Shown here piece by piece: positions 1 through 64,000 of a stretch of DNA of 64,000 nt. Within the stretch, counting starts at the first letter, position 1. Every line of letters begins with the position of its first letter. The notes below the pieces were generated by a model. That model was not told where the DNA came from and did not search any database. It saw only the letters and a program-made list of their open reading frames with translations. Both the position numbers and the translations under genes were made by a program. Location of the stretch: NCBI GenBank assembly GCA_963717645.1, contig CAVQWQ010000015.1, positions 66,766 to 130,765 of the forward strand, written 5' to 3'. This stretch comes from an uncultured Actinomycetes bacterium. Its GTDB lineage: Bacteria > Actinomycetota > Acidimicrobiia > Acidimicrobiales > AC-9.

Positions 1-2
1 TC

Positions 3-2648
3 GCCGCGCCGACCGGGTCGGGCAAGACCGTGGTCGCCGAGTATGCCATCGCCAAGTCTTTGGCCGAGGGGGGCAAGGCCTTCTACACGACGCCCCTCAA
101 GGCCCTGTCGAACCAGAAGTACGGCGACCTCGTCCGCCGCCACGGCCCGGATCGTGTCGGCCTGCTCACGGGCGACAACTCGATCAACGGTGACGCACAC
201 GTTGTCGTCATGACCACCGAGGTCCTTCGCAACATGATCTATGCCGGATCGCCCACGCTCACCGGTCTCCGCTGTGTCGTCCTCGACGAGGTCCACTACC
301 TCCAGAACCCCTACCGGGGCGCGGTCTGGGAGGAGGTCATCATTCACAGCCCGCCGGAGATCAAGCTGGTGTGCCTCTCGGCCACGGTGTCGAACGCCGA
401 GGAGTTCGCCGATTGGATCTCCACGGTGCGCGGTGACACGGCGGCGATCATCGAGGAGCGCCGACCCGTGGCCCTCAACCAGCTGTACCTGGTGGGCGAC
501 CGTCGCAGCGAACGCCTGCATCTGCTGCCGACCTTCGTCGACGGCCGACCCAATCCGGCGGCCGCCGCCCTCGAGGGCGCGTCACAGGGACGCCGACCGT
601 ACGGCCGCCCCCGGAGCCGGCTCTACCCGCCCTGGCGGTCCGAGGTGGTCGATCGGCTCGGGGAGGAGTCGATGCTGCCTGCCATCTACTTCATCTTCAG
701 CCGGGCCGCCTGCGACGACGCTGTGCGCCAGTGCCTCGCCGACGGCGTGCGGCTGACGACTCCCGAGGAGCGACGACAGATCAGGGCCATCGCCGAGGCC
801 AAGGTCGAGGCATTGTCGGACGACGACCTCCGGGTGCTCGGCTATGGCGCCTGGCTCACCGGGCTAGAGGCCGGCCTCGGCGCCCACCACGCCGGCCTCG
901 TGCCTCCCTTCAAAGAGGCCGTCGAAGCCTGCTTCGGCGCCGCTCTGGTCAAGGTGGTCTTCGCCACCGAGACGCTGTCGCTCGGCATCAACATGCCGGC
1001 CCGGTCGGTGGTCATCGAGAAGCTCACCAAGTTCACCGGCGAGCGTCACGAGACCCTGACCCCGGGGGAGTACACCCAGCTCACGGGAAGGGCGGGACGG
1101 CGGGGTATCGACGAGGTGGGCTACGCCGCGGTGCTATGGAATCGTTTCGTGCCCTTCTCCCAGGTGGCCGGGCTGGCGTCGACTCGCACCTACGCGCTCA
1201 CGTCCTCGTTCCGACCCACCTACAACATGACGGCCAACCTGGTCCGCCGGTACCCACCGGACCAGGCCCACCACCTCCTCAACCTCTCGTTCGCCCAGTA
1301 CCGGGCCGACGCCGACGTGGTGCACCTCGAGGCCCAGCTGGAGCGCACGGCGACAGCGCTGGCGGACGCCAGACGAGCGGCCAGCTGCGACCGCGGTGAC
1401 ATCGAGGAGCTCCGGGGCCTCGATCGCGCCGCCCGTCGGTCTGTCGCCGCAAGCGGCGAGCAGGCGCCCCTGCCCCAGAGGCTCCGGGCCGAGGTCGAGT
1501 CGGTTCTCGATCGCATCCGGCCCGGTGACGTGGTTCGCGTGCCCAGTACCGTCGCCCGCGGGCCGGTCGCGGTGATCACGACCGCCCGGCGCCGCGGTGG
1601 GGACGTGCGTCTGGGCGCCGTCACCGTCGACACCAGGAAGGTCCACCTCCGGGCGACCGACTTCCACGCTCCACCCCGGCCCCTTGCCCGCGTCGAGCTC
1701 CCCGTGCCGTACGACCCGTCGACTGCCCGGTTCGTCCGCCAGACAGCCGCCGCTCTGCGGCGCCTCGACCTCGACGACACAACCAGTCCGGGAGGCCGGC
1801 CGGAGAACGACGCGACGCCGGTCGGCAAGCGAGGCCGCAGAGGGCGAGGCGCCATCGATGCAGGTGATGCGGGGCGGGCCGGATCCGGTGTCGTGTCCTC
1901 GCATTCTGCCGCCGGCTGTCCCCAGCTCCGGACCCACCTGCGAGCGGCGGACCGCGCCGATCGGCTGGAGCGCGAGCGCGAACGCCTGGAGCGGCGGATC
2001 CGCGGGCGCAGCGAGTCGCTGGCCCGCCAGTTCGACCGAGTCCTCGGGCTGCTGCGACGGCGCGGGTACGTCGAGGGCTGGTCGCTGACCGAGGACGGGG
2101 ACCGTCTGGCCCGCATCTACCACGAGGCCGATCTGCTGGTGGCCGAGACGATCGGAGCCGGTCTCCTCGACGGGCTCGACCCGCCGTCAGTCGCCGCTCT
2201 CGTGTCGGTCTTCACCTTCGAGCCCCGGGGGCCGGGACCCGCTCCGTCGGGCGGGTTCAACCCGGGGGCGCAGCGGGCCCGCGAGGCCGGCCCGAGGAGC
2301 GAGCTCCAGCGTCGCTGGCGCGCCGTCGAGGAGCTGGCCCGGCGGCTGAATGCCGACGAGGCGGCAGCCGGCCTGCCCCCGACAAGAACACTCGACCCGG
2401 GATTCGCCGAGGTCGCCAGGGCCTGGGCCGCGGGCGACGACCTCAGCCGCGTGATCGCCGACGAAGAGGTCTCGGGCGGCGACTTCGTTCGCAACATCAA
2501 GCAGCTGATCGACCTCCTGCGCCAGATCGAGCAGGTGGCGCCGGTGCCGGGCACGGCCCGGGCCGCAGGGCGGGCGGCCGACGACGTATTCCGGGACATC
2601 GTGGCCGCCTCGTCGGTCCTCGACGCCGCCGCCGCTGCCCCCTCCTAG
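3..2648 (+). CDS. helY: Ski2-like DEAD/DEAH-box RNA helicase (HelY family), 5' end outside the window
   Basis: Frame is open from base 3 with Walker A AAPTGSGKT. Also TTPLKALSNQK, DEVH, SAT, ATETLSLGINMPA, QLTGRAGRRG and the C-terminal DSHCT-like SGGDFVRNIKQLIDLL. Confidence 0.9.
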   Translation, partial: AAPTGSGKTVVAEYAIAKSLAEGGKAFYTTPLKALSNQKYGDLVRRHGPDRVGLLTGDNSINGDAHVVVMTTEVLRNMIYAGSPTLTGLRCVVLDEVHYLQNPYRGAVWEEVIIHSPPEIKLVCLSATVSNAEEFADWISTVRGDTAAIIEERRPVALNQLYLVGDRRSERLHLLPTFVDGRPNPAAAALEGASQGRRPYGRPRSRLYPPWRSEVVDRLGEESMLPAIYFIFSRAACDDAVRQCLADGVRLTTPEERRQIRAIAEAKVEALSDDDLRVLGYGAWLTGLEAGLGAHHAGLVPPFKEAVEACFGAALVKVVFATETLSLGINMPARSVVIEKLTKFTGERHETLTPGEYTQLTGRAGRRGIDEVGYAAVLWNRFVPFSQVAGLASTRTYALTSSFRPTYNMTANLVRRYPPDQAHHLLNLSFAQYRADADVVHLEAQLERTATALADARRAASCDRGDIEELRGLDRAARRSVAASGEQAPLPQRLRAEVESVLDRIRPGDVVRVPSTVARGPVAVITTARRRGGDVRLGAVTVDTRKVHLRATDFHAPPRPLARVELPVPYDPSTARFVRQTAAALRRLDLDDTTSPGGRPENDATPVGKRGRRGRGAIDAGDAGRAGSGVVSSHSAAGCPQLRTHLRAADRADRLERERERLERRIRGRSESLARQFDRVLGLLRRRGYVEGWSLTEDGDRLARIYHEADLLVAETIGAGLLDGLDPPSVAALVSVFTFEPRGPGPAPSGGFNPGAQRAREAGPRSELQRRWRAVEELARRLNADEAAAGLPPTRTLDPGFAEVARAWAAGDDLSRVIADEEVSGGDFVRNIKQLIDLLRQIEQVAPVPGTARAAGRAADDVFRDIVAASSVLDAAAAAPS

Positions 2649-2729
2649 CTGGGTGTCCGCGAACGCCCTGTTCGGAGGGGGAGGCAGATCCACCGCCCCT
2701 GATAGCGCGGGGCCGTAGTGTGGCGCCGC

Positions 2730-4382
2730 ATGCATCCATACGTCCGGGAGCGCTTCAGCGACGAGGAGGCCGACGTCCTCCGGCGCTACTTCACGAGCAT
2801 CGACGGACCGGTCTTCGCCCTCGTCAACCTGCCCGAGGTGGTGAAGGGAGCGCTGTTCGCCCGCTACTCCCGCTCGGCCAAGAGCCTGCGACGGCTGTTC
2901 CTGGACGAGTTCGTCGGTGACCTGGACATCAGCGGCGACCTCACCGTCGACGCCACCGTCGGGCTGCGCCGAGCCGAGGAGCTCTACGACCGGATCTTCC
3001 TCGAGTACGGCGACGACTCGGTGGCCCAGCTGGGTGGCGTGCACCTCGCCTGCGAGCAGGCGTCCAACCTCCTGACCAAGGTGCTCGAGCGGAGCCGGCT
3101 CATGGCCTACCTGGAGCAGTCCACGCGCTACGTGGCCTACGACTCGCGCCTCGCCAGCGGCCATTACCGGTACTTCCGCGACCCGGCCATCCTCGAGTCC
3201 TCTCTCGGTGCCCGCTACGTGGGGGAGATGGACCGGATGTTCGACACCTACGCCGCGCTGGTGCCCGTCGTCCAGGCCTGGCTCACCCGCCGCTACCCCA
3301 AGGCGAGCACCGATCCGGACCTGGCCTACCGTCAGTCGATACGGGCCAAGGCCTTCGATGCGCTGCGGGGGCTCCTTCCGGCCGGGTCGCTGTCCAATGT
3401 GGGCATCTACGGGACCGGGCAGTCCTACGAGCTGCTGCTCCTCCACATGCGTGCCCATCCCCTCCCTGAGGCGCGCTATTACGCCGAGCTCATGCTCGAG
3501 GAGCTCCGAAAGGCCATCCCGTCGTTCCTGAAGCGCGTGGACCGACAGGATCGGGGCGGGCAGTGGTCGGCCTACCTGGCCGCCAATCGCGCCGCCATGG
3601 ACGACGTTGCCGGCCGGCTCTTTCCCTCGGGCGGGGCGGGTGCGGGCGACCCCCCTCCGGCGGTGACGCTGGCGGACTTCGATCCCGACGGTGAGAACAA
3701 GATGATCGCCGCCATGCTGTACCCGCACACCCACCTTGCGGAGAGCGAGCTGGCCGTGCAGGTCGCCCAAATGTCGGCAGACGAACGGCGCCAGGTGGTG
3801 CGGGCCTACGTGGGCGATCGCGTCAATCGTCGTCATCGTCCCGGGCGGGCGCTGGAGCGCACGTCGTACCGGTTCGACGTCGTGTCGGACTACGGCGCCT
3901 TCCGGGACCTCCAGCGGCATCGCATGCTCACCATCGAGTGGCAGGGCCTCGACACCAGCCTCGGCTACGACCTCCCCGACGCCGCCGTCGAGGCGGAGGT
4001 CGCGCCGGAGTTCGAGGAATCGATGGTCCGGTCAGCGACCCTGCACGAGGCCCTGGCTTCGCCGTTCCCCCAGCAGGCGCCGTACGCCGTGGCCCTCGCC
4101 TTCCGGGTCCGCTACATGATGCAGATGAGCGTCCGCGAGGCCATGCACGTGCTGGAGCTCCGGTCGGGCTCCCAGGGCCACCCCGCCTACCGCGCCGTGG
4201 TCCGCGAGATGCACCGCCTCATCGCCGATCGGGCCGGGCATCACGCCGTGGCCGAGATGATGCGCTTCGTCGATCGTGACGACCAGAGCGACAACGGCCT
4301 CGGGCGACTCGAGGCCGCCCGCCGGACGGAGGCCCGCCGCGTGGCGGAGCACCAGCGCCACCCAGCTCGGCCGGCCCGCTGA
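2730..4382 (+). CDS. thyX: FAD-dependent thymidylate synthase, long two-domain ThyX/Thy1 type
   Basis: ALFARYSRS, YGDDSVAQL, EQSTRY and RDLQRHR motifs typical of long ThyX proteins; ATG at 2730. Confidence 0.85.
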   Translation: MHPYVRERFSDEEADVLRRYFTSIDGPVFALVNLPEVVKGALFARYSRSAKSLRRLFLDEFVGDLDISGDLTVDATVGLRRAEELYDRIFLEYGDDSVAQLGGVHLACEQASNLLTKVLERSRLMAYLEQSTRYVAYDSRLASGHYRYFRDPAILESSLGARYVGEMDRMFDTYAALVPVVQAWLTRRYPKASTDPDLAYRQSIRAKAFDALRGLLPAGSLSNVGIYGTGQSYELLLLHMRAHPLPEARYYAELMLEELRKAIPSFLKRVDRQDRGGQWSAYLAANRAAMDDVAGRLFPSGGAGAGDPPPAVTLADFDPDGENKMIAAMLYPHTHLAESELAVQVAQMSADERRQVVRAYVGDRVNRRHRPGRALERTSYRFDVVSDYGAFRDLQRHRMLTIEWQGLDTSLGYDLPDAAVEAEVAPEFEESMVRSATLHEALASPFPQQAPYAVALAFRVRYMMQMSVREAMHVLELRSGSQGHPAYRAVVREMHRLIADRAGHHAVAEMMRFVDRDDQSDNGLGRLEAARRTEARRVAEHQRHPARPAR

Positions 4383-4883
4383 CACCGCCGATAGGCGCGC
4401 AGCTGGGCTGGTATCCCCCATGTGTTGGATATTTTTTCACCCCCCTGAACAGGGCCAATACGCGAAGACCCTGGTCATAGGGCTCCGACTCGGGCTTGAC
4501 GATGACCTCCAGGCGCGGCATAACTAGCGGAGTCCCAGACGCCCCGGACGCCAGGTCGTGGGCCTCCCGGGATTAGGTATTTCTGGTCTCGGGAGGGGGG
4601 GTCGCGGGCCGCGGGGGCCCAGGAAGCCGAGTAGAGAACGTCCCAATAACCCTTCTTTCGCGCGCTCTTGTGAGCGTGGCGGGGAATGGGCCACCGGATG
4701 GCCCCAAAGGCTCCTGGGCCCGACCGCCCGCCGGATCCGCTGTTGAAGGCGCTGTTCCGACTGGCGGCTCGCTTGCCGGGACGCGACAGTTTGCGCGCGC
4801 CGGAGCCCGCCACCCCGTGGCGGGCTCGATGAGCAGAAGGCTCCGTATAGGCTCCCGGCCGAACTCAGCAAGGACGGGCTGTA

Positions 4884-5360
4884 ATGGCGGAAGACGTCGA
4901 CGACCAGTTGGACGAAGAAAAAGAAGAAGAGGAAGAGGAACTCGACGAGCCCGACCTCGACGAGCTTGCAGACGACGAGCTGATCGATGAAGACGCCCTC
5001 GAGGAAGAAGAGGCCGATGGGGGGGACGAGGAGGGCGACGAGGACGAAGAGCCGGAGGGACAGAACGGCGCCGCTCCCGCCACGACCGATCGGGCCGAGG
5101 ACGACGAGGACGAGGAGGACGACGAGGACGAGGAGGAGGACGTCGAGGCCAGCCTCGACGTGATCCTCAAGGAGCGCTTGGTCGTCGCCGAGGACGAGGA
5201 GGAGGACGAGGAGACACCCGACACAGAGGACCGGGCGGAGACGGCGACGAAGGTGCTGCCCAAACAGCCGGACGAGTTCGTGTGCCGGTCGTGCTTCCTC
5301 GTCAAGCACCCCAGCCAGCTGGCTGACCAGAAGCGGATGCTGTGCCGCGACTGCGTCTAG
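4884..5360 (+). CDS. DUF4193-family protein (acidic N-terminus, C-terminal CxxC/CxxC zinc finger)
   Basis: PKQPDEFVCRSCFLVKHPSQL...CRDC after an E/D-rich tract; AAGGA RBS upstream. Confidence 0.85.
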   Translation: MAEDVDDQLDEEKEEEEEELDEPDLDELADDELIDEDALEEEEADGGDEEGDEDEEPEGQNGAAPATTDRAEDDEDEEDDEDEEEDVEASLDVILKERLVVAEDEEEDEETPDTEDRAETATKVLPKQPDEFVCRSCFLVKHPSQLADQKRMLCRDCV

Positions 5361-5438
5361 GCCGGCCCGAGAGGCCGGCCCGAGAGAGAAGCCGCAGGCG
5401 CCCCGCGCGCCTAGGCCGGCCCGAGAGGCCGGCCCGAG
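5357..5438. repeat. Two 28-bp direct repeats CTAGGCCGGCCCGAGAGGCCGGCCCGAG (REP-like palindrome)
   Basis: Identical copies at 5357-5384 and 5411-5438. Confidence 0.85.
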
Positions 5439-5460
5439 TACGGGGCCGCGGGGGTCGCCG

Positions 5461-5907
5461 ATGAGCTACCGCCGGATCGTGGTCGGCACCGACGGCTCCG
5501 AGACCGCCAGCAAGGCCGTCGCGCACGCCGCCCGGCTCGCCGCCAACCTCGGGGCCGCCCTCATCGCTGTGACCGCTTACGACCCCCACCCGCCGGGCCT
5601 GGACCGCGACCGGGCCGAGGCCCCCGACGACATCAAGTGGCGGATCACCGCGTCGGGGATCGCCGACGATCACGCCCAGGACGTCGTCCGGCTCGCCCGG
5701 CAGGCCGGGGTCACCCAGGCCAGCTCGGTGTCCGAGGCGGGCACCGCCGCCGAGGCCCTGCTCGAGGTGGCCGACCGGCGGCGAGCCGATCTGATCGTGG
5801 TGGGGTCGAAAGGCATGTCGTCAGCCGGCCGCTTCCTGCTCGGCAGCGTGCCCAACGCCGTGAGCCATCACGCCCCGTGCGACGTGATGATCGTGCGCAC
5901 CGACTGA
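5461..5907 (+). CDS. Universal stress protein (UspA family)
   Basis: IVVGTDGS at the N-terminus; DLIVVGSKG...LLGSVPNAVSHHAPCDVMIV. Confidence 0.92.
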   Translation: MSYRRIVVGTDGSETASKAVAHAARLAANLGAALIAVTAYDPHPPGLDRDRAEAPDDIKWRITASGIADDHAQDVVRLARQAGVTQASSVSEAGTAAEALLEVADRRRADLIVVGSKGMSSAGRFLLGSVPNAVSHHAPCDVMIVRTD

Positions 5908-5946
5908 CCGGGCCGACCGAGGTGCGCCGTGAGGAATGATGGAGCC

Positions 5947-6645
5947 ATGACGGATAGGAAATCACTGCTCGAGCAGGCCCTCGATGTGTGCGTCTACGCG
6001 CCGGTGGGGTTGGCAATCTCGGTCACCGAGGAACTGCCCCAGCTGATCGACAAGGGCCGGACCCGGGTGAACAGCCAGTTGGCGATGGCCAAGATGGTCG
6101 GCAGCTTCGCCGTCGCCCAGGGGCAACGCGAGGCGGAGCGAGTTGTCCGGCATGCCACCAGTCGGGTCTCGGAGAGCGGCCCATTCGGGGCACCGCCGGC
6201 CCGGCAGGCCGGCTCGACGGCACCGCTGGCTCCGGAGGCGGGCCCGACGGCGCAGGGAGCGGAGGCGCCGGCCGACCTCGATGCCGCGCCGTGGACCACC
6301 TCGGCAGGCGGGATGGAGCCGACCGACGGCGACGGGGTGGGAACGACGTCCATGGTCGAAGACGCCGCCCGGTCCGACGGTGCCGCAGCCATTTTCCCGT
6401 CCACCACTCCCGCGCCCGACGAGGACACCTCGCACGGGGCGACGGCACCGGAGAAGCCGGTCGGTGACGCCAGCGCGCTGGCTATTCCGGGCTACGACGC
6501 GCTGTCCGCCTCGCAGGTCGTCCAGCGCCTGGCCGGCCTGGCCACCGACGAGCTGGAGGCGGTGAGGACGTACGAGGCCGCCACCCGAGGCCGGAGGACG
6601 ATCCTCAATCGCATCGCCCAGTTGCAGGCTCCCGGCAGCAGCTGA
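5947..6645 (+). CDS. Conserved actinobacterial hypothetical protein
   Basis: GGAG RBS then ATG 5947; C-terminal IPGYDALSASQVVQRL...YEAATRGRRTILNRI motif. Confidence 0.65.
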   Translation: MTDRKSLLEQALDVCVYAPVGLAISVTEELPQLIDKGRTRVNSQLAMAKMVGSFAVAQGQREAERVVRHATSRVSESGPFGAPPARQAGSTAPLAPEAGPTAQGAEAPADLDAAPWTTSAGGMEPTDGDGVGTTSMVEDAARSDGAAAIFPSTTPAPDEDTSHGATAPEKPVGDASALAIPGYDALSASQVVQRLAGLATDELEAVRTYEAATRGRRTILNRIAQLQAPGSS

Positions 6646-7154
6646 TGCATGAGGGGGCCAGGCGAGCCGACCGGGATGACCTCCCTCGGCTCGCCGAGCT
6701 CTACCGGACCGCCCTGGCCCAGCTCTCCGCCGGCCGTGGCGGGGCGCTCCTCGCCGAGCGCCACGGTCGACCCGAGCCCGTGGACCAGGCGCTGGCCCGG
6801 GCCGTGGAGGACCGGGACCGGGCGGCCTGGGTCGGCACGGTCGATGACCAGACCGTCGGCTACGCAATCGGACGTACCGAGACGCTCGCCGGCGGCACCG
6901 AGCTCGGCGTCGTGGAGGACCTGTTCGTGGAGCAGGGCGCCCGCAGCGTGGGGGTGGGCGAAGCCCTCATGGGCGCTCTTCTGGCCTGGTTCGTCGATCG
7001 GGGCTGCGCCGGGGTGGACACCGTGGCACTCCCCGGCGACCGTCTCAGCAAGAACTTCTTCGAATCGAGCGGCTTCAAGGCGCGCCTGATCGTCATGCAC
7101 CGGGCCCTGCCTTCGGACCGGCGTCCTGGGTCGACCCCGCCTTTGGAGCAGTGA
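6645..7154 (+). CDS. GNAT-family N-acetyltransferase
   Basis: LFVEQGARSVGVGEALM acetyl-CoA motif and KNFFESSGF; overlaps both neighbours. Confidence 0.85.
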   Translation: MHEGARRADRDDLPRLAELYRTALAQLSAGRGGALLAERHGRPEPVDQALARAVEDRDRAAWVGTVDDQTVGYAIGRTETLAGGTELGVVEDLFVEQGARSVGVGEALMGALLAWFVDRGCAGVDTVALPGDRLSKNFFESSGFKARLIVMHRALPSDRRPGSTPPLEQ

Positions 7155-7543
7155 CCTGTCCCGAGCTCTGCGTCGGCGCCGTGGCCGTAGCCGACGACGA
7201 GCTGCTGCTGGTACGGCGGGGGAGGGGTCCGGGAACAGGACAATGGTCGGTCCCCGGCGGCCGGGTCGAGGCGGGGGAGACGATCCGCGACGCGGTCGTG
7301 CGCGAAGTGGCGGAGGAGACCGGCCTATCGGTGCGCTGCGGCGAGCTCCTGGGTTGGGCCGAGCGGATCGGACCGGAGCACCACTTCGTGATCCTCGACT
7401 TCGTCGTCACCGTGACCGATGGACGGCAGCCGGTGGCCGGTGACGACGCAGCCGAGGCCCGATGGTTCCCGTTGCCCTCGGTGCCTCACGTCGCGCTGGT
7501 GGACGGTCTGGACGGTTTCCTCCGGGACCACGGCGTCCTCTGA
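7151..7543 (+). CDS. NUDIX hydrolase
   Basis: Nudix box GGRVEAGETIRDAVVREVAEETG. Confidence 0.92.
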   Translation: MTCPELCVGAVAVADDELLLVRRGRGPGTGQWSVPGGRVEAGETIRDAVVREVAEETGLSVRCGELLGWAERIGPEHHFVILDFVVTVTDGRQPVAGDDAAEARWFPLPSVPHVALVDGLDGFLRDHGVL

Positions 7544-7556
7544 CCGTCGAGCCGCG

Positions 7557-8318
7557 TCAGCGTCCCTTCCAGACCGGCGCCCGCTTCTCGATGAAGGCCC
7601 GCGGACCTTCGGCGAAGTCCTCGGTGCGGGCGGCGCGGCTCATCGCCTCATCGGTCATCCGCCACAGGGTCTCGTCGTCGGCGGTGTGGGCGGCCATCGC
7701 CACCTGCCGGCTCTCCCGTACCGCCACGGGGGCGTTGGCAGAGACCCGCTGGGCCAGCGCCAGCGCTGCCGTCAGCGCCTCTCCAGGAGCGACCAGCTCG
7801 TTCACCATGCCGAGGGCGTGCGCCCTCTCGGCCGGCAGGGGGTCGCCGGTGAGAATGAGCTCCATGGCCACCGTCGGGGGGAGGGCTCGGGGCAGCCGGA
7901 ACAACCCGCCAGCAGCCGCCACCAGCGATCGCTTGACCTCGGGGAGACCGAACGAGGCGGCCGTGGACGCCACGATGAGGTCGCACGCCAGGGCGATCTC
8001 ACAGCCCCCGGCCAAGGCCGGCCCATCGACCGCCGCCACGAGGGGCTTGACCCGGCCCCGGCGGGTGATCCCGGCGAATCCGCCTCGCTCGGTGGACAGC
8101 GTCAACGCGTCACCGGCGGCGACAGCCTTGAGATCGGCGCCAGCCGAGAAGACGGGGCCCTCGGCGCTAACGACACCGATCCACACCTCGCTGTCTCTCT
8201 CGAGGCGATCGAGGGCCGCCTCGATGCCCTTGGCCACGTCGGCGTTGACAGCGTTGCGGGCCTCGGGGCGCCGGATGGTGACCACCGCCGTGCGCCCCTG
8301 CCCGCGGTAGTCGACCAT
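7557..8318 (-). CDS. Enoyl-CoA hydratase/isomerase
   Basis: RPEARNAVN, FSAGADL, ALAGGCEIALACD, FGLPEV, AFIEKR; ATG at 8318. Confidence 0.92.
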   Translation of the reverse strand: MVDYRGQGRTAVVTIRRPEARNAVNADVAKGIEAALDRLERDSEVWIGVVSAEGPVFSAGADLKAVAAGDALTLSTERGGFAGITRRGRVKPLVAAVDGPALAGGCEIALACDLIVASTAASFGLPEVKRSLVAAAGGLFRLPRALPPTVAMELILTGDPLPAERAHALGMVNELVAPGEALTAALALAQRVSANAPVAVRESRQVAMAAHTADDETLWRMTDEAMSRAARTEDFAEGPRAFIEKRAPVWKGR

Positions 8319-8322
8319 GGGC

Positions 8323-9738
8323 TCAGCCGGCACGGCGGTCGTGATCGACAGCGGCGCGCGGCGGACGAGGGGGGTGGGGCCGCGGTGGACCCGGCGGCGG
8401 CGGCATCTCGATGCCGAGCAGGGTGGCGAGCGCCGGCACCCGTCCGGAGGCCTGCCGCGCCGCGTGGACCACGTCGGCCGCCGGATCGCGGGGGAGCCCC
8501 CGGGGCTTGACCGTCCGCCGGATCGGAGAGTCCGCCACCGCACCGAGCAGGGTCGTCCATCGCTCCGCCGAGGTGTCGGGCGCCATCGCCTCGCCGGCAG
8601 CATCGCTCATGCGAACGGCCAGCTCGGCAGGAAAGCGCGCTGTTGGCTCGGGCGGGTGAGCCGAGACCCGCAGGGCCCGTACGAGGCGACCGTCGTCCAG
8701 GGCTCGGGTGATCTCCTCTATCCACTGGTCGCGCAGGCGCGCCACGCGCCGCTCGAGCGCCTCGCGGAGAGTGCTGGCGAGGAGCCGACTCTCGTCGTCG
8801 CGTGTGACCGTGTCCGCGCCGGCGACGACCGACCGCAGGTCCCGCAGGCTGATCTCGTCGACGGCGCCGGCGGCCGCTTCGGCCCGGTCCCGCCAGGTGG
8901 CGACCCTCATTCGGGGAAGAAGCTCGTCAGCCAGAGCGAGAAGTGCCTCGCCGTTGACCTCGGGGAGGTTGGCCGAGCGCGCCCGCTCGTTCTGGGCCTC
9001 GATGGCCTGGCGGACGGCGGGAATACCACCCTTGAGCACCTGCTCGGCGATGGGTCGCCGTTCGGGCGACAGTCCAGCCAGAGCCGCGTCGCGGTGCACG
9101 CTGGACGGGCTCAACCGCTTGGGCCGAGGTGTCGTGGCGCCGCCGTCCCCCGAGTCGTCGCGCTGACGCGCCGGTCGACCCGCGGCGCGCCCGGCCGCCT
9201 CGGCATCCCGCCGCGGCCCGCGCCGCCCACCCTCATGGCGCCGTTCGCCGTTCGCGTCCCCCGGCGTCCGACCTCCCGTGGGCCTGCCTCTCGGACCAGC
9301 GTCGCGGCGGCCTCGTCCCTCGCCTGCCGGCCGCGACTGGCGCGTCGAGCGCTCGCGGCGAGGCTGGTCCGCCGTGTCGCCATCGCCGCCTCGTCGCGGC
9401 CGCCGCCTCGCACCGTCGCCGTCGCCATGGCCTCGCTCCGGGCGCCCGGTCCGGCGCACCACCGACGACGTGACACCCTCCTGTCGACTCGGCGATCCGA
9501 TGATCTCCAGCCGCTCGGGCTCGGCACGCTTCTTCTCCTTTGGCGGCAGCACCGACGAGATGCTGATGCCTTCGAGCTCGAAATCCGCCTCCGCCCGCAC
9601 CACGTCACCGACCTTGGCGCCCTCGTAGAGGACAGAGCCCTCGAGCACGCCCTTGGGCTGGCGCGCCCCAGCCGCCCGCCACGTCCAGCTGCCGTCTTCC
9701 CGGACGCTGGTCAGCTCCACGTCGATCCTGTGGGACAT
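8323..9738 (-). CDS. Conserved hypothetical protein (globular N-terminus, R/G-rich linker, helical C-terminus)
   Basis: MSHRIDVELTS...WTWRAAGARQPKG N-terminus; codon pattern and gene packing favour this frame over the + strand ORF. Confidence 0.7.
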   Translation of the reverse strand: MSHRIDVELTSVREDGSWTWRAAGARQPKGVLEGSVLYEGAKVGDVVRAEADFELEGISISSVLPPKEKKRAEPERLEIIGSPSRQEGVTSSVVRRTGRPERGHGDGDGARRRPRRGGDGDTADQPRRERSTRQSRPAGEGRGRRDAGPRGRPTGGRTPGDANGERRHEGGRRGPRRDAEAAGRAAGRPARQRDDSGDGGATTPRPKRLSPSSVHRDAALAGLSPERRPIAEQVLKGGIPAVRQAIEAQNERARSANLPEVNGEALLALADELLPRMRVATWRDRAEAAAGAVDEISLRDLRSVVAGADTVTRDDESRLLASTLREALERRVARLRDQWIEEITRALDDGRLVRALRVSAHPPEPTARFPAELAVRMSDAAGEAMAPDTSAERWTTLLGAVADSPIRRTVKPRGLPRDPAADVVHAARQASGRVPALATLLGIEMPPPPGPPRPHPPRPPRAAVDHDRRAG

Positions 9739-9838
9739 GACGTTGGCCAAGCTACAACGGGATCACCGGGGCCTGCGACGGGCGCGGCCGCCCGGCTCGC
9801 GGGAAAAGCGCCGAGGCGCACCCGTAGAGTGGCGCCCC

Positions 9839-10549
9839 GTGCCCCCGCCTGTCCTCCTGGTCCATGGCTTCGCCTCCTCGTTCGAGCGCAACTGGCGGGA
9901 GCCCGGCTGGGTGGATCTCCTGTCCGACGCCGGTCGGGAGGTCATCGGCGCCGACCTCCTCGGCCACGGCACGGCCGCCAAACCCCACGACGCCGCCGCC
10001 TACACCCGCCTCGAACCCGACCTGGCGACGCTCCTCCCGTCCGACAACCCCGTCGACGCCATCGGCTTCTCGTTGGGGGCGAGGCTGGTCCTCGCCGTCG
10101 CCGCCACCCGGCCTGGCGCCTTCGGCCGGATCGTGGTGGGCGGTGTAGGGGAGAGCCTGCTGCGCCAGGACGATCCCGAGCCCATCGCCCGCGCCGTAGA
10201 GGGCTCGGTGGCCGGGTCCGGCACCGGGACGTCGGCCCATCCGGCCGAATCCAACATCGCCCGCGCCTTCACGAGGTTCGCCAGGACGCCGGGCAACGAC
10301 CCCCTCGCCCTGGCCGCCTGCCTCCGGCGACCCGTCGCCCCCCTGACCCGCGAGGAGCTCGGCGGGGTGCGGGTTCCGGTCCTCGTGGTCCTCGGGGACC
10401 AGGATTTCGCCGGCCCCGCCGAGCCCCTGCTCGACGCCCTGCCCGACGCCACCCTGGTCGTCCTGAAGGGCGTGGACCACCTGGCCACACCGATGAACTT
10501 CGGCTTCATCGACGCTGCGCTCGGCTTTCTCGGGGCGCTCCCGACGTGA
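9839..10549 (+). CDS. Alpha/beta-fold hydrolase
   Basis: VLLVHGF, DLLGHG, nucleophile elbow GFSLG, C-terminal DH. Confidence 0.85.
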   Translation: MPPPVLLVHGFASSFERNWREPGWVDLLSDAGREVIGADLLGHGTAAKPHDAAAYTRLEPDLATLLPSDNPVDAIGFSLGARLVLAVAATRPGAFGRIVVGGVGESLLRQDDPEPIARAVEGSVAGSGTGTSAHPAESNIARAFTRFARTPGNDPLALAACLRRPVAPLTREELGGVRVPVLVVLGDQDFAGPAEPLLDALPDATLVVLKGVDHLATPMNFGFIDAALGFLGALPT

Positions 10550-10604
10550 GCCAGCTGGGGCAATTGCGCTGGTTAACACAACCTGGCTCGTTAGGATCAG
10601 GCCG

Positions 10605-11603
10605 GTGAACACGGCGACCCGGCGGCTGCGGTGGTGGAAGGAGATCCTCGCCGTCGTCGCGTTCGACGTCGTCTACGAGTGGACGAGCGCCAAGGCAGCG
10701 GGCGCCCACGCCGTGGCCGGCAGCCATGCCGGCCAGATCGTCCACGCCGAGCGCTCTCTCGGGATCTTTCGTGAGCACGCCATCCAGCAGTGGTTCCTGC
10801 CCCATCGGCTGCTGATCGAGGCGTCCGACCTCTTCTACTCCACGGTGCACTTCGTGCTCCCGGTGGTGACCCTCGTATGGCTATTCCGACGGTTCCCCGA
10901 ACGGTATATCCGGTGGCGCAACGCCCTGGCCTGGATGACCGGCCTCGGCCTCATCGGCTTCATCACGTTCCCGCTGCTACCACCGCGCTTCCTGCCGTCG
11001 AGCTACGGCTTCGTCGACACCCTGAACGTGATCGGCGGGATCGGTAGCTGGGACTCGGCGCTCATGAAGGACGCCGGCAACCTCTACGCGGCCATGCCCA
11101 GCCTGCACATCGCCTGGGCCCTGTGGTGCGTCTTCGCCCTGGTACCCGTCGTCCGCCGTCGCTGGATCAAGGCCCTGCTGATCGTCCACCCCTTCGTCAC
11201 GCTGTTCACCATCATCGTCACCGCCAACCACTACTTCCTCGACGCGGCCGGGGGAGTGGTGGTGTTCAGCCTCGGGGTGGCCATCACCCGGCTCCCCCGT
11301 CCGGCATTCACGCTCTCGCCGCTCGCGCCCCTCAGCCGGCTCCTTCCACACCCAGCCTGGCTCGCTGTGCCGGGTGGATGGCTCCGGACTGCCGGCGACT
11401 GGATCGAGCTCGCCCCTGGTCGCCTGGCGTCACTCGTCGAGCCACTCCGCCTCAGGGCTCTCAGAGTCCTGAGGCGTCCTCGCGGCGGACCGGTGGCGTC
11501 TGGGCGGGTCTCGGGAGCTCCGTCGGGCGTCGTGCCAGTCACCGGCGAACCGTCGTCACCTGGCGACGACGACAGCCCGGCCGAGGTCGGCGCCAGCGCC
11601 TGA
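10605..11603 (+). CDS. PAP2-family membrane phosphoesterase (AUR1/IPC-synthase-like)
   Basis: PLLPPRF, AAMPSLH and TANHYFLD motifs with several TM segments. Confidence 0.85.
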   Translation: MNTATRRLRWWKEILAVVAFDVVYEWTSAKAAGAHAVAGSHAGQIVHAERSLGIFREHAIQQWFLPHRLLIEASDLFYSTVHFVLPVVTLVWLFRRFPERYIRWRNALAWMTGLGLIGFITFPLLPPRFLPSSYGFVDTLNVIGGIGSWDSALMKDAGNLYAAMPSLHIAWALWCVFALVPVVRRRWIKALLIVHPFVTLFTIIVTANHYFLDAAGGVVVFSLGVAITRLPRPAFTLSPLAPLSRLLPHPAWLAVPGGWLRTAGDWIELAPGRLASLVEPLRLRALRVLRRPRGGPVASGRVSGAPSGVVPVTGEPSSPGDDDSPAEVGASA

Positions 11604-11814
11604 CCCCGAATCGAGGTACCTGGCTTGACCGGCACGCCCCTACCCCAGTCGCCCAGAATGTACGTTATGTAAAGTTGAGCTGCCGAACGCCCAGGAGGAC
11701 CGGCTAGGCGCCCCTCTCCAAGCCCTCCCCGGCCGATCAGGGGTACTCGGGCCCCCTCGGCGACGTCACGAAGGCCATGTGCCGTCACGCCCGGTACCTC
11801 CGACCCCAAAACGA

Positions 11815-11996
11815 CCCTGAACGCGACAAGAATCCTGGCTGGCGCACACAAGGCGGCAACATGTCGTGTTTAGGGCCATTTATCGGCCCTCAACACGACA
11901 TGTTCGCCCCGGCGACCTCCCAGGAACCCGACTTGTCGGGTTATGTTCGCCCGGCGGGACGAGCTCCCGAGGACCCCCGACTTGTCGCGTTCAGGG
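11815..11996. repeat. BIME-like cluster of a ~16-bp motif in alternating orientation
   Basis: CCCTGAACGCGACAAG (11815-11830) is perfectly inverted at 11981-11996; an internal hairpin at 11858-11904 is built from variants of the same motif. Confidence 0.75.
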
Positions 11997-12040
11997 GCGA
12001 TATGCGGTTCGTGTCCACACCTGTCCCTTGTTCCGACCGC

Positions 12041-12682
12041 TCAGGCGACGATGACGACCGTGTGGCAGATCTTGTCGGAGAAGGTCTGGCGCTTGTGGTC
12101 CCACAGCGGCCACAGAAAGCCGGCGTACAGCGGCACGACGTCCACGATGTGGGCGATGTAGCGCACGATCGACCTCCACGGGCCCACGACCTCGCCGTCG
12201 TCCTGCCGCACCAGCCTGGTGCCGACGAAGCGCTTGCCGACCGTCTGTCCCGTGATGCCCTGGACCACCAAGTTCCAGATGACGAAGGCCACGACGGCCA
12301 CGTAGGCGATCACCCCGGCCGGAGCCCACACCCTGACGAGGATCGCGGCGGCCAGGAACGGCGCCACGAAGTCGACGAGGTAGGCGGTGACACGGAGGCC
12401 CCAGTGGGCGAGCTCAGCGACTCTCTGCGGCCGCTCCTCTGCGAGGGTCCCCGCCGGGGTGCCGGCACCCCCCCCGGACCCCGAGTCATCCCAGCGAGCC
12501 GAGCGTGGCTGGGCCCACCCGGCGGGTCCCCGCGGCGCCGGCGCCGAGCCCTCCTCTGGCTGGTCGGCTTCAGCGGGCCGACCTCCCGGGCCGGCTGCGT
12601 CACCTGGCCGGCCTCCCGGGGCGGCTGTGTCACCTGGCCGGCCTCGAGGGCCGGCCTCCGAGAGCGGGCGATCGGTGCTCAG
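12041..12682 (-). CDS. RDD-family membrane protein, probable CTG start
   Basis: LAHWGLRVTAYLVD, GQTVGKR, RQTFSDKICHTVV. The frame stays open upstream of GTG 12367 to a CTG preceded by GAAGGAG. Confidence 0.75.
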   Translation of the reverse strand: MSTDRPLSEAGPRGRPGDTAAPGGRPGDAAGPGGRPAEADQPEEGSAPAPRGPAGWAQPRSARWDDSGSGGGAGTPAGTLAEERPQRVAELAHWGLRVTAYLVDFVAPFLAAAILVRVWAPAGVIAYVAVVAFVIWNLVVQGITGQTVGKRFVGTRLVRQDDGEVVGPWRSIVRYIAHIVDVVPLYAGFLWPLWDHKRQTFSDKICHTVVIVA

Positions 12683-12844
12683 GTCTGCTCCTTCGGTGAC
12701 CCGGACGGGACTCCCCTGCCGGGCCGTTTCGCGGAGAACGTAGCAGCCCGGGCCTCGCCCCCGACAGCGCGCCGAGCAGCGCCCCCTGTGGGAACCGAGC
12801 CGGTAGGATCGATTGGGTCACAGTCTTCTCGCGGAGGTGTCCAG

Positions 12845-13606
12845 ATGCCGGAGAAAGGTCTCCCGCTCCCGCCCCAGTTCGCTTCTGTCGAGGACGAGCG
12901 GTTGCACCGCAAGCAACGCCTCGCGGCGGCCTTTCGCTTGTTCTCGCGGTTCGGCTTCGACGAGGGGGTCGCCGGCCATATCACGGCGCGTGATCCGGAG
13001 CGCCTCGATCACTTCTGGGTGAACCCCTTCAGCGTCCACTTCGGCCACATCCGGGTCAGCGACCTCATCCTGGTGAACGACCAGGGCGAAGTGGTCGAGG
13101 GTGACTACACCGTCAACACCGCCGCCTTCGCCATCCACTCCCAGGTCCACGCCGCCCGCCCCGACGTAGTGGCCGCGGCGCACGCCCACTCGATCTACGG
13201 CAAGTCGTGGTCGGCGCTCGGACGCAGGCTCGACCCGATCACCCAGGACGTCTGCGCGTTCTACCAGGACCATGCCCTGTTCGACGATTACACCGGCGTC
13301 GTCCTCGACGTCGAGGAGGGCAAGCGTCTCGCCCACTCCCTCGGCGACTCCAAGGCCGTCATCCTGCGCAACCACGGCCTGCTGACCGTCGGCCATTCCG
13401 TGGACGAGGCGGCCTGGTGGTTCATCACGATGGAGCGCTCGTGCCAGGCTCAGCTCCTCGCCGAGGCCGCCGGCACGCCGGTGCTGATCGACGAGGACAT
13501 GGCCAGGCTCACCTCCACCCAGGTGGGCTCGCACATCGCCGGTTGGTTCAGCTTCCAGCCGCTCTACGACCGCATCGTGCGGGAGCAGCCCGACCTGCTC
13601 GAGTAG
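12845..13606 (+). CDS. Class II aldolase/adducin-family protein
   Basis: GVAGHITARDP, AFAIHSQVH, AAHAHS, ILRNHGLLTVG; GGAGG RBS. Confidence 0.92.
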   Translation: MPEKGLPLPPQFASVEDERLHRKQRLAAAFRLFSRFGFDEGVAGHITARDPERLDHFWVNPFSVHFGHIRVSDLILVNDQGEVVEGDYTVNTAAFAIHSQVHAARPDVVAAAHAHSIYGKSWSALGRRLDPITQDVCAFYQDHALFDDYTGVVLDVEEGKRLAHSLGDSKAVILRNHGLLTVGHSVDEAAWWFITMERSCQAQLLAEAAGTPVLIDEDMARLTSTQVGSHIAGWFSFQPLYDRIVREQPDLLE

Positions 13607-14485
13607 CTACAGCTCCCCCGCCGGCTCCACGAACCGGTCGGACAGTCCGGAGACGAGCGCACGCATCTTCTCGCTGTCGGTCGCGAACGCAGGCAGCACG
13701 AGCTGCTCGACCCCGGCGTCCCGGTAGGCGGCGAGGCTCTTCGGCTGCACGGGCTTGAGATAGGACGAGACGGTCACGTCGATGTCGGCCAGCGTCCGGC
13801 CCCGCTCCTCGAGCAGGCGCTCGAGACGCGACACGCGCTCCGCCGCTTCGTCGGGGCCGAGATTGAACCCGTGCCAGCCGTGGCCGAGGTCGGCGACGCG
13901 GCGCAGCGCGGCGTCGCTCTCGCCTCCGAAGTACAGCGGGGGGTGCGGCCGCTGGACCGGCTTCGGAAACATCCGGCAGCGAGGGAGGGAATAGAACCGG
14001 CCCTGGTGCTCGGAAGGGTCGTCACACCACAGGCTGCGCATCACCTCGATGTACTCCCGGCATCGCTCTCCCCGATGCTCGAACGGCGCGGCGACGGCCT
14101 CGAACTCGTCCCGCAGCCAGCCCACGCCGATGCCGAAGTCGAACCGGCCGCCCGACAGCCAGTCGACCGTCGATGCGTCCTTGGCCGTGTAGACGGGATT
14201 GCGCTGGGGAAGCAGGCACACGGCCGTGCCCAGCCGCAGGGTGGAGGTCACCCCGGCGAGGAATGACAGCGTGTCGAACGGCTCGAGCAGCCCTGTCTCG
14301 CCCACGAGCGGGATCTTGCCGTCGTCGGCGTAGGGGTAGCGCGACTCGTACTCGTCGACGAGCACGGCGTGCTCGCCCACCCACACCGACGAGAAGCCGC
14401 CCTCCTCGGCCCCGGCGGCCGCGGCGGCCAGGAACTCGGGGGTGGCGATGGGATTGACGGTGGCGATGAACAGCCCTATACGCAT
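13607..14485 (-). CDS. LLM-class F420-dependent oxidoreductase
   Basis: GFSSVWVGEH, LRLGTAV, DWLSGGRFDFGIGVGW, PKPVQRPHPP. Confidence 0.88.
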   Translation of the reverse strand: MRIGLFIATVNPIATPEFLAAAAAGAEEGGFSSVWVGEHAVLVDEYESRYPYADDGKIPLVGETGLLEPFDTLSFLAGVTSTLRLGTAVCLLPQRNPVYTAKDASTVDWLSGGRFDFGIGVGWLRDEFEAVAAPFEHRGERCREYIEVMRSLWCDDPSEHQGRFYSLPRCRMFPKPVQRPHPPLYFGGESDAALRRVADLGHGWHGFNLGPDEAAERVSRLERLLEERGRTLADIDVTVSSYLKPVQPKSLAAYRDAGVEQLVLPAFATDSEKMRALVSGLSDRFVEPAGEL

Positions 14486-14491
14486 CGGCAC

Positions 14492-16048
14492 TCAGCTTCC
14501 CTCCCCACTCGAACGAGGGCCGAGCTGGTCTCGAAGCTCGAACTTGAGGACCTTTCCGGCGGGGTTGCGAGGCAAGGCGTCGACCACCTCCAAGCGAGTG
14601 GGCAGCTTGTAGCGGGCCAGGGAGCGGCCGGCGACGTCGCGCAGGTCCTCCAGGGTCAATGATGCGTTCTCGTTGAGCACGGCCACCGCCACCACGGCCT
14701 CTCCCCACCGCTCGTCGGGCACACCCACTACCGCCACGTCGGCGACGGCGGGATGGTGGAAGAGCGCACCCTCCACCTCTGCCGGATAGACGTTCTCGCC
14801 GCCGGTGAGCACCATGTCCTTCACCCGATCGACGATGTAGAGGAACGCATCCTCGTCGAGATAGCCGAGATCGCCGGTGTGGAACCATCCCTCGGCGTCG
14901 ATCGCCACGGCTGTGGCCTCGGGCTGGTTCCAGTACCCCTTCATGACGTTGGGGCCCCGCACGCACACCTCGCCGCGGGCGAGGGGCTGGGCCGCCTCCC
15001 CTCGCTCGCCCTCCACCAGTCGCACCTCGGTGAACAACGGAGCCTGGCCGGCCGAGCCGACCTTCGCCAGCGCGAACTCGGGCGTGAGGAACGTCACGAG
15101 GGGCGCCGTCTCGGTCAACCCGTAGCCCTGGTTGATGGGTATGCCCACCCCGGTGTAGGTCTTGATGAGCGCTTCGGGCACGGGCGCTCCGCCACAGACC
15201 ACCATCCGCAGGCTGGTGAGATCGGCGTCGCCGAACTCGGGGTGCTGGCTCATCAGCAGGAGCATCACCGGCACACCGAACATGGTCGTCACGCAGTGGC
15301 TGGCGATGGCGTCGAGGCAGGCGCCCGGGTCGAAGCTGCGGTGCAGCACCACCTGCCCACCCTTCTGCCAGGTGACGAGCGTGGTGACGTTCAGGCCGCC
15401 GATATGGAACAGCGGCGCGACGACCAGCGTGATGTCGTCTTGCACGATGTCCAGGGTGTGAAGGGCGTTGATGTTGTTCCACCACAGGTTGGCGTGGGTG
15501 AGCATGGCGCCCTTGGGTCGCCCGGTCGTGCCCGAGGTGTACATGATCAGGGCCACCTCGTCGGCGCCGATGGGCTCGGTGGCAGAGATCGGGCGGTGGG
15601 CGGCGATCACGCCTTCGAGCGGCTCCCACCCCTCGGCAACCGTGTCGTCAGCCCCCAGGTACCGCCGGACCGGTACCTCACGGCGCATCGAGTCGACAAC
15701 CGCACGGTGCGGATCGTCGACCACCAGCGTGTGGATCCCGGCATCGCCGATGATGTACGCGAGCTCGGAGCCGGTCAGGCGGAAGTTCAACGGCACGAAG
15801 CTCGCCCCTAGGCGGGCCGCGGCCAGCATGGTCTCGAAGAAGGCCGGCTGGTTGAGACCGAGGAACCCGACCCGGTCGCCATGACAGACGCCGCCGGCGC
15901 GCAGACCGGCCGCCAGTCGGTCGACGCGATCAAGAAACTGGGCGTAGGTGCGCGTGGTCCCCTCGAACGTGAGCGCCCGGCGGTCCGGGGTGAGCGCTGC
16001 CCGGCGGGCGAACCAGCTGCCGAGGCTGACGTCGACGTTCACGGCCAT
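14492..16048 (-). CDS. Long-chain fatty-acid-CoA ligase (AMP-binding family)
   Basis: YTSGTTGRPKG, QGYGLTE, GWFHTGDLG, GGENVYPAEVE, NPAGK. Confidence 0.92.
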   Translation of the reverse strand: MAVNVDVSLGSWFARRAALTPDRRALTFEGTTRTYAQFLDRVDRLAAGLRAGGVCHGDRVGFLGLNQPAFFETMLAAARLGASFVPLNFRLTGSELAYIIGDAGIHTLVVDDPHRAVVDSMRREVPVRRYLGADDTVAEGWEPLEGVIAAHRPISATEPIGADEVALIMYTSGTTGRPKGAMLTHANLWWNNINALHTLDIVQDDITLVVAPLFHIGGLNVTTLVTWQKGGQVVLHRSFDPGACLDAIASHCVTTMFGVPVMLLLMSQHPEFGDADLTSLRMVVCGGAPVPEALIKTYTGVGIPINQGYGLTETAPLVTFLTPEFALAKVGSAGQAPLFTEVRLVEGERGEAAQPLARGEVCVRGPNVMKGYWNQPEATAVAIDAEGWFHTGDLGYLDEDAFLYIVDRVKDMVLTGGENVYPAEVEGALFHHPAVADVAVVGVPDERWGEAVVAVAVLNENASLTLEDLRDVAGRSLARYKLPTRLEVVDALPRNPAGKVLKFELRDQLGPRSSGEGS

Positions 16049-16262
16049 GGCAACCCCTCTCTCGGCCGGCGTGCGCCCGACCATAACGCCCGGTGGCCGG
16101 TCCTGCCGGGGCCGGGAGCGCCACTCGCCGGCTTCGGTACGCCCGGGTCCGCAGGCCGGCGACGGCGACAGGGGAGACGGCGACACCGCGGACGCCGAGA
16201 CGGGGACGGCGAGGAGCGCAACGGTCACCCAACGGTCGCCGTGCCCGGGCCGCCAGAGTCGC

Positions 16263-17816
16263 TCAGGGGCGGGCGTCCCAGGTGGGAACCAGCTGGCGAG
16301 CCGCCCTGGCCTCGTCGACCCGGCTGACCGGCGTGGTCCGCGGCGCCGCCTTGGCCGGGCCGGGATCGCCGCTCAGGGCCTCGGCCGCGATGATCTCGAG
16401 GGCGTGGGCCAGGGCTTCGAGCGTCTGGGGGCTCTCGGTCTCGGTCGGTTCGATCATGAGGGCCTCCTCGACGGTGAGGGGGAAGTACACCGTCGGGGAG
16501 TGGAAGCCCTCCTCCAGCAGCCGCTTGGCCACGTCGAGGGCCTTGACGCCGCTGCGCCGCTTCAGGTTGGCGGCCGAGATCACCAGCTCGTGCATGTTGG
16601 GCCGGTCGTAGGGGATGTCGTAGGAGCCGCGCAGGCGCTGGCGGAGCCAGTTGGCGTTGAGCACGGCGGCGTCGGCCACCCGCCGCAGGCCGTCACCGCC
16701 GTTGGCCAGGATGTAGGCGTACGCCCGGGCCAGGACCACGGCGTTGCCGTGCCAGGAATGCACCCGCCCGATCGAACGGGCCGGCGTCTCCCAGCCGTAG
16801 CGGTCGCCGGAGTCGCCTGGAGCGCCCGGCCGGCGCACGGGACGCGGTCCAGGTAGGAACGGCGCCAGCCGTTCGGACACCGCGACTGGCCCAGCGCCCG
16901 GTCCCCCGCCGCCGTGGGGCGTGGCGAAGGTCTTGTGCAGGTTCATGTGCACGATGTCGAAGCCCATGTCGCCGGGGCGGGCCACGCCGAGGATGGCGTT
17001 GAGATTGGCCCCGTCGTAGTAGAGCAACCCACCGACGTCGTGCACGGCGGATGCGATGCTGGCGATGTCCTCCTCGAACAGCCCGAGCGTGTTCGGGTTG
17101 GTGAGCATGATGGCGGCCACCGTCTCGTCGAGGACCGCCTCGAGCGCGCCCACGTCGACACAGCCCCTGGCGTCGGAGGCGACCGTCGTCACCTCGTAGC
17201 CGCCCAGGGTGACCGACGCAGGGTTGGTCCCGTGGGCGGAGTCGGGGATGATCACCCGGCGCCGCCGTGACCCGTCCCGCGTCGCGTGCCAGGCCCGCAT
17301 CAGCATCAACCCGGTGAGCTCGCCGGCTGCGCCCGCCGCCGGCTGCAGGGTGGCGGCAGCCATCCCCGTCACCTCACAGAGCACCTCCTCGAGGGCGACG
17401 AGCAGCTCCAGCCACCCCTGCACCAGTGACGCGGGAGCAGCGGGGTGCGCGCCGGCCAGGCCCGCAAGCTGAGCGACCTCGTCGCACAGCTTGGGGTTGT
17501 ACTTCATGGTGCACGAGCCCAGCGGGTAGGCCCCGACGTCCACCGAGTACTGCCGGTGCGAGAGCCGGGTGAAGTGCGCCACCAGGTCGCGCTCGGACAC
17601 CTCGGCCACCTCGATCGGCTCGGTCCGCAGGTGCCCCTGCGGCACCAGCTCCCGAGCTGTCCACTCCGGAACACGCGTGGTGCGCAGGGACCACGACCGC
17701 CGGCCGGGCTGGGAGAGCTCGAAGATGGTCGGCTCGGACTCCCGGCCCATGAGCGGTGCGCTCGACGCCCGCCCGCCGGCGCCGTTGGTGACGGCGCCCA
17801 CGCCTTCCCGATCCAT
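16263..17816 (-). CDS. gcvPB: Glycine dehydrogenase (decarboxylating) subunit 2
   Basis: YPLGSCTMKYNPK, PDSAHGTNPAS, HMNLHKTFATPHGGGGPG (PLP lysine), MIEPTETES. Confidence 0.95.
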   Translation of the reverse strand: MDREGVGAVTNGAGGRASSAPLMGRESEPTIFELSQPGRRSWSLRTTRVPEWTARELVPQGHLRTEPIEVAEVSERDLVAHFTRLSHRQYSVDVGAYPLGSCTMKYNPKLCDEVAQLAGLAGAHPAAPASLVQGWLELLVALEEVLCEVTGMAAATLQPAAGAAGELTGLMLMRAWHATRDGSRRRRVIIPDSAHGTNPASVTLGGYEVTTVASDARGCVDVGALEAVLDETVAAIMLTNPNTLGLFEEDIASIASAVHDVGGLLYYDGANLNAILGVARPGDMGFDIVHMNLHKTFATPHGGGGPGAGPVAVSERLAPFLPGPRPVRRPGAPGDSGDRYGWETPARSIGRVHSWHGNAVVLARAYAYILANGGDGLRRVADAAVLNANWLRQRLRGSYDIPYDRPNMHELVISAANLKRRSGVKALDVAKRLLEEGFHSPTVYFPLTVEEALMIEPTETESPQTLEALAHALEIIAAEALSGDPGPAKAAPRTTPVSRVDEARAARQLVPTWDARP

Positions 17817-19159
17817 CACCGCACCGCCTTCTCGAAGGCCGCCGCGAATGCGTCGATCTCCTCCCTCGTCCGGCGCTCGGTGACCGCCACGAGCAGGCCG
17901 CCCTCGCACCCACTGGCCTCAAGACCGGGTCCCAGCGGCACCCCGGCGAGGAACCCCTCCTCGGCCAGGCGCTCGACCAGCACCTCGCCGTCGACCGGGG
18001 CCCGGACGGCGAACTCGCGCAGGATGGGCGCCGAGACAAGGGGCTCGACACCGTCGACGGCGAGGAGCGCCTCGCGGCAGTAACGCGCGCCCCGTGCGCA
18101 GCGGAGGGCCACCTCGACCAGCCCGCTCGTGCCCAGCCATCCGAGCTGGATGGCCGCCGTCACGGCCATCAGGGTCTGGTTGGTGCAGACGTTCGACGAT
18201 GCTCGCTCCCTGCGGATGTCCTGTTCCCTGGTGCGCAGCGTCGTGACGTAGGACCGGCGCCCCTCGGTGTCCACCGTCTCGCCCACTAGCCGCCCCGGCA
18301 GGCGGCGCACGTGCTCCTCGGTGCAGGCGAAGAGCCCCAGGTAGGGGCCGCCGAAATTGAGCGCCGTGCCGAACGCCTGACCCTCGCCCACGACCACGTC
18401 GGCACCCCACGAGCCCGGCGAACGCAACAGTCCGGCCGCCACTGCGTCGAAGGCCACGACGAGGGGCGCCCCGGCGTGGTCGGCGACCTGGCGAGCCCGG
18501 TCCAGGTCTTCCAGGCAGCCCAGGTAGTTGGGGTAGGCGGCGATGACGGCGCCGACGCCGTGCGGCTCGTCCGGCCACGCGGTGAGCCCGTCGTCGAGGG
18601 GTATCTCGACCACGTCGCGACCCTCGCCGGCGGCGAACGTCCTGACGACCTGACGCCAGTGCGGGTGGACGCCCTCGGAGATCCACACCGTCGATCGGCG
18701 GGTGGAGGAGGTGGCCAGGTTCACCGCCTCGACGGTGGCGCTGGCGCCGTCGTACAACGACGCGTTGGCGATGCCGACACCGGCCAGGCGGGCGACCATG
18801 GTCTGGAACTCGAAGAGGGCCTGGAGCACCCCCTGAGCCACCTCGGGCTGGTAGGGGGTGTAGGCGGTGACGAACTCGGACCGGCCGGCCAGAGACCGGG
18901 TCACTGCGGGCACCTCGTGGTCGTAGGCGCCCGCCCCGGCGAAGCAGACCAGGTCCCGTCCCCCCACCTGGTTGCGGCCGGCAAGCTCCTCCAGCCGAGC
19001 CAACACGTCGGGCTCGCCCAGTCCCGCTGGCACATCGAGGCCTCCGGCCAGGCGGAGCGCCTGGGGAACGGAAGCGAACAGCTCCTCCACCGACGTCAGG
19101 CCCAGCGCCGCCAGCATGGCGTCGATCTCGGCGTCGGTGTGAGGAACGTAGTGACCCAC
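17816..19159 (-). CDS. gcvPA: Glycine dehydrogenase (decarboxylating) subunit 1
   Basis: FVTAYTPYQPEVAQG, NASLYDG, REQDIRRERASSNVCTNQ; start at 19159 or 19171. Confidence 0.95.
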   Translation of the reverse strand: MGHYVPHTDAEIDAMLAALGLTSVEELFASVPQALRLAGGLDVPAGLGEPDVLARLEELAGRNQVGGRDLVCFAGAGAYDHEVPAVTRSLAGRSEFVTAYTPYQPEVAQGVLQALFEFQTMVARLAGVGIANASLYDGASATVEAVNLATSSTRRSTVWISEGVHPHWRQVVRTFAAGEGRDVVEIPLDDGLTAWPDEPHGVGAVIAAYPNYLGCLEDLDRARQVADHAGAPLVVAFDAVAAGLLRSPGSWGADVVVGEGQAFGTALNFGGPYLGLFACTEEHVRRLPGRLVGETVDTEGRRSYVTTLRTREQDIRRERASSNVCTNQTLMAVTAAIQLGWLGTSGLVEVALRCARGARYCREALLAVDGVEPLVSAPILREFAVRAPVDGEVLVERLAEEGFLAGVPLGPGLEASGCEGGLLVAVTERRTREEIDAFAAAFEKAVR

Positions 19160-19163
19160 TGGC

Positions 19164-20237
19164 TCACGCACCCTTTCTCGCGGTGGCGCGGGGGCCGACG
19201 AAGGGCATCGTCACGACCCTGGCCTCGACCGGTCGACCGCGCACGTCGATCGTCACCGCCGAGCCGGGCTCCACATCCGGTGCCAGCAGGGCCATGCCGA
19301 TCCCCCGTTCGAGCACCGGAGAGAAGTTCCCGCTCGTCACCCGACCAAGGAGGCGGTCGCCATCGCGTACGTCGTTGCCGTCGCGCGGAGGCTGGCGACC
19401 GTCGGTCATGACCCCGCGGAGCCGGCGGGCGATCCCCCGGCGGCGCTCGGCCTCGAGGGCCTCCCGCCCCCGGAACGGCCCCTTGTCCCACCCGAGCACC
19501 CAGCCCAGCCCGGCCTGAAGAGGGGTGATCCCCGGACCCAGCTCGTGGCCGTGGAGCGGCAGGCCGGCCTCCAGCCGGAGGGTGTCGCGCGCTCCGAGCC
19601 CGGCGGGGACCACACCCTGGTCAAGCACGGCCCACCAAAACGCCTCCGCCCGGGCGACCGGCACGGCACACTCGACGCCGTCCTCGCCCGTATAACCGGT
19701 CCCGGCGGCCACGCAGTCGACACCGTCCCACTCGAAGCCGGCGACGCCGAAGCGCGACACCGTCGCCGCCGCGGGGCTCACCGACGCCAGCCGCTGACGG
19801 GCGGTCGGACCCTGTATGGCGATCACGGCCCGCTCGCGGGTGACGTCGGGCCCGCCGAGGGCGCTCGTGACGTGGCCGGTGTTGGATGCGTTCGGCATCA
19901 CGTCGAAGCGGGTCTGCGCGACCCACCACACGATGATGTCGTCGATCACCGAGCCGTCGGCCTCGTCGAGGAGGTGGGTGTACTGCGCTCGGCCGGGGCC
20001 GATGCGGCGCAGGTCGTTGGTCAGGCTGCGCTGGAGCCGCTCGAAGGCGTCGCGCCCTTCCACTCGCACCGTGCCCAGGTGACTCACGTCGAAGGCGACG
20101 GACGCGCTCCGGCACGCCCGATGCTCGGCCACCGTCCCCGCCGGATAGGAGATCGGCATCTCCCACCCGCCGAAGTCGACGAACCGGGCGCCGAGCGACT
20201 CGTGGGCGGCAGCCAACGGCGAGCGCTGGGTCGTCAC
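19164..20237 (-). CDS. gcvT: Glycine cleavage aminomethyltransferase
   Basis: FGGWEMP, FDVSHLG, TGYTGEDG, GLGARDTLRLEAG. Confidence 0.95.
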   Translation of the reverse strand: MTTQRSPLAAAHESLGARFVDFGGWEMPISYPAGTVAEHRACRSASVAFDVSHLGTVRVEGRDAFERLQRSLTNDLRRIGPGRAQYTHLLDEADGSVIDDIIVWWVAQTRFDVMPNASNTGHVTSALGGPDVTRERAVIAIQGPTARQRLASVSPAAATVSRFGVAGFEWDGVDCVAAGTGYTGEDGVECAVPVARAEAFWWAVLDQGVVPAGLGARDTLRLEAGLPLHGHELGPGITPLQAGLGWVLGWDKGPFRGREALEAERRRGIARRLRGVMTDGRQPPRDGNDVRDGDRLLGRVTSGNFSPVLERGIGMALLAPDVEPGSAVTIDVRGRPVEARVVTMPFVGPRATARKGA

Positions 20238-20324
20238 GCCCGCCAGCCTACGGCCTCCCCAGGGTGTGACCAGCCCATGGCAGTCCCATGCGTCGGCCTC
20301 CCCGGCCGGCCTCCCGAGCCGGCC

Positions 20325-20741
20325 CTAGGCGTCCTCGGGCTCGAAGGAGAGAGGGCGGGGCTCGACCGTGTCGAGGCCGGCGTCGGCCAGCTGCGACGGC
20401 TCCTCCAGGCCGTACTTGACCAGGAGGTTCAGGTAGTCCCGCTGGTAGAAGATCTTGATCTTCACCTCGGGGTGAAGCTCGCGGAGCCGTCGCACCTTGG
20501 CGTTCTTCTTCGTCACCAGGCGCTGGTTGAGCGTCGTGATCTCGATGTAGAGGTCGTAGGCCGGGAGGTAGAAGTCGGGCCGCAGTGCGGCGGCCGGCGC
20601 ACCGGTGCTGTCCCGCGCCAGCGTGAACTCCACGGGCTCGTACTCCCACGCGATCCCGTAGAAGTCGAGGAGCTTGGCAAACTGCCGCTCCGAGTTGTGG
20701 GCGAAGCGGACGCTCTCGTGCGGGAGGCCGCTTCCGTCCAG
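20325..20741 (-). CDS. PD-(D/E)XK nuclease-fold hypothetical protein, start probably CTG
   Basis: FAHNSERQFAKLLDFYGIAWEYEP...PDFYLP...YIEITT. The conserved-looking N-terminus extends upstream of the called GTG 20633. Confidence 0.65.
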   Translation of the reverse strand: MDGSGLPHESVRFAHNSERQFAKLLDFYGIAWEYEPVEFTLARDSTGAPAAALRPDFYLPAYDLYIEITTLNQRLVTKKNAKVRRLRELHPEVKIKIFYQRDYLNLLVKYGLEEPSQLADAGLDTVEPRPLSFEPEDA

Positions 20742-20747
20742 TGTCCC

Positions 20748-21242
20748 CTACCCCCCTTGACCGACCGCCGACCTGGCGACCGGCTCGGTGGTCTCGCCCC
20801 CATGCTGGATGGACGCCTCGCCCTCTGGCGCCAGCCGCAGGATGGCGGCGTCGATCGCCTCCTTGACGCCGGCCAGGGGGACGATGTTGAGCACGCCCTG
20901 GCCCCCCTTCAGCAGGTCGACGACCTGTTCTCCTGAGTGGGCGAGGAGCGAGTCCGATCCCCCGAGGACCAGGTTCGCCGAGGCGACGTCAGCACCCAGG
21001 TTCTCCCGGAGGCACTGGATGGCGCGACGGGTCGACTGGAGCGACACGCCGGCATCGAGCAGCTGCTTGATCACCTTGAGCTCGAGCAGGTCGCGGTAGG
21101 AGTACCGCCGCTGGGACCCGCTGCCTCGGGCCTCCGAGATGGAGGGACGCAGCAGGTCCGTCCGGGCCCAGTAATCGAGCTGACGGTAGGTGATGCCGAC
21201 GATCGCACAGACCTGCGGCCCCCGGAACCCGTCCTCTGCCAT
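20748..21242 (-). CDS. MerR-family regulator (Rv1830-like)
   Basis: GFRGPQVCAIVGITYRQLDYWARTDL...GSGSQRRYSYRD...LLDAGVSLQ. Confidence 0.9.
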   Translation of the reverse strand: MAEDGFRGPQVCAIVGITYRQLDYWARTDLLRPSISEARGSGSQRRYSYRDLLELKVIKQLLDAGVSLQSTRRAIQCLRENLGADVASANLVLGGSDSLLAHSGEQVVDLLKGGQGVLNIVPLAGVKEAIDAAILRLAPEGEASIQHGGETTEPVARSAVGQGG

Positions 21243-21446
21243 GGCAACCTGCCTCCAGGCCGGCCGACCCGCCTGGGTGGGACCTGCTGCCAGGTCGCCA
21301 CCGCCGGGGTCGCCGCTTCGTTTCGTGGCACTCACATCGACGTAGTTACGTCGATGTGACAGGGTACGCTCCGGCCTCCAGGGCGTCAACGTGCTCGGCT
21401 GGACGCCCGCCGGGGCCGCCGTCCTCCACATCCATCGTGTGGTGCT

Positions 21447-21947
21447 TCAGGAGCTGAAGTCCTCGGGCCGGATGTTCTGCAGGAACTGGCGGAACTCGCC
21501 GACCAGCTCGTCGGGGTTGGCCGGCTCGTCGTCCTCGTCCTCGGTCTGGAGGACCACGCCCTCGGCGTCGAGGAGGTCGTCGGCCACGTACAGGGGGGTC
21601 CCGAGGCGGGCGGCCAGGGCGATGGCGTCCGACGGACGACTGGACACCGTGGGGCTCTGGTCCCCCATCCGCAGCTGGAGCTCGGCGTAGTAGGTCGCCG
21701 ATCTGAGCTCGGTGATCACGACCCGCTCCACGCTGGCCCCCAGCACGGCCAGCATGTCCCTCATCAGGTCGTGGGTCATGGGTCGGGGGGTGGTCACCCC
21801 CTGGAGGGCGAAGGCGATCGCCGTGGCCTCGGGCGCCCCGATGAAGATCGGGAGCGTGCGCCTTGCGCCTTCGGTCTCCTGGAGCAGCACCACCGGCGTG
21901 TTCGACTGGAGGTCAACCCGCACAGCTGCCAAGTGCACCTCGACCAT
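21447..21947 (-). CDS. Bifunctional nuclease family protein (DUF151, Rv1829-like)
   Basis: LPIFIGAPEATAI, PRPMTHDL, SRPSDAIALA, FRQFLQNIRPEDF. Confidence 0.92.
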   Translation of the reverse strand: MVEVHLAAVRVDLQSNTPVVLLQETEGARRTLPIFIGAPEATAIAFALQGVTTPRPMTHDLMRDMLAVLGASVERVVITELRSATYYAELQLRMGDQSPTVSSRPSDAIALAARLGTPLYVADDLLDAEGVVLQTEDEDDEPANPDELVGEFRQFLQNIRPEDFSS

Positions 21948-21956
21948 ACGAGCAAC

Positions 21957-22520
21957 TTAGCGTGAGAACAGCTCTTCCACATGCGCATCTGGCTCGACCC
22001 GAAGCGAGGCCAGGTCGCCGGCCACGACCCTGTCGAGGTTGCGGTAGCGCTCGGCGTAGTCGAGGCCGTAGCCGAGGACGAACTCGTCTTCGATGGCGAA
22101 GCCGACGAATCGGATCGGAGTGGGCACGATGCGACGGGCCGCCTTGTCCAACAGGGCGCAGACTTGAAGCGAACGCGGGCCACGCCGCTCGAGCTCGCCG
22201 AGGATGTAGGTGAGCGTGAGGCCGGTATCGACGATGTCCTCGACCAGCACCACCTCCTGACCGGAGATGTCGGTGTCGAGGTCCTTCACGATGCGCACCC
22301 GTCCGGTTCCCTCGGCATAGGACGAGATGGCCAGGAAGTCGACCTGACACGACACCGTGACGGAGCGCACGAGGTCGGCCAGAAAGCACACGCTGCCTTT
22401 GAGGACCGCCACCAGCACCATCCCGCGTGGGTAGGCCGCCGACAGCTCTGCCCCCAGACGGGCCACCCCGGTCCTCAGCTCGTCGCTGTCGATGAGGACC
22501 CGGGCCGGTGCCGCCGTCAC
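21957..22520 (-). CDS. hpt: Hypoxanthine phosphoribosyltransferase
   Basis: VLKGS, PRPP loop VEDIVDTGLTL, FVLGYGLDYAERYRNL. Confidence 0.92.
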   Translation of the reverse strand: MTAAPARVLIDSDELRTGVARLGAELSAAYPRGMVLVAVLKGSVCFLADLVRSVTVSCQVDFLAISSYAEGTGRVRIVKDLDTDISGQEVVLVEDIVDTGLTLTYILGELERRGPRSLQVCALLDKAARRIVPTPIRFVGFAIEDEFVLGYGLDYAERYRNLDRVVAGDLASLRVEPDAHVEELFSR

Positions 22521-23815
22521 CCCCCGGTGTTGTCCTTCAGGGCGGTCCGCAGGAGCGAGCCTCGGAGCCCCTGGCCGAGGCGCGCCAGCTCGGCCAGGGT
22601 CTCCACCGCGCGCCGTCTGGCCACCGGGTTGCGCTGCTTCAGCATCGGCATGACGATCTGCTCGAAGAACGACGCTTCGCGGTCGGCCGCCGTGCGGTAC
22701 ATCCGCAGATGTCGGGCCTCGATGCCGAACCGACGGAAGCCCGCCGCCAGGCGGGCGACCGTCAAGGACTCCTCGTCGAAGTAGACCGTGTCACCGACCG
22801 GCCGCCCGACGAGCAGGCCGTAGCGCTCCAGCTCGTGGAGCTCCTGCTCGCTCAGGCCGCTCGCCTCCGACAGCTCCTCTGCGGTGAGGTTCACGCCCGA
22901 CAGGCCGATCGACAGGGGTCCGCCACCCTCCTCCTCGGCCGTCCCCTCGAGGGCGGCCGGGCGCCGGCCGCCTGACTCTTCTCGGCGGCCTCTCGCGCCG
23001 GCGGTGGGCTCTGGCTGGCGTCCTGGCTCGGCGGCGTTCTCTTGCCGGCGTCGGCGACTGGTGGTGTCGTCGGCCGGGGACACCGGGGCCGACGTCGGCG
23101 GTGCGGAGTGGCCCGGTGACCCGCCCCGCGCTCGGGCTCCGGCCGCCGGGGGTCCGGCGGCAGCGATGCGATCGCCCCGCGGCTGCGAGTTGGCCCCCAC
23201 GCGGCCGCGCGCCCCGGTGGAAGCCGGCGCGGGCGACAGGGTTGACTTCTGGGCTGTCGCCTCCGGGGCCCGCAACTCCTGGGCCGGCGCCCCCTGGGCG
23301 GGGTCGTCCGAGCCCTGGGCCGGATCCGGCTGACCGTGCTCTGGACCCTGGTGGAGCCGAGCGCCGCTGATGGCGCCCCCTGAGCGCCCGCCCGAGACCT
23401 GCGCGTGCGGGCCTGATGTCCCGGCCTCCCGCGGCGGCCCCGTCGGAGCCATCGCCGCCGCGCCGGCCGCGGAGCGCGAGCTGGTTGCCAAGCGGACGAC
23501 GCCAACTCCGACACCGGTCGTACCGGGATCGGGGCGCTCTGGACCAGCGGACCCACCTTCGGTCGTGCCACCGTTGCCGCCCAGTCGGCCCTTGATGACC
23601 TTGAGCGGCAGGAAGTTCTCGCGCTGCTGGCGGAGGATCCATCGGAGCCGGTCGACGTCCTCCTCGTAGAACTTCCGATAGCCGGACGGCGTGCGCTCAG
23701 GGTCCAGCAGACCCTGGCTCTCGAGGAACCTGATCTTCGAGATGGTGATGTCGGGAAACTCGTCCTTCAACAAGGACAGCACGTCCCCGATCGATAGATA
23801 CGTCCGCTCCGCCAA
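22517..23815 (-). CDS. MerR-family regulator (Rv1828/FtsR-like) with a long disordered insertion
   Basis: LSIGDVL...ITISKIRFLESQGL...RTPSGYRKF and C-terminal GIEARHLR...AADREA; TTG start. Confidence 0.85.
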   Translation of the reverse strand: MAERTYLSIGDVLSLLKDEFPDITISKIRFLESQGLLDPERTPSGYRKFYEEDVDRLRWILRQQRENFLPLKVIKGRLGGNGGTTEGGSAGPERPDPGTTGVGVGVVRLATSSRSAAGAAAMAPTGPPREAGTSGPHAQVSGGRSGGAISGARLHQGPEHGQPDPAQGSDDPAQGAPAQELRAPEATAQKSTLSPAPASTGARGRVGANSQPRGDRIAAAGPPAAGARARGGSPGHSAPPTSAPVSPADDTTSRRRRQENAAEPGRQPEPTAGARGRREESGGRRPAALEGTAEEEGGGPLSIGLSGVNLTAEELSEASGLSEQELHELERYGLLVGRPVGDTVYFDEESLTVARLAAGFRRFGIEARHLRMYRTAADREASFFEQIVMPMLKQRNPVARRRAVETLAELARLGQGLRGSLLRTALKDNTGG

Positions 23816-23827
23816 CCCGAACCCCCC

Positions 23828-24304
23828 CTACCCCTCTGCCGCTCCCGCCAAATAGACAAGCTTGAACTTACCGATCTGGACCTCGTCTCCGCTGGCCAGC
23901 TCGGCCTCTTCGATGCGCTCCCGGTTCAGGTACGTCCCGTTGAGCGAGCCCACGTCCCGTACGAGGTAGCCCCGGTCGCGGCGGGCGAACTCGGCGTGGC
24001 GACGGGACACGGTGATGTCATCGAGGAAGATGTCGCTCTCGGGGTGCCGTCCGGCCCGGGTGACGTCTGCGTCCAGCATGAACTTCGAGCCGGCGTTGGG
24101 GCCTCGTTTGACGACGAGCATTCCCGTGCCCTGGGGCAGCTCCGGGAGCGTGACACCGACCTCCTCCTCGGCCGCCTCTCCGCCGCCTTCGACGGGCAGG
24201 AACGTCACCGTCGTGTCGTCGGACGACCCGGGCAGCACCGCTCCGCACGACGAGCAGAACTTGGCGTCGGGTGGGTTGCGGTGGCCGCAGTTGTTGCAGA
24301 ACAT
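23828..24304 (-). CDS. FHA-domain protein with N-terminal zinc ribbon (GarA/OdhI-like)
   Basis: CNNC...CSSC ribbon, DDTT phospho-site-like motif, GRHPESDIFLDDITVSRRHA, GSLNGTY. Confidence 0.9.
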   Translation of the reverse strand: MFCNNCGHRNPPDAKFCSSCGAVLPGSSDDTTVTFLPVEGGGEAAEEEVGVTLPELPQGTGMLVVKRGPNAGSKFMLDADVTRAGRHPESDIFLDDITVSRRHAEFARRDRGYLVRDVGSLNGTYLNRERIEEAELASGDEVQIGKFKLVYLAGAAEG

Positions 24305-24356
24305 CGGAGTCAACCGTACTCCTTGACGGTCCGCCGCTCACCGGGCGGTGATCGGG

Positions 24357-24737
24357 CTAGCTCGAGATCAGCTGACGATAGGCCTCGGCGTCCAGGAGCC
24401 CGGCGAGGTCGTCGGCGTCCCGCGGCTCGATCACGCAGATCCAGCCCTCGCCGTACGGGTCCTCGTTGACGCGCTGTGGCGCATCGGCGAGCTCGGTGTT
24501 GACCTCGACCACCACGCCCGCCACGGGCGCGTAGATGTCCGAGACCGACTTCGTCGACTCGACCTCGCTGAACACCGCTGATCCCTCGACGGTGGCCCCC
24601 ATCTCGGGCAGCTGGACGAACACCACGTCACCCAGGGCGTCCTGGGCGTAGTCGGTGATCCCGACCCGCACCTTGCCGTCCTCGAGACGGGCCCACTCGT
24701 GGTCGGAGGTGTAGCGGAGGCCGTCGGGCACGTTCAT
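24357..24737 (-). CDS. gcvH: Glycine cleavage H protein
   Basis: DHEW, GITDYAQDALGDVVFV, lipoyl motif VESTKSVSD, NEDPYGEGW. Confidence 0.96.
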   Translation of the reverse strand: MNVPDGLRYTSDHEWARLEDGKVRVGITDYAQDALGDVVFVQLPEMGATVEGSAVFSEVESTKSVSDIYAPVAGVVVEVNTELADAPQRVNEDPYGEGWICVIEPRDADDLAGLLDAEAYRQLISS

Positions 24738-24828
24738 GGCAGGAAGCTACCCGATACCGCGACCTGCCCCGTACGCCGAGGCGCACCCCGGGCCGGGGCG
24801 GCTTTCCCGAGAGCCACCGCGCAGTCGG

Positions 24829-27315
24829 CTAGCGAAGCAGCTCGCGCACGAGCGACGCGTACTCGTCGGCCCGCGTCGAGGCGGCCGGGTCGTCCGGCCC
24901 CTCCGCCCACACGTGGGTCACGGGCTGCTCGGGGTCGGGCAGGACCAGGGCCCACCCGTCGTCCCCCAGCACCTTCACCCCGTCCACGAGGACGAGCTCC
25001 CGGTCCTTGAGGTTCTCGACCAGCGTCCGCATCACCAGCCCCTTCTGCTCCCAGGGCGTGATCACCCGCTGGTGGGCCAGGTGCACGGGCGAGGACTCGC
25101 CGACCACCTTCGACAGTCGTATCCCGCCGCTCGCCAGCATGGCCAGCAGGTTGACGAGCGTCGCGGCGGCGTCGTAGGCGGGAAGGAAGGCCGGGAAGGC
25201 GAACCCGCTCTCACGTCCACCGGCGAAGTCGACCTGCTCCGAGGCGGCGACCTCCATGAGGTGGGCGGTGGAGGTCTTGGTCCAGACGATCTCGGCCCCG
25301 CCCTCGGCGCAGATGGCCTCGGCGGCGCGGCTGGCGACCACCGGAAGCGCGACACGGGGTCGATCCTGGGTGCTCACCACCAATCGCAGCAGTGCCAGCA
25401 GGGCCTCGTCGTCGCTCAGCACGTGGCCAGCGTCGTCGACGATCACCAGCCGCTCGCCGTCGGGGAAGATCACCGCACCGAGATGAGCCCCCGAGCTCTG
25501 CACCAGCTGGCTCACGTGGCGGGCGTGCGTCTCCCGATCGAAGGCCACCGCGCCCTCGGTCGAGGCGTAGGGGTTGACGGCAAGGACGTCGGCGCCCAGC
25601 CGGGCCAGCACGTTGGGCATCACGAAGCTCGCCGTGCCGTAGGCGTAATCGACCACCAGCTTGAACCGGGCGGCCCGCACGGCTTCGAGATCGATGCTGT
25701 CCATCAGGGCGGCCGTGTAGAACTCGATGGTCCTGGGCGGAAAGCCGAGGTCGCCGATCTCGGCCGCCGGCACCCGGCGAAAATCCTCGCGGTGCACGAG
25801 GCGCTCGATCTTGCGCTGGGTCGTCTCGTCGATGTCGACTCCGGCGTCGTCGAAGAACCTGATAAGGACCGCCTGAGGGTCGCCGGGAGACAGGCGCACG
25901 CTGATGCCGCCCTGGCTCGATCCCCGTCGCACCTGGAAGCGGGTGACCGGAAGCGTGGCGACCTCCAGGTCGTCGGCGTTCACACCAGCGGCGTTCAGGC
26001 CGACCATGATCGCCCGCTTGAGCATCCGGGCTGCTCGGCTCGAGTCGCGCGAGGTCGTCACGGTGCTGCCCCGCTTGAGAGTGGTGGCATAGGCCATCGC
26101 CACGCGGACGGCCAGCTGGGGGCTGATGTCCACGTTGGCCAGGCCGGTGACACCCACCCGCCCGAAGAGGCTCCGGGTCCCCCGTGACTCCCACACGATC
26201 GAGGAGCTGACCGTGGCGCCGGCCTCCACGGTCTTCGACGGGTAGACCTTCACCCCGGGGTTGATGACCGCCTGCTCGCCGACGAAGCACTCGTCGCCCA
26301 GGACCACCCCCTCTTCACACCGGACCCCCTGTCGGAGGTCGTTGGCCCGGCCGAGGACGCACCCCCGCAGGCTTACGCCCTGGCCCAGGTACGAATTGTC
26401 GTGGACGATCGCCCGCTCCAGCGAGGCGTCCGGTCCGACGAGCACGTTGCCCCCGAGCACCGTGTGGTCGCGGAGATGGGCAGCCGGGCCGATACGGCAG
26501 TAGTCGCCGATCACCACCGGGCCGACGATGCGGGCCGACGGGTGGACCTCGGCGCCCTCGCCGATCCAGACGCCCGGTCGCATGGAGAAGCCGGGCACGT
26601 CGATGACCACCTTGTTGTCGAGCACGTCCTGGTGGGCCCGGACGTAGGCCTCGGTGTTGCCCACGTCTTCCCAGTACCCGTCGGCGATGTACCCGTAGAG
26701 CGGCTCGCCCGCCGCCAGCAGCGCCGGGAACACCTCGCCCGAGAAGTCGACCGGCCGCCCCGACTCGATGAAGTCGAACACCTCAGGCTCGAGGACGTAG
26801 ATCCCGGTGTTCACCGTGTCGCTGAACACCTGGCCCCACGTGGGCTTCTCCAGGAAGCGATCGATGGAACCGTCCTCGTTGGTGATGACGATGCCGAACT
26901 CGAGGGGGTTCTCCATGGCCTTCAGGCCGATGGTGGCCAGGGCCTGCCGCTGCTCGTGGAAGGCCATGATCGCCGAGAGGTCGATGTCGGTGAGCACGTC
27001 TCCGGAGATCACGAGAAAGCGCTCGTTGAGCTCGTCTCTGGCATTGAGCACCGAGCCGGCCGTGCCGAGCGGGGTCTCCTCAGTGGCGTAGACCATCCTG
27101 ACGCCGAACTCGGAGCCGTCACCGAAGTAGGTCCGCACGGCGTTGGCCAGGAAGGCCACGGTCACGACGATGTCGTCGAAGCCGTGCTCTCTCAGCAACC
27201 CGACGATGTGCTCCATCATCGGGCGGTTCACCATGGGCAGCATGGGCTTGGGCTGGTTGGACGTCAGCGGGCGCAGACGCGTGCCCTCCCCGCCCGCCAT
27301 GATCACCGCCTTCAC
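24829..27315 (-). CDS. Mannose-1-phosphate guanylyltransferase / phosphomannomutase-like fusion
   Basis: KAVIMAGGEGTRLRPLT...PKP, hexapeptide repeats, then a PGM/PMM-like domain (PDGERL); GTG at 27315. Confidence 0.88.
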   Translation of the reverse strand: MKAVIMAGGEGTRLRPLTSNQPKPMLPMVNRPMMEHIVGLLREHGFDDIVVTVAFLANAVRTYFGDGSEFGVRMVYATEETPLGTAGSVLNARDELNERFLVISGDVLTDIDLSAIMAFHEQRQALATIGLKAMENPLEFGIVITNEDGSIDRFLEKPTWGQVFSDTVNTGIYVLEPEVFDFIESGRPVDFSGEVFPALLAAGEPLYGYIADGYWEDVGNTEAYVRAHQDVLDNKVVIDVPGFSMRPGVWIGEGAEVHPSARIVGPVVIGDYCRIGPAAHLRDHTVLGGNVLVGPDASLERAIVHDNSYLGQGVSLRGCVLGRANDLRQGVRCEEGVVLGDECFVGEQAVINPGVKVYPSKTVEAGATVSSSIVWESRGTRSLFGRVGVTGLANVDISPQLAVRVAMAYATTLKRGSTVTTSRDSSRAARMLKRAIMVGLNAAGVNADDLEVATLPVTRFQVRRGSSQGGISVRLSPGDPQAVLIRFFDDAGVDIDETTQRKIERLVHREDFRRVPAAEIGDLGFPPRTIEFYTAALMDSIDLEAVRAARFKLVVDYAYGTASFVMPNVLARLGADVLAVNPYASTEGAVAFDRETHARHVSQLVQSSGAHLGAVIFPDGERLVIVDDAGHVLSDDEALLALLRLVVSTQDRPRVALPVVASRAAEAICAEGGAEIVWTKTSTAHLMEVAASEQVDFAGGRESGFAFPAFLPAYDAAATLVNLLAMLASGGIRLSKVVGESSPVHLAHQRVITPWEQKGLVMRTLVENLKDRELVLVDGVKVLGDDGWALVLPDPEQPVTHVWAEGPDDPAASTRADEYASLVRELLR

Positions 27316-27944
27316 GGCCTCGACCCTACCTGAGCGCCCCCTCCCGACGACCTCCCGGGTCGTCCTCGAGCAAGCGCGCCCCGAGCGAGCGGGATGTAGG
27401 CGCCCGCCGCGTACCACGACAGGATCAGGCCAGGCACGGCGCACACCCACGCAGCGACAAGGGCGGCGTCGGGCCAGGACGCCGACGGCCCCGCCAGCAG
27501 GAACAGCGGGAAAGCGACCATCAGGCCGAACGTTCCCGCCTTTCCCACCCACACCACGTCGATCCTCGCCGCCCCCAGGGCGGCCAGGGCCAGGACCGCC
27601 GCCGACACCAGCGCCTCGCGCGCCAAGACGGCGGCACCCAGCCAGAGGGGCACCGACCCGTCGACCATGATCGCCACCACGCCGACCCCGAGCAGGACAC
27701 GGTCCGCCACCGGGTCGAGCACCTTGCCCAGGGTGGAGACCTGACCGAGCCGCCGGGCGAGCGACCCGTCGACCCAGTCGGTGGCCCCCAGCACGCCCAG
27801 CAACACCGCCGCCGCCACCCGGTCTTGCACGCCGAACAACAGCCACAAGAACACCGGGACAGCGCCGAGGCGGGCCGCGGTGACGGCATTGGGGATGGTG
27901 AGGACGCGGTCCACCCGGGCGTCGCTGTCGCCGCGGGTACCCAT
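27312..27944 (-). CDS. CDP-alcohol phosphatidyltransferase (PgsA2-like)
   Basis: TIPNAVTAAR and DWVDGSLARR...GKVLDPVAD signature. Confidence 0.92.
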   Translation of the reverse strand: MGTRGDSDARVDRVLTIPNAVTAARLGAVPVFLWLLFGVQDRVAAAVLLGVLGATDWVDGSLARRLGQVSTLGKVLDPVADRVLLGVGVVAIMVDGSVPLWLGAAVLAREALVSAAVLALAALGAARIDVVWVGKAGTFGLMVAFPLFLLAGPSASWPDAALVAAWVCAVPGLILSWYAAGAYIPLARGALARGRPGRSSGGGAQVGSRP

Positions 27945-28023
27945 CGATCCGAGTCTACGGACCGGGTGGCCGGGTGGCCGGCCTGCGGCGACCTGGTCGG
28001 CCGGGGGCGCTCCCATCCCTCTT

Positions 28024-28094
28024 GTTCCACCTCTGGTCGAAAGTGGGCTCGACGCTCACCAGCGCGGTGCCCACTTTCGAACCAAATGTGGAAC
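28024..28094. terminator. Long imperfect hairpin just downstream of the amine oxidase gene
   Basis: TCGAAAGTGGGC (28037-28048) pairs with GCCCACTTTCGA (28069-28080); outer arms GTTCCAC/GTGGAAC. Confidence 0.6.
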
Positions 28095-28100
28095 GCGCGC

Positions 28101-30050
28101 TCACTCGCTGGAGCAGTGCCCGTTCGTCGTCGGGGGAACATCCAGGGCCGGGTTGCGGTCGAAGAACCCGGCAGGCTTGAGGACGAACCCGGCGTAGTCG
28201 ACAGGAGCGACGGGCCAGTCTTCCGGTCTGGGAATGTGGGTCAGGCCGAACGTGTGCCACAGGACGACGTCGGTGTCGACCAGTGGGCGGTCGGCTGCCG
28301 TCCACGCTGGGAGCCCGTCACCGCCGCTGCTCTGGTTCGGGTAGTCCCCCGCCGGGCGGCGCTCGTCAGGATCGAAGGGAGTCACCCAGAGGCTCTTCGA
28401 CGCGAAGGCGGCCCGGCGACCGACGCTGGACGACGGCGACGCCAGCAGGCAGGTCGACTGGCCCGGCATCAGCTTGTAGCCGACAGGCTGGCCGAGGCCG
28501 TTCAGCGAGGACGGGTTCACGACCTTCCAGCAGCGAGCTGCGAGCGGATCGATCGTGCGCTGGGCCTCGGACTCGGAGGTGAGCAGCGTCGCCCGAGAGG
28601 AGATCGCGGTCCCCTCGGGGTTGTCCTCGCCGGCCGGGAGGTTGACGGCGTCCAGCTCGTAGACCGAGTTCGACGGGCCATCCAGGTCGAAATCGAGGCG
28701 GGCGCTGAGCAGGTGCTGGTGGTTGGGCGCGTACAGCTCCGGGCCCACGATCTCGCCGCAGGCCGGGCGGTCGCCGGGCTCGCGAGCCGACGTCTGGATG
28801 ATGCCCGTCAGCTTCACCTCGAGCTGGATAGTGCCGTCGAGGTAGAGGTACCAGTAGAAGCCGTACTCGTAGTTGCCAACCGTGGCGATGAAGGAGATCA
28901 CCAGCCGCCGGGACCGGCGCACCTCCGACGAGCCGCTCCAGAGGTCGACGTGCTTCCAGAGGATCCCGTAGTCCTCCTCGTGCAGGCAGACGGCGTTGGA
29001 GATCGTGCGGGCGCCACCCCGATCGTCACTGACGACGGCGTCGAGGTAGCGGATCTCGCCCAGGCAGTCGCATCCGAGTGTGAGGCTCTGCATCATCTTG
29101 CCCAGGCCCCACTCACCGACGTCGAAGGCGTTCTTCCACCAGTGGTTGGTGGCGGTGTCCCCATAGGGAACGACCATCTCGGCGATCGAGGCCCGGTGGA
29201 GGATGGGCCGCACCCGTCCGCCGTCCTCGTAGCCGACGGTGTGGAGCACGACGCCTTCGATGGGATGGACGGACACCCGTAGGCGCCACCTCTGCCAGCG
29301 GATCTCGGATCCCTCGACCTCGAAGCTCGGCCCCTCGGGTTGGGTGATGACGAGCGGTCGCAGGCCTCGGCGTTGCTCTCCCACCGACGCCTGGTCGTAG
29401 TTTCCAGCGGCCTCGGGGACCGGAACGACCTCCCGATCGACGATCTCGATCACCTCGGCGGTGGCGAGGTCGACCACGGCGACGAGGCCTTCCACCGGAC
29501 GGGCGTAGCCGTTGTCGGCGGCGTGGGTCCGCACGTAGGAGACGCAACGCACGAGACGCCGGCCCGCCTCTCCCGCGATCCCGAAGTTCCCCGCCGGCCA
29601 CGGATCCACCTGGACCCGATCGAAGTCGGTGACCCCCCGCCGCCGCATGGCCTCCTGCCACCGGGCGTCGGCCTTGACGGCCTGGAAGGCGAAGACGAGC
29701 TCGTCCACCAGCAGCGGGGTGACGGCACGGGGCACCGAACGCCACGAGAGGACAATCGACTGGGTGATCGAGACGACGGCCTCGTGCACGGCGCCGCTGG
29801 TCCGTTCGCACACCGCCACCTCGGCCTGGCGATCGATGTCGTCGCCGGGCCTGTGCCCCGCAACGACGTCCTTCGGCGGCTCGTGGAGGGTGACCCAGGG
29901 AAACCTGACGTCCTCCCCGAGCTCGTGCTCTGCGGCGACGATGGCGCAGGCGGCGGTGATCTCGGCCACCGACAGCGGGTCGAGCGGGTGGGCCGCCGGC
30001 GCCTCGTCGGGGCCCTTCACGGCCACGCTGGGGCCTTCCTGCATCGCCAT
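28101..30050 (-). CDS. Copper/TPQ-dependent primary amine oxidase
   Basis: HPLDPL N-terminus, TPQ site GNYEY, copper ligands HQH and HTFGLTH, PRPEDWP. Confidence 0.93.
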   Translation of the reverse strand: MAMQEGPSVAVKGPDEAPAAHPLDPLSVAEITAACAIVAAEHELGEDVRFPWVTLHEPPKDVVAGHRPGDDIDRQAEVAVCERTSGAVHEAVVSITQSIVLSWRSVPRAVTPLLVDELVFAFQAVKADARWQEAMRRRGVTDFDRVQVDPWPAGNFGIAGEAGRRLVRCVSYVRTHAADNGYARPVEGLVAVVDLATAEVIEIVDREVVPVPEAAGNYDQASVGEQRRGLRPLVITQPEGPSFEVEGSEIRWQRWRLRVSVHPIEGVVLHTVGYEDGGRVRPILHRASIAEMVVPYGDTATNHWWKNAFDVGEWGLGKMMQSLTLGCDCLGEIRYLDAVVSDDRGGARTISNAVCLHEEDYGILWKHVDLWSGSSEVRRSRRLVISFIATVGNYEYGFYWYLYLDGTIQLEVKLTGIIQTSAREPGDRPACGEIVGPELYAPNHQHLLSARLDFDLDGPSNSVYELDAVNLPAGEDNPEGTAISSRATLLTSESEAQRTIDPLAARCWKVVNPSSLNGLGQPVGYKLMPGQSTCLLASPSSSVGRRAAFASKSLWVTPFDPDERRPAGDYPNQSSGGDGLPAWTAADRPLVDTDVVLWHTFGLTHIPRPEDWPVAPVDYAGFVLKPAGFFDRNPALDVPPTTNGHCSSE

Positions 30051-30212
30051 CCTCCGACCTCGTTCGGACGGGCTCACGTTAGTTGGAGGCCGGCGTCACG
30101 CCCGGGCCGGCCCGGGCGGGGCCCGAGTCTCTCCTCCTGGCGGCTTCGCCCCGGACGGGCCCCATCCCCGTCCTCCTCCGAAGCGGTGGGACCCCAACCC
30201 CACCGCCGGCCG

Positions 30213-30809
30213 TCAGGCCAGGCGGGTCGAGGGTACGGACCGCACCCGGCCCTCGGACCGGAGCTCGCGCACGGCGGGGACCGGATCGGGGTCGGCGAAA
30301 AGCCCCTCGTCGGCGTAGTCGGCGGGCCGCCCCGTCGGATCGGTCACCCAGTACGAGGCCTCGAGGGCGATCCCAGACGGGTCGGTGAAGTAGATCGAGC
30401 GGAGGAAGCCGTGATCCACCACGTCGGTCACCTCGCAGCCGGCAGCCTTCAGCCGGTCCCGGAGGGCCAGCAGGGCGGTCTCATCGGGCAGGTTGAACGA
30501 CAGGTGGTCGAACTGGACCGCCCGGGGATCGGGGACGCCTGCCGGCTTGGCGAACATCTCGAGCTCCACTCCCTGGTACTCGAAGAACGCCACCGTGTTG
30601 CCGGCCCCGAACTCGAAGAAATAATGGCGGAACGAGCGGTTGCCCAGATCGGCCACGAGTCGGGCGCCGAGCACCCCGGCGTAGAAGCGCACGGTCGCGT
30701 CCATGTCGTCGGTGATCAGCGCCAGGTGGTTGATGCCCCGCCAACGCGGGCCTTCCTCCTGATCGTGGCGCTGCTCGGATCGGAGATGGCCCGTGGATTC
30801 GGTGGTCAT
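30213..30809 (-). CDS. VOC/glyoxalase-family protein
   Basis: GINHLAL...FY..VLG, DHLSF, SIYFTDPSGIALE. Confidence 0.88.
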   Translation of the reverse strand: MTTESTGHLRSEQRHDQEEGPRWRGINHLALITDDMDATVRFYAGVLGARLVADLGNRSFRHYFFEFGAGNTVAFFEYQGVELEMFAKPAGVPDPRAVQFDHLSFNLPDETALLALRDRLKAAGCEVTDVVDHGFLRSIYFTDPSGIALEASYWVTDPTGRPADYADEGLFADPDPVPAVRELRSEGRVRSVPSTRLA

Positions 30810-30960
30810 GACCCCATGCTACGACCCGGAGATGCCGCCGTCCGCCGGTGTAGCTGGCAATATGGGCGGACCCGACATGGGTGCCGACCAGGGCGGGTAC
30901 GAGACCGTGGCGAAAGGCCGGAGGGCTCGTTCGTCGCCCACATCGAGGAGGGTCAAGGCC

Positions 30961-32910
30961 TTGAACACTCGAGCCGTCACCGAGAAGCAGTCCCGCGATG
31001 TCGCCGAGGCCGCCAGGCAGCAGGAGTGGAACCAGCCCAGCTTCGCCAAGGAGCTGTTCCTGGGCCGGTTCAAGCTGGAGATGGTTCACCCCCATCCGCG
31101 CCCGTCCGCCGAGGATCAGGTCAAGGGCGAGGCCTTCCTCGCCCGGCTGGAGGCCTTCCTCCGCGAGGAGGTCGACCCCGCGGTCATCGAGCGCGACGCC
31201 AAGATCCCCGAGAGCGTGATCAAGGGCCTGTGCGACCTGGGCGCCCTGGGCATGAAGATCGACGAGGAGTACGGCGGCCTGGGGCTCTCGAACGTCTACT
31301 ACAACCGCGCTCTGGCCATGGCGGTCACCTATCACTCGGCGATCAGCACGCTGCTCAGCGCCCACCAGTCGATCGGGGTGCCCCAGCCGCTCAAGCTGTT
31401 CGGCACCCCCGAGCAGAAGCGCAAGTACCTGCCCCGCGTGGCCCGCGACCAGATCAGCGCATTTCTGCTCACCGAGCCCGACGTGGGGAGCGATCCCGCC
31501 CGCATGCAGTGCAGCGCCGTCCCCTCCGAGGACGGCTCGACCTACCTCATCAACGGCCAGAAGCTGTGGACGACCAACGGCGTCATCGCCGATCTGCTGG
31601 TGGTGATGGCGACCGTCCCCCGCTCCGAGGGGCATCGCGGAGGCATCACCGCCTTCATCGTCGACGCCCACGCACCTGGGGTGAAGGTGCTGCACCGCAA
31701 CCAGTTCATGGGGCTCCGCGGCATCGAGAACGGGGTGACCCGCTTCGAGAACGTGCGCGTGCCGGTCGACGACGTCGTCGGCGGCGAGGGTCGGGGGCTG
31801 AAGGTCGCCCTGCAGACGCTCAACACCGGGCGCCTTTCGCTCCCCGCCACGTGCGCCGCCTCGTCGAAGCTATCCCTCAAGATCGTGCGGGAGTGGGCCA
31901 ACGAGCGCGTGCAGTGGGGTATGCCAATCGGCAAGCACGAGGCCGTGGCCGAGAAGATCGCGTTCATCGCCGGCGTGACCTTCGCCGAGGAGGCCGTGGT
32001 GGAGCTGTCGAGCCTGCTGGCTGACGCCGAGCAGCACGACATCCGCATCGAGGCCGCCCTGGCCAAGCTGTACTGCTCGGAGATGGCCTGGCAGGTCGCC
32101 GACGAGATGGTGCAGATCCGGGGAGGCCGGGGATTCGAGACGGCGGCGTCCCTCGAGGCCCGAGGGGAGAAGCCCGTCCCGGCCGAGCAGGTCCTCCGGG
32201 ACCTCCGAATCTGCCGGATCTTCGAGGGCTCCTCGGAGATCATGAAGCTCCTGATCGCCCGGGAGGCCGTCGACCAGCACCTCGCCGTGGCTGGCGCCAT
32301 CATCGACCCCGATGTCGACGCCCGCACCAAGGCCAGGACGGCGGCCAAGGCCGGCGCCTTCTACGGCAAGTGGCTGCCGCGGCTCGCCGTCGGGCAGGGC
32401 CAGTCTCCTCGCAGCTACGCGGAGTTCGGCGAGCTGGGGACCCACCTTCGCTTCGTCGAGCGCTCCAGCCGCAAGCTCGCCCGCTCGACCTTCTACGGGA
32501 TGTCCCGCTGGCAGGGCAAGCTCGAGCGAAAGCAGGGATTCCTCGGTCGGATCGTCGACATCGGGGCCGAGCTGTATGCCATGAGCGCGGCGTGTGTGCG
32601 CGCCCAGATGCTGACCGACGACGGCGAGGTGGGGGCCGACAGCGCCATCGAACTGGCCGACCTGTTCTGCAAGGGCGCCCGCCGCCGCGTCGACCAGCTC
32701 TTCCATGGGCTGTGGCACAACGATGACGCCGAGAACTACACCACCGCCCAGGCCGTGCTGGCCGGCCGCTACACCTGGGCCGAGGGGGGCATCATCGATC
32801 CGGCGGGCGAGGGCCCCATGCTCGGCACGGCCAGCGCACACGCCACCGTCGAGGCCAAGGTCGCCCCACCCGAGAGCTCCGAGAACGTGGCCGCCGGCCC
32901 CAGCCGTTGA
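30961..32910 (+). CDS. Acyl-CoA dehydrogenase (long FadE10-like)
   Basis: FLLTEPDVGSDP, NGQKLWTTNG, QIRGGRG, RIFEGSSEI; start uncertain, TTG 30961 chosen. Confidence 0.9.
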   Translation: MNTRAVTEKQSRDVAEAARQQEWNQPSFAKELFLGRFKLEMVHPHPRPSAEDQVKGEAFLARLEAFLREEVDPAVIERDAKIPESVIKGLCDLGALGMKIDEEYGGLGLSNVYYNRALAMAVTYHSAISTLLSAHQSIGVPQPLKLFGTPEQKRKYLPRVARDQISAFLLTEPDVGSDPARMQCSAVPSEDGSTYLINGQKLWTTNGVIADLLVVMATVPRSEGHRGGITAFIVDAHAPGVKVLHRNQFMGLRGIENGVTRFENVRVPVDDVVGGEGRGLKVALQTLNTGRLSLPATCAASSKLSLKIVREWANERVQWGMPIGKHEAVAEKIAFIAGVTFAEEAVVELSSLLADAEQHDIRIEAALAKLYCSEMAWQVADEMVQIRGGRGFETAASLEARGEKPVPAEQVLRDLRICRIFEGSSEIMKLLIAREAVDQHLAVAGAIIDPDVDARTKARTAAKAGAFYGKWLPRLAVGQGQSPRSYAEFGELGTHLRFVERSSRKLARSTFYGMSRWQGKLERKQGFLGRIVDIGAELYAMSAACVRAQMLTDDGEVGADSAIELADLFCKGARRRVDQLFHGLWHNDDAENYTTAQAVLAGRYTWAEGGIIDPAGEGPMLGTASAHATVEAKVAPPESSENVAAGPSR

Positions 32911-33010
32911 TCAGCTGCCCCGCAACGCGCCAGCGGTCCCTCCGTCCGGCGCGATCGGCGGGGCGTGGCGTCACCTCGGGGCGGACGTCCCGGGCGAGCC
33001 TCGCCGGCTG

Positions 33011-33166
33011 ATGATCGCGGTCTTCGTCGTGGCGCTGGTGATGGCGCAGGCTGTCGGGATCATCGGCCTTCGTCGCCGGGGCTACGAGCTGCTGTGCACG
33101 CTCGCCATAGCCGTCCTGTTGGCCATCGCAATCTTCGCCGCCGGTCGGGTGCTCGGACTGGTCTGA
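33011..33166 (+). CDS. Small two-TM membrane protein
   Basis: 51 aa with two hydrophobic segments separated by RRR. Confidence 0.45.
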   Translation: MIAVFVVALVMAQAVGIIGLRRRGYELLCTLAIAVLLAIAIFAAGRVLGLV

Positions 33167-33201
33167 TCGACGCCGGCGGCGCCGGGTCCACACTGGTAGG
33201 A

Positions 33202-33681
33202 GTGACGCGCCCGCCCGAGTCCGTGGAGTTTCAGCCCGACGCTCCCGGCGAGATCCTGGCGCGCATGGATGTCGTCGCCGGCGGCCGCGGCGGGTGGATC
33301 AACTTCGAACCCCGCATCGACGAGAACACCGAGGTCCCCCAGGAGTCCTCGCTCTTCGGGATCTTCTCGGCCAGCGGTCCCGCCGTGCCGATCTGCACCT
33401 GGGTGCCGGGCAAGGGGCGGGGAGACCGGCGGGAGCCCGTCTCGATCGGTGTGCAGCACGCCACCGGGCCCCGTGCCGTCGCCCGGCTCGGCTCCGCTGG
33501 CGTCGAGGTCCCCGCCGGCTGGCGCATCCGACAGGACCATCCTCGGCGCGGCCTGGTGATCATGGTCCCGGCCGAGCAGGACCACGACAGCACCCTCGGC
33601 TGGCTCCTGCGAGCCGGCGCCGCCCTCAGCGCCGTGCCGCTCACGGGCCCCTGGCGGGCCGCCGTCTTCGTCAACACCTGA
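33202..33681 (+). CDS. Hypothetical protein
   Basis: GC3-biased globular ORF (QDHPRRGL motif) that fills the gap. Confidence 0.6.
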   Translation: MTRPPESVEFQPDAPGEILARMDVVAGGRGGWINFEPRIDENTEVPQESSLFGIFSASGPAVPICTWVPGKGRGDRREPVSIGVQHATGPRAVARLGSAGVEVPAGWRIRQDHPRRGLVIMVPAEQDHDSTLGWLLRAGAALSAVPLTGPWRAAVFVNT

Positions 33682-33913
33682 CCGCAGCCGGCCCGGGAGG
33701 CCGGCCCGACGAGATAGCCGAAGGCGCTCAAGCGCCAAGGCCAGCGCCTGCGGGTCGAAATCCGCCGTCTGCCGCCCCGAAGGGGGCAACATGGCGGTGG
33801 GGCAGGGAGGTGGAGGGGATGGAAGTCACGAAAACATCCGTGTCTCCGTCAAATCACGTGGCTTTCGCCTGCGCCCCGTGAACGGAGACCATCCCGGGGT
33901 AAAGGTGTCCACC

Positions 33914-35380
33914 ATGCAAGAGGTTCTCATCGAGCCCGTACAGCTCGACACGGCGGCCGTTCTGCTCGGCGAGAAGCGGATCACCCAGCTGGCCGCCCAG
34001 GCCGAGAGGACCAACCGGGTGCTGGCGGGCCGGACGGTGTGGAACGTCAACTCCACGGCCCAGGGCGGAGGCGTCGCCGAGATGCTGGAGGTGCTCCTCG
34101 CCTACGCCCGTGGAGGCGGCGTCGACACGCGGTGGCTGGTGATCCATGGTGTGCCCGACTTCTTCGCCGTCACCAAGCGCCTGCACAACTGGTTGCACGG
34201 GGTCCCGGGCGACGGCGGCGAGATGGGTGCGGCGGAGCGCCGGATCTACGAGCAGAACCTCGCCGACAACGAAGGTGACCTCACCGCCCGGGTTCGGCCC
34301 GGTGACGTCGTCATCCTCCACGACCCGCAGACGACGGGGTTGATCACGCCGATGAAGCGGGCCGGGGCCGTCGTGATCTGGCGCTGCCACGTCGGGGCCG
34401 ACGACCGGGACAACCCGTTCGTCGTCGGCGCGTGGAACTTCCTGGCGCCCTATCTGGAGGACGCCGACGCGTTCATCTTCTCCCGGGCCACCTACCCGCC
34501 AGCGTGGCTGAACGGTGGCCGGGTCCACATCATCCCTCCGTCCATCGACCCCTTCTCGGCCAAGAACCAGGAGCTGGCGCCCGGCGCCGTGTGCTCGATC
34601 CTCGCCAGGATCGGCCTGATGCCCGAGACCGCGGAAGCGGCGGCGCCCGAGTTCAGGCACCGGGACGGGCTGCCCGGCACGGTCACCGACGTCGCCGACA
34701 TCGTCGCCGAAGGAGGACGGCTCGACCCCGACGCGCCGGTCGTCGTGCAGATCTCACGGTGGGACCGCCTGAAGGACATGTTCGGGGTGATGTGCGGCTT
34801 CGCCGAGCACGTGGGCGACGACACGGGTGCGAACCTGATCCTGGCCGGCCCCGAGGCCAAGGGCGTGGCCGACGACCCCGAGGCCGTGGCGGTCTACCGC
34901 GAATGCTTGGAGGGCTGGCGCCAGCTGCGCCCCGACCAGCGACGGCGCATCCGCCTGCTCAAGCTCCCCATGGACGACGTCGAGGCCAACGCGGCCATGG
35001 TGAACGCGCTCCAGCGCCACGCCGCCGTGGTGGTCCAGAAGAGCCTCGTCGAGGGTTTCGGTCTGACCGTCGCCGAGGCCATGTGGAAGACCCGGGCGGT
35101 GGTGGCCAGCGCGGTAGGTGGCATCAACGACCAGATCGTCGACGGAGAGAGCGGTCTCCTCCTTCCGGACCCGACCGATCTCGCCGCCTTCGGTGCGATC
35201 GTCGACAGCCTGCTGCACGATGCGAGCGAGCGGCAGCGGCTGGGCCGTGACGCCCGCCAGCGGGTCCTCGACCAGTTCATGGGCGACCGTCATCTGATCC
35301 AGTACGGCCAGCTCCTCGAGGAGCTGCTGGTACCCGCCGCCCCCCCGGCCCCCTCGGCCCTCAGGCCCGCCGGTCCTTGA
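33914..35380 (+). CDS. GT4 glycosyltransferase, trehalose synthase TreT-like
   Basis: VNSTAQGGGVAEML, HDPQ, WRCH, QISRWDRLK, QKSLVEGFGLTVAEAMWK. Confidence 0.88.
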   Translation: MQEVLIEPVQLDTAAVLLGEKRITQLAAQAERTNRVLAGRTVWNVNSTAQGGGVAEMLEVLLAYARGGGVDTRWLVIHGVPDFFAVTKRLHNWLHGVPGDGGEMGAAERRIYEQNLADNEGDLTARVRPGDVVILHDPQTTGLITPMKRAGAVVIWRCHVGADDRDNPFVVGAWNFLAPYLEDADAFIFSRATYPPAWLNGGRVHIIPPSIDPFSAKNQELAPGAVCSILARIGLMPETAEAAAPEFRHRDGLPGTVTDVADIVAEGGRLDPDAPVVVQISRWDRLKDMFGVMCGFAEHVGDDTGANLILAGPEAKGVADDPEAVAVYRECLEGWRQLRPDQRRRIRLLKLPMDDVEANAAMVNALQRHAAVVVQKSLVEGFGLTVAEAMWKTRAVVASAVGGINDQIVDGESGLLLPDPTDLAAFGAIVDSLLHDASERQRLGRDARQRVLDQFMGDRHLIQYGQLLEELLVPAAPPAPSALRPAGP

Positions 35381-36584
35381 CCACCTTCCCGCCCTGGATG
35401 ACTACGACGACGCGCTCGGGCTGATCGAACAGCTCCGGATCCTGCAGGGGATCGCCGTCGAACACGACCATGTCGGCGAGCCTGCCCTCGGTGATGGTGC
35501 CGATGTCGTCGTCGCATCGGAGCAGCTCGGCGTTGGTGCGGGTGGCCGACACCAGCGCGGCCATCGGCCCGAGGAGCCGCGACTTGAGGGTCAGCTCGAG
35601 CCCGCGATGACGTTGCTCGGGCCCGAGCAGATCGGAGCCTGATCCGAGCGGCACACCGGCCACGGCGGCGAGCTTCACCGACCGGCTCATGGCGTCCTCC
35701 AGTCCCTCGAGTCGGGAGAGCGCGGCCTCGGAGAGACCCCAGTCCTCCCACTCCCTCGGCATGACGTGGAGCACAGCGAGCGTCGGCACGACGTACGCAC
35801 CGGCGGCGGCGATCTCGTTCGCCGTGTCCTCGTCGAGCAGGCTGGCATGCTCGAAGCTGCGAACGCCGGCCGCGAGCCCGTTGCGAATGCCCCCGACGTT
35901 GTGGGCGTGGGCCAGCACGTAGGTGTCACGGGCGTGCGCCTCGGCGACCACGGCCCGAAGCTCCTCCACCGTGAGCTGGGTGTCCTCGATGCGGTCCGTC
36001 GAGGACACCACGCCCCCCGAAACCGCCACCTTCAGCTGCGTGGCGCCCCGACGGAACGCCTCGCGGGCGGCCAGCATGGCGCTGTCCGGCCCGTCGATCC
36101 GCATCGAGGGCTGCACGAGCCCGGGTAGGCCGCCGCCCCGCCCATGATGATCGAACGGATCGCGGAGGTCGCCATGGCCGCCCGACTGGCACAGGATGGG
36201 GCCCGACGGAAGGATCCGAGGACCCTTCACCAGACCGACCGCCGTCGCCGTGGCCAGCCCGCCGTCGGCGCCGCCCGCGTCCCGCACGGTCGTGAAGCCT
36301 GCGTCCAGCGCCACCTCGCACACGTGAAAGATCCGAGCCGCCGTGACCGCCACAGGAACACGGCGTCCGCTCAGGTCGGCCATGTCGACCAGCGCCAGGT
36401 GGGCGTGGGCGTCGATCAGGCCGGGCACGATCGTGAGGCCGCGAAGATCCAACTCCCTGCCGGAGGGAGCCCTCCCACCGACCTGGGCGATCCGCTCGCC
36501 CTCGACCGCCACGACACCATCCCTGACGGGTTCGGCGCCCGTGCCGTCGGCCATGTTGGCGCCCCGCAGCACAAGGCTCGCCAT
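35361..36584 (-). CDS. Metal-dependent amidohydrolase (Xaa-Pro dipeptidase-like)
   Basis: PGLIDAHAH, GFTTVRD, GGHGD, AHAH, EHAS, GSD. Confidence 0.88.
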   Translation of the reverse strand: MASLVLRGANMADGTGAEPVRDGVVAVEGERIAQVGGRAPSGRELDLRGLTIVPGLIDAHAHLALVDMADLSGRRVPVAVTAARIFHVCEVALDAGFTTVRDAGGADGGLATATAVGLVKGPRILPSGPILCQSGGHGDLRDPFDHHGRGGGLPGLVQPSMRIDGPDSAMLAAREAFRRGATQLKVAVSGGVVSSTDRIEDTQLTVEELRAVVAEAHARDTYVLAHAHNVGGIRNGLAAGVRSFEHASLLDEDTANEIAAAGAYVVPTLAVLHVMPREWEDWGLSEAALSRLEGLEDAMSRSVKLAAVAGVPLGSGSDLLGPEQRHRGLELTLKSRLLGPMAALVSATRTNAELLRCDDDIGTITEGRLADMVVFDGDPLQDPELFDQPERVVVVIQGGKVVKDRRA

Positions 36585-36594
36585 CCGGCCCAGG

Positions 36595-38442
36595 CTAGCT
36601 GGACGCCCAGACGCCCAGCCCGGCCGTGTGGTCAGGCCGGCCTCCCGGGCCGGTGATGTCGTCAGGCCGGCCTCCCGAGCCGGCGCTGTCGTCAAGCCGG
36701 CCTCCCGAGCCGGCGCTGAGGATGGCGACCGTCGCCGGCGGGAGGTGGAGCCGTCCGCCTGCGAGGGAGACGTCCTCCTCCGAGCCCACGAGCAGCGAAC
36801 CATCCGCGTCGAGACGGGTGGTCTGCTCACCGAGGTTGCTGGCGATCGTGATCGGCCCACGCCGCACGACGAGACAGCTCTGCTCGATTGTCACCCTCAC
36901 CAGATCCAAGCGACCGTCGCCCAGCTCCGGCACGTCGCGACGCAGGCGGATCAGCCGGCGGTGCCAGTCGAGGAGCTCGCGGTGCGGGAGCCGCTCGGGC
37001 TCGGTCCAGTCGAGCTTGGAGCGTTCGAACGTCAGGGGATCTTGGGGATCGGGCATCGACTCGACCGGCCAGTCCAGGCGCGACAGGTCCTTCAAACGCC
37101 CCTCGGCGACGAGGCGTCCGAGACTCGTGTCACCGTGGTCGCTGAAGTACTGGAAGGGCGTCGACGCCCCCCATTCCTCGCCCTGGAAGAGCATCGGAAC
37201 GAAAGGCGCCGTGAGCAGCACCGCGGCACCCACTTTCAGTAGTCCGGCGCTCATCAGCGCTCCCGTGCGCTCACCGGCGGGTCGGTTGCCCACCTGATCG
37301 TGGCTCTGCAGGTACACCACGAAGCGATGGCCCGAGAGCCCGGGCGGCAGCGGCCGGCCGTGGACCCGGCGGCGATACGCGGACCACGTGCCATCGTTGA
37401 CGTAGGCCTGTCGGACGGCCTTCGCGAGGGCGTCGACCGACCCGAAGTCGGCGTAGTAGCCGTTGCGCTCGCCCGTGAGCACGGCATGCAGCGCGTGGTG
37501 GAACTCGTCGCTCCACCAGCCGTCGAGGCCCGCACCCCCGGCGTGGCGCGAGTGCACGAGGCCGGGATCGTTCTGGTCGCTCTCGGCCACGAGGGCCAGG
37601 GAGCGGCCAAGCTCGCCCGCCAGCTCCTCGACACGGCGGCTGAGCCGCTGGAGAAACGACATCGCCGCCCCGTCGACCAGCGCGTCGACGGCGTCGAGGC
37701 GCAGTCCGTCCATGTGGTAGTCGCGCAACCACATGAGGGCGTTGTCCACGAAGAAGTCCGTGATCGCGGCGCTCCGGGCAGCATTCAGGTTGACCGCCGG
37801 TCCCCAAGGCGTGGCGTGGTGCTCGGAGACATAGGGACCGAAGCGCTCCAGGTAGTTGCCCTCGGGGCCGAGGTGGTTGAAGACCACGTCGAGCAGCACC
37901 CCGAGGCCGCGCCGGTGACAGGCATCGACGAGGCGCTTGAGCCCGTCGGGCCCACCGTAGGCGTGATGCGGCGCGTAGGGGTCCACGCCGTCGTAGCCCC
38001 ATCCCCGCCGACCTGAGAACTCCGCCACCGGGAGCAGCTCGACGGCTGTCACGCCGAGATCGGTCAGGTGGTCGAGATGGGCGATGGCGGCGTCGAAGGT
38101 ACCGGCGTCCGAAAAGGTCCCGACGTGCAGCTCGTAGAGCACCGACGACGACAGCTCGATGCCGCGCCACCCGTTGTCGTTCCATGGGAAGCGCGAGTGG
38201 TCGACGACCCGCGACGGTCCGTGGACACCGGCAGGCTGCCACGCCGAGCGCGGATCAGGAAGTCCGTCGCTGCCGTCGACCGACAGCAGGTAATCGGTCC
38301 CCGGCCCTGCCTTCTCGACCTCGGCCGACCACCACCCGCTCTCGCCACCGGCCAGCGGCACGACCCGCCCGCCGACGTGGAGCTCGACCCGCCCGGCATC
38401 CGGGGCCCAGACATCGAATCGCCGCACTGTTTCCGCGGTCAT
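36595..38442 (-). CDS. treZ: Malto-oligosyltrehalose trehalohydrolase (GH13)
   Basis: YELHVGTF, WGYDGV, NHLGPEGNYL, LRLDAV, HDQVGNR, FQGEEWGASTPF. Confidence 0.92.
   Translation of the reverse strand: MTAETVRRFDVWAPDAGRVELHVGGRVVPLAGGESGWWSAEVEKAGPGTDYLLSVDGSDGLPDPRSAWQPAGVHGPSRVVDHSRFPWNDNGWRGIELSSSVLYELHVGTFSDAGTFDAAIAHLDHLTDLGVTAVELLPVAEFSGRRGWGYDGVDPYAPHHAYGGPDGLKRLVDACHRRGLGVLLDVVFNHLGPEGNYLERFGPYVSEHHATPWGPAVNLNAARSAAITDFFVDNALMWLRDYHMDGLRLDAVDALVDGAAMSFLQRLSRRVEELAGELGRSLALVAESDQNDPGLVHSRHAGGAGLDGWWSDEFHHALHAVLTGERNGYYADFGSVDALAKAVRQAYVNDGTWSAYRRRVHGRPLPPGLSGHRFVVYLQSHDQVGNRPAGERTGALMSAGLLKVGAAVLLTAPFVPMLFQGEEWGASTPFQYFSDHGDTSLGRLVAEGRLKDLSRLDWPVESMPDPQDPLTFERSKLDWTEPERLPHRELLDWHRRLIRLRRDVPELGDGRLDLVRVTIEQSCLVVRRGPITIASNLGEQTTRLDADGSLLVGSEEDVSLAGGRLHLPPATVAILSAGSGGRLDDSAGSGGRPDDITGPGGRPDHTAGLGVWASS
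36631..36720. repeat. Three 30-bp tandem repeats with a REP-like core inside the treZ 3' end
   Basis: GTCARGCCGGCCTCCCGRGCCGG... three times with period 30. Confidence 0.85.
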
Positions 38443-38558
38443 AGCCTCAGGTCCCTCGTTTGATCCCGACGAATCCAGCAGATCGAGATGATATGCCCCT
38501 TCTCGCGATCACCGATCTCTATACATTTTCACGCAAAGCTGTACCCTGGACGTAGCTG

Positions 38559-40625
38559 ATGGGCCCGAGAACCGACACCAACACGGAGCAGGATTGTTAT
38601 CGCGCGGCATTCGACATGGCCGCGGTCGGACTCTGTTATACGGTCCCTGGCGGACCGTTGCTGGCGGTCAATCAGGCCCTGGCGAACATGCTGGGTTTCG
38701 AGTCGTCCGAGGACCTGATCGCCAGCGGGCCGGTGGCCACCAGCCTGTTCGACGCCGCCGACCTCGAGGACCTCCGGCGGCGAGTTCGTGATCATGGCGA
38801 AGTCAGCGGGTTCGACGTCCCGATTCGCCGCCAGGACGGACGCATCATCTGGGTATCCATGACGATCAACACCATCGACCGTGATCATGTGGTCACCGTG
38901 ATCGACGTGACCGCCAGTCGTCAGCACGAGGAGGCATCTCGATCGAATGAAGCGAGATTGCGGTCGGTACTGGCCAACTCCTCGGAGAACTACCTCATCC
39001 TCGACAAGCACGGTGACGTCCGGTGGCTCAGCTCCGAGCCCGAGAGCAACCTTGGCTACGAGCCCGACGCGCTGCTCGGCCGCCAGGCGCACCTCGTCCA
39101 CCCCGATGACCGCCGTCCCTTTGCCCGCACGATCGAGAGGCTCTTCTCGGGTGAGTCCGAGTTCGAGGTCACTCGATACCGTGGCCGGCACAAGGACGGC
39201 TCTTGGCGGTACCTCGAGGCCCGGATGACCAACATGTTGCGTGATCCGGACGTCCAAGGCGTGGTCATCAATGTCCGCGACCTGACCGACCAACACTCGG
39301 CCGAGCAAAGGCTCGAGTACACCGAGTTGCATGACGAGCTCACAGATCTGCCCAATGAGCGTTTTCTCGACCGCTGGATCGAGGACCATGGCGAGATTGA
39401 GGCCAGCTCGGACCTCGCCATTCTGTTGGTCGACGTCGACCGCCTGAACCACACGAACAACACATTCGACCGGGCTGCGGGAGACGACATCCTCAAGTTC
39501 GTGGCCGAGGGCCTGCGCCAGCAGGTGCCCGAAGAGGCGGTGCTCGTCCGTTGGGCGGGCGATAGCTTCGCGGTCGTCATACCGGGTGCGCTCGGACGCG
39601 AGGCGGTCGCGGGCATGGCCGAGGACGTCGTGCGCGCCTCTCGGCACACGCGCCGGATCGGCACCGTTGACGTCTTCGTCAGCGTGAGCGTCGGGGTGGC
39701 GATCAGCGGGAGGGGCCGCCGATCCGCCAAGGACCTGGTGCGCGATGCCGACACCGCGCTCCATCAGGCCAAGGACCGGGGCCGGAACCGCTTCCAGCTC
39801 TTCGCCGGCTCGATGCAGCACCGCCTGGCCGCCCGTCTCAAGCTGGAGGGTGAGCTCCGGCGCGCCGTCGAGGCTCCCGGCGGGATCACGCAGTTCCGCC
39901 TGCTCTTCGACCCGCTCGTCTCACTTCGTCACCGCCAGACGGTGGGAATGGAGGCTTTGGTGGCCTGGCAGCACCGCGAGCACGGGCTGTTGCGGGCCGC
40001 CGAGTTCGTCCCTCTCGCCGAGGAGACGGGCCTGATATCGCCCATCGGCCACTGGGTGCTGGAAGAGGCCTGCCAGACGGCGCTCCGGGTGAACCACGGT
40101 CGCAAGCACGACCCGCTCGCGATGTCGGTGAACCTGTCGGGCCACGAGCTCAACCATCCTGACATCGTCACCTGGGTCATCAAGGAGATCGCCAGGGCGA
40201 ACCTCGACCCCACGCGGCTGTGGCTGGAGATCACCGAGACGGCGCTGGTGTCATCTCCCAGCATCAGGTCGACGCTCTGGCGTCTGAGAGATCTCGGTGT
40301 CCGGTTGGTCGTCGACGACTTCGGTACCGGTTACAGCTCGCTGACGTCGATCCGGGAGCTGCCGGTCGAGGTGGTCAAGATCGACAAGTCCTTCGTCGCC
40401 GGCCTCGGTCGTCGCTCGAAGGACGAGACGATCGTCAACACCGTCGTGGATCTGGCCAGGTCCCTCGACATGCTCACAGTTGCCGAGGGCATCGAGACCG
40501 CCCAGCAGGCCGACATGCTGACCGAGCTCGGGTGTGAGCTGGGCCAGGGCTACTTCTTCGGCGCATCTCGCCCATGGGATTCGCCTCGACCGAGCAGTGG
40601 GCAGCGGGCGTCAGTCGGTGGGTAG
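38559..40625 (+). CDS. PAS-PAS-GGDEF(degenerate)-EAL signalling protein
   Basis: Two PAS/PAC domains (VHPDD, HKDGSW), GGDEF site reads AGDSF, then EAL, DDFGTGYSS, KIDKSF, AEGIET. Confidence 0.9.
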   Translation: MGPRTDTNTEQDCYRAAFDMAAVGLCYTVPGGPLLAVNQALANMLGFESSEDLIASGPVATSLFDAADLEDLRRRVRDHGEVSGFDVPIRRQDGRIIWVSMTINTIDRDHVVTVIDVTASRQHEEASRSNEARLRSVLANSSENYLILDKHGDVRWLSSEPESNLGYEPDALLGRQAHLVHPDDRRPFARTIERLFSGESEFEVTRYRGRHKDGSWRYLEARMTNMLRDPDVQGVVINVRDLTDQHSAEQRLEYTELHDELTDLPNERFLDRWIEDHGEIEASSDLAILLVDVDRLNHTNNTFDRAAGDDILKFVAEGLRQQVPEEAVLVRWAGDSFAVVIPGALGREAVAGMAEDVVRASRHTRRIGTVDVFVSVSVGVAISGRGRRSAKDLVRDADTALHQAKDRGRNRFQLFAGSMQHRLAARLKLEGELRRAVEAPGGITQFRLLFDPLVSLRHRQTVGMEALVAWQHREHGLLRAAEFVPLAEETGLISPIGHWVLEEACQTALRVNHGRKHDPLAMSVNLSGHELNHPDIVTWVIKEIARANLDPTRLWLEITETALVSSPSIRSTLWRLRDLGVRLVVDDFGTGYSSLTSIRELPVEVVKIDKSFVAGLGRRSKDETIVNTVVDLARSLDMLTVAEGIETAQQADMLTELGCELGQGYFFGASRPWDSPRPSSGQRASVGG

Positions 40626-40636
40626 AGTTCCCGAGG

Positions 40637-41113
40637 GTGAAACCTAAGAACGCCGTTCGATTCGATCGAACGCTGGGCCCGTTGTTCTACAAGGTCCATC
40701 GCTGGATGTACGAGGCCAGTGACGGTCGGGTCGGAGCCAAGTCCTCGCAGGGGCCGATCCTGCTCCTCTCCACGGTCGGGCGCCGCAGCGGCGAGCCTCG
40801 GACCTCGCCCCTGCTGTACATGCGAGACGGCGAGGACTTCGTCGTCGTGGGATCGAACGGCGGCCGCCCCGCCCCTCCGGCGTGGTATCTCAACCTCGAG
40901 GCCGATCCCAAGGCGACGGTGCGAGACGGCCGACGGACGCTGGGCGTCGTGGCCGAGACGGTCGGTCCCGAGGAGAGGGACAAGCTGTGGACCCGCCTGC
41001 ACGAGTTCTATCCGGGGTGGTCGCACTACCAGACCCTGACCGAGCGGCACCTGCCGGTGGTCAGGCTCCGCCCCCAGTCAACGCCGGCTCGGGAGGCCGG
41101 CCCGACGGTCTAG
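40637..41113 (+). CDS. Deazaflavin (F420)-dependent nitroreductase family protein
   Basis: LLLSTVGRRSGEPRTSPL, SNGG...PAWYLNL, YQTLTERHLPVV. Confidence 0.9.
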   Translation: MKPKNAVRFDRTLGPLFYKVHRWMYEASDGRVGAKSSQGPILLLSTVGRRSGEPRTSPLLYMRDGEDFVVVGSNGGRPAPPAWYLNLEADPKATVRDGRRTLGVVAETVGPEERDKLWTRLHEFYPGWSHYQTLTERHLPVVRLRPQSTPAREAGPTV

Positions 41114-41141
41114 CCCGCGGGCGCGCAGCGATCGGACCGCC

Positions 41142-41735
41142 ATGATCCGGCTCCTCCTCCTCGCCCCGCCCGGAGGCGGGAAGGGCACCCAGGGACACCA
41201 GCTCGCCGCGGAGTATGGCGTTCCCCACGTCTCGACTGGCGAGCTCCTGCGGGACCACGTTGCCCGTTCCACACCGCTCGGCGAGCAGGTCCGACCCTAT
41301 CTGGAGCGGGGGAACCTCATCCCCGACGACCTCGTGCTCCGCCTCGTGCGGGAGCGATTGACCACGCCGGTCGCGCTGGAGGGGTTCGTCCTCGACGGGT
41401 TCCCGCGCACGCTGGACCAGGCCCAGGCCGCCTACGCCTGGGCGACGGAGCACGGGCTCACGTTCTCCGCCGTTGTCCATCTGGCCGTCCCCGACGCCGA
41501 GCTGGAGCGGCGGCTGCTCGAGCGGGGCCGCCTCACCGGACGCAGTGACGACACGGCCGATACCATCCGTCATCGACTGGTCCAATACCGAACGACCACC
41601 GACCCGCTGCTCGAGTTCTACCGCAAGCGGCAGATCCTCGTCGACGTGGACGGCAGCGGACCGATCCCCGAGGTGACGCAGCGGATACGGGCCGCGCTGG
41701 AGGCACGAGGCCTGGCGCCGGCGAAGAACAGCTGA
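41142..41735 (+). CDS. adk: Adenylate kinase, short-LID type
   Basis: APPGGGKGTQ, HVSTGELLR, LDGFPRT, GRSDD. Confidence 0.9.
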   Translation: MIRLLLLAPPGGGKGTQGHQLAAEYGVPHVSTGELLRDHVARSTPLGEQVRPYLERGNLIPDDLVLRLVRERLTTPVALEGFVLDGFPRTLDQAQAAYAWATEHGLTFSAVVHLAVPDAELERRLLERGRLTGRSDDTADTIRHRLVQYRTTTDPLLEFYRKRQILVDVDGSGPIPEVTQRIRAALEARGLAPAKNS

Positions 41736-41764
41736 GGTTACTGATCGACCCGAGGAGGTCGCCC

Positions 41765-42700
41765 ATGCCGCTCGACCCGCAGATCGAGGCCCTGCTCGAG
41801 CAGATGGCCGCCATGGAGAGCGTCGACTTCCGCGAAGTGACCCCGCAGGGGCTGCGCGAGACCATGAAGATGATCGCCGCCGCGGACGGTCCCCCCGAAG
41901 CGGTCGGCGCGGTGGACGACGCCAGCGCCAAGGGCCCCGCGGGGGCGATCCCCGTCCGCGTGTACCGGCCTGCAGGTGCGGGCTCGGCGCCGCTGCCGAT
42001 CCTCGTCTGGTACCACGGGGGCGGATGGGTGATCGGCGACCTGGATACCGCGGATACGACCTGCCGCAAGCTGGCCAACCGATCGGGCGCGCTGGTGGTC
42101 TCGGTCGACTACCGGCTCGCGCCCGAGCACCCGGCCCCGGCACCCGCCGAGGACTGCTGGGCAGCCCTGTGCTGGGTGGCAGAGCTCGCCACCGACATCG
42201 GCGGCGACGGCTCCCGGCTGGCCGTTGGGGGTGACAGCGCCGGCGGGAACCTGTCGGCGCTCCTCGCCGTGCGAGCGCGTGACAACGGGGGTCCGGCCCT
42301 TCGGTACCAGCTGCTCGTGTACCCGGCCACCGATCTCACGATGTCGTACCCCTCGCACGCCGAGAACGGCGAAGGCTACATGCTCACCAACGACGCGACC
42401 GCGTGGTTCCTCGGGCACTATCTCGGCCCCGACCAAGACGCCAAGCACCCCTCACTCTCACCCCATCACACCGGCGACCTCAGCGGGGTCGCCCCTGCCT
42501 TCATCATCACCGCCGAGTTCGACCCGCTTCGCGACGAGGGTGAGGCCTACGCCGCCCGCCTGCGTGACAGCGGCGTGGCCGCCGACCTGTGCCGCTACGA
42601 CGGGATGATCCACGGCTTCTTCCAGATGGGAGGGGTCACGCCCGTGGCCGACTCGGCTGTAAGCGACGCTGCCTCCCGGGTGCGCGCCGCCTTTTCCTGA
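41765..42700 (+). CDS. HSL-family esterase/lipase
   Basis: HGGG, DYRLAPEH, GDSAGG, DPLRDEG, HGF; GAGGAGG RBS. Confidence 0.93.
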   Translation: MPLDPQIEALLEQMAAMESVDFREVTPQGLRETMKMIAAADGPPEAVGAVDDASAKGPAGAIPVRVYRPAGAGSAPLPILVWYHGGGWVIGDLDTADTTCRKLANRSGALVVSVDYRLAPEHPAPAPAEDCWAALCWVAELATDIGGDGSRLAVGGDSAGGNLSALLAVRARDNGGPALRYQLLVYPATDLTMSYPSHAENGEGYMLTNDATAWFLGHYLGPDQDAKHPSLSPHHTGDLSGVAPAFIITAEFDPLRDEGEAYAARLRDSGVAADLCRYDGMIHGFFQMGGVTPVADSAVSDAASRVRAAFS

Positions 42701-42745
42701 ACGGTCGGTCCCTCCACGCTCGACGACGGCGCGACGCTTATCCGC

Positions 42746-43903
42746 ATGTCCCCGACACGCTCCCGCACTCACGGGCGGCACCGACGCCGCCGCTCCGCGC
42801 TGGGTCGCCGGCCGGCGCCCACCACATCGGCGCGAGCGGCGGGCCTGGGCGTGGTCGCGCTGGCCGTCGTGCTCGCCGCCTGCGGATCGGGCCAGTCCCG
42901 AGCGAGCAGCACGAGCACCTCGTCGCCGCGCCCTACCGGCGTGCCCACGACTGCCCCGCCCACGACCGCCCCGCAGACGACTGCCCCGCCGACGACGGCC
43001 AAGCCACCGCCCCCGGGGGGGCGGCCCTACGGCGTAGGCCTGGCGACGCTCAGCTATGTGGAGCCCCCTGGTCACGTGGTACCGGCCCCCTTCGCCCCTG
43101 GCGGAGCCGCCACAGCCCCACGCCGGCTCAGCGTCCAGCTGCGCTATCCCTCGACGAGCCCGCCCTCGGACAACGACACCGCGCTGGCGCCTCAGCAGGG
43201 AGGCGGTCCGTTCCCGCTCCTGGTCTTCGCACCCGGTCTGAACGAGGACCCGCCCCCCTACCAGCCGCTCCTGCACGACTGGGCCCAGGCGGGGTTCGTC
43301 GTAGCGGCGACGACGTTCCCCGTCACCAGCCCCAGCGTGCCCAACGCGGGCGACAAGGAGCGGGACCTCCCCAACCAGCCCTACGACGTCACCTTCCTGA
43401 TCGACAGCCTCACCGCCGCGGCCAACAATCCGTCCGATCCCCTCCACCAGCTGATCAACCCGACCGAGGTCGCCGTGGCCGGCCAGTCCGATGGGGGCAA
43501 CACAGCGCTGGCCACCGGCTACAACACCGCCTACCAGGACCACCGGATCAAGGCCGCCGTCATCCTCTCGGGCGCCCGCTACGGATATCCCGGCGGCACA
43601 TGGTTCCCCGCCGGGTCGCCACCCCTTCTGGCGACGCAGGGGACGGCCGACACCATCAACCCGCCGTCGCTGACCAACGACTTCTTCACCAACGATCCCC
43701 AGCCGGACAAGTACCTGCTGTGCATGCAGGGCGCGCCCCATCTCGACCCCTACGTGGCCCGCAACAGCTACGAGCGAGTGGTCGCGCAGGTGTCGAGCAA
43801 CTTCCTCGACGCTGAGCTCTACCACCAGCCCGGGTCGCTGGACGCCATGATGCAGGCGGGTGCCGTTCCCGGCGTGGCCGCCTTTGCCTCCCGGTGCGGA
43901 TAG
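42746..43903 (+). CDS. Secreted lipoprotein, alpha/beta hydrolase
   Basis: Lipobox LAAC, Thr/Pro linker, PFPLLVFAPG, GQSDG nucleophile, QGTAD, H. Confidence 0.75.
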   Translation: MSPTRSRTHGRHRRRRSALGRRPAPTTSARAAGLGVVALAVVLAACGSGQSRASSTSTSSPRPTGVPTTAPPTTAPQTTAPPTTAKPPPPGGRPYGVGLATLSYVEPPGHVVPAPFAPGGAATAPRRLSVQLRYPSTSPPSDNDTALAPQQGGGPFPLLVFAPGLNEDPPPYQPLLHDWAQAGFVVAATTFPVTSPSVPNAGDKERDLPNQPYDVTFLIDSLTAAANNPSDPLHQLINPTEVAVAGQSDGGNTALATGYNTAYQDHRIKAAVILSGARYGYPGGTWFPAGSPPLLATQGTADTINPPSLTNDFFTNDPQPDKYLLCMQGAPHLDPYVARNSYERVVAQVSSNFLDAELYHQPGSLDAMMQAGAVPGVAAFASRCG

Positions 43904-43993
43904 GACGCCCAACCCGCCGCTCCCTCAGGTAGTTCCGCGAGTCTTCGGCTGGCCCTTCTCGACCAGCCTGGAGCCCCCTCCCCGGTATGGTGC

Positions 43994-45964
43994 ATGAACG
44001 ATGGAACAGGAGCGCGCCGCCAGATGATGGGCCCGGGGGGCGGCCCGACTTGGGCCGGCATGCGCTCGTTCCGGCGCGACAGCTCCGTCAAGCACCAACA
44101 GCTGGCTCCGGGGACCGCCCGGCGGATCCTGCGGTTCGCGGCGCCCTACAAGCGGATGCTGGCCGTCTTCCTGGTCCTCATCGTCATCGACGCCGTGATC
44201 GGCGTGGCCAACCCGCTCATCTACCGCGACATCATCAACAAGGGGATCCTCGGTCACCGGTCCGGGCTGATCGTGGCCCTCGCCCTCCTCGTCGCCGGGC
44301 TCGCCATCGCCGACGCCGTGCTGTCACTCGGGCAGCGCTACTTCTCGGCGCGGGTGGGCGAGGGCCTCATCTTCGACATGCGGTCCAAGGTGTTCGCCCA
44401 CATCCAGCGGATGCCGCTCGCGTTCTTCACCCGCACCCAGACCGGTGCGCTCATCACCCGCCTCAACAACGACGTCCTCGGGGCCCAGCAGGCCTTCACC
44501 GACACGCTCTCGAACGTGGTGAGCAACCTCATCAGCGTGACGCTCGTCATCATCACCATGCTGTTCCTGTCATGGCAGATCACGCTCGTGGCGCTGGCCA
44601 TGCTCCCGGTGTTCGTGGTGCCGGCGCGATGGGTCGGCCGGCGGCTCCAGGCGATCACCCGCGAGAGCTACGGCCTCAACGCCGAGATGAACACCACGAT
44701 GACCGAGCGCTTCAACGTGGCCGGCGCGCTCCTGGTCAAGCTGTTCGGCCACCCCCGGGCCGAGTCAGGAGTCTTCGACAATCGGGCCGCCCGGGTGCGC
44801 GACATCGGCATCACCTCGGCCATGTACAGCCGGATCTTCTTCGCCGCCCTGATGTTGACGGCGTCGCTGGCGACTGCTCTCGTCTACGGCTGGGGCGGCC
44901 TGCTGGCTGTCAACGGAGCCCTCAACGTCGGGACCGTGGTCGCGCTCACGGCCTACCTCAACCGGCTGTACGGCCCCCTCACCCAGCTGTCGAACGTCAA
45001 CGTCGACGTGATGACCGCCCTGGTGTCCTTCGAGCGGGTCTTCGAGGTCCTCGACCTGCCCCCGATGATCAAGGACAAGCCCGACGCCGTCGCCGTACCG
45101 CGGGGACCCGCGAAGGTCGAGCTCGACCATGTGGACTTCAGCTACCCGACGGCGGAAGAGGTGTCGCTGGCCTCCCTCGAGTCCGTGGCGACGCTCGAAC
45201 GGACGGCATCGAAGCAGGTGCTGTTCGACGTCGGCTTCACCGCCCAGCCCGGACAGCTGATCGCGCTCGTGGGGCCGTCCGGCGCAGGCAAGACGACGAT
45301 CAGCCATCTCGTGCCCCGGCTGTACGACGTCACGCGCGGCGCCGTGCGGATCAACGGGACCGACGTGCGCGACGCCACGCTCGATTCGATCCGCGAGACG
45401 GTTGGCGTCGTCACCCAGGACGCCCATCTGTTCCACGAGACGATCCGGTCCAACTTGCGCTATGCCAAACCCGACGCCACCGAGGACGAGCTCACCGAGT
45501 CACTGCGGGCGGCGCAGGTCCTGAAGTTCGTCCAGGGACTTCCCGATGGCCTCGACACGGTCGTCGGCGACCGCGGCTACCGCCTGTCGGGCGGGGAGAA
45601 GCAGCGGCTGGCCATCGCCCGGCTGCTGCTCAAGGCCCCCGACGTCGTCGTGCTGGACGAAGCCACGGCCCACCTCGACTCCGAGTCCGAGGTCGCGGTG
45701 CAACGGGCGCTCAAGACGGCGCTCACGGGACGGACCTCGATCGTCATCGCCCACCGACTGTCGACCGTTCGGGAGGCGGATCTCATCCTGGTGGTGTCCG
45801 AGGGGCGCATCGTCGAGCGGGGGCGCCACTCCGAGCTCCTCGCTCGCGGGGGGCTGTACGCCGAGCTCTACCGCACGCAGTTCGAGCGCCAGGCCGACAC
45901 CGTCGGCCCTGGAGGCCAGCCCGATGACCAAGAGGTGCCGGCGCTGACCACTGGTGACGGCTGA
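43994..45964 (+). CDS. ABC exporter, fused permease and ATP-binding domains
   Basis: TM domain, GPSGAGKT, LSGGEKQR, LDEATAHLD, IAHRLST. Confidence 0.95.
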   Translation: MNDGTGARRQMMGPGGGPTWAGMRSFRRDSSVKHQQLAPGTARRILRFAAPYKRMLAVFLVLIVIDAVIGVANPLIYRDIINKGILGHRSGLIVALALLVAGLAIADAVLSLGQRYFSARVGEGLIFDMRSKVFAHIQRMPLAFFTRTQTGALITRLNNDVLGAQQAFTDTLSNVVSNLISVTLVIITMLFLSWQITLVALAMLPVFVVPARWVGRRLQAITRESYGLNAEMNTTMTERFNVAGALLVKLFGHPRAESGVFDNRAARVRDIGITSAMYSRIFFAALMLTASLATALVYGWGGLLAVNGALNVGTVVALTAYLNRLYGPLTQLSNVNVDVMTALVSFERVFEVLDLPPMIKDKPDAVAVPRGPAKVELDHVDFSYPTAEEVSLASLESVATLERTASKQVLFDVGFTAQPGQLIALVGPSGAGKTTISHLVPRLYDVTRGAVRINGTDVRDATLDSIRETVGVVTQDAHLFHETIRSNLRYAKPDATEDELTESLRAAQVLKFVQGLPDGLDTVVGDRGYRLSGGEKQRLAIARLLLKAPDVVVLDEATAHLDSESEVAVQRALKTALTGRTSIVIAHRLSTVREADLILVVSEGRIVERGRHSELLARGGLYAELYRTQFERQADTVGPGGQPDDQEVPALTTGDG

Positions 45965-45985
45965 GGTCGGCCGCCAGGCCGGCGC

Positions 45986-46324
45986 TCAGCCCTGGTGGCT
46001 GAGCTTGTACGACGCCAGGCCTGCCACCCGCCGGAGATGGGCGGGGCTGCGCTTGAAGCGAGGAGCGAGGGCGTCGAAGGACTCGCCCTCCTCCTGCCAG
46101 CGCAACAGGCAACGCTCGATAGGGCGGAGAGCGTGACGCCGCGGCGGTGTCGAAGTATGGCTCGGGTGCCGGGGTAGGTGGGCCATCTCGATCACCCGGT
46201 CGATGAACTCGGGGCTGCGCCGAAAGCGTCGGGCGATCTCCTCCCGATCCACTCCCTCGTCCTGGAGGGCGAGGACCCGCCGCTCAAGGGGTCGAAGCGA
46301 ACCCGGGACGGTACTCGTCGACAT
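45986..46324 (-). CDS. Small protein with two tandem HTH-like repeats
   Basis: LRPLERRVL...RFRRSP and LRPIERCLL...RFKRSP; GGAGG RBS. Confidence 0.65.
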   Translation of the reverse strand: MSTSTVPGSLRPLERRVLALQDEGVDREEIARRFRRSPEFIDRVIEMAHLPRHPSHTSTPPRRHALRPIERCLLRWQEEGESFDALAPRFKRSPAHLRRVAGLASYKLSHQG

Positions 46325-46471
46325 GCCATCACCTCCGCGCCGTTGCGGCTGGCTCCACTCGGGGCCGGCCCCAGTCTGCCACCGGGAGAAGGACCACCGC
46401 CGGACGGGCGCCGGCCAGTGCCCGAGATGGCCGCTGATGCCCGCCCGCTGGCCTGCGTCGGAGGAGCCGGT

Positions 46472-48607
46472 TCAGCCCTGCCCGTGGCGATGGCCGCCTG
46501 GTGCCGGGACCGGGGCCGGCGCCGGCGGGACCGGGGCTGGTGCCGGCGACGGAGCAGTTGGAGGCGGGGTGGCCGGTGCCGGGGCCGGGCCAGGCGCCGG
46601 AGGTGGGGTCGGCGGCGGTGGGGGCGGGGGCGGGCTGGTCAGTGCGTCCGGCGAGTCCTGGGCGATCAGGAAGTGCCCTGGCGGTATCTGGCTCGGGTCG
46701 GGAGCGGTGAAGCCGGCCACGGGCTGGCCGGAGAGCGCGGCGCTCATGAAGTCGTGGAAGACGCGGGCTGGATAGGTCCCCCCGAACACGTCCACACCCC
46801 CCACCCCGCGCATAGGTACCTGGCCCGTCGGTGAGCCCATCCACACCGCGGCGACCAGGTGGGGCGTGTAGCCCACGAACCAGGCGTTGGCCAGGTCGTC
46901 GGTGGTCCCCGTCTTCCCCGCCACTGGGCGGCCCGACAGCTGGGCCGCTGTGCCGGTGCCCCTCTGGACCACGGCCTCGAGGGCCTGGGTGGTGGTCCGG
47001 GCGACCTGGGGGGACACGGCCTGGGTGGACATCGGGTTGGCCTGGTACACCGCGGTACCCGAGCTGTCGATGATGCCCTGAACGAGGCTCGGCGTCCGGT
47101 GGACCCCGTCGGCCGCCAGAGTGGCGTACACAGAGGCCATCTGGAGCGGGGTCACCTCGTAGGACCCGAGGCTGAGTGACGGTGTGGTGCCGAGCTTGAC
47201 GGTCGCCGGGATCCCGAGACGGTGGGCCATGTCGATGACCTTGGGCAGGCCGACGTCCACCCCCAGGCGGATGTAGGCGCAGTTCACCGAGTTGGCGGTG
47301 GCATCGAGGAGGCTCATCACGCCCGCCCCCGCCTCGGCATTGTTGGCGACGTAGGGCGGCGAACCGGGCAGAGAGATCGTGCACGGCGAGGTCCCGTCAA
47401 TGGTGTCGTTCGGGCTGAAGCCGTTCTCCAGGGCGGCGGCGAGCACCACCGCCTTGAAGGAGGAGCCGGGCTGACGGCCGCCGCCCCCCCTTCCGGTCGC
47501 CACGTCGAAGCCGTTGCCACTGGATCCCGGATTGCCGGGCACGACGGCCCGCACGAACCCGGTCGCCGGGTCGACGGCCGCCACTGCGGCGGTGAACCGC
47601 CCCCCGGTGTTGGGCACCTCGGCCGCGACCGCCTGCTCCGCATCGTGCTGCAGGGCCGGATCCAGGGTGGTGTTGATGGTGAAGCCACCCTTGTACAGCG
47701 AATGCAGACGATCGGACGTCGTTGTGCCGAGGGCGTCGAAACGGTGGTCGCTGGTATCGAGGAGGGCGGCCTTCACATCGACGACGAAGGGGCTGTCCTG
47801 CTGCGACGGGGGTAGGTGAAGCGTCGTGGGCAGCGGAGTGGCTTTCAGCAGTGTGGCCTCGTCGGCGGTCAGGTGGCCGTTGGCCACCATGGCGTCGAGG
47901 ACCTGGCTCCGCCGCTCGGCCGCCGCCGCCGGCTGGCGGATCGGATCGTCGCCCTCTGGGTTGCGGATCTCCCCGGCGAGCAGAGCGGCCTGAGCCGGGT
48001 TGAGCTGGCTCACGTCCGTCCCGAAGTAGGTCTGGGCCGCCGCCTCGATCCCGTACGCCCCCTCGCCCAGGTAGACGGTGTTGAGGTACCGCTCCAGGAT
48101 CTGATCCTTCGTCATCTGCTGCTCGAGGCGGAAGGCCAGGACGGCCTCGTGAAGCTTGCGGTTGATGCTGCGCTGCGAATCCAGCACTGCGTTCTTCACC
48201 AGCTGCTGGGTGATCGTCGAACCTCCCTGCACGTCACTCGACGACACGTTGTTCCTGAGTGCCCGCAGGATGGCGGGAACGCTGACGGCTCCGTGCTGGT
48301 AGAAGTTGGCGTCCTCGGCGTCGAGCACGGTGTGGACCACCGTGGGCGGCACCTGCGAGAGCGAGACGGGGGCCCGGTAATCGGCATCCTGGAGCACGGC
48401 CAGCAGGTTGCCCTTGGAGTCGTACACCTTCGACGGGACATCCAGCGGCTTCAGTCGGACCGGCTGGCTCAGAGCCAGGGTGTGCGAGGCCCCGCCCAGC
48501 ACCCCGCCGACCGGGACCAGGGCGAGGGCGGCTAGTCCCAGCACGGTACCAGCGGCCGTCACGGTGGTCAGGAAGCGCCCCAGCTTGCCCATCAGCGGGT
48601 CACCCAC
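46472..48607 (-). CDS. Class A penicillin-binding protein (transglycosylase/transpeptidase)
   Basis: EDANFYQHG, GGSTITQQLVKN, SxxK in QPGSSFK, SVN, KTGT, Pro-rich tail. Confidence 0.93.
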   Translation of the reverse strand: MGDPLMGKLGRFLTTVTAAGTVLGLAALALVPVGGVLGGASHTLALSQPVRLKPLDVPSKVYDSKGNLLAVLQDADYRAPVSLSQVPPTVVHTVLDAEDANFYQHGAVSVPAILRALRNNVSSSDVQGGSTITQQLVKNAVLDSQRSINRKLHEAVLAFRLEQQMTKDQILERYLNTVYLGEGAYGIEAAAQTYFGTDVSQLNPAQAALLAGEIRNPEGDDPIRQPAAAAERRSQVLDAMVANGHLTADEATLLKATPLPTTLHLPPSQQDSPFVVDVKAALLDTSDHRFDALGTTTSDRLHSLYKGGFTINTTLDPALQHDAEQAVAAEVPNTGGRFTAAVAAVDPATGFVRAVVPGNPGSSGNGFDVATGRGGGGRQPGSSFKAVVLAAALENGFSPNDTIDGTSPCTISLPGSPPYVANNAEAGAGVMSLLDATANSVNCAYIRLGVDVGLPKVIDMAHRLGIPATVKLGTTPSLSLGSYEVTPLQMASVYATLAADGVHRTPSLVQGIIDSSGTAVYQANPMSTQAVSPQVARTTTQALEAVVQRGTGTAAQLSGRPVAGKTGTTDDLANAWFVGYTPHLVAAVWMGSPTGQVPMRGVGGVDVFGGTYPARVFHDFMSAALSGQPVAGFTAPDPSQIPPGHFLIAQDSPDALTSPPPPPPPPTPPPAPGPAPAPATPPPTAPSPAPAPVPPAPAPVPAPGGHRHGQG

Positions 48608-48735
48608 ACCTCATGCTTCGACACGTACGCGGACCACCCTTGTCGCGGGGCCGGGAGGCCGGGCGCTCTTCTGGTTCCACACGCCCCGTCGCTCGACCTA
48701 CCCCATTCGGAGGAACCCCTCACATCGACCGACGT

Positions 48736-48767
48736 GACAGGGCCGGCCCCGGAGGGCCGGCCCTGTC
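48736..48767. terminator. Perfect 14-bp stem-loop downstream of the peptidase fragment
   Basis: GACAGGGCCGGCCC-cgga-GGGCCGGCCCTGTC. Confidence 0.65.
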
Positions 48768-48792
48768 GTACGTCTCGGAGCCGAGAGCGCCG

Positions 48793-49146
48793 CTAGGAGC
48801 TGGTGGGCGCCGCGCAGCTGCTGGCGTAGGCGCAGTCGTTGAAGCCGTCGGCGTCGCTGTCGGGCGCCGAGGGGGTCGCCAGGGGGTTGCCGCTGGAGTC
48901 GATCAGCTGCAGCTCCTCCGACGCCTTGAGCCCGGCAGGGGCGTTGTTCGCCCTGGCCAGGTCGATGTTGACGTTCGAAAGGTCGGGCAGGGGCCCGACG
49001 CCGGTCCCCGAGGTGCCCACCACGACCGGCGTCTCCTCGATCCACTCGGCAGTGGCGTGCGTCGAGCTGTAGGGAGTGGTCATGGTGAAGGTCCGGCCTG
49101 AGGTGATGTTCTTCAGCGTGATCGTCCAGACGTTCGAGCCGGCCAT
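48793..49146 (-). pseudogene. 3' half of a G1 (eqolisin-type) glutamic peptidase gene, cut at the element junction
   Basis: WTITLKNITSG...TAEWIEETP matches the family's C-terminal catalytic-Glu motif. No signal peptide or N-terminal half; it ends 20 bp from the integrase ATG. Confidence 0.7.
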
Positions 49147-49165
49147 AGTGCGCTAGCATAGATGC

Positions 49166-50566
49166 ATGACCAAGCCCCGGAGCGCCTCCGTCTACTGCCG
49201 GATCTCCCGTGACCGCGACGGCGAGGGCCTCGGCGTGGCTCGCCAGGAGAAGGACGCCCAGGAGTGGGCCGCTCGCCACGGGTGGACCATCGCCGAGGTC
49301 TACGTCGACGACGACATCTCGGCCTACAACGGCAAGCACAGGCCCGCCTACCGTCAGCTGCTCAGCGACATCGCCGAGGGGCGGCGCGACGGCCTGATCG
49401 CCTGGCACCCCGACCGATTGACCCGCCGACCCACCGAGCTTGAGGAGTTGGTCGAGGTGGTGGAGGGAACCGGGGTGCCCATCGGCACCGTCACCGCCGG
49501 CGACATCGACCTGGCCACCCCCAGCGGCCGCATGACGGCCCGTATCCTCGGCTCGGTGGCCCGCCATGAGTCCGAGCACAAGGCCGAGCGCATCGCCCGC
49601 AAGCACCGCGAACTGGCCGAGGTCGGCAAGGTCTCCGGTGGCGGTCGCAGGGCCTTCGGCTACAAGGCGGGCGGGATGGAGATCGAGCCCGCCGAGGCCC
49701 GCCTCATCGAGGAGGCCGCCGAGCGGACGCTCGCCGGCGAGGCGCTCCGCTCGGTCGTGGCCGACTGGAACCGCCGAGGCGTCAAGACCGTGACCGGGGC
49801 CCAGTGGTCGGCCACAACCCTGCGGCGACTGCTGCGCTCGGGGCGCATCTCCGGTCAGCGCGAGCACCACGACCGCATCATGGGCACGGCGGCCTGGCCC
49901 GCCATCATCGACCCGGCCACTACGTGGCGCCTGCGGGCCGTGATCGACGACCCAGCCCGCTCAGGGCGTCACCGCGGGGAGAGCGACTACGTCCTCGCCG
50001 GGCTGATGCGCTGCGGTGCCTGTGGCACGACCCTCACTTCCCACCAAGCCTCGAGGAAGGGTCGGACCGTGCGCCGCTACCACTGCATGGCCGACCGCGG
50101 TGGGTGCAATGGCGTCGGCATCATCGCCGCCCCCGTCGAGGAGTTGGTCACCGAGGCGGTCCTCACCCGACTGGACAGCCCAGCCCTGCGTAAGGCCGTG
50201 GCTCGGCGCTCCAAGCCCCGCAACGGGGCCGAGAAGGCCCTACGGGCCCTGGAGGCCAAGGAGGCCGAGCTCGGCGAGATGTGGGCCGGCGGTGAGATCA
50301 CCCGCGCCGCCTGGTCGGCGGCCAGGGACCGGCTGGCCCGCGACATCGAAGCGGCCCGGTCGGCCACCAGCGGACAGGTCCGCGAGGAGACTGCCGCCTC
50401 CCTCATGGGCAAGGGCGCCGACCTCCGCAAGCGCTGGGATCGTCTCCCCACCGAGACGAAGCGGACCATCATTTCCACCGTGGTGGAAGCAGTCACCATC
50501 GCCCCCACCACAAAGGCGGTCAACCGCTTCGACGAGGGCCGGGTCAGCGTCCTCTGGAGGGCCTAG
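49166..50566 (+). CDS. Large serine recombinase (integrase)
   Basis: YCRIS catalytic Ser, YVDDDISA, RPAY, DRLTR, recombinase domain, Zn ribbon CGAC...C...C, coiled coil. Confidence 0.95.
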   Translation: MTKPRSASVYCRISRDRDGEGLGVARQEKDAQEWAARHGWTIAEVYVDDDISAYNGKHRPAYRQLLSDIAEGRRDGLIAWHPDRLTRRPTELEELVEVVEGTGVPIGTVTAGDIDLATPSGRMTARILGSVARHESEHKAERIARKHRELAEVGKVSGGGRRAFGYKAGGMEIEPAEARLIEEAAERTLAGEALRSVVADWNRRGVKTVTGAQWSATTLRRLLRSGRISGQREHHDRIMGTAAWPAIIDPATTWRLRAVIDDPARSGRHRGESDYVLAGLMRCGACGTTLTSHQASRKGRTVRRYHCMADRGGCNGVGIIAAPVEELVTEAVLTRLDSPALRKAVARRSKPRNGAEKALRALEAKEAELGEMWAGGEITRAAWSAARDRLARDIEAARSATSGQVREETAASLMGKGADLRKRWDRLPTETKRTIISTVVEAVTIAPTTKAVNRFDEGRVSVLWRA

Positions 50567-50861
50567 CCCGCTCCCGCCGGTACGCGTCCCGCTCACCCTC
50601 CGTCGTCCCGCCCCACACGCCGGCCAGGTTCTCGTCGGCCAGCGCGTAGTCGAGGCACTCCTCGCGTACCAGGCACGACTCGCAGACCCTCCGCAGGGCG
50701 CCGACGTCGTCGCCACGGTCGGGAACGAAGCGGAGGGACGGGTGCTCGCGGCAGAGAGCGTCACGCAACCACGCCGGCCGGCCAAGAAGCTGCTCCAGCG
50801 TCCGGGGCTCGGACGCCCACGGCGCCCGGCCAAAGACCGCGCCACCCACATCGAGGGCCAC
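50544..50861 (-). CDS. WhiB-family Fe-S transcription factor
   Basis: W..DALC...CESCLVREEC...GVWGG, four Cys. Confidence 0.9.
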   Translation of the reverse strand: MALDVGGAVFGRAPWASEPRTLEQLLGRPAWLRDALCREHPSLRFVPDRGDDVGALRRVCESCLVREECLDYALADENLAGVWGGTTEGERDAYRRERARPSRGR

Positions 50862-50964
50862 GGATGGTCGAGCCTAGAACCTGCGCTCGTGGTCGCATAG
50901 CCCCCTAACGACGAGGGTGCGACGGTTGTTCGCCCGTTGCCCGCTCGCCGGCGCCGCGCCACGC

Positions 50965-51363
50965 TCAGGAGCCGTCGCCGGACCTCTCGGCTCCTCGGAA
51001 CCAGCCAGCTACGTCGGCGAGCGCAAGCCGCCACGTCCGGGATTCGCCTCCTACCGTTTCACGGAGGTGAAGGAAGGCCCCTGACTCCTTAGGCCGAGGC
51101 TGGGTCACCTGTTCCTCTCGCCACTTGTCGAACTTCGCCCGTTGATCAGCCTTAGGCTGGCCATCGACCCCTGCCTCAAGGGCCTCGGACTTCTCTATGT
51201 TCCTGCTCGCAGGCTCGTTGACCCACGCCCGGCGACTGACCAGGCGCCCGCTCATTTCCCGACCACCCACCAAGACGACGACCGGCAGCTCGAACGGAGT
51301 CTCCTCCTTGTCGAGCTCCTCCACAAGCGATACCAGCTCGCTCAGCGCCAGATCGGCACTCAT
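50965..51363 (-). CDS. Hypothetical protein, GvpU-like
   Basis: VVVLVGGREMSGRLVS...FLHLRE...WRLALADVAGW pattern; ATGA overlap with the upstream ORF. Confidence 0.55.
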   Translation of the reverse strand: MSADLALSELVSLVEELDKEETPFELPVVVLVGGREMSGRLVSRRAWVNEPASRNIEKSEALEAGVDGQPKADQRAKFDKWREEQVTQPRPKESGAFLHLRETVGGESRTWRLALADVAGWFRGAERSGDGS

Positions 51364-51653
51364 CGACCCGGTGCCCATGTCTCGACGGGAGTCTTCCCGT
51401 TCCCGCTCACCGACGCGCCCGTCACGCTCCGCGGCAGGGGTACCGGCTGCACACCAGCCGTTGCGGCGGCCATCTTGGCGGTGCCGCACGCCTCGGCCAG
51501 CTGCGCGTACACCTCGAGCACGATGTTCGGGTTGGCGTCGCGCCACAGCCGCTCGAGCACTGCCGGTGTCATCGCCGCCAGATGGGCGATGGCGGCGTTC
51601 CGGCGTTCGACAGCTCGGCCCAATGAATCCGGCGGCTGGTCGGTGAGCGGCAC
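51360..51653 (-). CDS. Hypothetical protein
   Basis: 97-aa ORF with an ATGA overlap to the downstream gene. Confidence 0.45.
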   Translation of the reverse strand: MPLTDQPPDSLGRAVERRNAAIAHLAAMTPAVLERLWRDANPNIVLEVYAQLAEACGTAKMAAATAGVQPVPLPRSVTGASVSGNGKTPVETWAPGR

Positions 51654-51790
51654 TGGTGGACCAGCCTACGCCCCCGGCGGGCGTTCGACGGGGTACGTGG
51701 TGCCGGCCCTCCTGTCCCAGGGGCTCAGAGGGGCGCACACAGCACCGATCCGCCCCGGCAGGGAGCCGGCGGGAACTGCGCTCGGCAGAT

Positions 51791-52270
51791 TCATTCGTGA
51801 TCTTGGTGGGGCACATCGGCGTGGGTCGTACCACCGGAATCTCCGTGTTTGGTGGCGAACTTCCCATCGGTATGCGCGGCGTAGTCAGTGTGGGGGCCGG
51901 CTACGCCGCTACTCCCGTCAGCGTGTTGCACGTCCGCGTGGTCGGTGTGCGGCACAACCCGGATGTTGCTGTCGTGGTGGTCGGCGTGGCTATCGACGTG
52001 ACCCCCGTGGCTGTCGGAGTGGCTGTCGATGTGACCTCCGTGGCTGTCGCCGTGGGGCGAGTCGCTGTGAGCGGCGTCGAGGTGGTCGGTGTGGCTGCTC
52101 GCATCGCTATGGTCGCTGTGGGCGGTGTCCGTGTGGACGGCGCCGGCGTTGCCACCGCCGCAGGCGCCGGCGATCGCGGGCAGAGACACAGCGGCAGGCA
52201 GGGCCATACCGGCCCGTAACAGCTCGCGGCGGGAGAACTGGCGCTGGCGCTCTTGGCGTTCCTCGTCCAC
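51791..52270 (-). CDS. Tat-type lipoprotein with His-X-Asp repeats (copy 1)
   Basis: AGGGAGG RBS and GTG 52270; FSRRELL twin-Arg, AGAC lipobox, 20 HxD triads. Confidence 0.8.
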   Translation of the reverse strand: MDEERQERQRQFSRRELLRAGMALPAAVSLPAIAGACGGGNAGAVHTDTAHSDHSDASSHTDHLDAAHSDSPHGDSHGGHIDSHSDSHGGHVDSHADHHDSNIRVVPHTDHADVQHADGSSGVAGPHTDYAAHTDGKFATKHGDSGGTTHADVPHQDHE

Positions 52271-52538
52271 AACCGCCGCCTCCCTTTGACTTTGAGACGA
52301 GGGCAGCGTACGCCCGGCGGCCGGCGTAAGCAGGAACTTGCCGCCGCCTTGTCGGGGGTTTGGCTCTTCTGCGCGTAACCCGATCCGCCGTCCGCCGGTC
52401 ATGACGGGATCGAACGTCGCAGGGGCATTCAATCTGCTCTTTGCAGCCAAGCAAGGAGGGACTGGCGTGCCAGGAGTCTCGACCACACCGGAGAACACCG
52501 TGGCCTTCCCGGCGCACCCCCACTTCGACCACATCGAT

Positions 52539-52790
52539 CTGGCTCACTGGCCATGACGCGAGAGGACGCCATGCGGCTGCTCGGCGACCTAGGGGAGGTG
52601 CAGGGCCGTCTTGACCGGCTCTCTGACGGCCTCCGGGCCTTGCTTGCCGACGACGAGGCCTAGCCCAAGCGCGGCTCCGCTCTTCGCCCGAGCGGAACCC
52701 CCCAACGCCGGACGCCCGGCTGCAATGGCGGGACAGGCTCGAGGCGTCCTTTCGCAAGTGTGCGCCTCCGGTCGCCACTTGTCGATCCCC
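52539..52790 (+). repeat. Repeat A, copy 1 (contains ORF 52553-52663, MTREDAMRLLGDLGEVQGRLDRLSDGLRALLADDEA)
   Basis: Aligns by eye with 53639-53896 and 55428-55558. Confidence 0.85.
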
Positions 52791-52927
52791 TGGGTGAGGC
52801 GGGCCAGCTCACAACTGAGGGCCCTTTCGGCAGCGGGTCAAAAGAGCGATCTGACCTCCCGCGAGCGGGTAGTGCAGGGACCTCGGGGCGACGGCGAGTA
52901 GCCCCCGCGTTGAGATAACTCAGGTCT

Positions 52928-53428
52928 CTAGCCAGACACGTTGACGTTTCCTTGGACGTTTGTGACGGTGAGATGGAAGGTGCGGGTTTGGCCTTGGGCT
53001 GTGGCCACGCAGTCGAAGGTCTCACCGGGCGACTTGAGAATGATGTTCTGGCTCCCGCAGTTCACATTGGCATCCACCTGAAGCTGCGCGCTGATTTGTT
53101 GCTTGAGACGGCTCGCAGCGGTCGATGCGACGATTACGGCCTTCGTTGGCTGGGCCTCGAACTGTGAACCTGAGGTGAAGACCACATTGAAAGGGACCTC
53201 TTGTCCACCGACGTTCGCCTGGCATTGGAACGTGGCCCCCGCCTTAGCTTGAGCGCCGGAGGGACATGTGACCTTGACGTCGTTGGTGTTCAAGGTCGTC
53301 TTGATCTTGGCCGTCACCTGGTTCTGGACTTGGCTGCTGGGGCTGCCGCCGCCGCCACAGGCGTCCAGGGCTATGACCAAGCCAAGCGGTGCAATCCCGA
53401 AGAGCCAGCGCCGGGATATCAGAGCCAT
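52928..53428 (-). CDS. DUF4333-like lipoprotein (two Cys-paired beta repeats)
   Basis: SRRWLF signal, LDAC lipobox, VTCP...GATFQC and VNCG...GETFDC repeats. Confidence 0.75.
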   Translation of the reverse strand: MALISRRWLFGIAPLGLVIALDACGGGGSPSSQVQNQVTAKIKTTLNTNDVKVTCPSGAQAKAGATFQCQANVGGQEVPFNVVFTSGSQFEAQPTKAVIVASTAASRLKQQISAQLQVDANVNCGSQNIILKSPGETFDCVATAQGQTRTFHLTVTNVQGNVNVSG

Positions 53429-53484
53429 CACACGTTCCCCCCCAAGTAGTCCTTCGGCTGAGCCGTGACAGGCTAGCGAGCTAG

Positions 53485-53763
53485 ATGGGGCCCTGTCGGG
53501 CGGGGCAGCAGAGCCAGGCGGATGACTTGCACCCGCCGCCCCACCCACGGCATCGAGCCCTGCACACCAGTCGCCTTCGGCACGTTCTAAACACAGCGTC
53601 CTCGGAACAGCTGCGTCGGTCCATCGCCATGCTCCAGCCTGGCTCACTGGCGATGAAGCGAGAAGACGCGATGCGACTGCTCAGTGAGTTGGGCGAGGTC
53701 CGCGGGCGCCTCGACCAGCTGCGCCACGGGCTCCTGGCCCTGCTCGGCGAGGAGGATCGCTAG
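53485..53763 (+). CDS. Small helical hypothetical protein, most complete copy of the repeat-A peptide; start uncertain
   Basis: EQLRRSIAMLQPGSLAMKREDAMRLLSELGEVRGRLDQLRHGL; reading frame and stop position conserved across three copies. Confidence 0.6.
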   Translation: MGPCRAGQQSQADDLHPPPHPRHRALHTSRLRHVLNTASSEQLRRSIAMLQPGSLAMKREDAMRLLSELGEVRGRLDQLRHGLLALLGEEDR

Positions 53764-53896
53764 GACCTCAAGCGCGGCTCGCCCCGCCGAGAGCAGAGCC
53801 GCCCCAACACCGGACGCCAGGCCTGACCGGCCGGATCAAGGCGCCTGTGCGTCCGTACCGTCAGCGTGCGCCTCCGGTCGCTACCTGTCGATCCCC
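53639..53896 (+). repeat. Repeat A, copy 2
   Basis: Shares the CTGGCTCACTGGC start, the peptide frame, the hairpin and a 31-bp distal block (29/31 identical) with copy 1. Confidence 0.85.
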
Positions 53897-54185
53897 CGTC
53901 TCACCGCGATGCCTGGTGGGAACAGCCGTGGGGGATGCTTCCCCAATTGCCGCTAGGGGTCTCCCCGAGTAGGGTGACCTCTGGACGGGACCGACCAGCC
54001 GACTGTGGCTTGGTGAGCCGACCGATTGGCCTCCGCCCAGGGGTAGTCCGGCCCCGGTGAGGAGCGAGGTTGTGCCCGGGTAGGAGGCCCCCCGAGAAAA
54101 GGGGTCGACACCGGGCCCCGAGCGGCGGACACGGGACAGTTTGGCTCGGGGGGATCACGGCCCTCCCCGAGCTGCCTGGCTAGTT

Positions 54186-54400
54186 CGCTCAAAAGGAGGG
54201 CGGCTCAACGGGGTGGGATCGGCGGAACGAATCACCCCGGAGCCGCCCACCTCAACGGGCGCTCGGGAGGGCCGACCGATGGTGGGGGCGAGCCAGGCCA
54301 CCGACCGGCCCACCTGAGCGTCACCTCAGCGCGCTCAGGAGGGCGGCTCACGGGCAGGGGCACCACACCCTGTCCGGAGCCACCCACCTCAGCGGGCGGA
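54186..54400. repeat. Repeat B, copies 1 and 2 (hairpins)
   Basis: CGCTCA(AAA)GGAGGGCGGCTC-variable inner stem-GAGCCRCCCACCTCARCGGGCG. Confidence 0.8.
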
Positions 54401-54585
54401 CTGACATGGCCACTCAGTGACCCAGAGGCGGCCACCGTCACCCGCGGTGCGGCGGGTAACGGCAACCAAGAAGAGAAACCCAATCACGCGCACCTCCTCT
54501 CATAGAAAGTGTCCCTCCAGCGTGGGCTCAGAGCACGGGCCGAACGGCACTTAGCGCGGGCCGCGAGCCCGAGCGAGCATGACGA

Positions 54586-54768
54586 CTAACCACCAAGGGC
54601 TCGGCGGGCGAGGATCGCCCTGCGCTGTCCAGCCGTCTTGCCGCCCCATATCCCCAGCCGCTCACGGCGCTGCAGAGCGTGGTCGAGACACTGCTGGCGC
54701 ACCAAGCACTGTTCGCACACCGCCCCGAAGCGGCCATTGCGGCGGATGCCTGCTTGCCGTAGCGTCAA
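54586..54768 (-). pseudogene. WhiB-family gene, probably N-terminally truncated
   Basis: CEQCLVRQQC...GIWGG present, but the first Cys and the upstream Trp are absent. Confidence 0.65.
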
Positions 54769-54818
54769 TGGTCGTCGCCGCTGTGGCGGGGCTTGCGTGA
54801 AGCGAGAAGGGGGTCGCC

Positions 54819-55133
54819 ATGCAGTTCGTAATCGTGGCAGAGCACTCGCCAGAGTCCTGCCCTACGTCCAACAAGCAGATCCGGGACCTTATGCGTGAAG
54901 GCGCAAAGCAAATCCCCGATCTGGCGAAGAAGCTGGGCGTTGAGATCATCACCCTCCGGGTCCTCGGCCCCGATCACCAGTTCATCGGAGTAGTCGAGGC
55001 GGCCGACATCGAAGCTGTCAGGGACTTTCTCATGCAGAGTCGGCTCGTGCAGTTCAACACCACGACGGTGCGGGCCACCTGGAGCATGGAAGAGGCGCTC
55101 GAGAAGGTGGAGGCGCTACCAACGCTCCGATAG
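54819..55133 (+). CDS. GYD/DUF3303-like dimeric alpha+beta barrel protein
   Basis: AAGGGGG RBS; HSPESCP N-terminus, H.FIGVVEA, MEEAL. Confidence 0.65.
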   Translation: MQFVIVAEHSPESCPTSNKQIRDLMREGAKQIPDLAKKLGVEIITLRVLGPDHQFIGVVEAADIEAVRDFLMQSRLVQFNTTTVRATWSMEEALEKVEALPTLR

Positions 55134-55196
55134 CTGCCCGGGGTGGACCCGACCGAGCCCGTGGAACGACTACCGCCGCCGTCCCGCTGCCGAGGC

Positions 55197-55318
55197 GACC
55201 CGGCCCATCCGGGGCGTCAGCTGACTCGCTCAGGAGGGCGGCTCCAACGGGACCAAGGGGTATCACCAGCTCGCGCTGGAGCCCCCACCTCAACAGGCGG
55301 ACAATCGGTCGTGGCCAC
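55197..55318. repeat. Repeat B, copy 3
   Basis: GACCCGGCCCA...CGCTCAGGAGGGCGGCTC...GAGCCCCCACCTCAACAGGCGG aligns with 54303-54412. Confidence 0.8.
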
Positions 55319-55364
55319 CGCCCGCCTCATCGGAGGCTCATCCTCTTGACACTGCCAGTGTGAT

Positions 55365-55402
55365 CCGCGAGGGTCCGGTGGACCACGGGTCGAAGGGCCC
55401 CT
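55365..55402. repeat. Repeat C, copy 1
   Basis: CCGCGAGGGTCCGGTGGACCACGGGTCGAAGGGCCCCT. Confidence 0.85.
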
Positions 55403-55427
55403 CAGTAGCCAGGCCGAGGGTGGAAAA

Positions 55428-55558
55428 GAGTTAGGCGAGGTGCAGGGCCGCCTTGACCGGCTCTGTGACGGCCTCCGGGCGCTGTTTGCCGACGAGCAGG
55501 TCTAGCCCAAGTGCGGCTCCGGCCGCATTAAACGGAGCCGCCCCAGCACCGGATGCCA
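55428..55558 (+). repeat. Repeat A, copy 3 (5'-truncated, ELGEVQGRLDRLCDGLRALFADEQV*)
   Basis: Close match to the 3' half of copy 1, including the hairpin. Confidence 0.85.
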
Positions 55559-55685
55559 GAACTGGCGCTGACGAGCCTCCCCTTCTTCATCAGTTGACGA
55601 CGCGGCGGTCGGCTCGTCTAGGTCGTTACGTCCAACTGGAGTCTTCTCTCGGAGGGTGTCACCGTCCGGGCTGAGGAACGGCCGG

Positions 55686-56246
55686 TCAGTGGTCACCGTG
55701 CGCGTCGTCACCGTGGGGCGTGTCGAGGTGGGAATCGCTGTGGCTATCACCGTGGTCGGAGTGGGGACGGGAGGGCTGGTCAGTGTGGGTGGACTTCCCG
55801 GCATCAAGGTGTGAGGAGTCGCCGTGAGGGCTGCTGGCTCTGTCGCTGTGCATGGGAATAAGCGCTTCGTTGGTGTCGTAGTGCGGCGTGTCCACGTGTG
55901 GGGTGTCCGTATGGTGCGCGTCCGAATGTGCAGAGTCGCCGTGGCCGGTGTCCGCGTGGTTCGAGTCCGTGTGGATCGAATCACCGTGAGCGGTGTCATT
56001 GTGGCTCGAGTCCTGATGATCGGCGTGGTCGGCGTGGCTGCCTGAGTCCGTGTGATCGGCGTGGCCGGCGGCGCTGCTGGTGCCGCTGCCGCAGGCTGCG
56101 GCGACCGCCGGTATCGACAGCACGACCGGTACAGCCATGCCGGCTCGCAGGATCTCCCGCCGGGAGAACTGCCGCTGGCGAGTGGCGCGCTCCTCGTCGT
56201 CTGAGGACCGCCGGCCGGGCTCGCCCCGGTCGTCAGGATGATCCAT
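55686..56246 (-). CDS. Tat-type lipoprotein with His-X-Asp repeats (copy 2)
   Basis: FSRREIL twin-Arg, AAAC lipobox, 24 HxD triads; GAGG RBS. Confidence 0.82.
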   Translation of the reverse strand: MDHPDDRGEPGRRSSDDEERATRQRQFSRREILRAGMAVPVVLSIPAVAAACGSGTSSAAGHADHTDSGSHADHADHQDSSHNDTAHGDSIHTDSNHADTGHGDSAHSDAHHTDTPHVDTPHYDTNEALIPMHSDRASSPHGDSSHLDAGKSTHTDQPSRPHSDHGDSHSDSHLDTPHGDDAHGDH

Positions 56247-56354
56247 CAGCCCGCCTCACCCGTAAAGCCGCCGTTTCAGCCACGCCGCTGAGCTGGCCCG
56301 ATGGTAAGCAACGGGGCCGTCAGGCGCAATCGTTTCGCTGATCGGAAGCCATGG

Positions 56355-56391
56355 CCGCGAGGGTCCGGTGGACCAGGGGTCGAAGGCCCCT
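56355..56391. repeat. Repeat C, copy 2
   Basis: CCGCGAGGGTCCGGTGGACCAGGGGTCGAAGGCCCCT, one substitution and one indel relative to copy 1. Confidence 0.85.
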
Positions 56392-56528
56392 GGAGCCATG
56401 GGTCATATCGGGCTCTCGGTCGGGAGGGCGGCATAAGGTCCCCATTTCGCCCGCCACGGGGTGACCTTTGGCCTCTTCTACTGGTGCCACCTTTCTGCCA
56501 CCAATGAAGGTGTCAGGAGGAGGCAGCG

Positions 56529-56900
56529 ATGACCACGGGGATCGCAGGAATGGCGGCAGCGCTTCTGCCTCTCGAAGGCGACATGAGCTGGCGAGGAGAC
56601 GGCGCCTGTCGTTGGTACCCGACGGATTGGTGGTTGCCCGTGAGCAAGCAGGCGAGCGCCGTGGCTCTCTATATCTGCGAGACGTGCCCGGTCCTGCTTG
56701 AGTGCATGGACTACGGCCTAGCCCACCCGTCTCTCCACGGCGTGTGGGGAGGGCTCACTGAGTACCAGCGCCACCGGATCCGGGGTGGGAAGGACCGCAA
56801 CCACCACGAGGAAGCACGGCGGAAGATCGAGCTACGAACCGAACGAAGGCGGCGGACCCGGCGAGCGACCACGAGCACGAGTGGAAGTGGGAGGGCGTAG
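56529..56900 (+). CDS. WhiB-family Fe-S transcription factor
   Basis: WRGDGAC...CETCPVLLEC...GVWGGLTE, Arg-rich tail; GGAGG RBS. Confidence 0.9.
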   Translation: MTTGIAGMAAALLPLEGDMSWRGDGACRWYPTDWWLPVSKQASAVALYICETCPVLLECMDYGLAHPSLHGVWGGLTEYQRHRIRGGKDRNHHEEARRKIELRTERRRRTRRATTSTSGSGRA

Positions 56901-56978
56901 GCTTGCCACAACGAAAGGTGCCCCGGGCGAGGCCACAACCTCCCCGGGGCTGGCCAATCCCTGCAAGGAGGGATCGAC

Positions 56979-57278
56979 GTGGAGAGATTAGAGGACCGCC
57001 CGACCGCCGAACTGGTGGAACTCGTGAGGGAGTTCCTGTCCGACGCCCACGTACTCGTGGACGAGCCTGGGGCGAAGGGTCGCGGAACCCACGACTGGCG
57101 CTGCCCGCCCTCCGAAGCCAGAGAGGCGATGACAGTGGCGAACGTACCCCCTTGGGAGGCCGCTGAGCGCTACCTGCTCGAGTTGCTGGAGACGCCGGAC
57201 AGCCCTGACACGTCCAGTCTGAACGGTCGACAGGTGCCGCTTGAGCTTCGCCAACGCATCGTTGAACAAGCGAGATGA
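56979..57278 (+). CDS. Hypothetical protein
   Basis: AAGGAGGG RBS; ATGA-coupled to the next ORF. Confidence 0.55.
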   Translation: MERLEDRPTAELVELVREFLSDAHVLVDEPGAKGRGTHDWRCPPSEAREAMTVANVPPWEAAERYLLELLETPDSPDTSSLNGRQVPLELRQRIVEQAR

Positions 57279-57529
57279 TCGCCAGCATCGTGAGGAACCA
57301 CGACGAACTTCAACGGTTGGTCCTCGGGTGGGCAGACGATCCCTACGCCGACGGGGCCGCCCTGCAAGCTTGCGATGAGAGCGGGCTCACGGCGCTCTAC
57401 GACATCCGAACCTGGATCGCTGCCGCGACGTCCAGAGGGATAGACGTTCCCTCGCCCTCGGATCTCGCCGTTCTGCGAGCCGGTGTCTCTGGGTTTCTCA
57501 CCCCGGGTGAGCAGTCAAGCGATGAGTGA
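57275..57529 (+). CDS. Hypothetical protein
   Basis: ATGA overlap with the upstream ORF. Confidence 0.5.
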   Translation: MIASIVRNHDELQRLVLGWADDPYADGAALQACDESGLTALYDIRTWIAAATSRGIDVPSPSDLAVLRAGVSGFLTPGEQSSDE

Positions 57530-57599
57530 TGCAGAAGACCTCGAAGCCAGAAGATCCTTTCTCAACGAGGACTCATCAGCGAACACCGGAGTGAGGTGA

Positions 57600-58118
57600 A
57601 TGTCCAACCAAGACGACAATGAGAAGCCTCCTGCCGACGAGACGGTAAGACAACGGCGGGCGAGGGAACTTCAGACGGGCCAGCTCAGCCCGGAAACGGT
57701 CAAGGGCATCCAGGCACTTGTCGCCAGCCTCCGCGACCGGTCGACGGTTCTTGGGCAAGTCTTCGCCGACGCCGCCGAGACAAACAGGCAACAACTCGAG
57801 TGGCTGCTCAAGGTAAAGGAGGCCCAGGAACGGTCCGCCAGAGACTTGGGGCGCGGCATTCGGAGTGAGATTGAGACGAAGATAGAGCGGGCGGCACTCG
57901 AGGCCCAGGCTGTGCAGGCGGCGATAGCCAATACTGAACGCATGGGTGAGTTGAACGAGTTGACCAAGACCCAGAACGAGCTGACAGTCGATTTACTCGA
58001 TGCTTTCGGTGGCCAGTCGAGGACGGCTAAGACCGTAGGAGTCCTTTTGGTACTTGGAACGCTTGACAGCATCGTTATCGCCATCATCAGCCTGGTCGTG
58101 AGCCTCAGCCCCAAATGA
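57600..58118 (+). CDS. Coiled-coil protein with a C-terminal membrane anchor
   Basis: GAGGTGA RBS, helical Q/E/L-rich body, hydrophobic C-terminus, visibly more A/T-ending codons. Confidence 0.6.
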   Translation: MSNQDDNEKPPADETVRQRRARELQTGQLSPETVKGIQALVASLRDRSTVLGQVFADAAETNRQQLEWLLKVKEAQERSARDLGRGIRSEIETKIERAALEAQAVQAAIANTERMGELNELTKTQNELTVDLLDAFGGQSRTAKTVGVLLVLGTLDSIVIAIISLVVSLSPK

Positions 58119-58405
58119 CCCGGCCAGGTTGTGCCTTGTACTTCGCCGGCGTCATCCTTCTCGGCGCCATCATCACGTGGCCGGCGATCGTCATCCCCGC
58201 CCTGGTGCTCGTCGTCGCCACGGTGGTGGCGGTTAGACGGAAGTACGCGACGGTGTCGCATGTTGGCGTTCAGCACATGGAACACGACCGGCCCTTTAGC
58301 GAGCGAGGAGCCGAATGGCTCGAGGCCAAGACCCGTTGCGACTGGTGCGGGGCGCCGCCACAGGTCGGCCGCCACTGTCGGTGGTGTGGGACGGCGCTGG
58401 CGTAA
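58115..58405 (+). CDS. Small membrane protein with a C-terminal zinc ribbon
   Basis: Hydrophobic N-terminus; CDWC...CRWC; ATGA overlap. Confidence 0.6.
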   Translation: MTRPGCALYFAGVILLGAIITWPAIVIPALVLVVATVVAVRRKYATVSHVGVQHMEHDRPFSERGAEWLEAKTRCDWCGAPPQVGRHCRWCGTALA

Positions 58406-58733
58406 AGGATCGCCGCTGTCACACCCTCCGGTACCATCGAGATTGAGTAGGACGTCCTTAAAACCACATAGGCGTGTGGCCCCTCCTGAGACAGCGCCCC
58501 CGGTTCCATGACCGGGGCGCTGTCGCGTCAGGAGTAGCCCATACGCGTATGGGCACGTCCGCTATTTGGTCCTGCCTCGTCCTCTCGTCTTGCCACTCGC
58601 TGGCTTGGCACTGGCCCGCCTACCCGTGCCCGGCGACATGGACCCTAGGCTCCGAGCGCGCTGGGAGCCCGGCTTGAATGCATGCCTCGCCAATTGCGGC
58701 GGTGTCTTGCCGGTCTTCTTTGTCGCCATTAGA

Positions 58734-59126
58734 TCACCTGCCTCTGATGCTGCGGAGTTGCTCGACCATGGCGTCGATCCGCGCCTGCTCCGGCGATGGC
58801 TCGGGCTCGGTGGCGTTGGAGAGATTGACCTCCCTGGCGCGGTCAAGGGTAAAGAGGAACGGGTGCCGGTTGGTCCGTCTCCTCGGGTCCAGCCGCTCGA
58901 GCACGAACGCCTGATGGGCGGCCGCTGCACGCTCGCGCTCGCTCTGGAACTCGCCGTACTCAGCGCTGAGCCGGACGGTCGCGTCGGCCATCGCCTGCGC
59001 GTTGGCAACGACGCCGTCGACGGCCTCGGCCTCGGCCTCGGCCAGAGTTTCGATGACGGCTCGGTCATCGGCGTCGAGCATTGGTTCCCAGTTGCCACCG
59101 GGGTCAGGCATTCGCAGTTCGTACAT
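58734..59126 (-). CDS. Hypothetical protein
   Basis: GAAGGAG RBS; same strand as the terminase genes. Confidence 0.6.
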   Translation of the reverse strand: MYELRMPDPGGNWEPMLDADDRAVIETLAEAEAEAVDGVVANAQAMADATVRLSAEYGEFQSERERAAAAHQAFVLERLDPRRRTNRHPFLFTLDRAREVNLSNATEPEPSPEQARIDAMVEQLRSIRGR

Positions 59127-59140
59127 TGGTTGCTCCTTCC

Positions 59141-59608
59141 TCAGCCGTAGACGGCTGGGTCGAAATGTTCGCTGATGTCGTAGTGGGAGACCGTCAACAA
59201 GAACTGACCGCGGGCGTCCAACACACCACCCGTCCGGCCCTCGGCGACGGCCTCGTAGTGGGCGCGTTCGGCCAACACCTGCTCGCGGCTCTTCTTGGGG
59301 CGGGCAGCCTCGGCGGCTCTGGCCTCCTCACGCGCTCGACGACGAGACTCTGGGTCGCCGGGGCCAATCCAGGGTTCGGCTTTCTGCCAAAGCCGCTCGG
59401 CTCTGGCTTGGGCTACGGCTTCGGAGGGTGGACCGTCCAGAGTGCCCGGAGCGAGGTCGTACACCTCGACGGGGTCACCACGTCCAGGGCCTCGTTCATC
59501 ATCGCCGACGAGCGTGCTGCTACGGCAGGGGGAGACGACCGTCTGAATCGCTCTCCACGGTGGTGGTCCGATGCTCTCGGGCTTATCGGTAGTCCTCATG
59601 TTGTCCAT
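59141..59608 (-). CDS. Hypothetical protein
   Basis: GAGGAG RBS; co-oriented with the terminase genes. Confidence 0.6.
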   Translation of the reverse strand: MDNMRTTDKPESIGPPPWRAIQTVVSPCRSSTLVGDDERGPGRGDPVEVYDLAPGTLDGPPSEAVAQARAERLWQKAEPWIGPGDPESRRRAREEARAAEAARPKKSREQVLAERAHYEAVAEGRTGGVLDARGQFLLTVSHYDISEHFDPAVYG

Positions 59609-59777
59609 TCTCCTCTGTCAGGTTGGTGATAAGGGGACGTTCCGCCGGCGGGTAACACTTGGCTGCCGGCCGCAGCCCGAAGCTGCCGCGGCGGCGCCTG
59701 GTGTCGCGCACGGCCGCGTCCGGATGAAGAACGAACGTGGCGGCACGTTCCCCGCCGGCAAATCGTGACGGTGGACA

Positions 59778-60575
59778 TCAGTAGACACCGCCAGAGTCGG
59801 GATCAAAGGGCCAGCTCTTTCGGACTTTGCGAGGCACCATGTCCGGGCCGACGACGACCTTAAAGCCCTCGGGATGACCGGGCGGGCCGATGACGCGGTT
59901 GCCGAAGACGCCGGTGTGGAGACCGGGGCTCGGGTCGTCGCGGTACTCGTGCACGCCACCAGAGTGCTGGGCGGCGTGTTCGGGCGAGCCGGGGGCGTGG
60001 TACGGACCGAGCTTGACGTGCAGATAGACGCTGAGCATCAGCGCCACGACCATATCGTCGTGTTGCGTCCTGGCGTCATTGCTGCAGGTGGTACCTGTCG
60101 CAGTTGTGTCGTACGAGTAGCCCTTGAGCTCGTCGGTCAAGGTGGCGAGGTCCGCGAGTGCGGGCGCCGCGTGCAGCGTATGGTTCTGGAGCTCCACCGA
60201 CAGGCTGCCCACGAGGTCCTGCTTCGGCGCTGTCCAGCGGCCGTACCGGGTGGTGGCGTTGGACCCCGCGGTGATGGTGACGCCGATCGGGCTCGGCCTC
60301 AGCTTGCGGGTGGCCATCTCGACCACCGGCCCGCCCAAGCCTGTCGCGTCGATCGCGACCTGCACCCCGCCGTCGAGGTTGGGCTCGCCGTAGTGAGACC
60401 CGAGGCGGTCGATGATGCCCTGGAGGCGGTGGAGTTGTGCGTCGTAGGACTCACCCAGCGGGAAGCGCTGTGCCACACGGATGTCGAGTTGACCGCGCTG
60501 GCGGTCGATCACGATCGCGGCGCTCGGGTCATGGCTCTGCCCGACGTCCACACCACACAACCAGCGAGCGCTCAC
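59778..60575 (-). CDS. Terminase large subunit nuclease (RNase H-like) domain as a separate gene
   Basis: GVDVGQSHDPSA, IDATGLG, HDDMVVAL; GTGA overlap with the ATPase gene. Confidence 0.8.
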   Translation of the reverse strand: MSARWLCGVDVGQSHDPSAAIVIDRQRGQLDIRVAQRFPLGESYDAQLHRLQGIIDRLGSHYGEPNLDGGVQVAIDATGLGGPVVEMATRKLRPSPIGVTITAGSNATTRYGRWTAPKQDLVGSLSVELQNHTLHAAPALADLATLTDELKGYSYDTTATGTTCSNDARTQHDDMVVALMLSVYLHVKLGPYHAPGSPEHAAQHSGGVHEYRDDPSPGLHTGVFGNRVIGPPGHPEGFKVVVGPDMVPRKVRKSWPFDPDSGGVY

Positions 60576-61333
60576 AGCGGCGTTACCTCCGGGTCGAGGA
60601 TGGCGTCCACCAGTTCGGGCGGGAAGACGGCGCCCTCGGCGGCACCGAAGGTGACCTCGTACTCGGCGGCGAATCGCAGCGCCGGCATGGTGCGGCGGGC
60701 CTCCTCGATGCGCTCAGGCGTGATGCGGCCACACTCCGAGGCGGTGACCTTGATCTTCATGTAGGGCTCGGTGGACGACCACGTCAGCCAGAACCAGCCC
60801 CGCATGCCGTTGGGCGTCGACAACCCGATCAGTCGACCGCCCGTGGCTCCCAGCATCGGAAGGACGGCGTGGACGAGGGAGTCGGTGACGAATCCGGCCT
60901 CGTCGAGAATCACGAGGTGCGGGCTGTAGCCACGGATGGTCGTCTCGCTCGAGGGCAAGGAGAGGATGCGGCTGCCGTTCTGGAGCCTCAAGGACAGGAT
61001 GGACTCGCTGACGGGTCGCGTGCTGGCCACCTGTGGTTGGCTGGCCAGCGGCGTGAGCAGCTCGCGGACGCGGCCGAAGACCTCGCTCGACTGGCGCTGA
61101 CTCGGGCTGACCAGCAACGTCAACGACTTCTCGACGGTCAAGGCCTGGTCCAAGGACATGGCGGCCGCGACAGTCGACTTGCCCACCTGCCGGGCGCATC
61201 GCACCAGTGCTCGCGATGGGCGCTCGGTCAGTAGCCTCGCTTGCCACTCGTCGGGCTCGAGGCCGCTCGCCCTCATGATGTCGAGGGGGCTGGGCGGCGG
61301 GGCGAAGCGGCGGGCGAGGGAGGCGTCGGTCAT
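60572..61333 (-). CDS. Terminase large subunit ATPase domain as a separate gene
   Basis: PDEWQ, Walker A ARQVGKST, IRG, Walker B VILDEA, coupling motif STPNG, AEY. Confidence 0.88.
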   Translation of the reverse strand: MTDASLARRFAPPPSPLDIMRASGLEPDEWQARLLTERPSRALVRCARQVGKSTVAAAMSLDQALTVEKSLTLLVSPSQRQSSEVFGRVRELLTPLASQPQVASTRPVSESILSLRLQNGSRILSLPSSETTIRGYSPHLVILDEAGFVTDSLVHAVLPMLGATGGRLIGLSTPNGMRGWFWLTWSSTEPYMKIKVTASECGRITPERIEEARRTMPALRFAAEYEVTFGAAEGAVFPPELVDAILDPEVTPL

Positions 61334-61430
61334 GGCCCATTCTCCCAGAGAGGCGCATGACTAGATCCCTTGCAACGTAAGGCTTTTCGTGCCCTGGCAT
61401 AGTCACCGAACGTTGGGGCTGGCCAACGTG

Positions 61431-62039
61431 TCATGTGGTGCGCTCCTCCCCTGCTTCGAGGGCGAGGGCGTGGCGATGCAGCGTCGCCCTCACGTCGCTG
61501 TCAGTGGCATCCACACCGTGGTCAGCAAGAGCCAACTCGACCAGGCGGGCCATCATCGTGTACCTCGCCTCGTCGAGAGCGACCTTGCGCCCCTGGACGT
61601 CGAGTCGCCCGATGGTCGACAGCAGCGACGTGAGTTCCTTCGTGACCGCGACCAACACCGTCACCTCGCCACGGATCTGTTCGCCGCTACGGTCGTGCTC
61701 GTAGCGCACCGAACCCAGCCGCTCGACCTCGTCCTGCAACCCCTGGCGCAGCGCGTCCAGCTGGCCGGCCACGGACAGCAGGAGGTCGTACGCCTGCTCG
61801 ACCGACTCGAGCGGCTGCGCGACACCGAGCCGGGCGAGACCGCGCCGAGCCTCCTGTAGGACGAGTTCGTCGCGATGATGGGCAGCGACGGACGGCAGGG
61901 CGCCACCGTGCCAGGAGCATGGGCCACTTCCGAGGTGGTCCGTGCCGGCACCTGCAGGACGGCCACAGCGCTCCCCGTCTTCGCCACGGCGGGGCGCCCC
62001 GCACGCTGGTGTGTCGGTTCTCAGAACACCCTTGGCCAC
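61431..62039 (-). CDS. Terminase small subunit-like protein (HGG motif)
   Basis: CGA...C...GTDHLGSGPCSWHGG followed by a helical region, directly upstream of TerL. Confidence 0.65.
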   Translation of the reverse strand: MAKGVLRTDTPACGAPRRGEDGERCGRPAGAGTDHLGSGPCSWHGGALPSVAAHHRDELVLQEARRGLARLGVAQPLESVEQAYDLLLSVAGQLDALRQGLQDEVERLGSVRYEHDRSGEQIRGEVTVLVAVTKELTSLLSTIGRLDVQGRKVALDEARYTMMARLVELALADHGVDATDSDVRATLHRHALALEAGEERTT

Positions 62040-62049
62040 GCCTCAATCC

Positions 62050-62190
62050 CTTTCTTCATAGAGCTCGCTTTCTTCATAGAGCACCCCCACAGGGGGACCG
62101 TTCCCGAAAAGTCGTCTCATGCGTGGTTGGGGTACTTAAAGAGAGAGCCGAGGACTGTCATAGGGGTGCATCCGACGTTTCGGGAACGGT
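62050..62190. promoter_or_regulatory. Candidate replication origin or packaging site (direct plus inverted repeats)
   Basis: CTTTCTTCATAGAGC at 62050-62064 and 62068-62082; ACCGTTCCCGAAA(A/C)GTCG inverted at 62097-62114 and 62173-62190; locally AT-rich. Confidence 0.45.
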
Positions 62191-64000
62191 TGCCGTCCAT
62201 CGTTGCCGGGTCCAGTCCGAACAGCTCCAGCGGTCGGCCTTCCCCTTGCCCATCGACTCCCTGCGGAGCACCCCATGGGCAGCGAGGTCCTCCATGGCGC
62301 GTCTGGCCGTTTGTGTGGGGTATCCGGCGGCGCTCGCTAGGTCGGGTGCTGTGAGGTGCTCCTCGGCCAACAGGAGCTCCAGCACGGTACGGCGGATGGC
62401 CGGCATGGAGTCCAGGGCCACCTTGGCGACGACCCGCCACGCCTCAGTTCGGTCCACGCCGATAACGGTCAGTCCGGCGTGGAGGCGAGCCAGGACCAAG
62501 GTGAGCCGTCCAGGCGCCTCGGCCTCAGGAATGAGCTCGATCTCTCGGCTGTAACTGTCCCGCTCGATGGTGGACCGACAGCGCACGGCCAGCACAGCCA
62601 AGGAGATCAGCCGCTCTTCCTCGGCCGCCGTCATCGAGGGCAACTCTGAGGGGATGGACAGTCCCTCGAACAGGCGACACACCGCCTGAGACAACTCGGC
62701 TCGCATCTTGCGCTCCTGCCCGGCGTGAGCGAGCGCCGAGCGGGCCTGCTCCTCGGCGGTGATGGCGGGAAGCCGGAACAGCACGAACCGCTCGCCCATC
62801 GAGCCCATGACCGCGTGGTGGTTGTCGATCGCCGGCGTGCAGCCGGCGATGAGGCCGACCTTGCCCTCCCAGTGCAGCGTCTTGCCACCGTCGACTCCGA
62901 GATGGCGCGTCCACGATCCGTCGTAGACCTCACGAAGAGCAGCCAGGACAGACGCCCTCGCCTCTCGGTGCATGGAGACCACCGAGCCGAAGTCCTTGCA
63001 CAGGATGACGCCGAACTCGCCGATCTCCCTGAGCAGTCCACCCTTGGCCGTCTTGGCCTTGTCCCTGCTGGCCGTACCCGACAGCAGGGCCGGCTCGGTG
63101 ATGGTCGCCGCCGGATAGACGTAGGGCAGCCGGGCGGCGCTGATGAGAACTTCGGTCTTGCCTCCCGATGCCGGCCCGACCTCGAGGCCCCAGAACGGAT
63201 CCCCTGGCAACAGGTTGGCGGCGATCCCGCCCAAGGCGAACTCCACTGGAGAGGGGTCGGGCATCGACAGCCAACGTGAGTAGGCCGACAGCACCTCCTC
63301 GAGCCCCCGAGGGCCCTCGACGTGGTGGTCCTTACGACGAGCCTCGGGCGAACTCGCAGCCTTCTTCGCCATCTCGCCCGACGGGGTCGGGTCGTCCTCG
63401 TCCCAGTCGCCGGGCTCGATCCATCCCGGTGGGTGCCAGCCGTTACCGGCCACAGCTGGGTCGGACTCAGGCTCCTCGACGATGAGCTTGCCCAAGGTCC
63501 GCTTGGTCTCATCCCCAACGCGGTCGCCGTACTTACCCACCGACGGCTTGTGGCGTTGGACAAGGTCGAGCACCTGGCCGTCGCTCAACCCCGCGGCCTT
63601 CGCCGCACCGACGAAGTTGTAATGACGGGCGCTCCGGTCATCGACGTCGGCCTTGTCGGCAAGGAACGGGGCGAGCGCGGCCGGCACGTCCTCGTCGTCG
63701 ACTGGCTCCGCCTCGATGTCGTCGGTTGCACGTCGCCGGTCTGCCCGCGCCATCGGGAGCAGGCGGACCAGTTCCTCGAGGTCCCAGCCCGGCTCGTCGA
63801 GGACGTCGGTCAGTACCACGGCGGCCGGCTCGGCCGCCCCGAACAGAGGAGGCTTCCAGTTGAGCGAGCCGGGCGGGCGAAGGTGCGCATTGATCGCACC
63901 CGGGCTTGGGTCGGCGTCGAGGTACCGGGCGAGCCTGCGGTTGAGTTCGGCGGCTTGGGCCGGCTCGACTGGTTGGGCAAGCGCCACGTACACGTGCAAG
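62158..64000 (-). CDS. Primase-helicase (RepB-like primase, helical primase C-terminal domain, P-loop ATPase, wHTH), 5' end outside the window
   Basis: LHVYV and LRPPGSLNWK primase motifs, DRS helix, Walker A GPASGGKT, LREVYDG, ERF, C-terminal HTH. Confidence 0.78.
   Translation of the reverse strand, partial: LHVYVALAQPVEPAQAAELNRRLARYLDADPSPGAINAHLRPPGSLNWKPPLFGAAEPAAVVLTDVLDEPGWDLEELVRLLPMARADRRRATDDIEAEPVDDEDVPAALAPFLADKADVDDRSARHYNFVGAAKAAGLSDGQVLDLVQRHKPSVGKYGDRVGDETKRTLGKLIVEEPESDPAVAGNGWHPPGWIEPGDWDEDDPTPSGEMAKKAASSPEARRKDHHVEGPRGLEEVLSAYSRWLSMPDPSPVEFALGGIAANLLPGDPFWGLEVGPASGGKTEVLISAARLPYVYPAATITEPALLSGTASRDKAKTAKGGLLREIGEFGVILCKDFGSVVSMHREARASVLAALREVYDGSWTRHLGVDGGKTLHWEGKVGLIAGCTPAIDNHHAVMGSMGERFVLFRLPAITAEEQARSALAHAGQERKMRAELSQAVCRLFEGLSIPSELPSMTAAEEERLISLAVLAVRCRSTIERDSYSREIELIPEAEAPGRLTLVLARLHAGLTVIGVDRTEAWRVVAKVALDSMPAIRRTVLELLLAEEHLTAPDLASAAGYPTQTARRAMEDLAAHGVLRRESMGKGKADRWSCSDWTRQRWTATVPETSDAPL

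Follow-up and report, generated by a model that had tools for sequence, protein, structure and literature searches.

We propose that a 17,333-nt island in the genome of an uncultured soil actinobacterium (host assembly 97% complete, 4.44 Mb) is an integrated phage satellite of an uncatalogued kind that carries its own terminase, a reading to which we assign a probability of roughly 55%. The island lies at the end of the 64,000-nt stretch that was analysed (the window) and reaches 2.5 kb beyond it. On the minus strand it encodes, in this order, an AEP primase-ATPase, a repeat-containing spacer, a small zinc-ribbon/coiled-coil protein, the ATPase and the nuclease of a large terminase (TerL) as two genes, ORFans and cargo, and a large serine integrase forms the far end. 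Gene order and identities had been proposed in a sequence-only reading of this DNA, and both hold on the minus strand when assessed by Pfam, PHROGs and fold. Our literature search found no description of an island of such kind.

Borders, insertion site and genes of the island

The ends of the island are set by a split Peptidase_A4 gene together with a common GCCGGC core. When the two halves of the gene are joined at the core they read in frame (...GEAVAG/SNVWTITL...), as in the intact paralogues on contigs C10 and C35, and in the rejoined element ends an 8-bp inverted repeat lies on either side of the core. The sequence-only reading had put the start at 49147, which comes within 4 nt of the left core, and the end at 64000, which has to be moved, as the element runs on to the right core. 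Element proteins are also present on another contig, whose 17,308 nt come to at most 25 nt off the element's length; TerL and integrase have the same protein sequences on the two contigs, and the left-flank protein was seen on the 137,193-nt contig only. The contigs from four soil runs, all belonging to one study, were fragmentary and contained no end-to-end junction. No tRNA was found in the 19.5-kb region that contains the island. The features of the element are:

49138–49143, no strand: attL, 6-bp core GCCGGC, the sole 6-mer common in register to both junctions
49166–50566, plus strand: large serine integrase, beginning 23 nt inward of attL and directed into the element
50544–50861, minus strand: WhiB-like regulator, cargo or regulation (Pfam Whib, 5.2e-16)
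51791–52534, minus strand: possible secreted protein (TAT_signal, 0.0093, 16.3 bits, below the cut-off of 22.7)
52928–53647, minus strand: DUF4333 protein, cargo (Pfam DUF4333, 2.9e-16)
55686–56246, minus strand: paralogue of the 51791–52534 product by sequence identity, cargo
56529–56900, plus strand: second WhiB-like regulator (Whib, 5.8e-15), opening an opposite-strand block
56979–58405, plus strand: four ORFan genes without family (56979–57278, 57275–57529, 57600–58118, 58115–58405)
58734–59126, minus strand: 130-aa ORFan 3' of the terminase genes, its frame favoured by third-position G+C
59141–59608, minus strand: 155-aa ORF, an uncertain gene call (frame signal mixed; exact form absent from source annotations)
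59778–60575, minus strand: TerL nuclease subunit, RNase H-like (phrog_27743, 5.6e-23; phrog_2, 1.5e-6)
60572–61333, minus strand: TerL ATPase subunit (phrog_7579, 1.8e-51; Terminase_6N, 3.3e-8, 33.9 bits, cut-off 22)
61431–62039, minus strand: small zinc-ribbon and coiled-coil protein, 202 aa, TerS-like by position
62047–62082, no strand: two tandem 18-nt repeats directly upstream of the TerS-position gene, a candidate cis site
62158–64000 and on to 64377 past the window, minus strand: AEP primase-ATPase, 739 aa, with C-terminal winged helix (fold and motifs)
66471–66476 (extrapolated window coordinates, past the window): attR, 6-bp core GCCGGC, 17,333 nt from attL

The integrase shows the domain order of large serine recombinases, with N-terminal resolvase, recombinase and zinc-ribbon domains that all score over their cut-offs (Resolvase, PF00239, 4.9e-30, 105 bits; Recombinase, PF07508, 2.4e-10, 41 bits; Zn_ribbon_recom, PF13408, 2.4e-9, 37.8 bits), and it matches phrog_95 at 2.2e-107. 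The insertion site agrees with such an enzyme: attL/attR cores of serine integrases are very short and often lie in a gene, and here a 6-bp core lies within the Peptidase_A4 gene. For the N-terminal 330 aa of the primase-ATPase, Foldseek returned RepB' (3h20; E 3.3e-10), the S-2L PrimPol and the LigD polymerase domain, and residues D96, D98, S121, G122 and H128 are invariant. A single feature, the Walker-A motif GPASGGKT, supports the putative ATPase part, and residues 661–708 gave weak wHTH matches.

No AlpA, MerR or Stl regulator was matched in the element; an 82-aa winged-helix protein reaches 23.4 bits with HTH_35, below the cut-off of 25. Copies 93% identical to the second WhiB gene occur twice on C31 and also on C18. 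The possible secreted protein is 47% identical to its paralogue, with more copies on C29, C10 and C8, and the DUF4333 protein weakly matches a mycobacterial family model, far under the cut-off of that model. All four plus-strand ORFans are present in the source annotations, in clusters of one or two members. The 130-aa ORFan, annotated in the source on two contigs, has no family in Pfam, PHROGs or NCBIfam and no match in the Atlas, and the 155-aa ORF has no Atlas match either. Actinomycete integrative and conjugative elements (AICEs) have an FtsK/SpoIIIE-type DNA translocase (TraB), and no such Pfam family occurs among the scanned ORFs.

A two-gene large terminase and the small protein upstream

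TerL proteins combine an ASCE ATPase bearing Walker A and B motifs with an RNase H-like nuclease. Both are present in the island, as two proteins rather than one polypeptide: the nuclease ORF, in a different frame, starts at a GTG that overlaps the terminal TGA of the ATPase ORF. Across 41 sequences, Walker A residues G51-K52 and Walker B residues D144-E145 of the ATPase are invariant, and S53-T54 nearly so. The nuclease scores 17.8 bits with Terminase_6C, under the cut-off of 22.6; its D10 and D16 are almost invariant, being kept in 90% of rows or more, and D76 and H172-D173-D174 are invariant in 12 of 12 aligned rows, phage TerLs included. With the Walker A/B and acidic residues kept, the packaging enzyme looks functional. 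A split TerL is usual for the clade, being found in 86 of 163 related loci against 5 with a fused one, and the split form also occurs in real phages, with portal and capsid directly after it (L103, L110 and others). The collections searched contained no phage TerL closer than 51%, and neither the family's 7 other genomes nor a sample of 400 genomes from the class yielded a close relative of the ATPase. This two-gene TerL of phages and islands offers a natural system for the study of ATPase-nuclease cooperation.

The gene upstream of the ATPase had been labelled TerS-like, a label that stands by position; the protein itself matches no family in Pfam, PHROGs or NCBIfam and gave no Foldseek or PDB-profile match. 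A TerS is a small, DNA-binding, oligomerising protein adjoining terL, and the 202-aa protein resembles one in its position, its zinc-ribbon motif and its five long helices (AF2 model, pLDDT 83.1); C13, C25, C41 and H44-G45-G46 are conserved. It has 5,199 representative relatives. Out of 100 of these, 73 match phrog_3678, of unknown function, and 10, 5 and 1 match three PHROGs that bear the name small terminase, with best E values of 3e-6, 1e-6 and 3e-10. In the present module and in the related modules on C1 and C7 (see below), the gene for the small protein immediately precedes that for the TerL ATPase, and the C29 copy is frameshifted. From this position and the weak family links of the relatives we infer a TerS role. 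This zinc-ribbon/coiled-coil family in the TerS position comprises ~5,000 clusters and has neither a Pfam nor an NCBIfam model.

The spacer at 62040–62157, earlier called repeat-rich, does contain repeats, a modest set comprising the two tandem 18-nt copies and one 18-nt inverted repeat. We regard the tandem repeats as a candidate cis site, pac or operator. Each of them contains GAAGAAAG, which has 39 copies in the 4.44-Mb genome, and six GAAG[AG]AAG motifs occur in the corresponding spacer of the C7 island.

Structural genes, related loci and alternative explanations

Portal, capsid, tail and lysis families were matched by none of 109 ORFs using Pfam (81 in the window and 28 beyond) and by none of 91 using PHROGs (63 and 28). 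The earlier statement that portal, capsid and tail are missing is borne out with the island's remainder included, as annotation of the rest of the element to its end added no structural genes. The portal, major capsid, tail and lysis genes that mark a tailed prophage were not found, and PF05065, PF04860 and PF05133, common capsid/portal families, have no match across the whole assembly. Portals start at roughly 350 aa and HK97-fold capsid proteins at roughly 270 aa; the integrase, primase-ATPase and TerL halves aside, no ORF favoured by third-position G+C exceeds ~260 aa, and the only two ORFs above this size, of 300 and 395 aa, overlap and lie in frames that are not favoured. Because shell, portal and tail genes are missing, the island most likely travels in the capsids of a helper phage.

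The genome holds four modules, the one described here (on C15) and three sisters on C1, C7 and C29, which form one TerL clade (support 86/98) and differ in integrases and replication proteins. The C7 sister occupies a compact island of ~10 kb, which has a tyrosine integrase and is bordered on both sides by apparent chromosomal metabolic genes, and ORFans are not conserved across the four modules. These observations bear on the idea that the element is self-sufficient, with particle genes hidden among its ORFans as an unrecognised capsid or portal or as a different vehicle. Very divergent capsids can escape profile searches, and about a dozen ORFs have no relatives of any kind; against this stand the lack of any credible unassigned ORF above the size just given, the C7 island, where no more than two small ORFs can be accommodated behind the terminase, and the lack of ORFan conservation among the modules, and we consider hidden particle genes highly improbable.

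In a search for the same core elsewhere, a reduced layout without portal and capsid matches was recovered at 10 of 25 related loci examined, six of them with an integrase and four with a primase or helicase. It was seen at all eight loci from metagenome and genome collections versus 2 of 17 from IMG/VR. The layout does not correspond to a single lineage on the TerL tree, where portal-less loci are interleaved with real phages; the portal-less labels require 8 changes, a number equally low in 232 of 500 label shuffles, and two pairs each join a portal-less locus to a phage (L037 with L103, 96/86; L131 with L110, 98/93). Such pairing is expected if the motor of a satellite must fit the portal of a related helper. 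Look-alikes come from a proteobacterial MAG and from metagenome contigs of 48–67% G+C, and the type is not specifically actinobacterial, as had been suggested.

The failure of portal-less loci to cluster is also expected from repeated deletion out of phages, and the island could be the decaying remnant of a temperate phage whose head, tail and lysis genes were lost. Decay does happen, as two of the sister modules look damaged, C29 visibly and C1 in part: on C29 the nuclease is missing along with the frameshift in the small protein, and on C1 the nuclease start is not alignable. Much of 51–59 kb, moreover, consists of ORFans with weak coding signal. However, the reduced set of integrase, replication gene, small protein and TerL pair is met repeatedly, in islands as small as ~10 kb and with integrases and replication proteins that are not related to one another, and its presence in three sister loci and in 10 of 25 related loci speaks against a single accidental deletion. 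In the present copy the catalytic motifs of integrase, primase, ATPase and nuclease are intact, the insertion is precise, and two contigs carry identical TerL and integrase proteins. We therefore judge a phage remnant distinctly unlikely.

A further explanation is that the terminase-like genes serve the island or the host without packaging the island, which would be transferred by another route; they might act in anti-phage defence, by competing for the phage portal or cutting phage concatemers, or resolve the island's own replication products. Satellites often double as anti-phage elements according to the account in PMC10085698, no helper, pac site or capsid-size gene has been identified, and four modules share one genome in which no capsid or portal was detected. 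On the other hand, PADLOC models gave no meaningful match in 37 element ORFs, and the integrase and replication gene beside the module, with a small DNA-binding-type protein upstream, reproduce the layout of a packaging operon. The same split TerL precedes portal and capsid in phages, and interference and self-packaging can coexist. We regard a purely non-packaging role as unlikely.

Proposed packaging route and comparison with known satellites

If the island is a satellite, the large serine integrase would have inserted it into the Peptidase_A4 gene and would excise it, and the AEP primase-ATPase would replicate the excised circle. The small zinc-ribbon/coiled-coil protein and the two-piece TerL would recognise, cut and pump the island DNA into procapsids via the portal, both provided by a co-infecting helper with a same-clade terminase that would also be the source of tails and lysis. 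As no capsid-resizing gene was seen, headful packaging would probably take up the 17.3-kb unit in multimeric form, and by analogy with PICMIs and phiAH14b the multimers would likely enter full-size helper capsids. As a satellite TerL would have to fit the portal of its helper, helper phages are expected to belong to the same split-TerL clade; searches of the host genome with three capsid/portal families returned neither a portal nor a capsid gene. More tentatively, and at somewhat less than even odds, the layout may represent a widespread, cross-phylum class of satellites with a self-encoded terminase (small DNA-recognition protein plus two-piece TerL) and no capsid genes, which would take over helper procapsids via motor replacement rather than terminase redirection or capsid resizing, and of which one soil actinobacterium would keep four diverged lineages.

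As described for SatelliteFinder in PMC10085698, classical PICIs have a core set of integrase, AlpA/MerR/Stl regulator, primase-replicase and capsid-morphogenesis gene, with terS at most as packaging gene. Like these elements (SaPIs and Gram-negative PICIs), our element is a small island with integrase, candidate regulators (two WhiB-like), primase-type gene (here of AEP primase fold), putative packaging-specificity gene and cargo, its size falls in the range reported there, and tails and lysis genes are absent. Unlike them, as far as that description goes, it has a complete two-gene TerL, which classical PICIs typically lack, has neither a capsid-morphogenesis gene nor an AlpA/MerR/Stl match, uses a serine integrase and sits in a protein-coding gene. 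The cf-PICIs are described as carrying their own capsid, protease, portal and head-tail adaptor/connector and as taking only tails (PMC10085698; 10.1101/2022.09.08.507074). By this account the island would share with them its own TerL and small terminase, and packaging independent of the helper terminase, and differs in its split TerL and in lacking capsid, protease, portal and adaptor/connector. The sequence-only reading was thus right that the gene set fits neither group.

Mycobacterial candidate PICIs are roughly 10 kb long. In the published description they include phiRv1 and phiRv2 and are defined by an integrase together with a gene for a major capsid protein (PMC10654092); they are likewise actinobacterial, some with non-tRNA serine integrases and some with terminase and helicase, whereas in our island the integrase is present and no capsid gene was found. 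PICMIs, described as having reduced gene content, and minimal satellites of the phiAH14b type resemble the island in lacking capsid-remodelling genes (PMC4936722 for phiAH14b). The authors of the phiAH14b study did not find a terminase gene (PMC4936722), and compared with both types as described, the island has both terminase functions, the small-terminase one by position.

Among phages, a close comparison is with Thermus phage Riverbug, Meiothermus phages MMP17 and MMP7 and the uncultured phages L103 and L110, which fall in the same TerL clade with TerL ATPases 43–44% identical. L103 and L110 share with the island a two-gene TerL preceded by a small gene, whereas in Riverbug and MMP17 TerL is a single protein of 415–417 aa; in contrast to the island, TerL is followed in these phages by genes for portal, head morphogenesis, protease, capsid and tail. 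To our knowledge, known satellites either borrow the TerL of the helper (PICIs, P4, PLEs) or bring a full capsid-and-packaging set (cf-PICIs). A motor-only island, if our reading is correct, would represent a third satellite strategy, motor replacement, and membership in the split-TerL clade would help to match satellites to their helpers in metagenomes. It would also account for islands that would fall outside all four families of current detectors as these are described in PMC10085698.

Borders and gene content of the island

The island lies on contig C15 of 137,193 nt, whose positions 66766-130765 form the window, in an assembly of 4.44 Mb (39 contigs, 97% complete, 7.6% contamination). With a G+C of about 70% and numerous WhiB genes, the host is an actinobacterium; its family is represented by only 8 genomes in the collection searched. 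Using tblastn against the genome, we found that two ORFs, a Peptidase_A4 ORF at the right (66459-67313) and one of 117 aa at the left (48793-49146), correspond to adjacent parts of paralogs that are intact on two other contigs, C10 and C35. The junction translations read ...GEAVAG/ATV-stop and ...MAG/SNVWTITL, and the C10 and C35 paralogs are uninterrupted at equal spacing. Both junctions share GCCGGC (49138-49143 and 66471-66476, 17,333 nt apart), and the element ends carry TGCATCTA at 66446-66453 and TAGATGCA at 49159-49166, 17 and 15 nt from this core and placed symmetrically about it. The island is thus a clean serine-integrase insertion; its borders are exact and the finding is real. No tRNA gene was found in the 19.5 kb spanning the island. 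Its left neighbours encode a class A penicillin-binding protein and an ABC transporter; the right-hand genes, which from Peptidase_A4 onward look chromosomal, continue with a glyoxalase, a LuxR-type response regulator and an anti-sigma-type ATPase.

The last 20 kb of the window contain 136 ORFs of at least 60 aa. Since high G+C produces many false ORFs, we combined third-position G+C with family searches, running Pfam on 81 and PHROGs on 63 ORFs of the window.

Main features of the island in window coordinates, with the search behind each
49166-50566, plus strand, large serine integrase (Pfam, PHROGs)
50544-50861, minus strand, WhiB gene (Pfam, PHROGs search)
52928-53647, minus strand, DUF4333 protein (Pfam, PHROGs search)
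56529-56900, plus strand, WhiB gene (Pfam, PHROGs search)
59778-60575, minus strand, TerL nuclease ORF (phrog_27743, 5.6e-23)
60572-61333, minus strand, TerL ATPase ORF (phrog_7579, 1.8e-51)
61431-62039, minus strand, 202-aa ORF between the long ORF and TerL (no Pfam or PHROGs match)
62158 onward, past the window end, minus strand, long ORF of 739 aa (family and fold searches)

The same searches bore out the gene order proposed in the sequence-only reading, as well as its remark that no portal, capsid or tail gene is visible: portal, capsid, tail and lysis families were all absent from the Pfam and PHROGs results for the window. That reading had recognised no head genes up to the element's end, and annotation of the 6.4 kb past the window agreed with it, revealing after the long ORF a protein of 261 aa that weakly matches DUF3102, two small ORFs, a winged-helix protein of 82 aa and an ORF of 93 aa, followed by the chromosomal-looking genes. 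That particle genes are hidden in the island we regard as very improbable. The two ORFs at 58734-59608 had no usable match in the ESM Atlas. Phage_capsid, Phage_portal and SPP1_portal gave 0 matches in the whole assembly and do match control genomes. An Rfam search gave 0 matches, and a promoter and terminator scan gave a signal no better than that of shuffled sequence.

Between 51 and 59 kb the island carries ORFans, two WhiB regulators, the DUF4333 protein and a pair of paralogs, one of which weakly matches a TAT signal. PADLOC on 37 ORFs detected no known defence system and returned only two weak partial helix-turn-helix matches; that the terminase genes serve a non-packaging or anti-phage use is unlikely in our judgement. 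The WhiB protein of 56529-56900 has 93%-identical copies on contigs C31 (two) and C18 and seems to ride on other islands in the genome. In a 92-aa ORF at 53485-53763, which matched no Pfam or PHROGs family, the C-terminal ~50 residues recur at 47-90% identity at no fewer than 12 places on seven contigs; this part may reflect a small gene present in many copies, or else a repeat element translated as if it were coding.

Packaging and replication genes

The TerL ATPase ORF matches a 239-position, ATPase-only TerL family (phrog_7579), and its stop overlaps the GTG start of the nuclease ORF. The Walker A and B motifs are fully or almost fully conserved across 41 sequences; in an alignment of the nuclease that includes phage TerLs, every row keeps D76 and H172-D173-D174, while D10 and D16 are kept in at least 90%. 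Among the matches listed, the closest deposited phages were Thermus phage Riverbug and Meiothermus phages MMP17 and MMP7, at 43-44% identity. These phages encode TerL as a single protein of 415-417 aa, and its gene precedes those for portal, head morphogenesis, protease, capsid and tail; the element has two ORFs, and none of these genes was found in it. Actinophage annotators label TerL ATPase and nuclease domains separately. We collected related loci from pattern searches (80 of 480 confirmed metagenome matches, 80 of 260 from IMG/VR and one from a species-genome collection). Matches lay on the expected strand at 163 loci, and at 86 of these the nuclease is a separate ORF just downstream; a two-gene TerL is thus a normal condition in this clade and not a frameshift error. 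TerL is fused at 5/163; the remaining 72/163 gave no nuclease match with three queries, and many of these either have an ORF of 415-620 aa or lie on contigs that stop short. IMG/VR contained no exact match to a 40-mer taken from the TerL gene, in a search that may miss near-identical records.

The 202-aa product encoded directly upstream had been called TerS-like. Its position before TerL supports the name. The protein itself had no match in Pfam, PHROGs or NCBIfam, and nothing usable came from Foldseek against PDB and BFVD or from PDB sequence profiles built from 30 and 100 sequences. We therefore call it the TerS-position protein, its role as TerS being a putative one. Its N-terminus carries C13, C25, C41 and H44-G45-G46, common to three sister copies in the genome and 27 database relatives and followed by helices; in the model (pLDDT 83.1), five long helices accompany a small head that resembles a zinc ribbon. 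Relatives are numerous, the family having 5,199 representatives at an E-value threshold of 0.001 and 2,678 at 1e-10. Among 100 scanned relatives, 73 matched phrog_3678 (function unknown), and three PHROGs annotated as small terminase were matched by 10, 5 and 1. At 58 related loci, tblastn placed an alternative protein of ~160 aa with a CxxC...H...H head in the TerS position, with no detectable kinship to the small protein (profile-profile probability <1%). The 18-nt repeats at 62047-62082, upstream of the small protein's gene, each contain GAAGAAAG, which occurs 39 times in the genome.

As for the 739-aa protein, its N-terminal 330 aa have 6 relatives at E up to 1e-5, in which this region is joined to AAA_25 or D5_N helicase modules, and D96, D98, S121, G122 and H128 are kept across eight aligned sequences. 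The AlphaFold model (pLDDT 80.1) resembles the primase RepB' (E 3.3e-10), the AEP domain of S-2L PrimPol and LigD polymerase domains. The C-terminal part has a GPASGGKT motif and weak winged-helix matches, and a PDB sequence search with both halves returned nothing useful. We thus take "primase" from the predicted fold, and the putative "ATPase" from the motif only. The DUF3102-like gene beside the primase gene contains a perfect 15-nt tandem repeat of 3.7 copies (16363-16418 of the 19.5 kb spanning the island, extrapolated window 64598-64653), a candidate set of replication iterons.

Related modules in this genome and elsewhere

The genome holds four TerL ATPase copies, at 100, 68, 53 and 52% identity, and the three sister modules lie on contigs C7, C1 and C29. 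The C7 island of ~10 kb (positions 5577-15900 of region L010), flanked by apparent chromosomal metabolic genes, runs from a tyrosine integrase through HTH genes, a DUF3987 helicase-type protein, the small protein and TerL ATPase to a TerL nuclease with C-terminal zinc ribbons; two small ORFs and then gpsA lie downstream. The 330-nt spacer before its small-protein gene has three 24-nt repeats with inverted copies, and six GAAG[AG]AAG motifs lie at the place equivalent to that of the element's repeats; C1 and C29 have none. The adjoining glycerol-3-phosphate dehydrogenase gene (L010 16319-17442) is read in two overlapping frames, owing to a frameshift or an assembly error.

The C1 module (L008 4166-20000 and L009 1-8600) encodes a serine integrase, an HTH protein, a D5_N/DUF5906 primase-helicase sharing 74% identity at its N-terminus with the element's primase, the small protein, both TerL proteins and an excisionase-like HTH_17 protein. 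Its nuclease start had no placement in the alignment, and the sequence agrees with an island that is partly broken. C1 also has a second, frameshifted serine integrase adjoining an acyl-CoA dehydrogenase fragment, and P450 and acyl-CoA dehydrogenase genes on both sides with IS3-type transposase pieces, an arrangement that looks like a nested or tandem insertion. The C29 copy (L012 10572-13862) is decayed: its small-protein gene is frameshifted and no nuclease was found, the TerL ATPase being 68% identical to that of the window; two beta-propeller-like proteins adjoin. Across the sister loci, neither Pfam on 112 ORFs nor PHROGs on 71 detected a portal, capsid or tail protein.

By exact look-up, a further contig of 17,308 nt was found to encode the integrase, both TerL proteins, the small protein, a variant of the WhiB protein and several ORFans; it differs from the element in length by 25 nt. 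The left-flank protein was found only on the 137,193-nt contig. On this second contig the primase gene is frameshifted into 95 + 652 aa and the WhiB protein has four changes. The contig may be circular, or it may be an assembly bubble reflecting a population polymorphic for the island. We aligned contigs from 4 soil-metagenome runs of one study to the 19.5 kb spanning the island; these short pieces contained neither an attL-attR joint (empty site) nor a joint leading back (circle). A single low-depth contig passes from position 16140 of the 19.5 kb to 18234 (extrapolated window 64375 to 66469); in it, 34 nt of other sequence link the primase gene start to a point no more than 2 nt from the right att core. 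A second low-depth contig passes from 14913 to 18732 (63148 to 66967) and connects mid-primase sequence with the Peptidase_A4 gene. Such contigs, which skip parts of the right end, may be variant or rearranged population copies or chimeras.

Family scans of related loci covered 149 ORFs of 8 loci (from 11 chosen) and then 93 larger ORFs of 17 (21 chosen; near-copies L124, L141, L150 and L172 dropped), the second scan being restricted to ORFs no shorter than 200 aa downstream and 280 aa upstream.

Related TerL loci by gene content
Portal and/or head genes after TerL, 15/25: L103, L105, L108 (near-copy of L110), L110, L116, L118, L119, L121 (TerL fused), L135, L140, L142, L143, L145, L149, L169
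No portal or head matches, 10/25: L014, L018, L021, L036, L037, L064, L065, L093, L131, L146

Portal-less loci made up 8/8 of those examined from metagenomes and the genome collection, versus 2/17 from IMG/VR, a collection selected for looking viral. Six of the ten have an integrase (five tyrosine, and serine in L146), and four a primase or helicase (L014, L036, L093 and, weakly, L131). The clearest parallel to the element is L093, on a 112-kb contig of 48% G+C, with the order primase, three small genes, TerL ATPase, TerL nuclease, two small genes, tyrosine integrase and transporter genes. The small protein's head motif is resembled in island L036. L014 strongly matches a family named baseplate hub and weakly a protease, and L064 has a weak protease match. 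The IMG/VR contig L146 (534-13990) encodes a serine integrase, a 780-aa unknown protein, a split TerL and then two minor-tail-protein matches, and is a variant with tail parts and without head parts.

A maximum-likelihood tree built from 30 TerL ATPase rows unites the four copies of the genome in one clade (support 86/98) but does not resolve the backbone, 13/27 inner branches being open. Portal-less and phage rows are interleaved, with well-supported pairs of L037 with L103 and L131 with L110, and the portal-less label requires 8 changes, a number as low in 232/500 shuffles; on the TerL ATPase gene the portal-less state is therefore not a single old lineage. Repeatedly, then, islands either acquire a terminase from phages or arise from phages. 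That the element is a prophage in decay seems to us improbable.

Comparison with known satellites

We favour, at a probability of roughly 0.55, the view that the element is a phage satellite with its own terminase: the island would supply the terminase, and a helper phage of the same TerL clade would supply procapsids, tails and lysis. A literature search that may miss subscription-journal and recent papers revealed no account of a satellite that lacks capsid genes yet encodes its own TerL. All 1,550 records matching TerL are below 60% identity. MiniFlayer and MulchRoom were rejected as an identity, and the best 30 of these records include no Streptomyces satellite; in the available descriptions both encode encapsidation machinery, and they reportedly lack key replication genes. 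Also rejected were AICEs, the element having no FtsK-type translocase; the haloarchaeal SRCE satellites, which are spindle-virus related; the EPIPs, which bear capsid, scaffold, adaptor and tape-measure genes (preprint); and phiAH14b, in which its authors, in the available text, found no terminase (PMC4936722).

PICIs are defined, in the accessible part of PMC10085698, by an integrase, a regulator, a primase-replicase, a capsid-morphogenesis gene and terS, typically with no other phage structural genes, and cf-PICIs have capsid, portal, adaptors and terL in addition. For the mycobacterial candidate PICIs, phiRv1 and phiRv2 among them, the defining genes are those for an integrase and a capsid, with a terminase in some and serine integrases in some, as far as the available text of PMC10654092 describes them.

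Follow-up and report, generated by a model that had tools for sequence, protein, structure and literature searches.

Two paralogous genes that encode predicted twin-arginine-like lipoproteins built largely from His-x-Asp (HxD) triads lie in a prophage-like region of the 64,000-nucleotide stretch of Acidimicrobiales DNA that we analysed (hereafter the window). The genes, HxD-1 and HxD-2, and the features around them are as follows:

49166..50566, (+) strand: gene for a large serine recombinase (integrase), on the border of the prophage-like region (Pfam Resolvase, Recombinase, Zn_ribbon_recom)
50544..50861, (-) strand: WhiB-like regulator (Pfam Whib, 5.2e-16)
51791..52270, (-) strand: HxD-1, precursor of a twin-arginine-like lipoprotein, 159 aa, 20 His-x-Asp triads (ORF, triad count)
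52279..52284, (-) strand: GGGAGG hexamer resembling a ribosome-binding site, 8 nt upstream of the HxD-1 GTG (read from sequence)
52553..52663, (+) strand: small ORF of 36 aa that recurs in two further copies (repeat families D2 and D4; translations)
52928..53428, (-) strand: DUF4333 lipoprotein, between HxD-1 and HxD-2 (Pfam DUF4333, 8.4e-17)
53653-53763, and a remnant ending at 55505: the other copies of the 36-aa small ORF (repeat families D2 and D4)
54586..54768, (-) strand: short WhiB-like ORF covering just the domain's C-terminal half (Pfam Whib, 1.3e-12, profile positions 28-65)
55558..55591, (-) strand: truncated third HxD leader, a remnant followed by no repeat part (direct-repeat family D5)
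55686..56246, (-) strand: HxD-2, precursor of a twin-arginine-like lipoprotein, 186 aa, 24 His-x-Asp triads (ORF, homologues)
56529..56900, (+) strand: WhiB-like regulator, divergent from HxD-2 (Pfam Whib, 5.8e-15)
59778..61333, (-) strand: large terminase subunit, split over two neighbouring frames (Pfam; identity to phage TerL)

The HxD-1 frame has its stop side at 51791 and in its longest open form extends to 52534, but the GTG at 52270, behind a GGGAGG at 52284-52279, is the likelier start; the ATG of HxD-2 has GAGG just before it. BLASTP aligned the two proteins, leaders included as in the initial annotation, with 80 identities over 174 columns (46%, E 3e-32), and their mature parts, counted from the lipobox Cys onward, comprise 123 and 135 aa, respectively. 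When each mature part was shuffled 5000 times with its composition kept, the mean number of H-x-D triads was 3.9 (maximum 10) for HxD-1 and 4.8 (maximum 12) for HxD-2, compared to the 20 and 24 observed. The two paralogous repeat proteins proposed initially are real. Asp residues fall inside triads in 20/20 cases in HxD-1 and in 24/25 cases in HxD-2, and the composition is 19-20% His and 16-19% Asp, with acidic repeat parts in which Lys and Arg are nearly absent. An alignment of 18 family members confirmed that leader and triads are conserved while the x positions and spacers vary: all invariant columns are H or D, and the nearly invariant columns are mostly triad H/D or leader residues (R23, F27, R29, R30, L33, G36, P40). 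The family comprises 709 clusters at 50% identity and, as had been surmised, corresponds to no named family in Pfam, NCBIfam, PADLOC or the Hxs profiles.

After the sequence F-S-R-R-E-[LI]-L-R-A-G, both leaders continue with a hydrophobic segment ~17 residues long and a lipobox-like sequence (A-G-A-C and A-A-A-C, respectively). Position -3 of a lipobox is usually Leu, Val or Ile, whereas it is Ala in both proteins. The original label of Tat-type lipoproteins is a putative one, based on the twin-Arg and lipobox Cys motifs: Pfam TAT_signal stayed below its cut-off on HxD-1 (17.1 bits versus 22.7) and gave no match on HxD-2. The lipobox Cys is kept in members from Acidimicrobiia, and an A-x-A cleavage-type site stands in its place in Gram-negative members. 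TatC (PF00902, two genes), Lgt (PF01790, one) and LspA (PF01252, one) are encoded in the source genome, all with scores over cut-off.

The location on a mobile element, which the initial annotation had found unexpected, was confirmed as prophage-like by the integrase and terminase genes. The ATPase part of the terminase (60572-61333, Pfam Terminase_6N 3.3e-8) and its nuclease part (59778-60575, Terminase_6C 0.0035) are not joined by any single frame that reads through the gene; the protein is 43% identical to the TerL of a Thermus phage. The integrase gene is 1.2 kb away from HxD-1 and 5.1 kb away from HxD-2. The G+C content of the region is 0.65-0.67; upstream of 50 kb, most of the window is at 0.69-0.74, with a single bin at 0.66. 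The leader remnant falls in the frame 55502-55999, and its repeat family, D5, includes both intact leaders. Three of the five intact HxD copies in the source genome, together with a fragment, reside in a pair of related prophage-like regions that contain genes for terminase, serine integrase and WhiB, while the remaining two, on contigs C8 and C10, are chromosomal. We found no HxD gene among 50,697 phage records and none in viral contigs.

That the window holds no maturase gene had been pointed out initially; a candidate is encoded elsewhere in the same genome, on contig C8 beside a third HxD paralogue, where three consecutive and overlapping genes form a cassette:

G000:C8:67653-68891: gene for a radical SAM (rSAM)/SPASM enzyme (412 aa)
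G000:C8:67653-70467: single-copy core of the rSAM gene and a gene for a partner protein (534 aa)
G000:C8:70460-70990: the cassette's own HxD gene, after the core

The rSAM and partner genes are single-copy in the source genome, compared to five HxD genes and one fragment. In the partner protein, an invariant cluster of Cys and His residues lies in the N-terminal domain, whose fold is unknown, and the C-terminus is often a SAM methyltransferase domain. The order rSAM-partner-HxD is syntenic in 7/8 genomes of the genus, and all three genes are absent from the eighth, which is 83% complete. A CDF transporter gene on C10 and a VIT1 transporter gene on C8 adjoin HxD genes in the source genome.

By its sequence, the C8 enzyme is a member of the radical SAM/SPASM class: it matches Pfam Radical_SAM (2.1e-13), and among 30 rSAM sequences the Cys residues C12, C16 and C19 (CX3CX2C) are invariant, as are eight more that include a CX2CX5CX3C motif (C241, C246, C266, C300, C303, C309, C313, C329). 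Its highest family scores were with peptide maturases that form cyclophanes and with the anaerobic sulfatase maturase (anSME), and its closest solved relatives are anSME (4K36, 2.8e-13) and the triceptide synthase ChlB (6e-8). Nonetheless, it reached the curated cut-off of none of the named maturase families, AmcB being the best (79 bits against a cut-off of 425), ahead of YhhB (59/445), GrrM/OscB (49/310), XyeB (42/450) and FxsB (39/370); with scores so far under the cut-offs, cyclophane chemistry at HxD triads is an analogy. PADLOC 2.0 yielded generic matches (viperin-type rSAM, 7.7e-12; mad2 methyltransferase, 3.2e-8; PD-T4-6, 0.003) and no specific defence model for the enzyme, the partner or the HxD protein.

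Linkage of the three genes extends far beyond the genus. The rSAM alone, used as query, yielded 44 loci that are spread over many phyla and include one archaeon. In 42 of them the partner gene comes after the rSAM gene, the remaining two loci being incomplete, and in four (L076, L080, L081 and L082) rSAM and partner are fused in one open frame. A triad-dense ORF adjoins the pair in 27/44 loci, and in ~30/44 when short precursor-like ORFs with one to five triads are counted (43 and 41 residues from leader motif to stop in L062 and L065; 89 aa in L091). Within 1.5 kb of the pair (120,554 bp in total), 36 frames had at least 3 HxD per 30 aa, as opposed to 3 in the 337,184 bp farther out, a ~30-fold enrichment per base over the flanks. 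In ~14/44 loci an HxD ORF was not found beside the pair, and the enzyme may thus have other substrates. The cassette-linked HxD proteins of L069, L075, L077, L078 and L081 are without the leader motif, and those of L077, L078 and L081 were read as lacking a signal peptide; we count such leaderless proteins against a role of HxD proteins as substrates exported through Tat. For each of two sets of neighbouring ORFs (201 in all), 25 families were listed, and neither DUF692 nor a cation-efflux family was one of them; metal transporters are not conserved as neighbours, VIT1 occurring once in the 201 ORFs of the 44 loci.

The triad itself is strict. In 45 HxD proteins, His stands at i-2 for 1111 of 1259 Asp residues and Asp at i+2 for 1111 of 1182 His residues, compared to only three HxE triads; Ser follows at i+2 in 6/1182 cases, and Tyr is the sole other residue enriched at i-2 (17 cases, 2.1-fold). 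This near-exclusion of Glu from the third position fits enzyme specificity better than plain chelation.

With a probability of roughly 60%, we favour the explanation that HxD-1 and HxD-2 are orphan substrates whose triads are modified in the cytoplasm before the proteins are exported and lipid-anchored. They resemble redundant copies, carried by a prophage, of the protein that a widespread but undescribed enzyme system targets and probably modifies chemically ahead of export. Of the two hypotheses raised initially, a metal sponge and a RiPP-like rSAM substrate, the second is backed because the linkage of HxD genes to the rSAM and its partner is conserved in the genus and across phyla, and the first may apply to what the mature product does. 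We infer that the rSAM-partner pair would modify the His-x-Asp triads in the cytoplasm, the likeliest change, by analogy to the action of triceptide synthases on HAA, HNR and HTK motifs, being a carbon-carbon cross-link that joins the imidazole ring and the Asp beta-carbon, or possibly a methyl-derived modification. The twin-arginine-like leader would then take the modified chain through Tat, the lipobox Cys would be acylated and the leader removed, leaving 20-24 modified imidazole/carboxylate units in an array that is anchored to the membrane, faces the cell wall and might bind divalent metal ions or act as an envelope barrier. Cross-links from His C2 to the beta-carbon of the third residue on H-x-X motifs are described as established chemistry (PMC11499958), and maturation before export has reported precedents in the rSAM-matured HxsA (PMC13128918) and in lipobox-bearing DAG-RiPPs (PMC13056109).

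HxD-1 and HxD-2 could instead be plain, unmodified Tat-exported metal-binding lipoproteins that buffer or scavenge Ni, Zn, Co, Cu or Fe at the surface, with the adjoining rSAM-partner pair serving another purpose or sharing regulation only. Their His and Asp content would suit such a role, as would the CDF efflux gene by the C10 copy and the VIT1 gene near the C8 copy. His and Asp side chains at i and i+2 lie on the same face of an extended chain, as with the His-x-Asp found in 2-His-1-carboxylate iron sites (cf. PMC12912966). Moreover, the rSAM itself bears HxD triads at its end in 81/120 best homologues, a His-rich tail that presumably resembles those of metallochaperones, and HxD could therefore be a metal-binding tail rather than a substrate motif. 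We nevertheless consider unmodified metal binders unlikely, as the linkage to the pair spans phyla with its ~30-fold enrichment, precursor-like forms with few triads exist, Glu almost never replaces Asp (3 versus 1111) and transporter genes are so rare among the neighbours.

Less probable still is an envelope effector of antiphage defence or superinfection exclusion, a functional analogue of HxsA with which a prophage would protect its lysogen using maturation enzymes of the host. The prophage-like setting of three of the five intact copies and the fragment, and the proximity of the window copies to the integrase gene, speak for such an effector, as does the report that HxsA works in the periplasm, needs rSAM maturation and stops phage DNA entry (PMC13128918). 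Yet HxsA is proposed to bind DNA via basic repeats, unlike the acidic HxD parts; the Hxs families are unmatched and PADLOC matches generic only, no HxD gene turned up in the 50,697 phage records or the viral contigs, and the cassette and C10 copies are chromosomal. We give hardly any credence to non-functional low-complexity ORFs decaying as passengers in a degraded prophage: the region is a mosaic of lower G+C with a truncated leader remnant, a truncated WhiB gene and repeated small ORFs, and no RNA run contains the stretch, which counts neither way, but both HxD frames are intact behind motifs resembling ribosome-binding sites, leader and every triad position are kept in 18 members in which other positions vary, and the family is spread over its 709 clusters.

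Triceptides, the HXS defence system and DAG-RiPPs are the known systems most similar to the HxD system, which belongs to none of the three. Of the other systems compared, anSME is an rSAM/SPASM enzyme that modifies whole signal-peptide proteins before export, and it provides the closest solved structure by sequence. It differs in making a single Cys/Ser-to-formylglycine change on a folded enzyme, with neither repeat array nor need for a partner protein, and the HxD rSAM scored 74 bits against the anSME cut-off of 349. The Corynebacterium diphtheriae proteins ZnuE, ZnuF, ZnuG and CmrA are secreted, actinobacterial and endowed with an HxD motif, there as part of a zinc site (PMC12445094), but in them a folded domain of ~150 aa is flanked by a single HxD and a single HxH instead of carrying a tandem array, and no rSAM is reported to take part.

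With the three-residue cyclophane-forming rSAM/SPASM enzymes of triceptides (HaaB, YhhB, HtkB, ChlB, XyeB, GrrM/OscB and FxsB), the HxD system shares an rSAM/SPASM without a recognisable N-terminal recognition domain and an adjoining precursor with aromatic-x-X triads (27/44 loci, ~30 with short forms), and the best HMM and PDB relatives of its rSAM fall in this group and anSME. Triceptides are reported to accept His as first residue (HAA, HNR and HTK; HAS in MicA; PMC11499958, PMC12912966). On the other hand, the HxD rSAM lies below the curated cyclophane-family cut-offs, the third triad residue is strictly Asp, up to 84 triads occur in proteins of up to ~500 aa rather than a few in a short peptide, the leader is Tat-signal/lipobox-like, a partner of unknown fold is obligatory, and the -2 Da carbon-carbon link of triceptides, between the aromatic ring and C-beta of the third residue, would here be a predicted one. 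The HXS system offers an exported protein with His-x-Ser repeats, HxsA, matured by rSAM in the cytoplasm before acting in the envelope (PMC13128918), as we propose for the His-x-X repeats of HxD. It uses paired rSAMs, HxsB and HxsC, plus HxsD instead of one rSAM/SPASM with a Cys/His-cluster partner; TIGR03979 (HxsA) had no match at any HxD locus, let alone one over cut-off, TIGR03977 had none at C8, and the C8 rSAM reached 21 bits against TIGR03978 (HxsB; cut-off 370). HxsA carries five basic repeats and a peptidoglycan-binding domain rather than 20-24 acidic repeats and a lipobox, and HXS is given as 99.7% Pseudomonadota (PMC13128918), in contrast to HxD in Acidimicrobiia and many other phyla. 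DAG-RiPPs and bufferins depend on an MNIO (DUF692) and its partner acting on Cys, whereas the HxD cassette pairs an rSAM/SPASM with a methyltransferase-domain partner and has His-x-Asp as its motif; the HxD signal also has a twin-arginine motif, and neither 'Tat' nor 'twin-arginine' appears anywhere in PMC13056109. In a scheme like that proposed for HxD, DAG-RiPP and bufferin precursors are reported to be modified in the cytoplasm behind a leader that is a genuine secretion or lipoprotein signal, yielding membrane-bound or periplasmic products, some of them metallophores (PMC13056109, PMC11626156).

The window carries two His-x-Asp (HxD) repeat genes in a region that also holds recombinase and terminase genes, laid out as follows:

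49166-50566: large serine recombinase (integrase), assigned by Pfam.
51791-52534, minus strand: HxD-1, longest frame; the likelier start is the GTG at 52270, after GGGAGG at 52284-52279, giving 159 aa.
55686-56246, minus strand: HxD-2, with an ATG start and GAGG ahead of it.
59778-61333, minus strand: terminase large subunit, in two adjacent frames (ATPase part and nuclease part).

The two HxD proteins are 46% identical (80 of 174 columns, E 3e-32), and the leader quoted in the initial annotation is common to both in the alignment. With the Cys of A-[GA]-A-C taken as their first residue, the mature parts contain 20 triads in 123 aa (HxD-1) and 24 in 135 aa (HxD-2), far above the numbers in 5000 composition-preserving shuffles of each sequence (mean 3.9 and maximum 10 for HxD-1; mean 4.8 and maximum 12 for HxD-2), and 20/20 and 24/25 of their Asp residues, respectively, lie inside triads. 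The description of the pair as paralogous His-x-Asp repeat ORFs is thus borne out. So is the statement that they belong to no recognised family: the sole Pfam match was TAT_signal, below threshold and in one copy only, and an NCBIfam search of both proteins returned nothing meaningful.

To place the pair in a wider family, we searched two large protein collections. A word-indexed search of 5.8 billion proteins revealed only 15 relatives, all metagenomic, in which leader and triads are kept, the two most distant having an A-x-A type cleavage site in place of the lipobox Cys. A profile search of 1.84 billion cluster representatives gave 709 matches at E<=0.001 and 191 at E<=1e-10. Among 141 newly listed profile matches, the leader motif was present in 49 of the 60 that measure at most 330 aa and in 1 of the 81 longer ones; eight of nine long matches that were scanned have no Pfam domain and the ninth has only an Ig-like He_PIG domain. 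Three metagenome cluster representatives (P0136, P0139 and P0142), which have no leader, measure 592-1256 aa and contain dozens of H-x-D/H-x-N triads but no Pfam domain, could belong to a distinct class of repeat protein.

The window's genome (4.44 Mb, 39 contigs, 97% complete, 7.6% contamination) encodes five intact HxD genes and one C-terminal fragment: two genes on the window's own contig (C15), one plus the fragment on C29, and one each on C8 and C10. The C10 copy is chromosomal, its neighbours including genes for a CDF transporter and an ECF sigma factor along with other housekeeping genes, and the C8 copy is the only one to adjoin the pair formed by a radical SAM/SPASM enzyme (rSAM) and its partner protein. 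There, co-directional and overlapping genes encode, in order, a WhiB-like protein, a PknB-like kinase, the 412-aa rSAM at G000:C8:67653-68891, the 534-aa partner and the HxD protein; rSAM and partner are each single-copy in the genome. The initial annotation had noted that the window holds no maturase, which stands for the window itself, and a candidate maturase is now found in the same genome beside this third HxD gene. Elsewhere in the genome, a His-rich ORF with repeated C-G-H and H-x-D/H-x-H (G000:C2:30012-30518, minus strand) lacks a leader and has no relationship to the HxD lipoproteins.

The best family matches of the rSAM were AmcB, YhhB, GrrM/OscB, XyeB, FxsB (cyclophane-forming), DynA and anaerobic sulfatase maturase, all with scores far below the curated cut-offs, and among solved structures it comes closest to anSME (2.8e-13) and to the triceptide synthase ChlB (6e-8). 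Its invariant Cys residues comprise CX3CX2C and eight more, including CX2CX5CX3C, which amounts to a full SPASM complement. The rSAM family is very large and unusually conserved, with 2537 homologues at E<=1e-20 among 8000 candidates scored and 65-91% identity in the best 120. In 81 of these 120 best homologues (P0016-P0135) the C-terminus itself carries at least two HxD (a His-Gly-Asp run), a puzzle for which a self-substrate, a pseudo-substrate or a metal-binding tail can be imagined. The last 170 residues of the partner are a class I SAM methyltransferase, and C175, C176, H232, C235 and C239 are invariant. Foldseek with the whole AlphaFold model (mean pLDDT 87) returned matches to methyltransferases only, and the model of the N-terminal domain (pLDDT 83) had zero matches in the PDB at E<=0.001. 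DUF483 was rejected for this domain: ESM Atlas clusters were 13-20% DUF483, Pfam was unsupportive and a literature search gave nothing relevant. Prediction of a complex of rSAM, partner residues 32-362 and HxD-2 residues 14-110 scored 0.02, a value obtained without controls that is not evidence either way.

We then asked how far HxD gene and enzyme pair occur together. Within the genus, 7/8 genomes have the HxD profile, rSAM and partner, in all seven in the order rSAM-partner-HxD and on one contig each, except for G003, where the genes lie at two contig ends; the eighth genome (G001, 83% complete) has none of the three. In 93 genomes from other genera, matches to the HxD profile were limited to two, both short and weak. 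A scan of species representatives with the rSAM alone identified 44 loci, in Acidimicrobiia, Cyanobacteria, Rokubacteria, Planctomycetota, Vicinamibacterales and other Acidobacteriota, Chloroflexota, several Proteobacteria and one Nitrososphaeraceae archaeon. The partner follows the rSAM in 42/44, the other two loci being cut off at or in the rSAM gene; the two are one open frame in four loci, and the partner has no methyltransferase domain in about seven. An H-x-[DE]-dense ORF lies beside the pair in 27 of the 44, and a motif search added short precursor-like ORFs with 1-3 triads in L062, L065 and L091, bringing the count to about 30/44. As a control, frames with at least three HxD per 30 residues numbered 36 in 120,554 bp within 1.5 kb of the pair versus 3 in 337,184 bp beyond. 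No other family was a consistent neighbour among 201 ORFs (a greedy selection of frames of at least 100 aa lying within 3 kb, from which those with at least six HxD triads or more than 800 aa were dropped), the commonest being further Radical_SAM (8), NTP_transf_5 (5) and Sulfotransfer_3 (4). Metal transporters, which the initial annotation had raised as possible neighbours, are not conserved beside the cassette and were ruled out in that role, VIT1 occurring once in this set.

Some loci also have genes for HExxH proteins, 2OG-oxygenases, nucleotidyltransferases or sulfotransferases, types that occur in peptide-modification clusters. A conserved HExxH-motif protein adjoins the cassette at L071:9796-10668, L076:6153-7001, L080:2496-3305 and L081:9783-11375; these loci have no HxD-dense ORF except L081, in which HExxH is fused to a 2OG-Fe(II) oxygenase domain, and they may represent a further branch of the system that acts on another substrate. 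At two Acidimicrobiaceae loci, the gene after the cassette (L069:9684-12881, L075:9657-12884) encodes a protein of ~1070 aa with HxD and related H-x-D repeats on either side of FAD_binding_4 and a hydrophobic C-terminal part.

The shortest cassette-linked HxD ORFs span 41-43 residues from leader motif to stop, and the longest cassette-linked protein has 505 aa and 84 triads. Most share the leader motif [RK]-x-[RKQ]-x-F-[ST]-R-R-x-L-[LI]-x-A-G-[WM], which is absent from those of L069, L075, L077, L078 and L081, and which is followed by a lipobox in Acidimicrobiia and by an A-x-A-Q type site in Gram-negative phyla. Over 45 family members (only 5 from the window's genome, and with a slight bias toward the motif where the frame was picked by most HxD triads), His precedes Asp at i-2 for 1111/1259 Asp and Asp follows at i+2 for 1111/1182 His. 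In these proteins Glu takes the third triad position 3 times, Tyr is the sole residue besides His enriched at the first (17 cases, 2.1-fold) and the one in between is unconstrained. Such a pattern, in which Asp is fixed, another aromatic is accepted in first place and the central position is free, is that expected of an enzyme that recognises an aromatic-x-Asp unit. General metal chelation should probably accept Glu as well.

The case as a whole is built from sequence and gene order in metagenome-assembled genomes, in which the repeat, the leader motifs, the enzyme class and the conserved linkage are directly observed, and we put the probability that HxD proteins are substrates of the rSAM-partner pair at roughly 0.6. 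Granting that, the pair might link the ring to C-beta within triads, by analogy with the His C2 to C-beta links on HAA, HNR and HTK motifs that are among those described in PMC11499958; we give this chemistry slightly less than an even chance. A carbon-adding change, to which the partner's methyltransferase domain could contribute, is the alternative, and for HxsA the findings of PMC13128918 include +8 Da on an S-H-R-S-S motif. If HxD proteins are indeed modified by the pair, the modified chain would leave by Tat and then be lipidated, TatC, Lgt and LspA genes being present in the genome; such modify-then-export logic features in PMC13056109 for MNIO-modified DAG-RiPPs, and also applies to HxsA. 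The anchored triad array could then bind metals or form an envelope barrier.

The mobile-element location proposed for the window pair also held up. The integrase gene lies 1.2 and 5.1 kb from the HxD genes, three WhiB-like ORFs and a DUF4333 lipoprotein (Pfam) surround them, and the terminase shares 43% identity with TerL of a Thermus phage; its split may stem from a frameshift as the prophage decays, or the two frames may be genuine separate genes. Upstream of the recombinase lie ordinary chromosomal genes (class A penicillin-binding protein, ABC transporter), and G+C falls from 0.69-0.74 over most of the first 50 kb (one bin 0.66) to 0.65-0.67 at 52-60 kb. We take the region for a prophage or the remnant of one. 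A tRNA search of the 64-kb window was negative, tblastx of the genus loci against the prophage part was uninformative, and HxD-2 had zero matches by tblastn in 50,697 phage records, zero among viral contigs and one short contig (L109) in a metagenome scan.

The region is mosaic: a 36-aa small ORF occurs in it three times, and a third HxD leader (55558-55591, minus strand) is truncated, is followed by no repeat region and is probably a recombination scar. The ORF copies (52553-52663, 53653-53763 and a remnant to 55505, all on the plus strand, with a further copy on C29) each adjoin a minus-strand lipoprotein gene, namely HxD-1, the DUF4333 lipoprotein and HxD-2, and their flanking repeats are 74-89% identical, as though lipoprotein cargo were swapped at a repeated module. 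A sequencing-run search matched the window in 9 soil DNA runs, which belong to 3 studies, and in no RNA run. DNA contigs showed several joints of low depth. One of them, in contigs from two soil DNA runs, links 52664 to 55506 at two 89%-identical repeat copies and omits 2841 nt; with its 32-nt sides it only hints at recombination between the repeat copies and at population variants without the segment that holds DUF4333 and a WhiB fragment.

The C15 region and that of the C29 copy and fragment are related, with WhiB, terminase and small ORFs in common. Since both regions are phage-like, 3/5 intact HxD genes lie on phage-like elements that bring no maturase, and the phage-borne copies would depend on the host's single enzyme pair. 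In the second of these regions, that on C29, a 100% identical inverted duplication of ~1.2 kb (327117-328349 and 330009-331382) flanks the terminase-like gene.

If the substrate assignment holds, a large uncharacterised radical SAM system would emerge, with substrates from ~40-residue peptides to 500-aa proteins with >80 modification sites, whose HxD arrays would be among the most densely post-translationally modified stretches known. His-based cyclophane chemistry would then reach Asp, the new class of signal-peptide/lipobox RiPP-protein hybrids would gain an rSAM example, and a partner domain without a solved relative would be added. Interest would be high for radical SAM/RiPP biochemistry and moderate for phage biology, to which the prophage-borne orphan copies offer a testable link through phage-host conflict, with the HXS system published in 2026 as the model. 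On the basis of likeness to HXS defence, a superinfection-exclusion role of these copies is worth testing. We consider it improbable that a pan-phylum system, built on the rSAM/SPASM enzyme and a Cys/His partner of novel fold, cross-links HxD arrays on exported proteins and that orphan substrates of Acidimicrobiia temperate phages use the host's single maturase to coat the lysogen membrane with modified lipoprotein, excluding superinfecting phages or capturing metals; were it true, it would be an acidic, Tat/lipobox counterpart of HXS.

Our literature search found nothing on an HxD-repeat protein linked to a radical SAM enzyme, and the similarity networks of the JACS 2022 triceptide landscape (PubMed id 35729768), or those of PMC11499958, may include the rSAM cluster. 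A zinc motif of Corynebacterium (HxD/HxH) was ruled out as a match because its architecture differs. Hxs-family and PADLOC models gave no specific match (PADLOC generic only), and HxsA is basic whereas the HxD parts are acidic. In the comparisons made here, the HxD system falls outside triceptides, HXS and DAG-RiPPs; it would work like triceptide or HXS-type maturation, and its exit would resemble that of DAG-RiPPs.

Follow-up and report, generated by a model that had tools for sequence, protein, structure and literature searches.

The attC outer core sites of integron cassette arrays follow the consensus RYYYAAC ... GTTRRRY. In phages and prophages, a moron is an accessory gene that has been inserted between backbone genes and brings its own promoter and terminator. 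Putative mobile promoters, which were surveyed by Matus-Garcia, Nijveen and van Passel, are defined as stretches of at least 50 nt that share at least 80% identity and are followed by non-homologous sequence, and pairs dominate in that survey (commentary, PMC3575422). REP/REPIN, Correia and other small palindromic intergenic repeats, as well as MITEs, are named in the same commentary (PMC3575422), and REPINs are the subject of a further paper (PMC8049555). The region analyzed here is, on balance, probably a patchwork produced by recombination between paralogous islands with moron-like promoter/terminator modules in common, and not an integron-like capture site.

The window, which is the whole stretch of DNA that was analyzed, covers 64,000 nt from an uncultured Actinomycetes bacterium (GCA_963717645.1, CAVQWQ010000015.1, 66,766-130,765), and the region of interest is located at 52539-56391 of this window. 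The organism is a soil actinobacterium. The source genome is one metagenome-assembled genome of 39 contigs (97% complete, contamination 7.63%), and all module comparisons were performed within that single genome. Close external relatives were sought, and none were found. Loci given with coordinates as C1, C2, C8, C9, C10, C18, C29, C31 or C37 are contigs of the same genome; C1 and C2 are also the names of two module copies, so contigs are always called as such.

The region appears to be the accessory arm of an integrative element bearing a serine integrase and a terminase. A large serine recombinase (integrase) gene at 49166..50566 (+ strand; Pfam Resolvase E 4.9e-30, Recombinase 2.4e-10, Zn_ribbon_recom 2.4e-9) marks the left end of this element. 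The terminase large subunit at 59778..61333 (- strand) is split into two ORFs, an N-terminal ATPase (60572-61333, Pfam Terminase_6N E 3.3e-8) and a C-terminal nuclease (59778-60575, Terminase_6C E 0.0035). Related integrative elements are present on contigs C1 and C29. Next to the integrase lies WhiB1, a backbone WhiB-like gene (50544..50861, - strand; Pfam Whib E 5.2e-16), whose paralogs on contigs C9, C2 and C37 adjoin o51360-like genes. The ORF HxD1 (51791..52273, - strand) encodes a secreted protein rich in His and Asp that carries an RR signal followed by a Cys; its Pfam TAT_signal match is faint (E 0.0093), and it shows 46% amino acid identity to HxD2 and paralogs on contigs C29, C10 and C8.

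A chain of three units, each bounded by its own direct repeat, was proposed in the original prediction. The three-unit layout was borne out by a blastn self-comparison and a repeat search. In the self-comparison, A1 and A2 (52539-52790 vs 53639-53896) shared 73.6% identity over 261 nt (E 1.9e-32, offset 1100), B2 and B3 (54305-54401 vs 55200-55302) 75.2% over 105 nt (E 1.5e-8, offset 895), and C1 and C2 (55365-55400 vs 56355-56390) 94.4% over 36 nt (E 4.3e-9, offset 990). A1 also matched A3 (52590-52679 vs 55432-55521, 88.9% over 90 nt, E 1.5e-27), A2 matched A3 at 71.9% over 135 nt, and a third B copy, B1 (54185-54260), stands in tandem with B2. The repeats are not the units' own, however, because all three belong to dispersed multi-copy families. 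A1 and A3 are 5'-truncated relative to A2 at different points, as had been claimed; the homology starts at 52541 in A1, at 55428-55434 in A3 and at 53605 in A2, which is itself truncated compared with full-length A copies elsewhere in the genome.

By sequence comparison, A1 (52541..52790, + strand) is a 5'-truncated A module with an ORF remnant at 52553-52663, a hairpin and a 'D14' motif at 52757-52790. The first cargo, at 52928..53428 (- strand), is a DUF4333 lipoprotein-like gene (Pfam DUF4333 E 2.9e-16), in agreement with its earlier label, and it is single copy in the genome, with tblastn matching only the gene itself. It is followed by A2 (53605..53897, + strand), a 5'-truncated A module without promoter or start codon, in which an ORF remnant (53629-53763), a hairpin, the D14 motif and a degenerate promoter remnant were found.

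The tandem B copies are palindromic hairpin elements on the + strand. B1 (54185..54260, central type I) scores 79.3 bits with the covariance model and folds as DNA at -25.7 kcal/mol (z -3.9), and B2 (54331..54397, central type II) scores 70.8 bits (fold z -5.2) and corresponds to the lone B beside C in the backbone on contig C29. They are joined by the B' linker (54261..54330, + strand), a weaker B-like palindrome that is also found 3' of B at 7 of 31 copies. Next is a 5'-truncated WhiB pseudogene (54506..54768, - strand; ORF 54586-54768), which covers only positions 28-65 of the 65 in the Pfam Whib profile and was rightly labeled a fragment; its part at 54506-54702 is 94% identical to contig C31:108986-108795. 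The second cargo, a 104-aa gene (54819..55133, + strand), is also single copy by tblastn over the genome, and its GYD-like label holds only weakly (Pfam GYD E 0.065, 13.7 bits vs a cut-off of 31.4). B3 (55226..55298, + strand) is a degenerate copy of central type III (53.5 bits, fold z -0.9), with the 3' half of a B' linker upstream.

Sequence comparison identified C1 (55334..55428, + strand) as a complete C module with TTGACA, the palindrome CACTGCCAGTG, the core at 55365-55400 and a 'Y-type' continuation. A3 (55428..55559, + strand) is the most truncated A copy and consists of the last 25 codons and the hairpin. Fused to its end is a fragment of an HxD gene N-terminal (signal) region (55558..55619, - strand; D5 repeat family), which is 80.6% identical to contig C29:339096-339035. 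The third cargo is the ORF HxD2 (55686..56246, - strand, 186 aa), supported by paralog matches; the A3/HxD2 segment at 55469-55865 shares 91.5% identity with contig C29:340911-340512, and the Pfam search assigned no family to the HxD proteins. C2 (56355..56528, + strand) comprises a C core and a WhiB-type leader without the promoter-like 5' half, and homology to five B-C-WhiB loci begins exactly at 56355. WhiB3 (56529..56900, + strand; Pfam Whib E 5.8e-15) belongs to a near-identical WhiB set, with 93% amino acid paralogs on contigs C31 (two) and C18.

The A, B and C families were counted as 23, 38 and 20 copies on 9, 8 and 8 contigs by blastn, and as 21, 38 and 22 copies in the whole genome by nhmmer. 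The copies cluster in island or prophage-like regions, and the modules are common to about ten island loci; 106-206 kb of contig C31 holds 20 of the 38 B copies. All 10 nhmmer matches in the window are on the + strand, and all 10 on contig C29 are on the - strand. The A module consists of the 3' end of a small 66-aa gene and a hairpin, and intact copies with a LexA-type box on the promoter occur elsewhere in the genome; full copies carry TTGACC-N18-GAACAT and a GAAC-N4-GTTC box. A is a real gene; 75 of 76 database candidates matched it at E<=1e-3, many of them 62-68 aa long and none with an informative name.

B is a palindromic hairpin element of 75-90 nt whose left edge is sharp; it sits just 3' of genes, about 29 nt after the WhiB stop codon at contig C31:174421 and C31:182194. 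Its arms, CGCTCAGGAGGGCGGCTC and the reverse complement of GAGCCGCCCACCTCAGCG, form conserved terminal inverted repeats, CGCTsAGGwGGGCGGCTC (16 of 18 positions matching), and the covariance model matches both strands. Among the full copies, 20 of 31 fold with z<-3; the variable centre alone is not significantly self-complementary (median z -0.08, z<-2 in 4 of 31). B has no T-run though it is a strong hairpin, and a simple terminator scan gave no match at B; it is a putative terminator or insulator.

C, a promoter-like leader, carries TTGACA and an operator-like palindrome, and its core contains the perfect palindrome GGTCC-GGT-GGACC; the usual order is B-C-WhiB. Where B and C are adjacent, C is located 28-45 nt 3' of B in the same orientation, and C lies about 140 nt upstream of WhiB in 5 of 6 WhiB-class copies and 238 nt upstream on contig C29. 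Over 64-70 nt, its 5' part and core show 82-92% identity from locus to locus. C is a predicted promoter for WhiB and other genes, though a simple sigma-70 scan of 51500-57500 found 0 sites and gave this role no support there.

The backbone order A - B-B'-B - C - WhiB was found without the three cargos at contig C29:336285-334727, contig C18:210198-212402 and contig C31:181315-182151. The first is collinear with 52542-56893 of the window, measuring 1.56 kb vs 4.35 kb, and at five loci homology to the window stops at 55400 and resumes at 56355. The region is therefore the backbone plus three segments with the adjacent module duplicated around each, and the claim that the repeats are backbone sequences was correct. 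The 200 nt downstream of C fall into 14 clusters among 20 copies, the 60 nt upstream form one cluster for 16 of 20, and the upstream flanks of B fall into 19 clusters among 31 full copies; different cargo thus occupies the same module boundaries, which was one of the checks attached to the original prediction. The prediction was partly supported overall: of the cassette hotspot, cargo variation at backbone boundaries stands, and integron-like capture does not.

Since the bounding repeats are copies of three modules scattered through islands, the region looks like a recombination patchwork. The recurring backbone runs from small gene A through the hairpins B-B'-B and the promoter-like leader C to a WhiB gene, and A, B and C together would make moron-like units of promoter, gene and hairpin. 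Three segments, namely the DUF4333 gene, the WhiB pseudogene with the 104-aa gene, and A3/HxD2, appear to have been spliced into it, and each of them borders on an additional, incomplete copy of the module next to it. The route may have been homologous exchange or Campbell-type insertion in shared modules between paralogous islands, and A1, A2, A3, the WhiB fragment and C2 may owe their truncation to illegitimate joins. It is unlikely that a site-specific recombinase dedicated to cassettes took part. The truncated pieces (the A copies, the WhiB fragment, the HxD N-terminal fragment and C2 without its 5' half) break at non-equivalent points, and such scattered break points would be in keeping with joins of an illegitimate or homologous kind and not with a single, defined crossover site.

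Several observations speak against the patchwork reading. The left edge of B and the right edge of C, just after the core, fall on the same nucleotide in many unrelated contexts; random illegitimate joins would not predict this, and a discrete mobile or site-specifically recombining unit would fit better. The common topology of the three units, with cargo between duplicated backbone modules in backbone order, hints at a repeated, directed process. Between the core and the WhiB stop codon, four loci share 91-100% identity, and their flanks fall to 0.3-0.7; this has a cassette-like look, but gene conversion between paralogs could give the same pattern. B, B-C or B-flanked segments might be a non-autonomous element of the MITE or 'mobile promoter' type, with cargo carried or captured, that is moved in trans by a transposase or recombinase encoded elsewhere. 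We regard this as unlikely. In its favor, B resembles a MITE in its terminal inverted repeats and its 31 full copies in unrelated contexts, and the covariance model gave 65 matches in this genome (both strands counted) at about 35 distinct places, far more than in congeners. Among seven congeners, three had 2-4 matches on one or two places (G005 68 bits, G006 50, G002 31) and four had none. By the operational definition published for putative mobile promoters (PMC3575422), C qualifies as one. Against this, no target-site duplication was evident in the five plus-strand B-C units whose two flanks were compared, no empty orthologous site was found in the congeners, and the B copies are confined to islands instead of being genome-wide. 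No partner transposase was found, and PF01797 (RAYT, Y1 HUH transposase) had 0 matches in the 97% complete genome, which thus has no Y1/HUH gene of the RAYT or IS200 type.

Site-specific recombination was considered in two forms. In the first, B and the C core would be recombination sites of an IntI-free shuffling system, in which circles of one gene plus a module copy are excised and then reinserted at another copy of that module by one of the element serine recombinases or by RecA acting on structured repeats; this seems quite improbable. If true, such shuffling in actinobacterial islands would leave single-gene units lined up in one orientation and fitted with standard promoter and hairpin parts. 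The second form, an integron-like platform where single-gene cassettes are captured or excised at folded sites (B or the C core) by a recombinase other than IntI, is very doubtful. It draws on the imperfectly palindromic B, whose arms are conserved around a variable centre and whose copies stand between single genes, arrayed in one orientation, on the perfect palindrome within the C core, on the 36-nt direct duplication of that core around a 954-bp segment, and on several serine recombinase genes in the genome. However, TIGR02249 over the whole genome gave 0 matches above the cut-off of 265 (best 66.9 bits), so the predicted lack of IntI holds, and the only recombinase in the window is a serine recombinase. 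In the alignment of 24 B copies, the GCTCAAC of the 5' arm has no complementary GTTGAGC in the 3' arm, whose sequence is GGAGCCGCCCACCTCA. The cargo genes are divided between the strands (DUF4333 gene, WhiB fragment and HxD2 on -, 104-aa gene and WhiB3 on +), the promoter-like C precedes individual units instead of one shared platform, and the A boundaries differ between copies at three break points. The joint 55400-56391 or an equivalent excision was present in no public contig, a weak test as the contigs are short; in the short contigs of four public runs, all nine listed joints matched paralogous loci, with no precise excision.

Public-run contigs bridge several junctions with 0-1 differences, at 52598-53068 (A1/D14 into the DUF4333 gene), 53448-53781 (left edge of A2), 54591-54791 (WhiB-fragment junction) and 54842-55238 (104-aa gene into B3); the sample behind the bin may be among these runs, and the bridging contigs are therefore not independent. 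With those bridges, it is highly improbable that assembly fused paralogous islands into a chimera at shared repeats, even though the 39-contig bin carries contamination, the repeats are multi-copy and short public contigs break at them.

One promoter-like leader and one hairpin are reused 20-38 times with unrelated small genes, which encode WhiB regulators, secreted His-rich or lipoprotein-like proteins and a signal peptidase. If the patchwork reading is true, the non-coding parts of accessory genes have been standardized in one soil actinobacterium, and these shared parts would be a recombination foothold for gene swaps between islands or prophage-like elements in one cell. The locus would then be a concrete and testable case in which promoters are reused, and it would illustrate how integrative elements build up their variable arms. 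Direct repeats flanking 1-kb units are insufficient alone to indicate an integron-like system.

Compared with phage-inducible chromosomal island-like satellites, the host element similarly has a serine integrase, its own terminase and related copies in the genome, but the finding here concerns the accessory arm and not a satellite life cycle. Like integron cassette arrays (IntI, attI, attC), the locus has short palindromes with conserved ends and variable centres that stand between single small genes as co-oriented arrays, and cargo varies between similar loci; unlike them, it has no IntI, no paired attC core sites in B and cargo on both strands, each unit has a promoter-like module, and the families spread over about ten loci instead of one array. 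B resembles REP/REPIN, Correia elements and MITEs as a short multi-copy intergenic palindrome with inverted terminal arms that expanded in one genome, and differs in the absence of a RAYT-type gene, island confinement, a fixed order with B' and C, and no target duplication seen. As in putative mobile promoters, C is a predicted promoter of at least 50 nt with about 80-92% identity upstream of non-homologous sequences in one genome, whereas its family is far larger than pairs and it is physically coupled to the palindrome B. As with morons, small accessory genes for secreted proteins and WhiB regulators stand between promoter-like and hairpin elements, in the prophage-like context of an integrase- and terminase-bearing element; unlike in morons, these putative promoter and hairpin elements are standardized families of 20-38 copies around unrelated genes.

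Blastn self-comparison of positions 49000-60000 against the window, together with a repeat search, reproduced the predicted layout of cargo units bounded by the repeat modules A, B and C. Copies A1 and A2 (52539-52790 and 53639-53896) are 73.6% identical over 261 nt (E 1.9e-32, offset 1100), and A1 and A3 (52590-52679 and 55432-55521) are 88.9% identical over 90 nt (E 1.5e-27). The B2/B3 pair (54305-54401 and 55200-55302) shows 75.2% identity over 105 nt (E 1.5e-8, offset 895), and the C1/C2 pair (55365-55400 and 56355-56390) 94.4% over 36 nt (E 4.3e-9, offset 990). An additional copy, B1, forms a tandem with B2.

The G+C content of the window is about 65-74%. Pfam searches identified a large serine recombinase (49166-50566), WhiB1 (50544-50861, minus strand), a DUF4333 protein (52928-53428, minus), a WhiB fragment restricted to profile positions 28-65 of 65 (54586-54768, minus), WhiB3 (56529-56900) and a terminase large subunit in two ORFs (59778-61333, minus). 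Because of this gene content, the region was assigned to an integrative element of prophage-like or satellite-like type. The two His/Asp-rich secreted proteins (HxD) were assigned to no Pfam family, and the GYD-like label originally given to one cargo gene reached E 0.065, which is below the Pfam cut-off. Many island genes escaped a codon-usage gene caller whose training set was host genes, and cargo was therefore judged by homology and Pfam. The terminase ORFs encode an N-terminal ATPase (60572-61333) and a C-terminal nuclease (59778-60575) with a 4-nt overlap on the minus strand; on contig C1 the two halves match separately (31581-32318 and 32428-32889) and are two ORFs in the gene calls, and on contig C29 only the N-terminal half is matched. 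The 3' ends of the serine integrase and WhiB1 genes overlap by 23 nt (50544-50566). A 117-aa ORF at 48793-49166 stops 20 nt ahead of the integrase start and may be a host gene or attachment region broken by the element; its DNA paralog was found on contig C35 only (106 nt).

On contig C29 of the same genome, positions 336285-334727 (minus strand) are collinear with window 52542-56893 in the order A, gap, B-B'-B, C and WhiB, where B' is a weaker B-like linker; the stretch is 1.56 kb long on C29 and 4.35 kb in the window. The order A, B-B'-B, C, WhiB was also found at C18:210198-212402 and C31:181315-182151. Three segments of the window are absent from these paralogous backbones, which supports the earlier proposal that differing cargo sits at backbone sequences. 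The first (52791-53604) carries the DUF4333 gene and is flanked by a duplicate of A of about 250 nt; the second (about 54402-55199) carries the WhiB pseudogene and a 104-aa gene, flanked by about 100 nt of B' and B; the third (55401-56354) contains A3, an HxD fragment and HxD2, flanked by the 36-nt C core. For five loci, the left-hand homology stops at precisely 55400 and that on the right resumes at precisely 56355; in the compared locus, the two matching stretches share 35 nt. Two C-led units also stand in series at C31:109936-107768, which makes chains of units a general property of these islands. The junction joining the A3 end, the HxD N-terminal fragment and the 3' part of HxD2 (55469-55865) recurs at C29:340911-340512 with 91.5% identity, and this mosaic joint therefore predates the duplication between the two elements.

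On balance, the region is probably a patchwork produced by recombination among paralogous islands with common modules. Homologous exchange at a common module, or Campbell-type insertion of excised circles there, would leave flanking duplicates exactly as seen, and illegitimate joins would give rise to truncated copies.

The repeats had been regarded as each unit's own, and the genome search contradicted this: A, B and C are dispersed families of 20-38 copies each. The searched genome comprises 4.44 Mb on 39 contigs (97% complete, 7.63% contamination) and returned 24 matches for the A query and 32 for the B query. Merged blastn places and nhmmer profile matches numbered 23 and 21 for A (nine contigs), 38 and 38 for B (eight contigs), and 20 and 22 for C (eight contigs). 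The B copies are clustered, with 20 of the 38 on C31 at 106-206 kb and six on C29 at 310-337 kb, and modules are co-oriented inside each cluster. Related integrase/terminase elements are carried by contigs C1 and C29. The C31 stretch is flanked by tyrosine integrase genes (96.7, 213.9 and 223.4 kb) and contains ISL3 and IS3 fragments, a CarD paralog and a second signal peptidase; C31 from about 97 to 224 kb is an island-like stretch of roughly 100 kb holding about ten WhiB-like matches along with those 20 B copies. WhiB1 matched 27 places in the genome by tblastn (E<=1e-5), and the WhiB repertoire is unusually large, with much of it in islands and several copies truncated. A fourth module, roughly 400 nt in length and with 86-90% identity among its four copies (C30:80250-80650, C31:106591-107010, C14:173400-173873 and C31:173960-174417), always lies 3' of a B copy and contains a small opposite-strand ORF.

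Module B is a palindromic repeat with a sharp left edge, where ...CGCTC meets AGGAGGGCGGCTC, and with inverted terminal arms matching at 16 of 18 positions. The predicted fold of B1 and B2 is a long hairpin (z -3.9 and -5.2), and B3 is degenerate (z -0.9). Covariation counting on the MAFFT alignment was dropped because subtypes differ in the register of the distal stem, and per-copy folding was used instead. The 31 full copies gave a median z of -3.35 (20 below -3), and the variable centre alone a median of -0.08, with 4/31 below -2, which is not significant; it is chiefly the conserved arms that account for the hairpin signal. The stem is lengthened, by different sequences, in two centre types (GGGGTGG...CCACCCC and GGGCAGGG...CCCTGTCC). 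B continues into the weaker B-like linker and another B, into a GC hairpin and then C, or, in four copies, into the 400-nt module. At two C31 loci, B begins about 29 nt past a WhiB stop codon. A covariance model of B gave 65 matches on both strands of this genome, at about 35 distinct places. Twelve of 100 relatives had a match at E<=0.01, and strong scores were limited to three congeners, G005 (68 bits), G006 (50) and G002 (31), at one or two places each. The upstream flank of the G005 copy is common to C31:189259 and C31:206268. Given these congener matches and the many copies here, B is old in the genus and expanded in this genome. A short ORF encoding a hydrophobic peptide of about 24 aa is conserved on the opposite strand, immediately upstream of B, in the flanks of C31:189259 and C31:206268 and in G005 (L036, G005 C6) at 1420-1500.

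Module C resembles a promoter-bearing leader. When copies were scanned around the nhmmer matches, 21 of 22 had ...CCTCyTGACACTGCCAGTGTGATCCGCGAG-GGTCCGGTGGACCAGGGTCGAAGG-sCCC in common and then diverged. By their 60 upstream nt, 16 of 20 copies group in a single cluster; by their 200 downstream nt, the 20 fall into 14 clusters. In six copies a WhiB leader comes next, and the distance to WhiB is about 140 nt in five of these and 238 nt at C29; the other continuations are a short class Y (about seven copies), W (three), Z (two) and unique sequences. C1 is a complete C of class Y, and C2 consists of the core and WhiB leader without the 5' half. From its position, TTGACA followed after 17 nt by GAGGGT could be a putative promoter; a simple promoter scan of 51500-57500 found none. 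The module matches the working definition of "putative mobile promoters" (PMC3575422).

When A copies were aligned with their flanks, A proved to be the 3' portion of a small gene, which on C9 encodes a 66-aa protein. TTGACC-N18-GAACAT lies upstream of the C9 gene, and its GTG start is about 7 nt past the -10-like hexamer, so the transcript is presumably leaderless. The hexamer is overlapped by a GAAC-N4-GTTC box, which we take to be a LexA-binding box. One box of this type lies upstream of recA and three upstream of lexA; there are only 54 GAAC-N4-GTTC boxes genome-wide, three of them on intact A promoters (C9, C18 and C28). This recA/lexA-type box in a promoter-like region suggests that intact A is a damage-inducible small gene. 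The intact genes are at C9:150184-150384 (minus), where A is divergent from a WhiB operon, C18:~210144 and C28:~143455. Among 76 database candidates, 75 were relatives of the A protein at E<=1e-3, many of 62-68 aa; they carry no Pfam domain, and their names are uninformative, mostly "hypothetical protein". A1, A2 and A3 all lack the promoter and start codon and have three different break points; truncated ORF remnants are at 52553-52663 and 53629-53763. A hairpin, read from the sequence, follows the A stop codon, with arms that differ yet remain complementary in the three copies. A conserved motif (52757-52790) is also 3' of A and at other loci precedes the next A promoter.

Searches outside the genome gave few matches. 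Rfam (49000-60000, E<=1) and PHROGs (ten region proteins, including the full A protein) returned none, and neither did distant blastn of 52500-57000 against phage records. Exact patterns of B and of the C core had no match in viral, genome and metagenome contigs, from which own-genome records may have been omitted. B3-C1 DNA gave only a weak 34-nt core match among 40 relatives (G016), C2-WhiB3 DNA matched none of seven congeners, and the search of congeners for an empty site of the C30 B locus gave repeat-level matches only. No RNA run was among the public sequencing runs listed for the region.

Several observations favor a process more directed than random joins. The left edges of B and right edges of C are nucleotide-sharp in many contexts, the three units have one topology, and the stretch from core to WhiB stop is 91-100% identical at four loci (flanks 0.3-0.7). 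Gene conversion between paralogs would be expected to give this identity pattern as well. A MITE-like or trans-mobilised element is an unlikely alternative to the patchwork, and a genome-wide profile search found no Y1 transposase. Excised circles or empty sites had been sought as signs of cassette movement; the short contigs of four public soil-metagenome runs showed no excision joint, and joints skipping 900-2800 nt are not excision products because their letters match paralogous B-C loci elsewhere in this genome. A site-specific cassette system other than IntI is very improbable: cargo lies on both strands, A has its three break points, and several other pieces in the region are truncated. 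The integron analogy is apt only in part: cargo does differ at backbone sequences, but B has no paired attC-type core sites and the genome search, like the original prediction, found no integron integrase. Mis-assembly is very unlikely, as contigs from these runs cover parts of the region and bridge several junctions, with none spanning the whole chain; the runs are not independent, since the source sample may be among them.

In summary, the chain of units originally described is real, and recombination among islands with common modules is the reading we prefer. The region adds a further example to kinds already known, namely moron-like accessory units, reused promoters and palindromic repeats, and its unusual feature is the degree of standardisation inside one genome.
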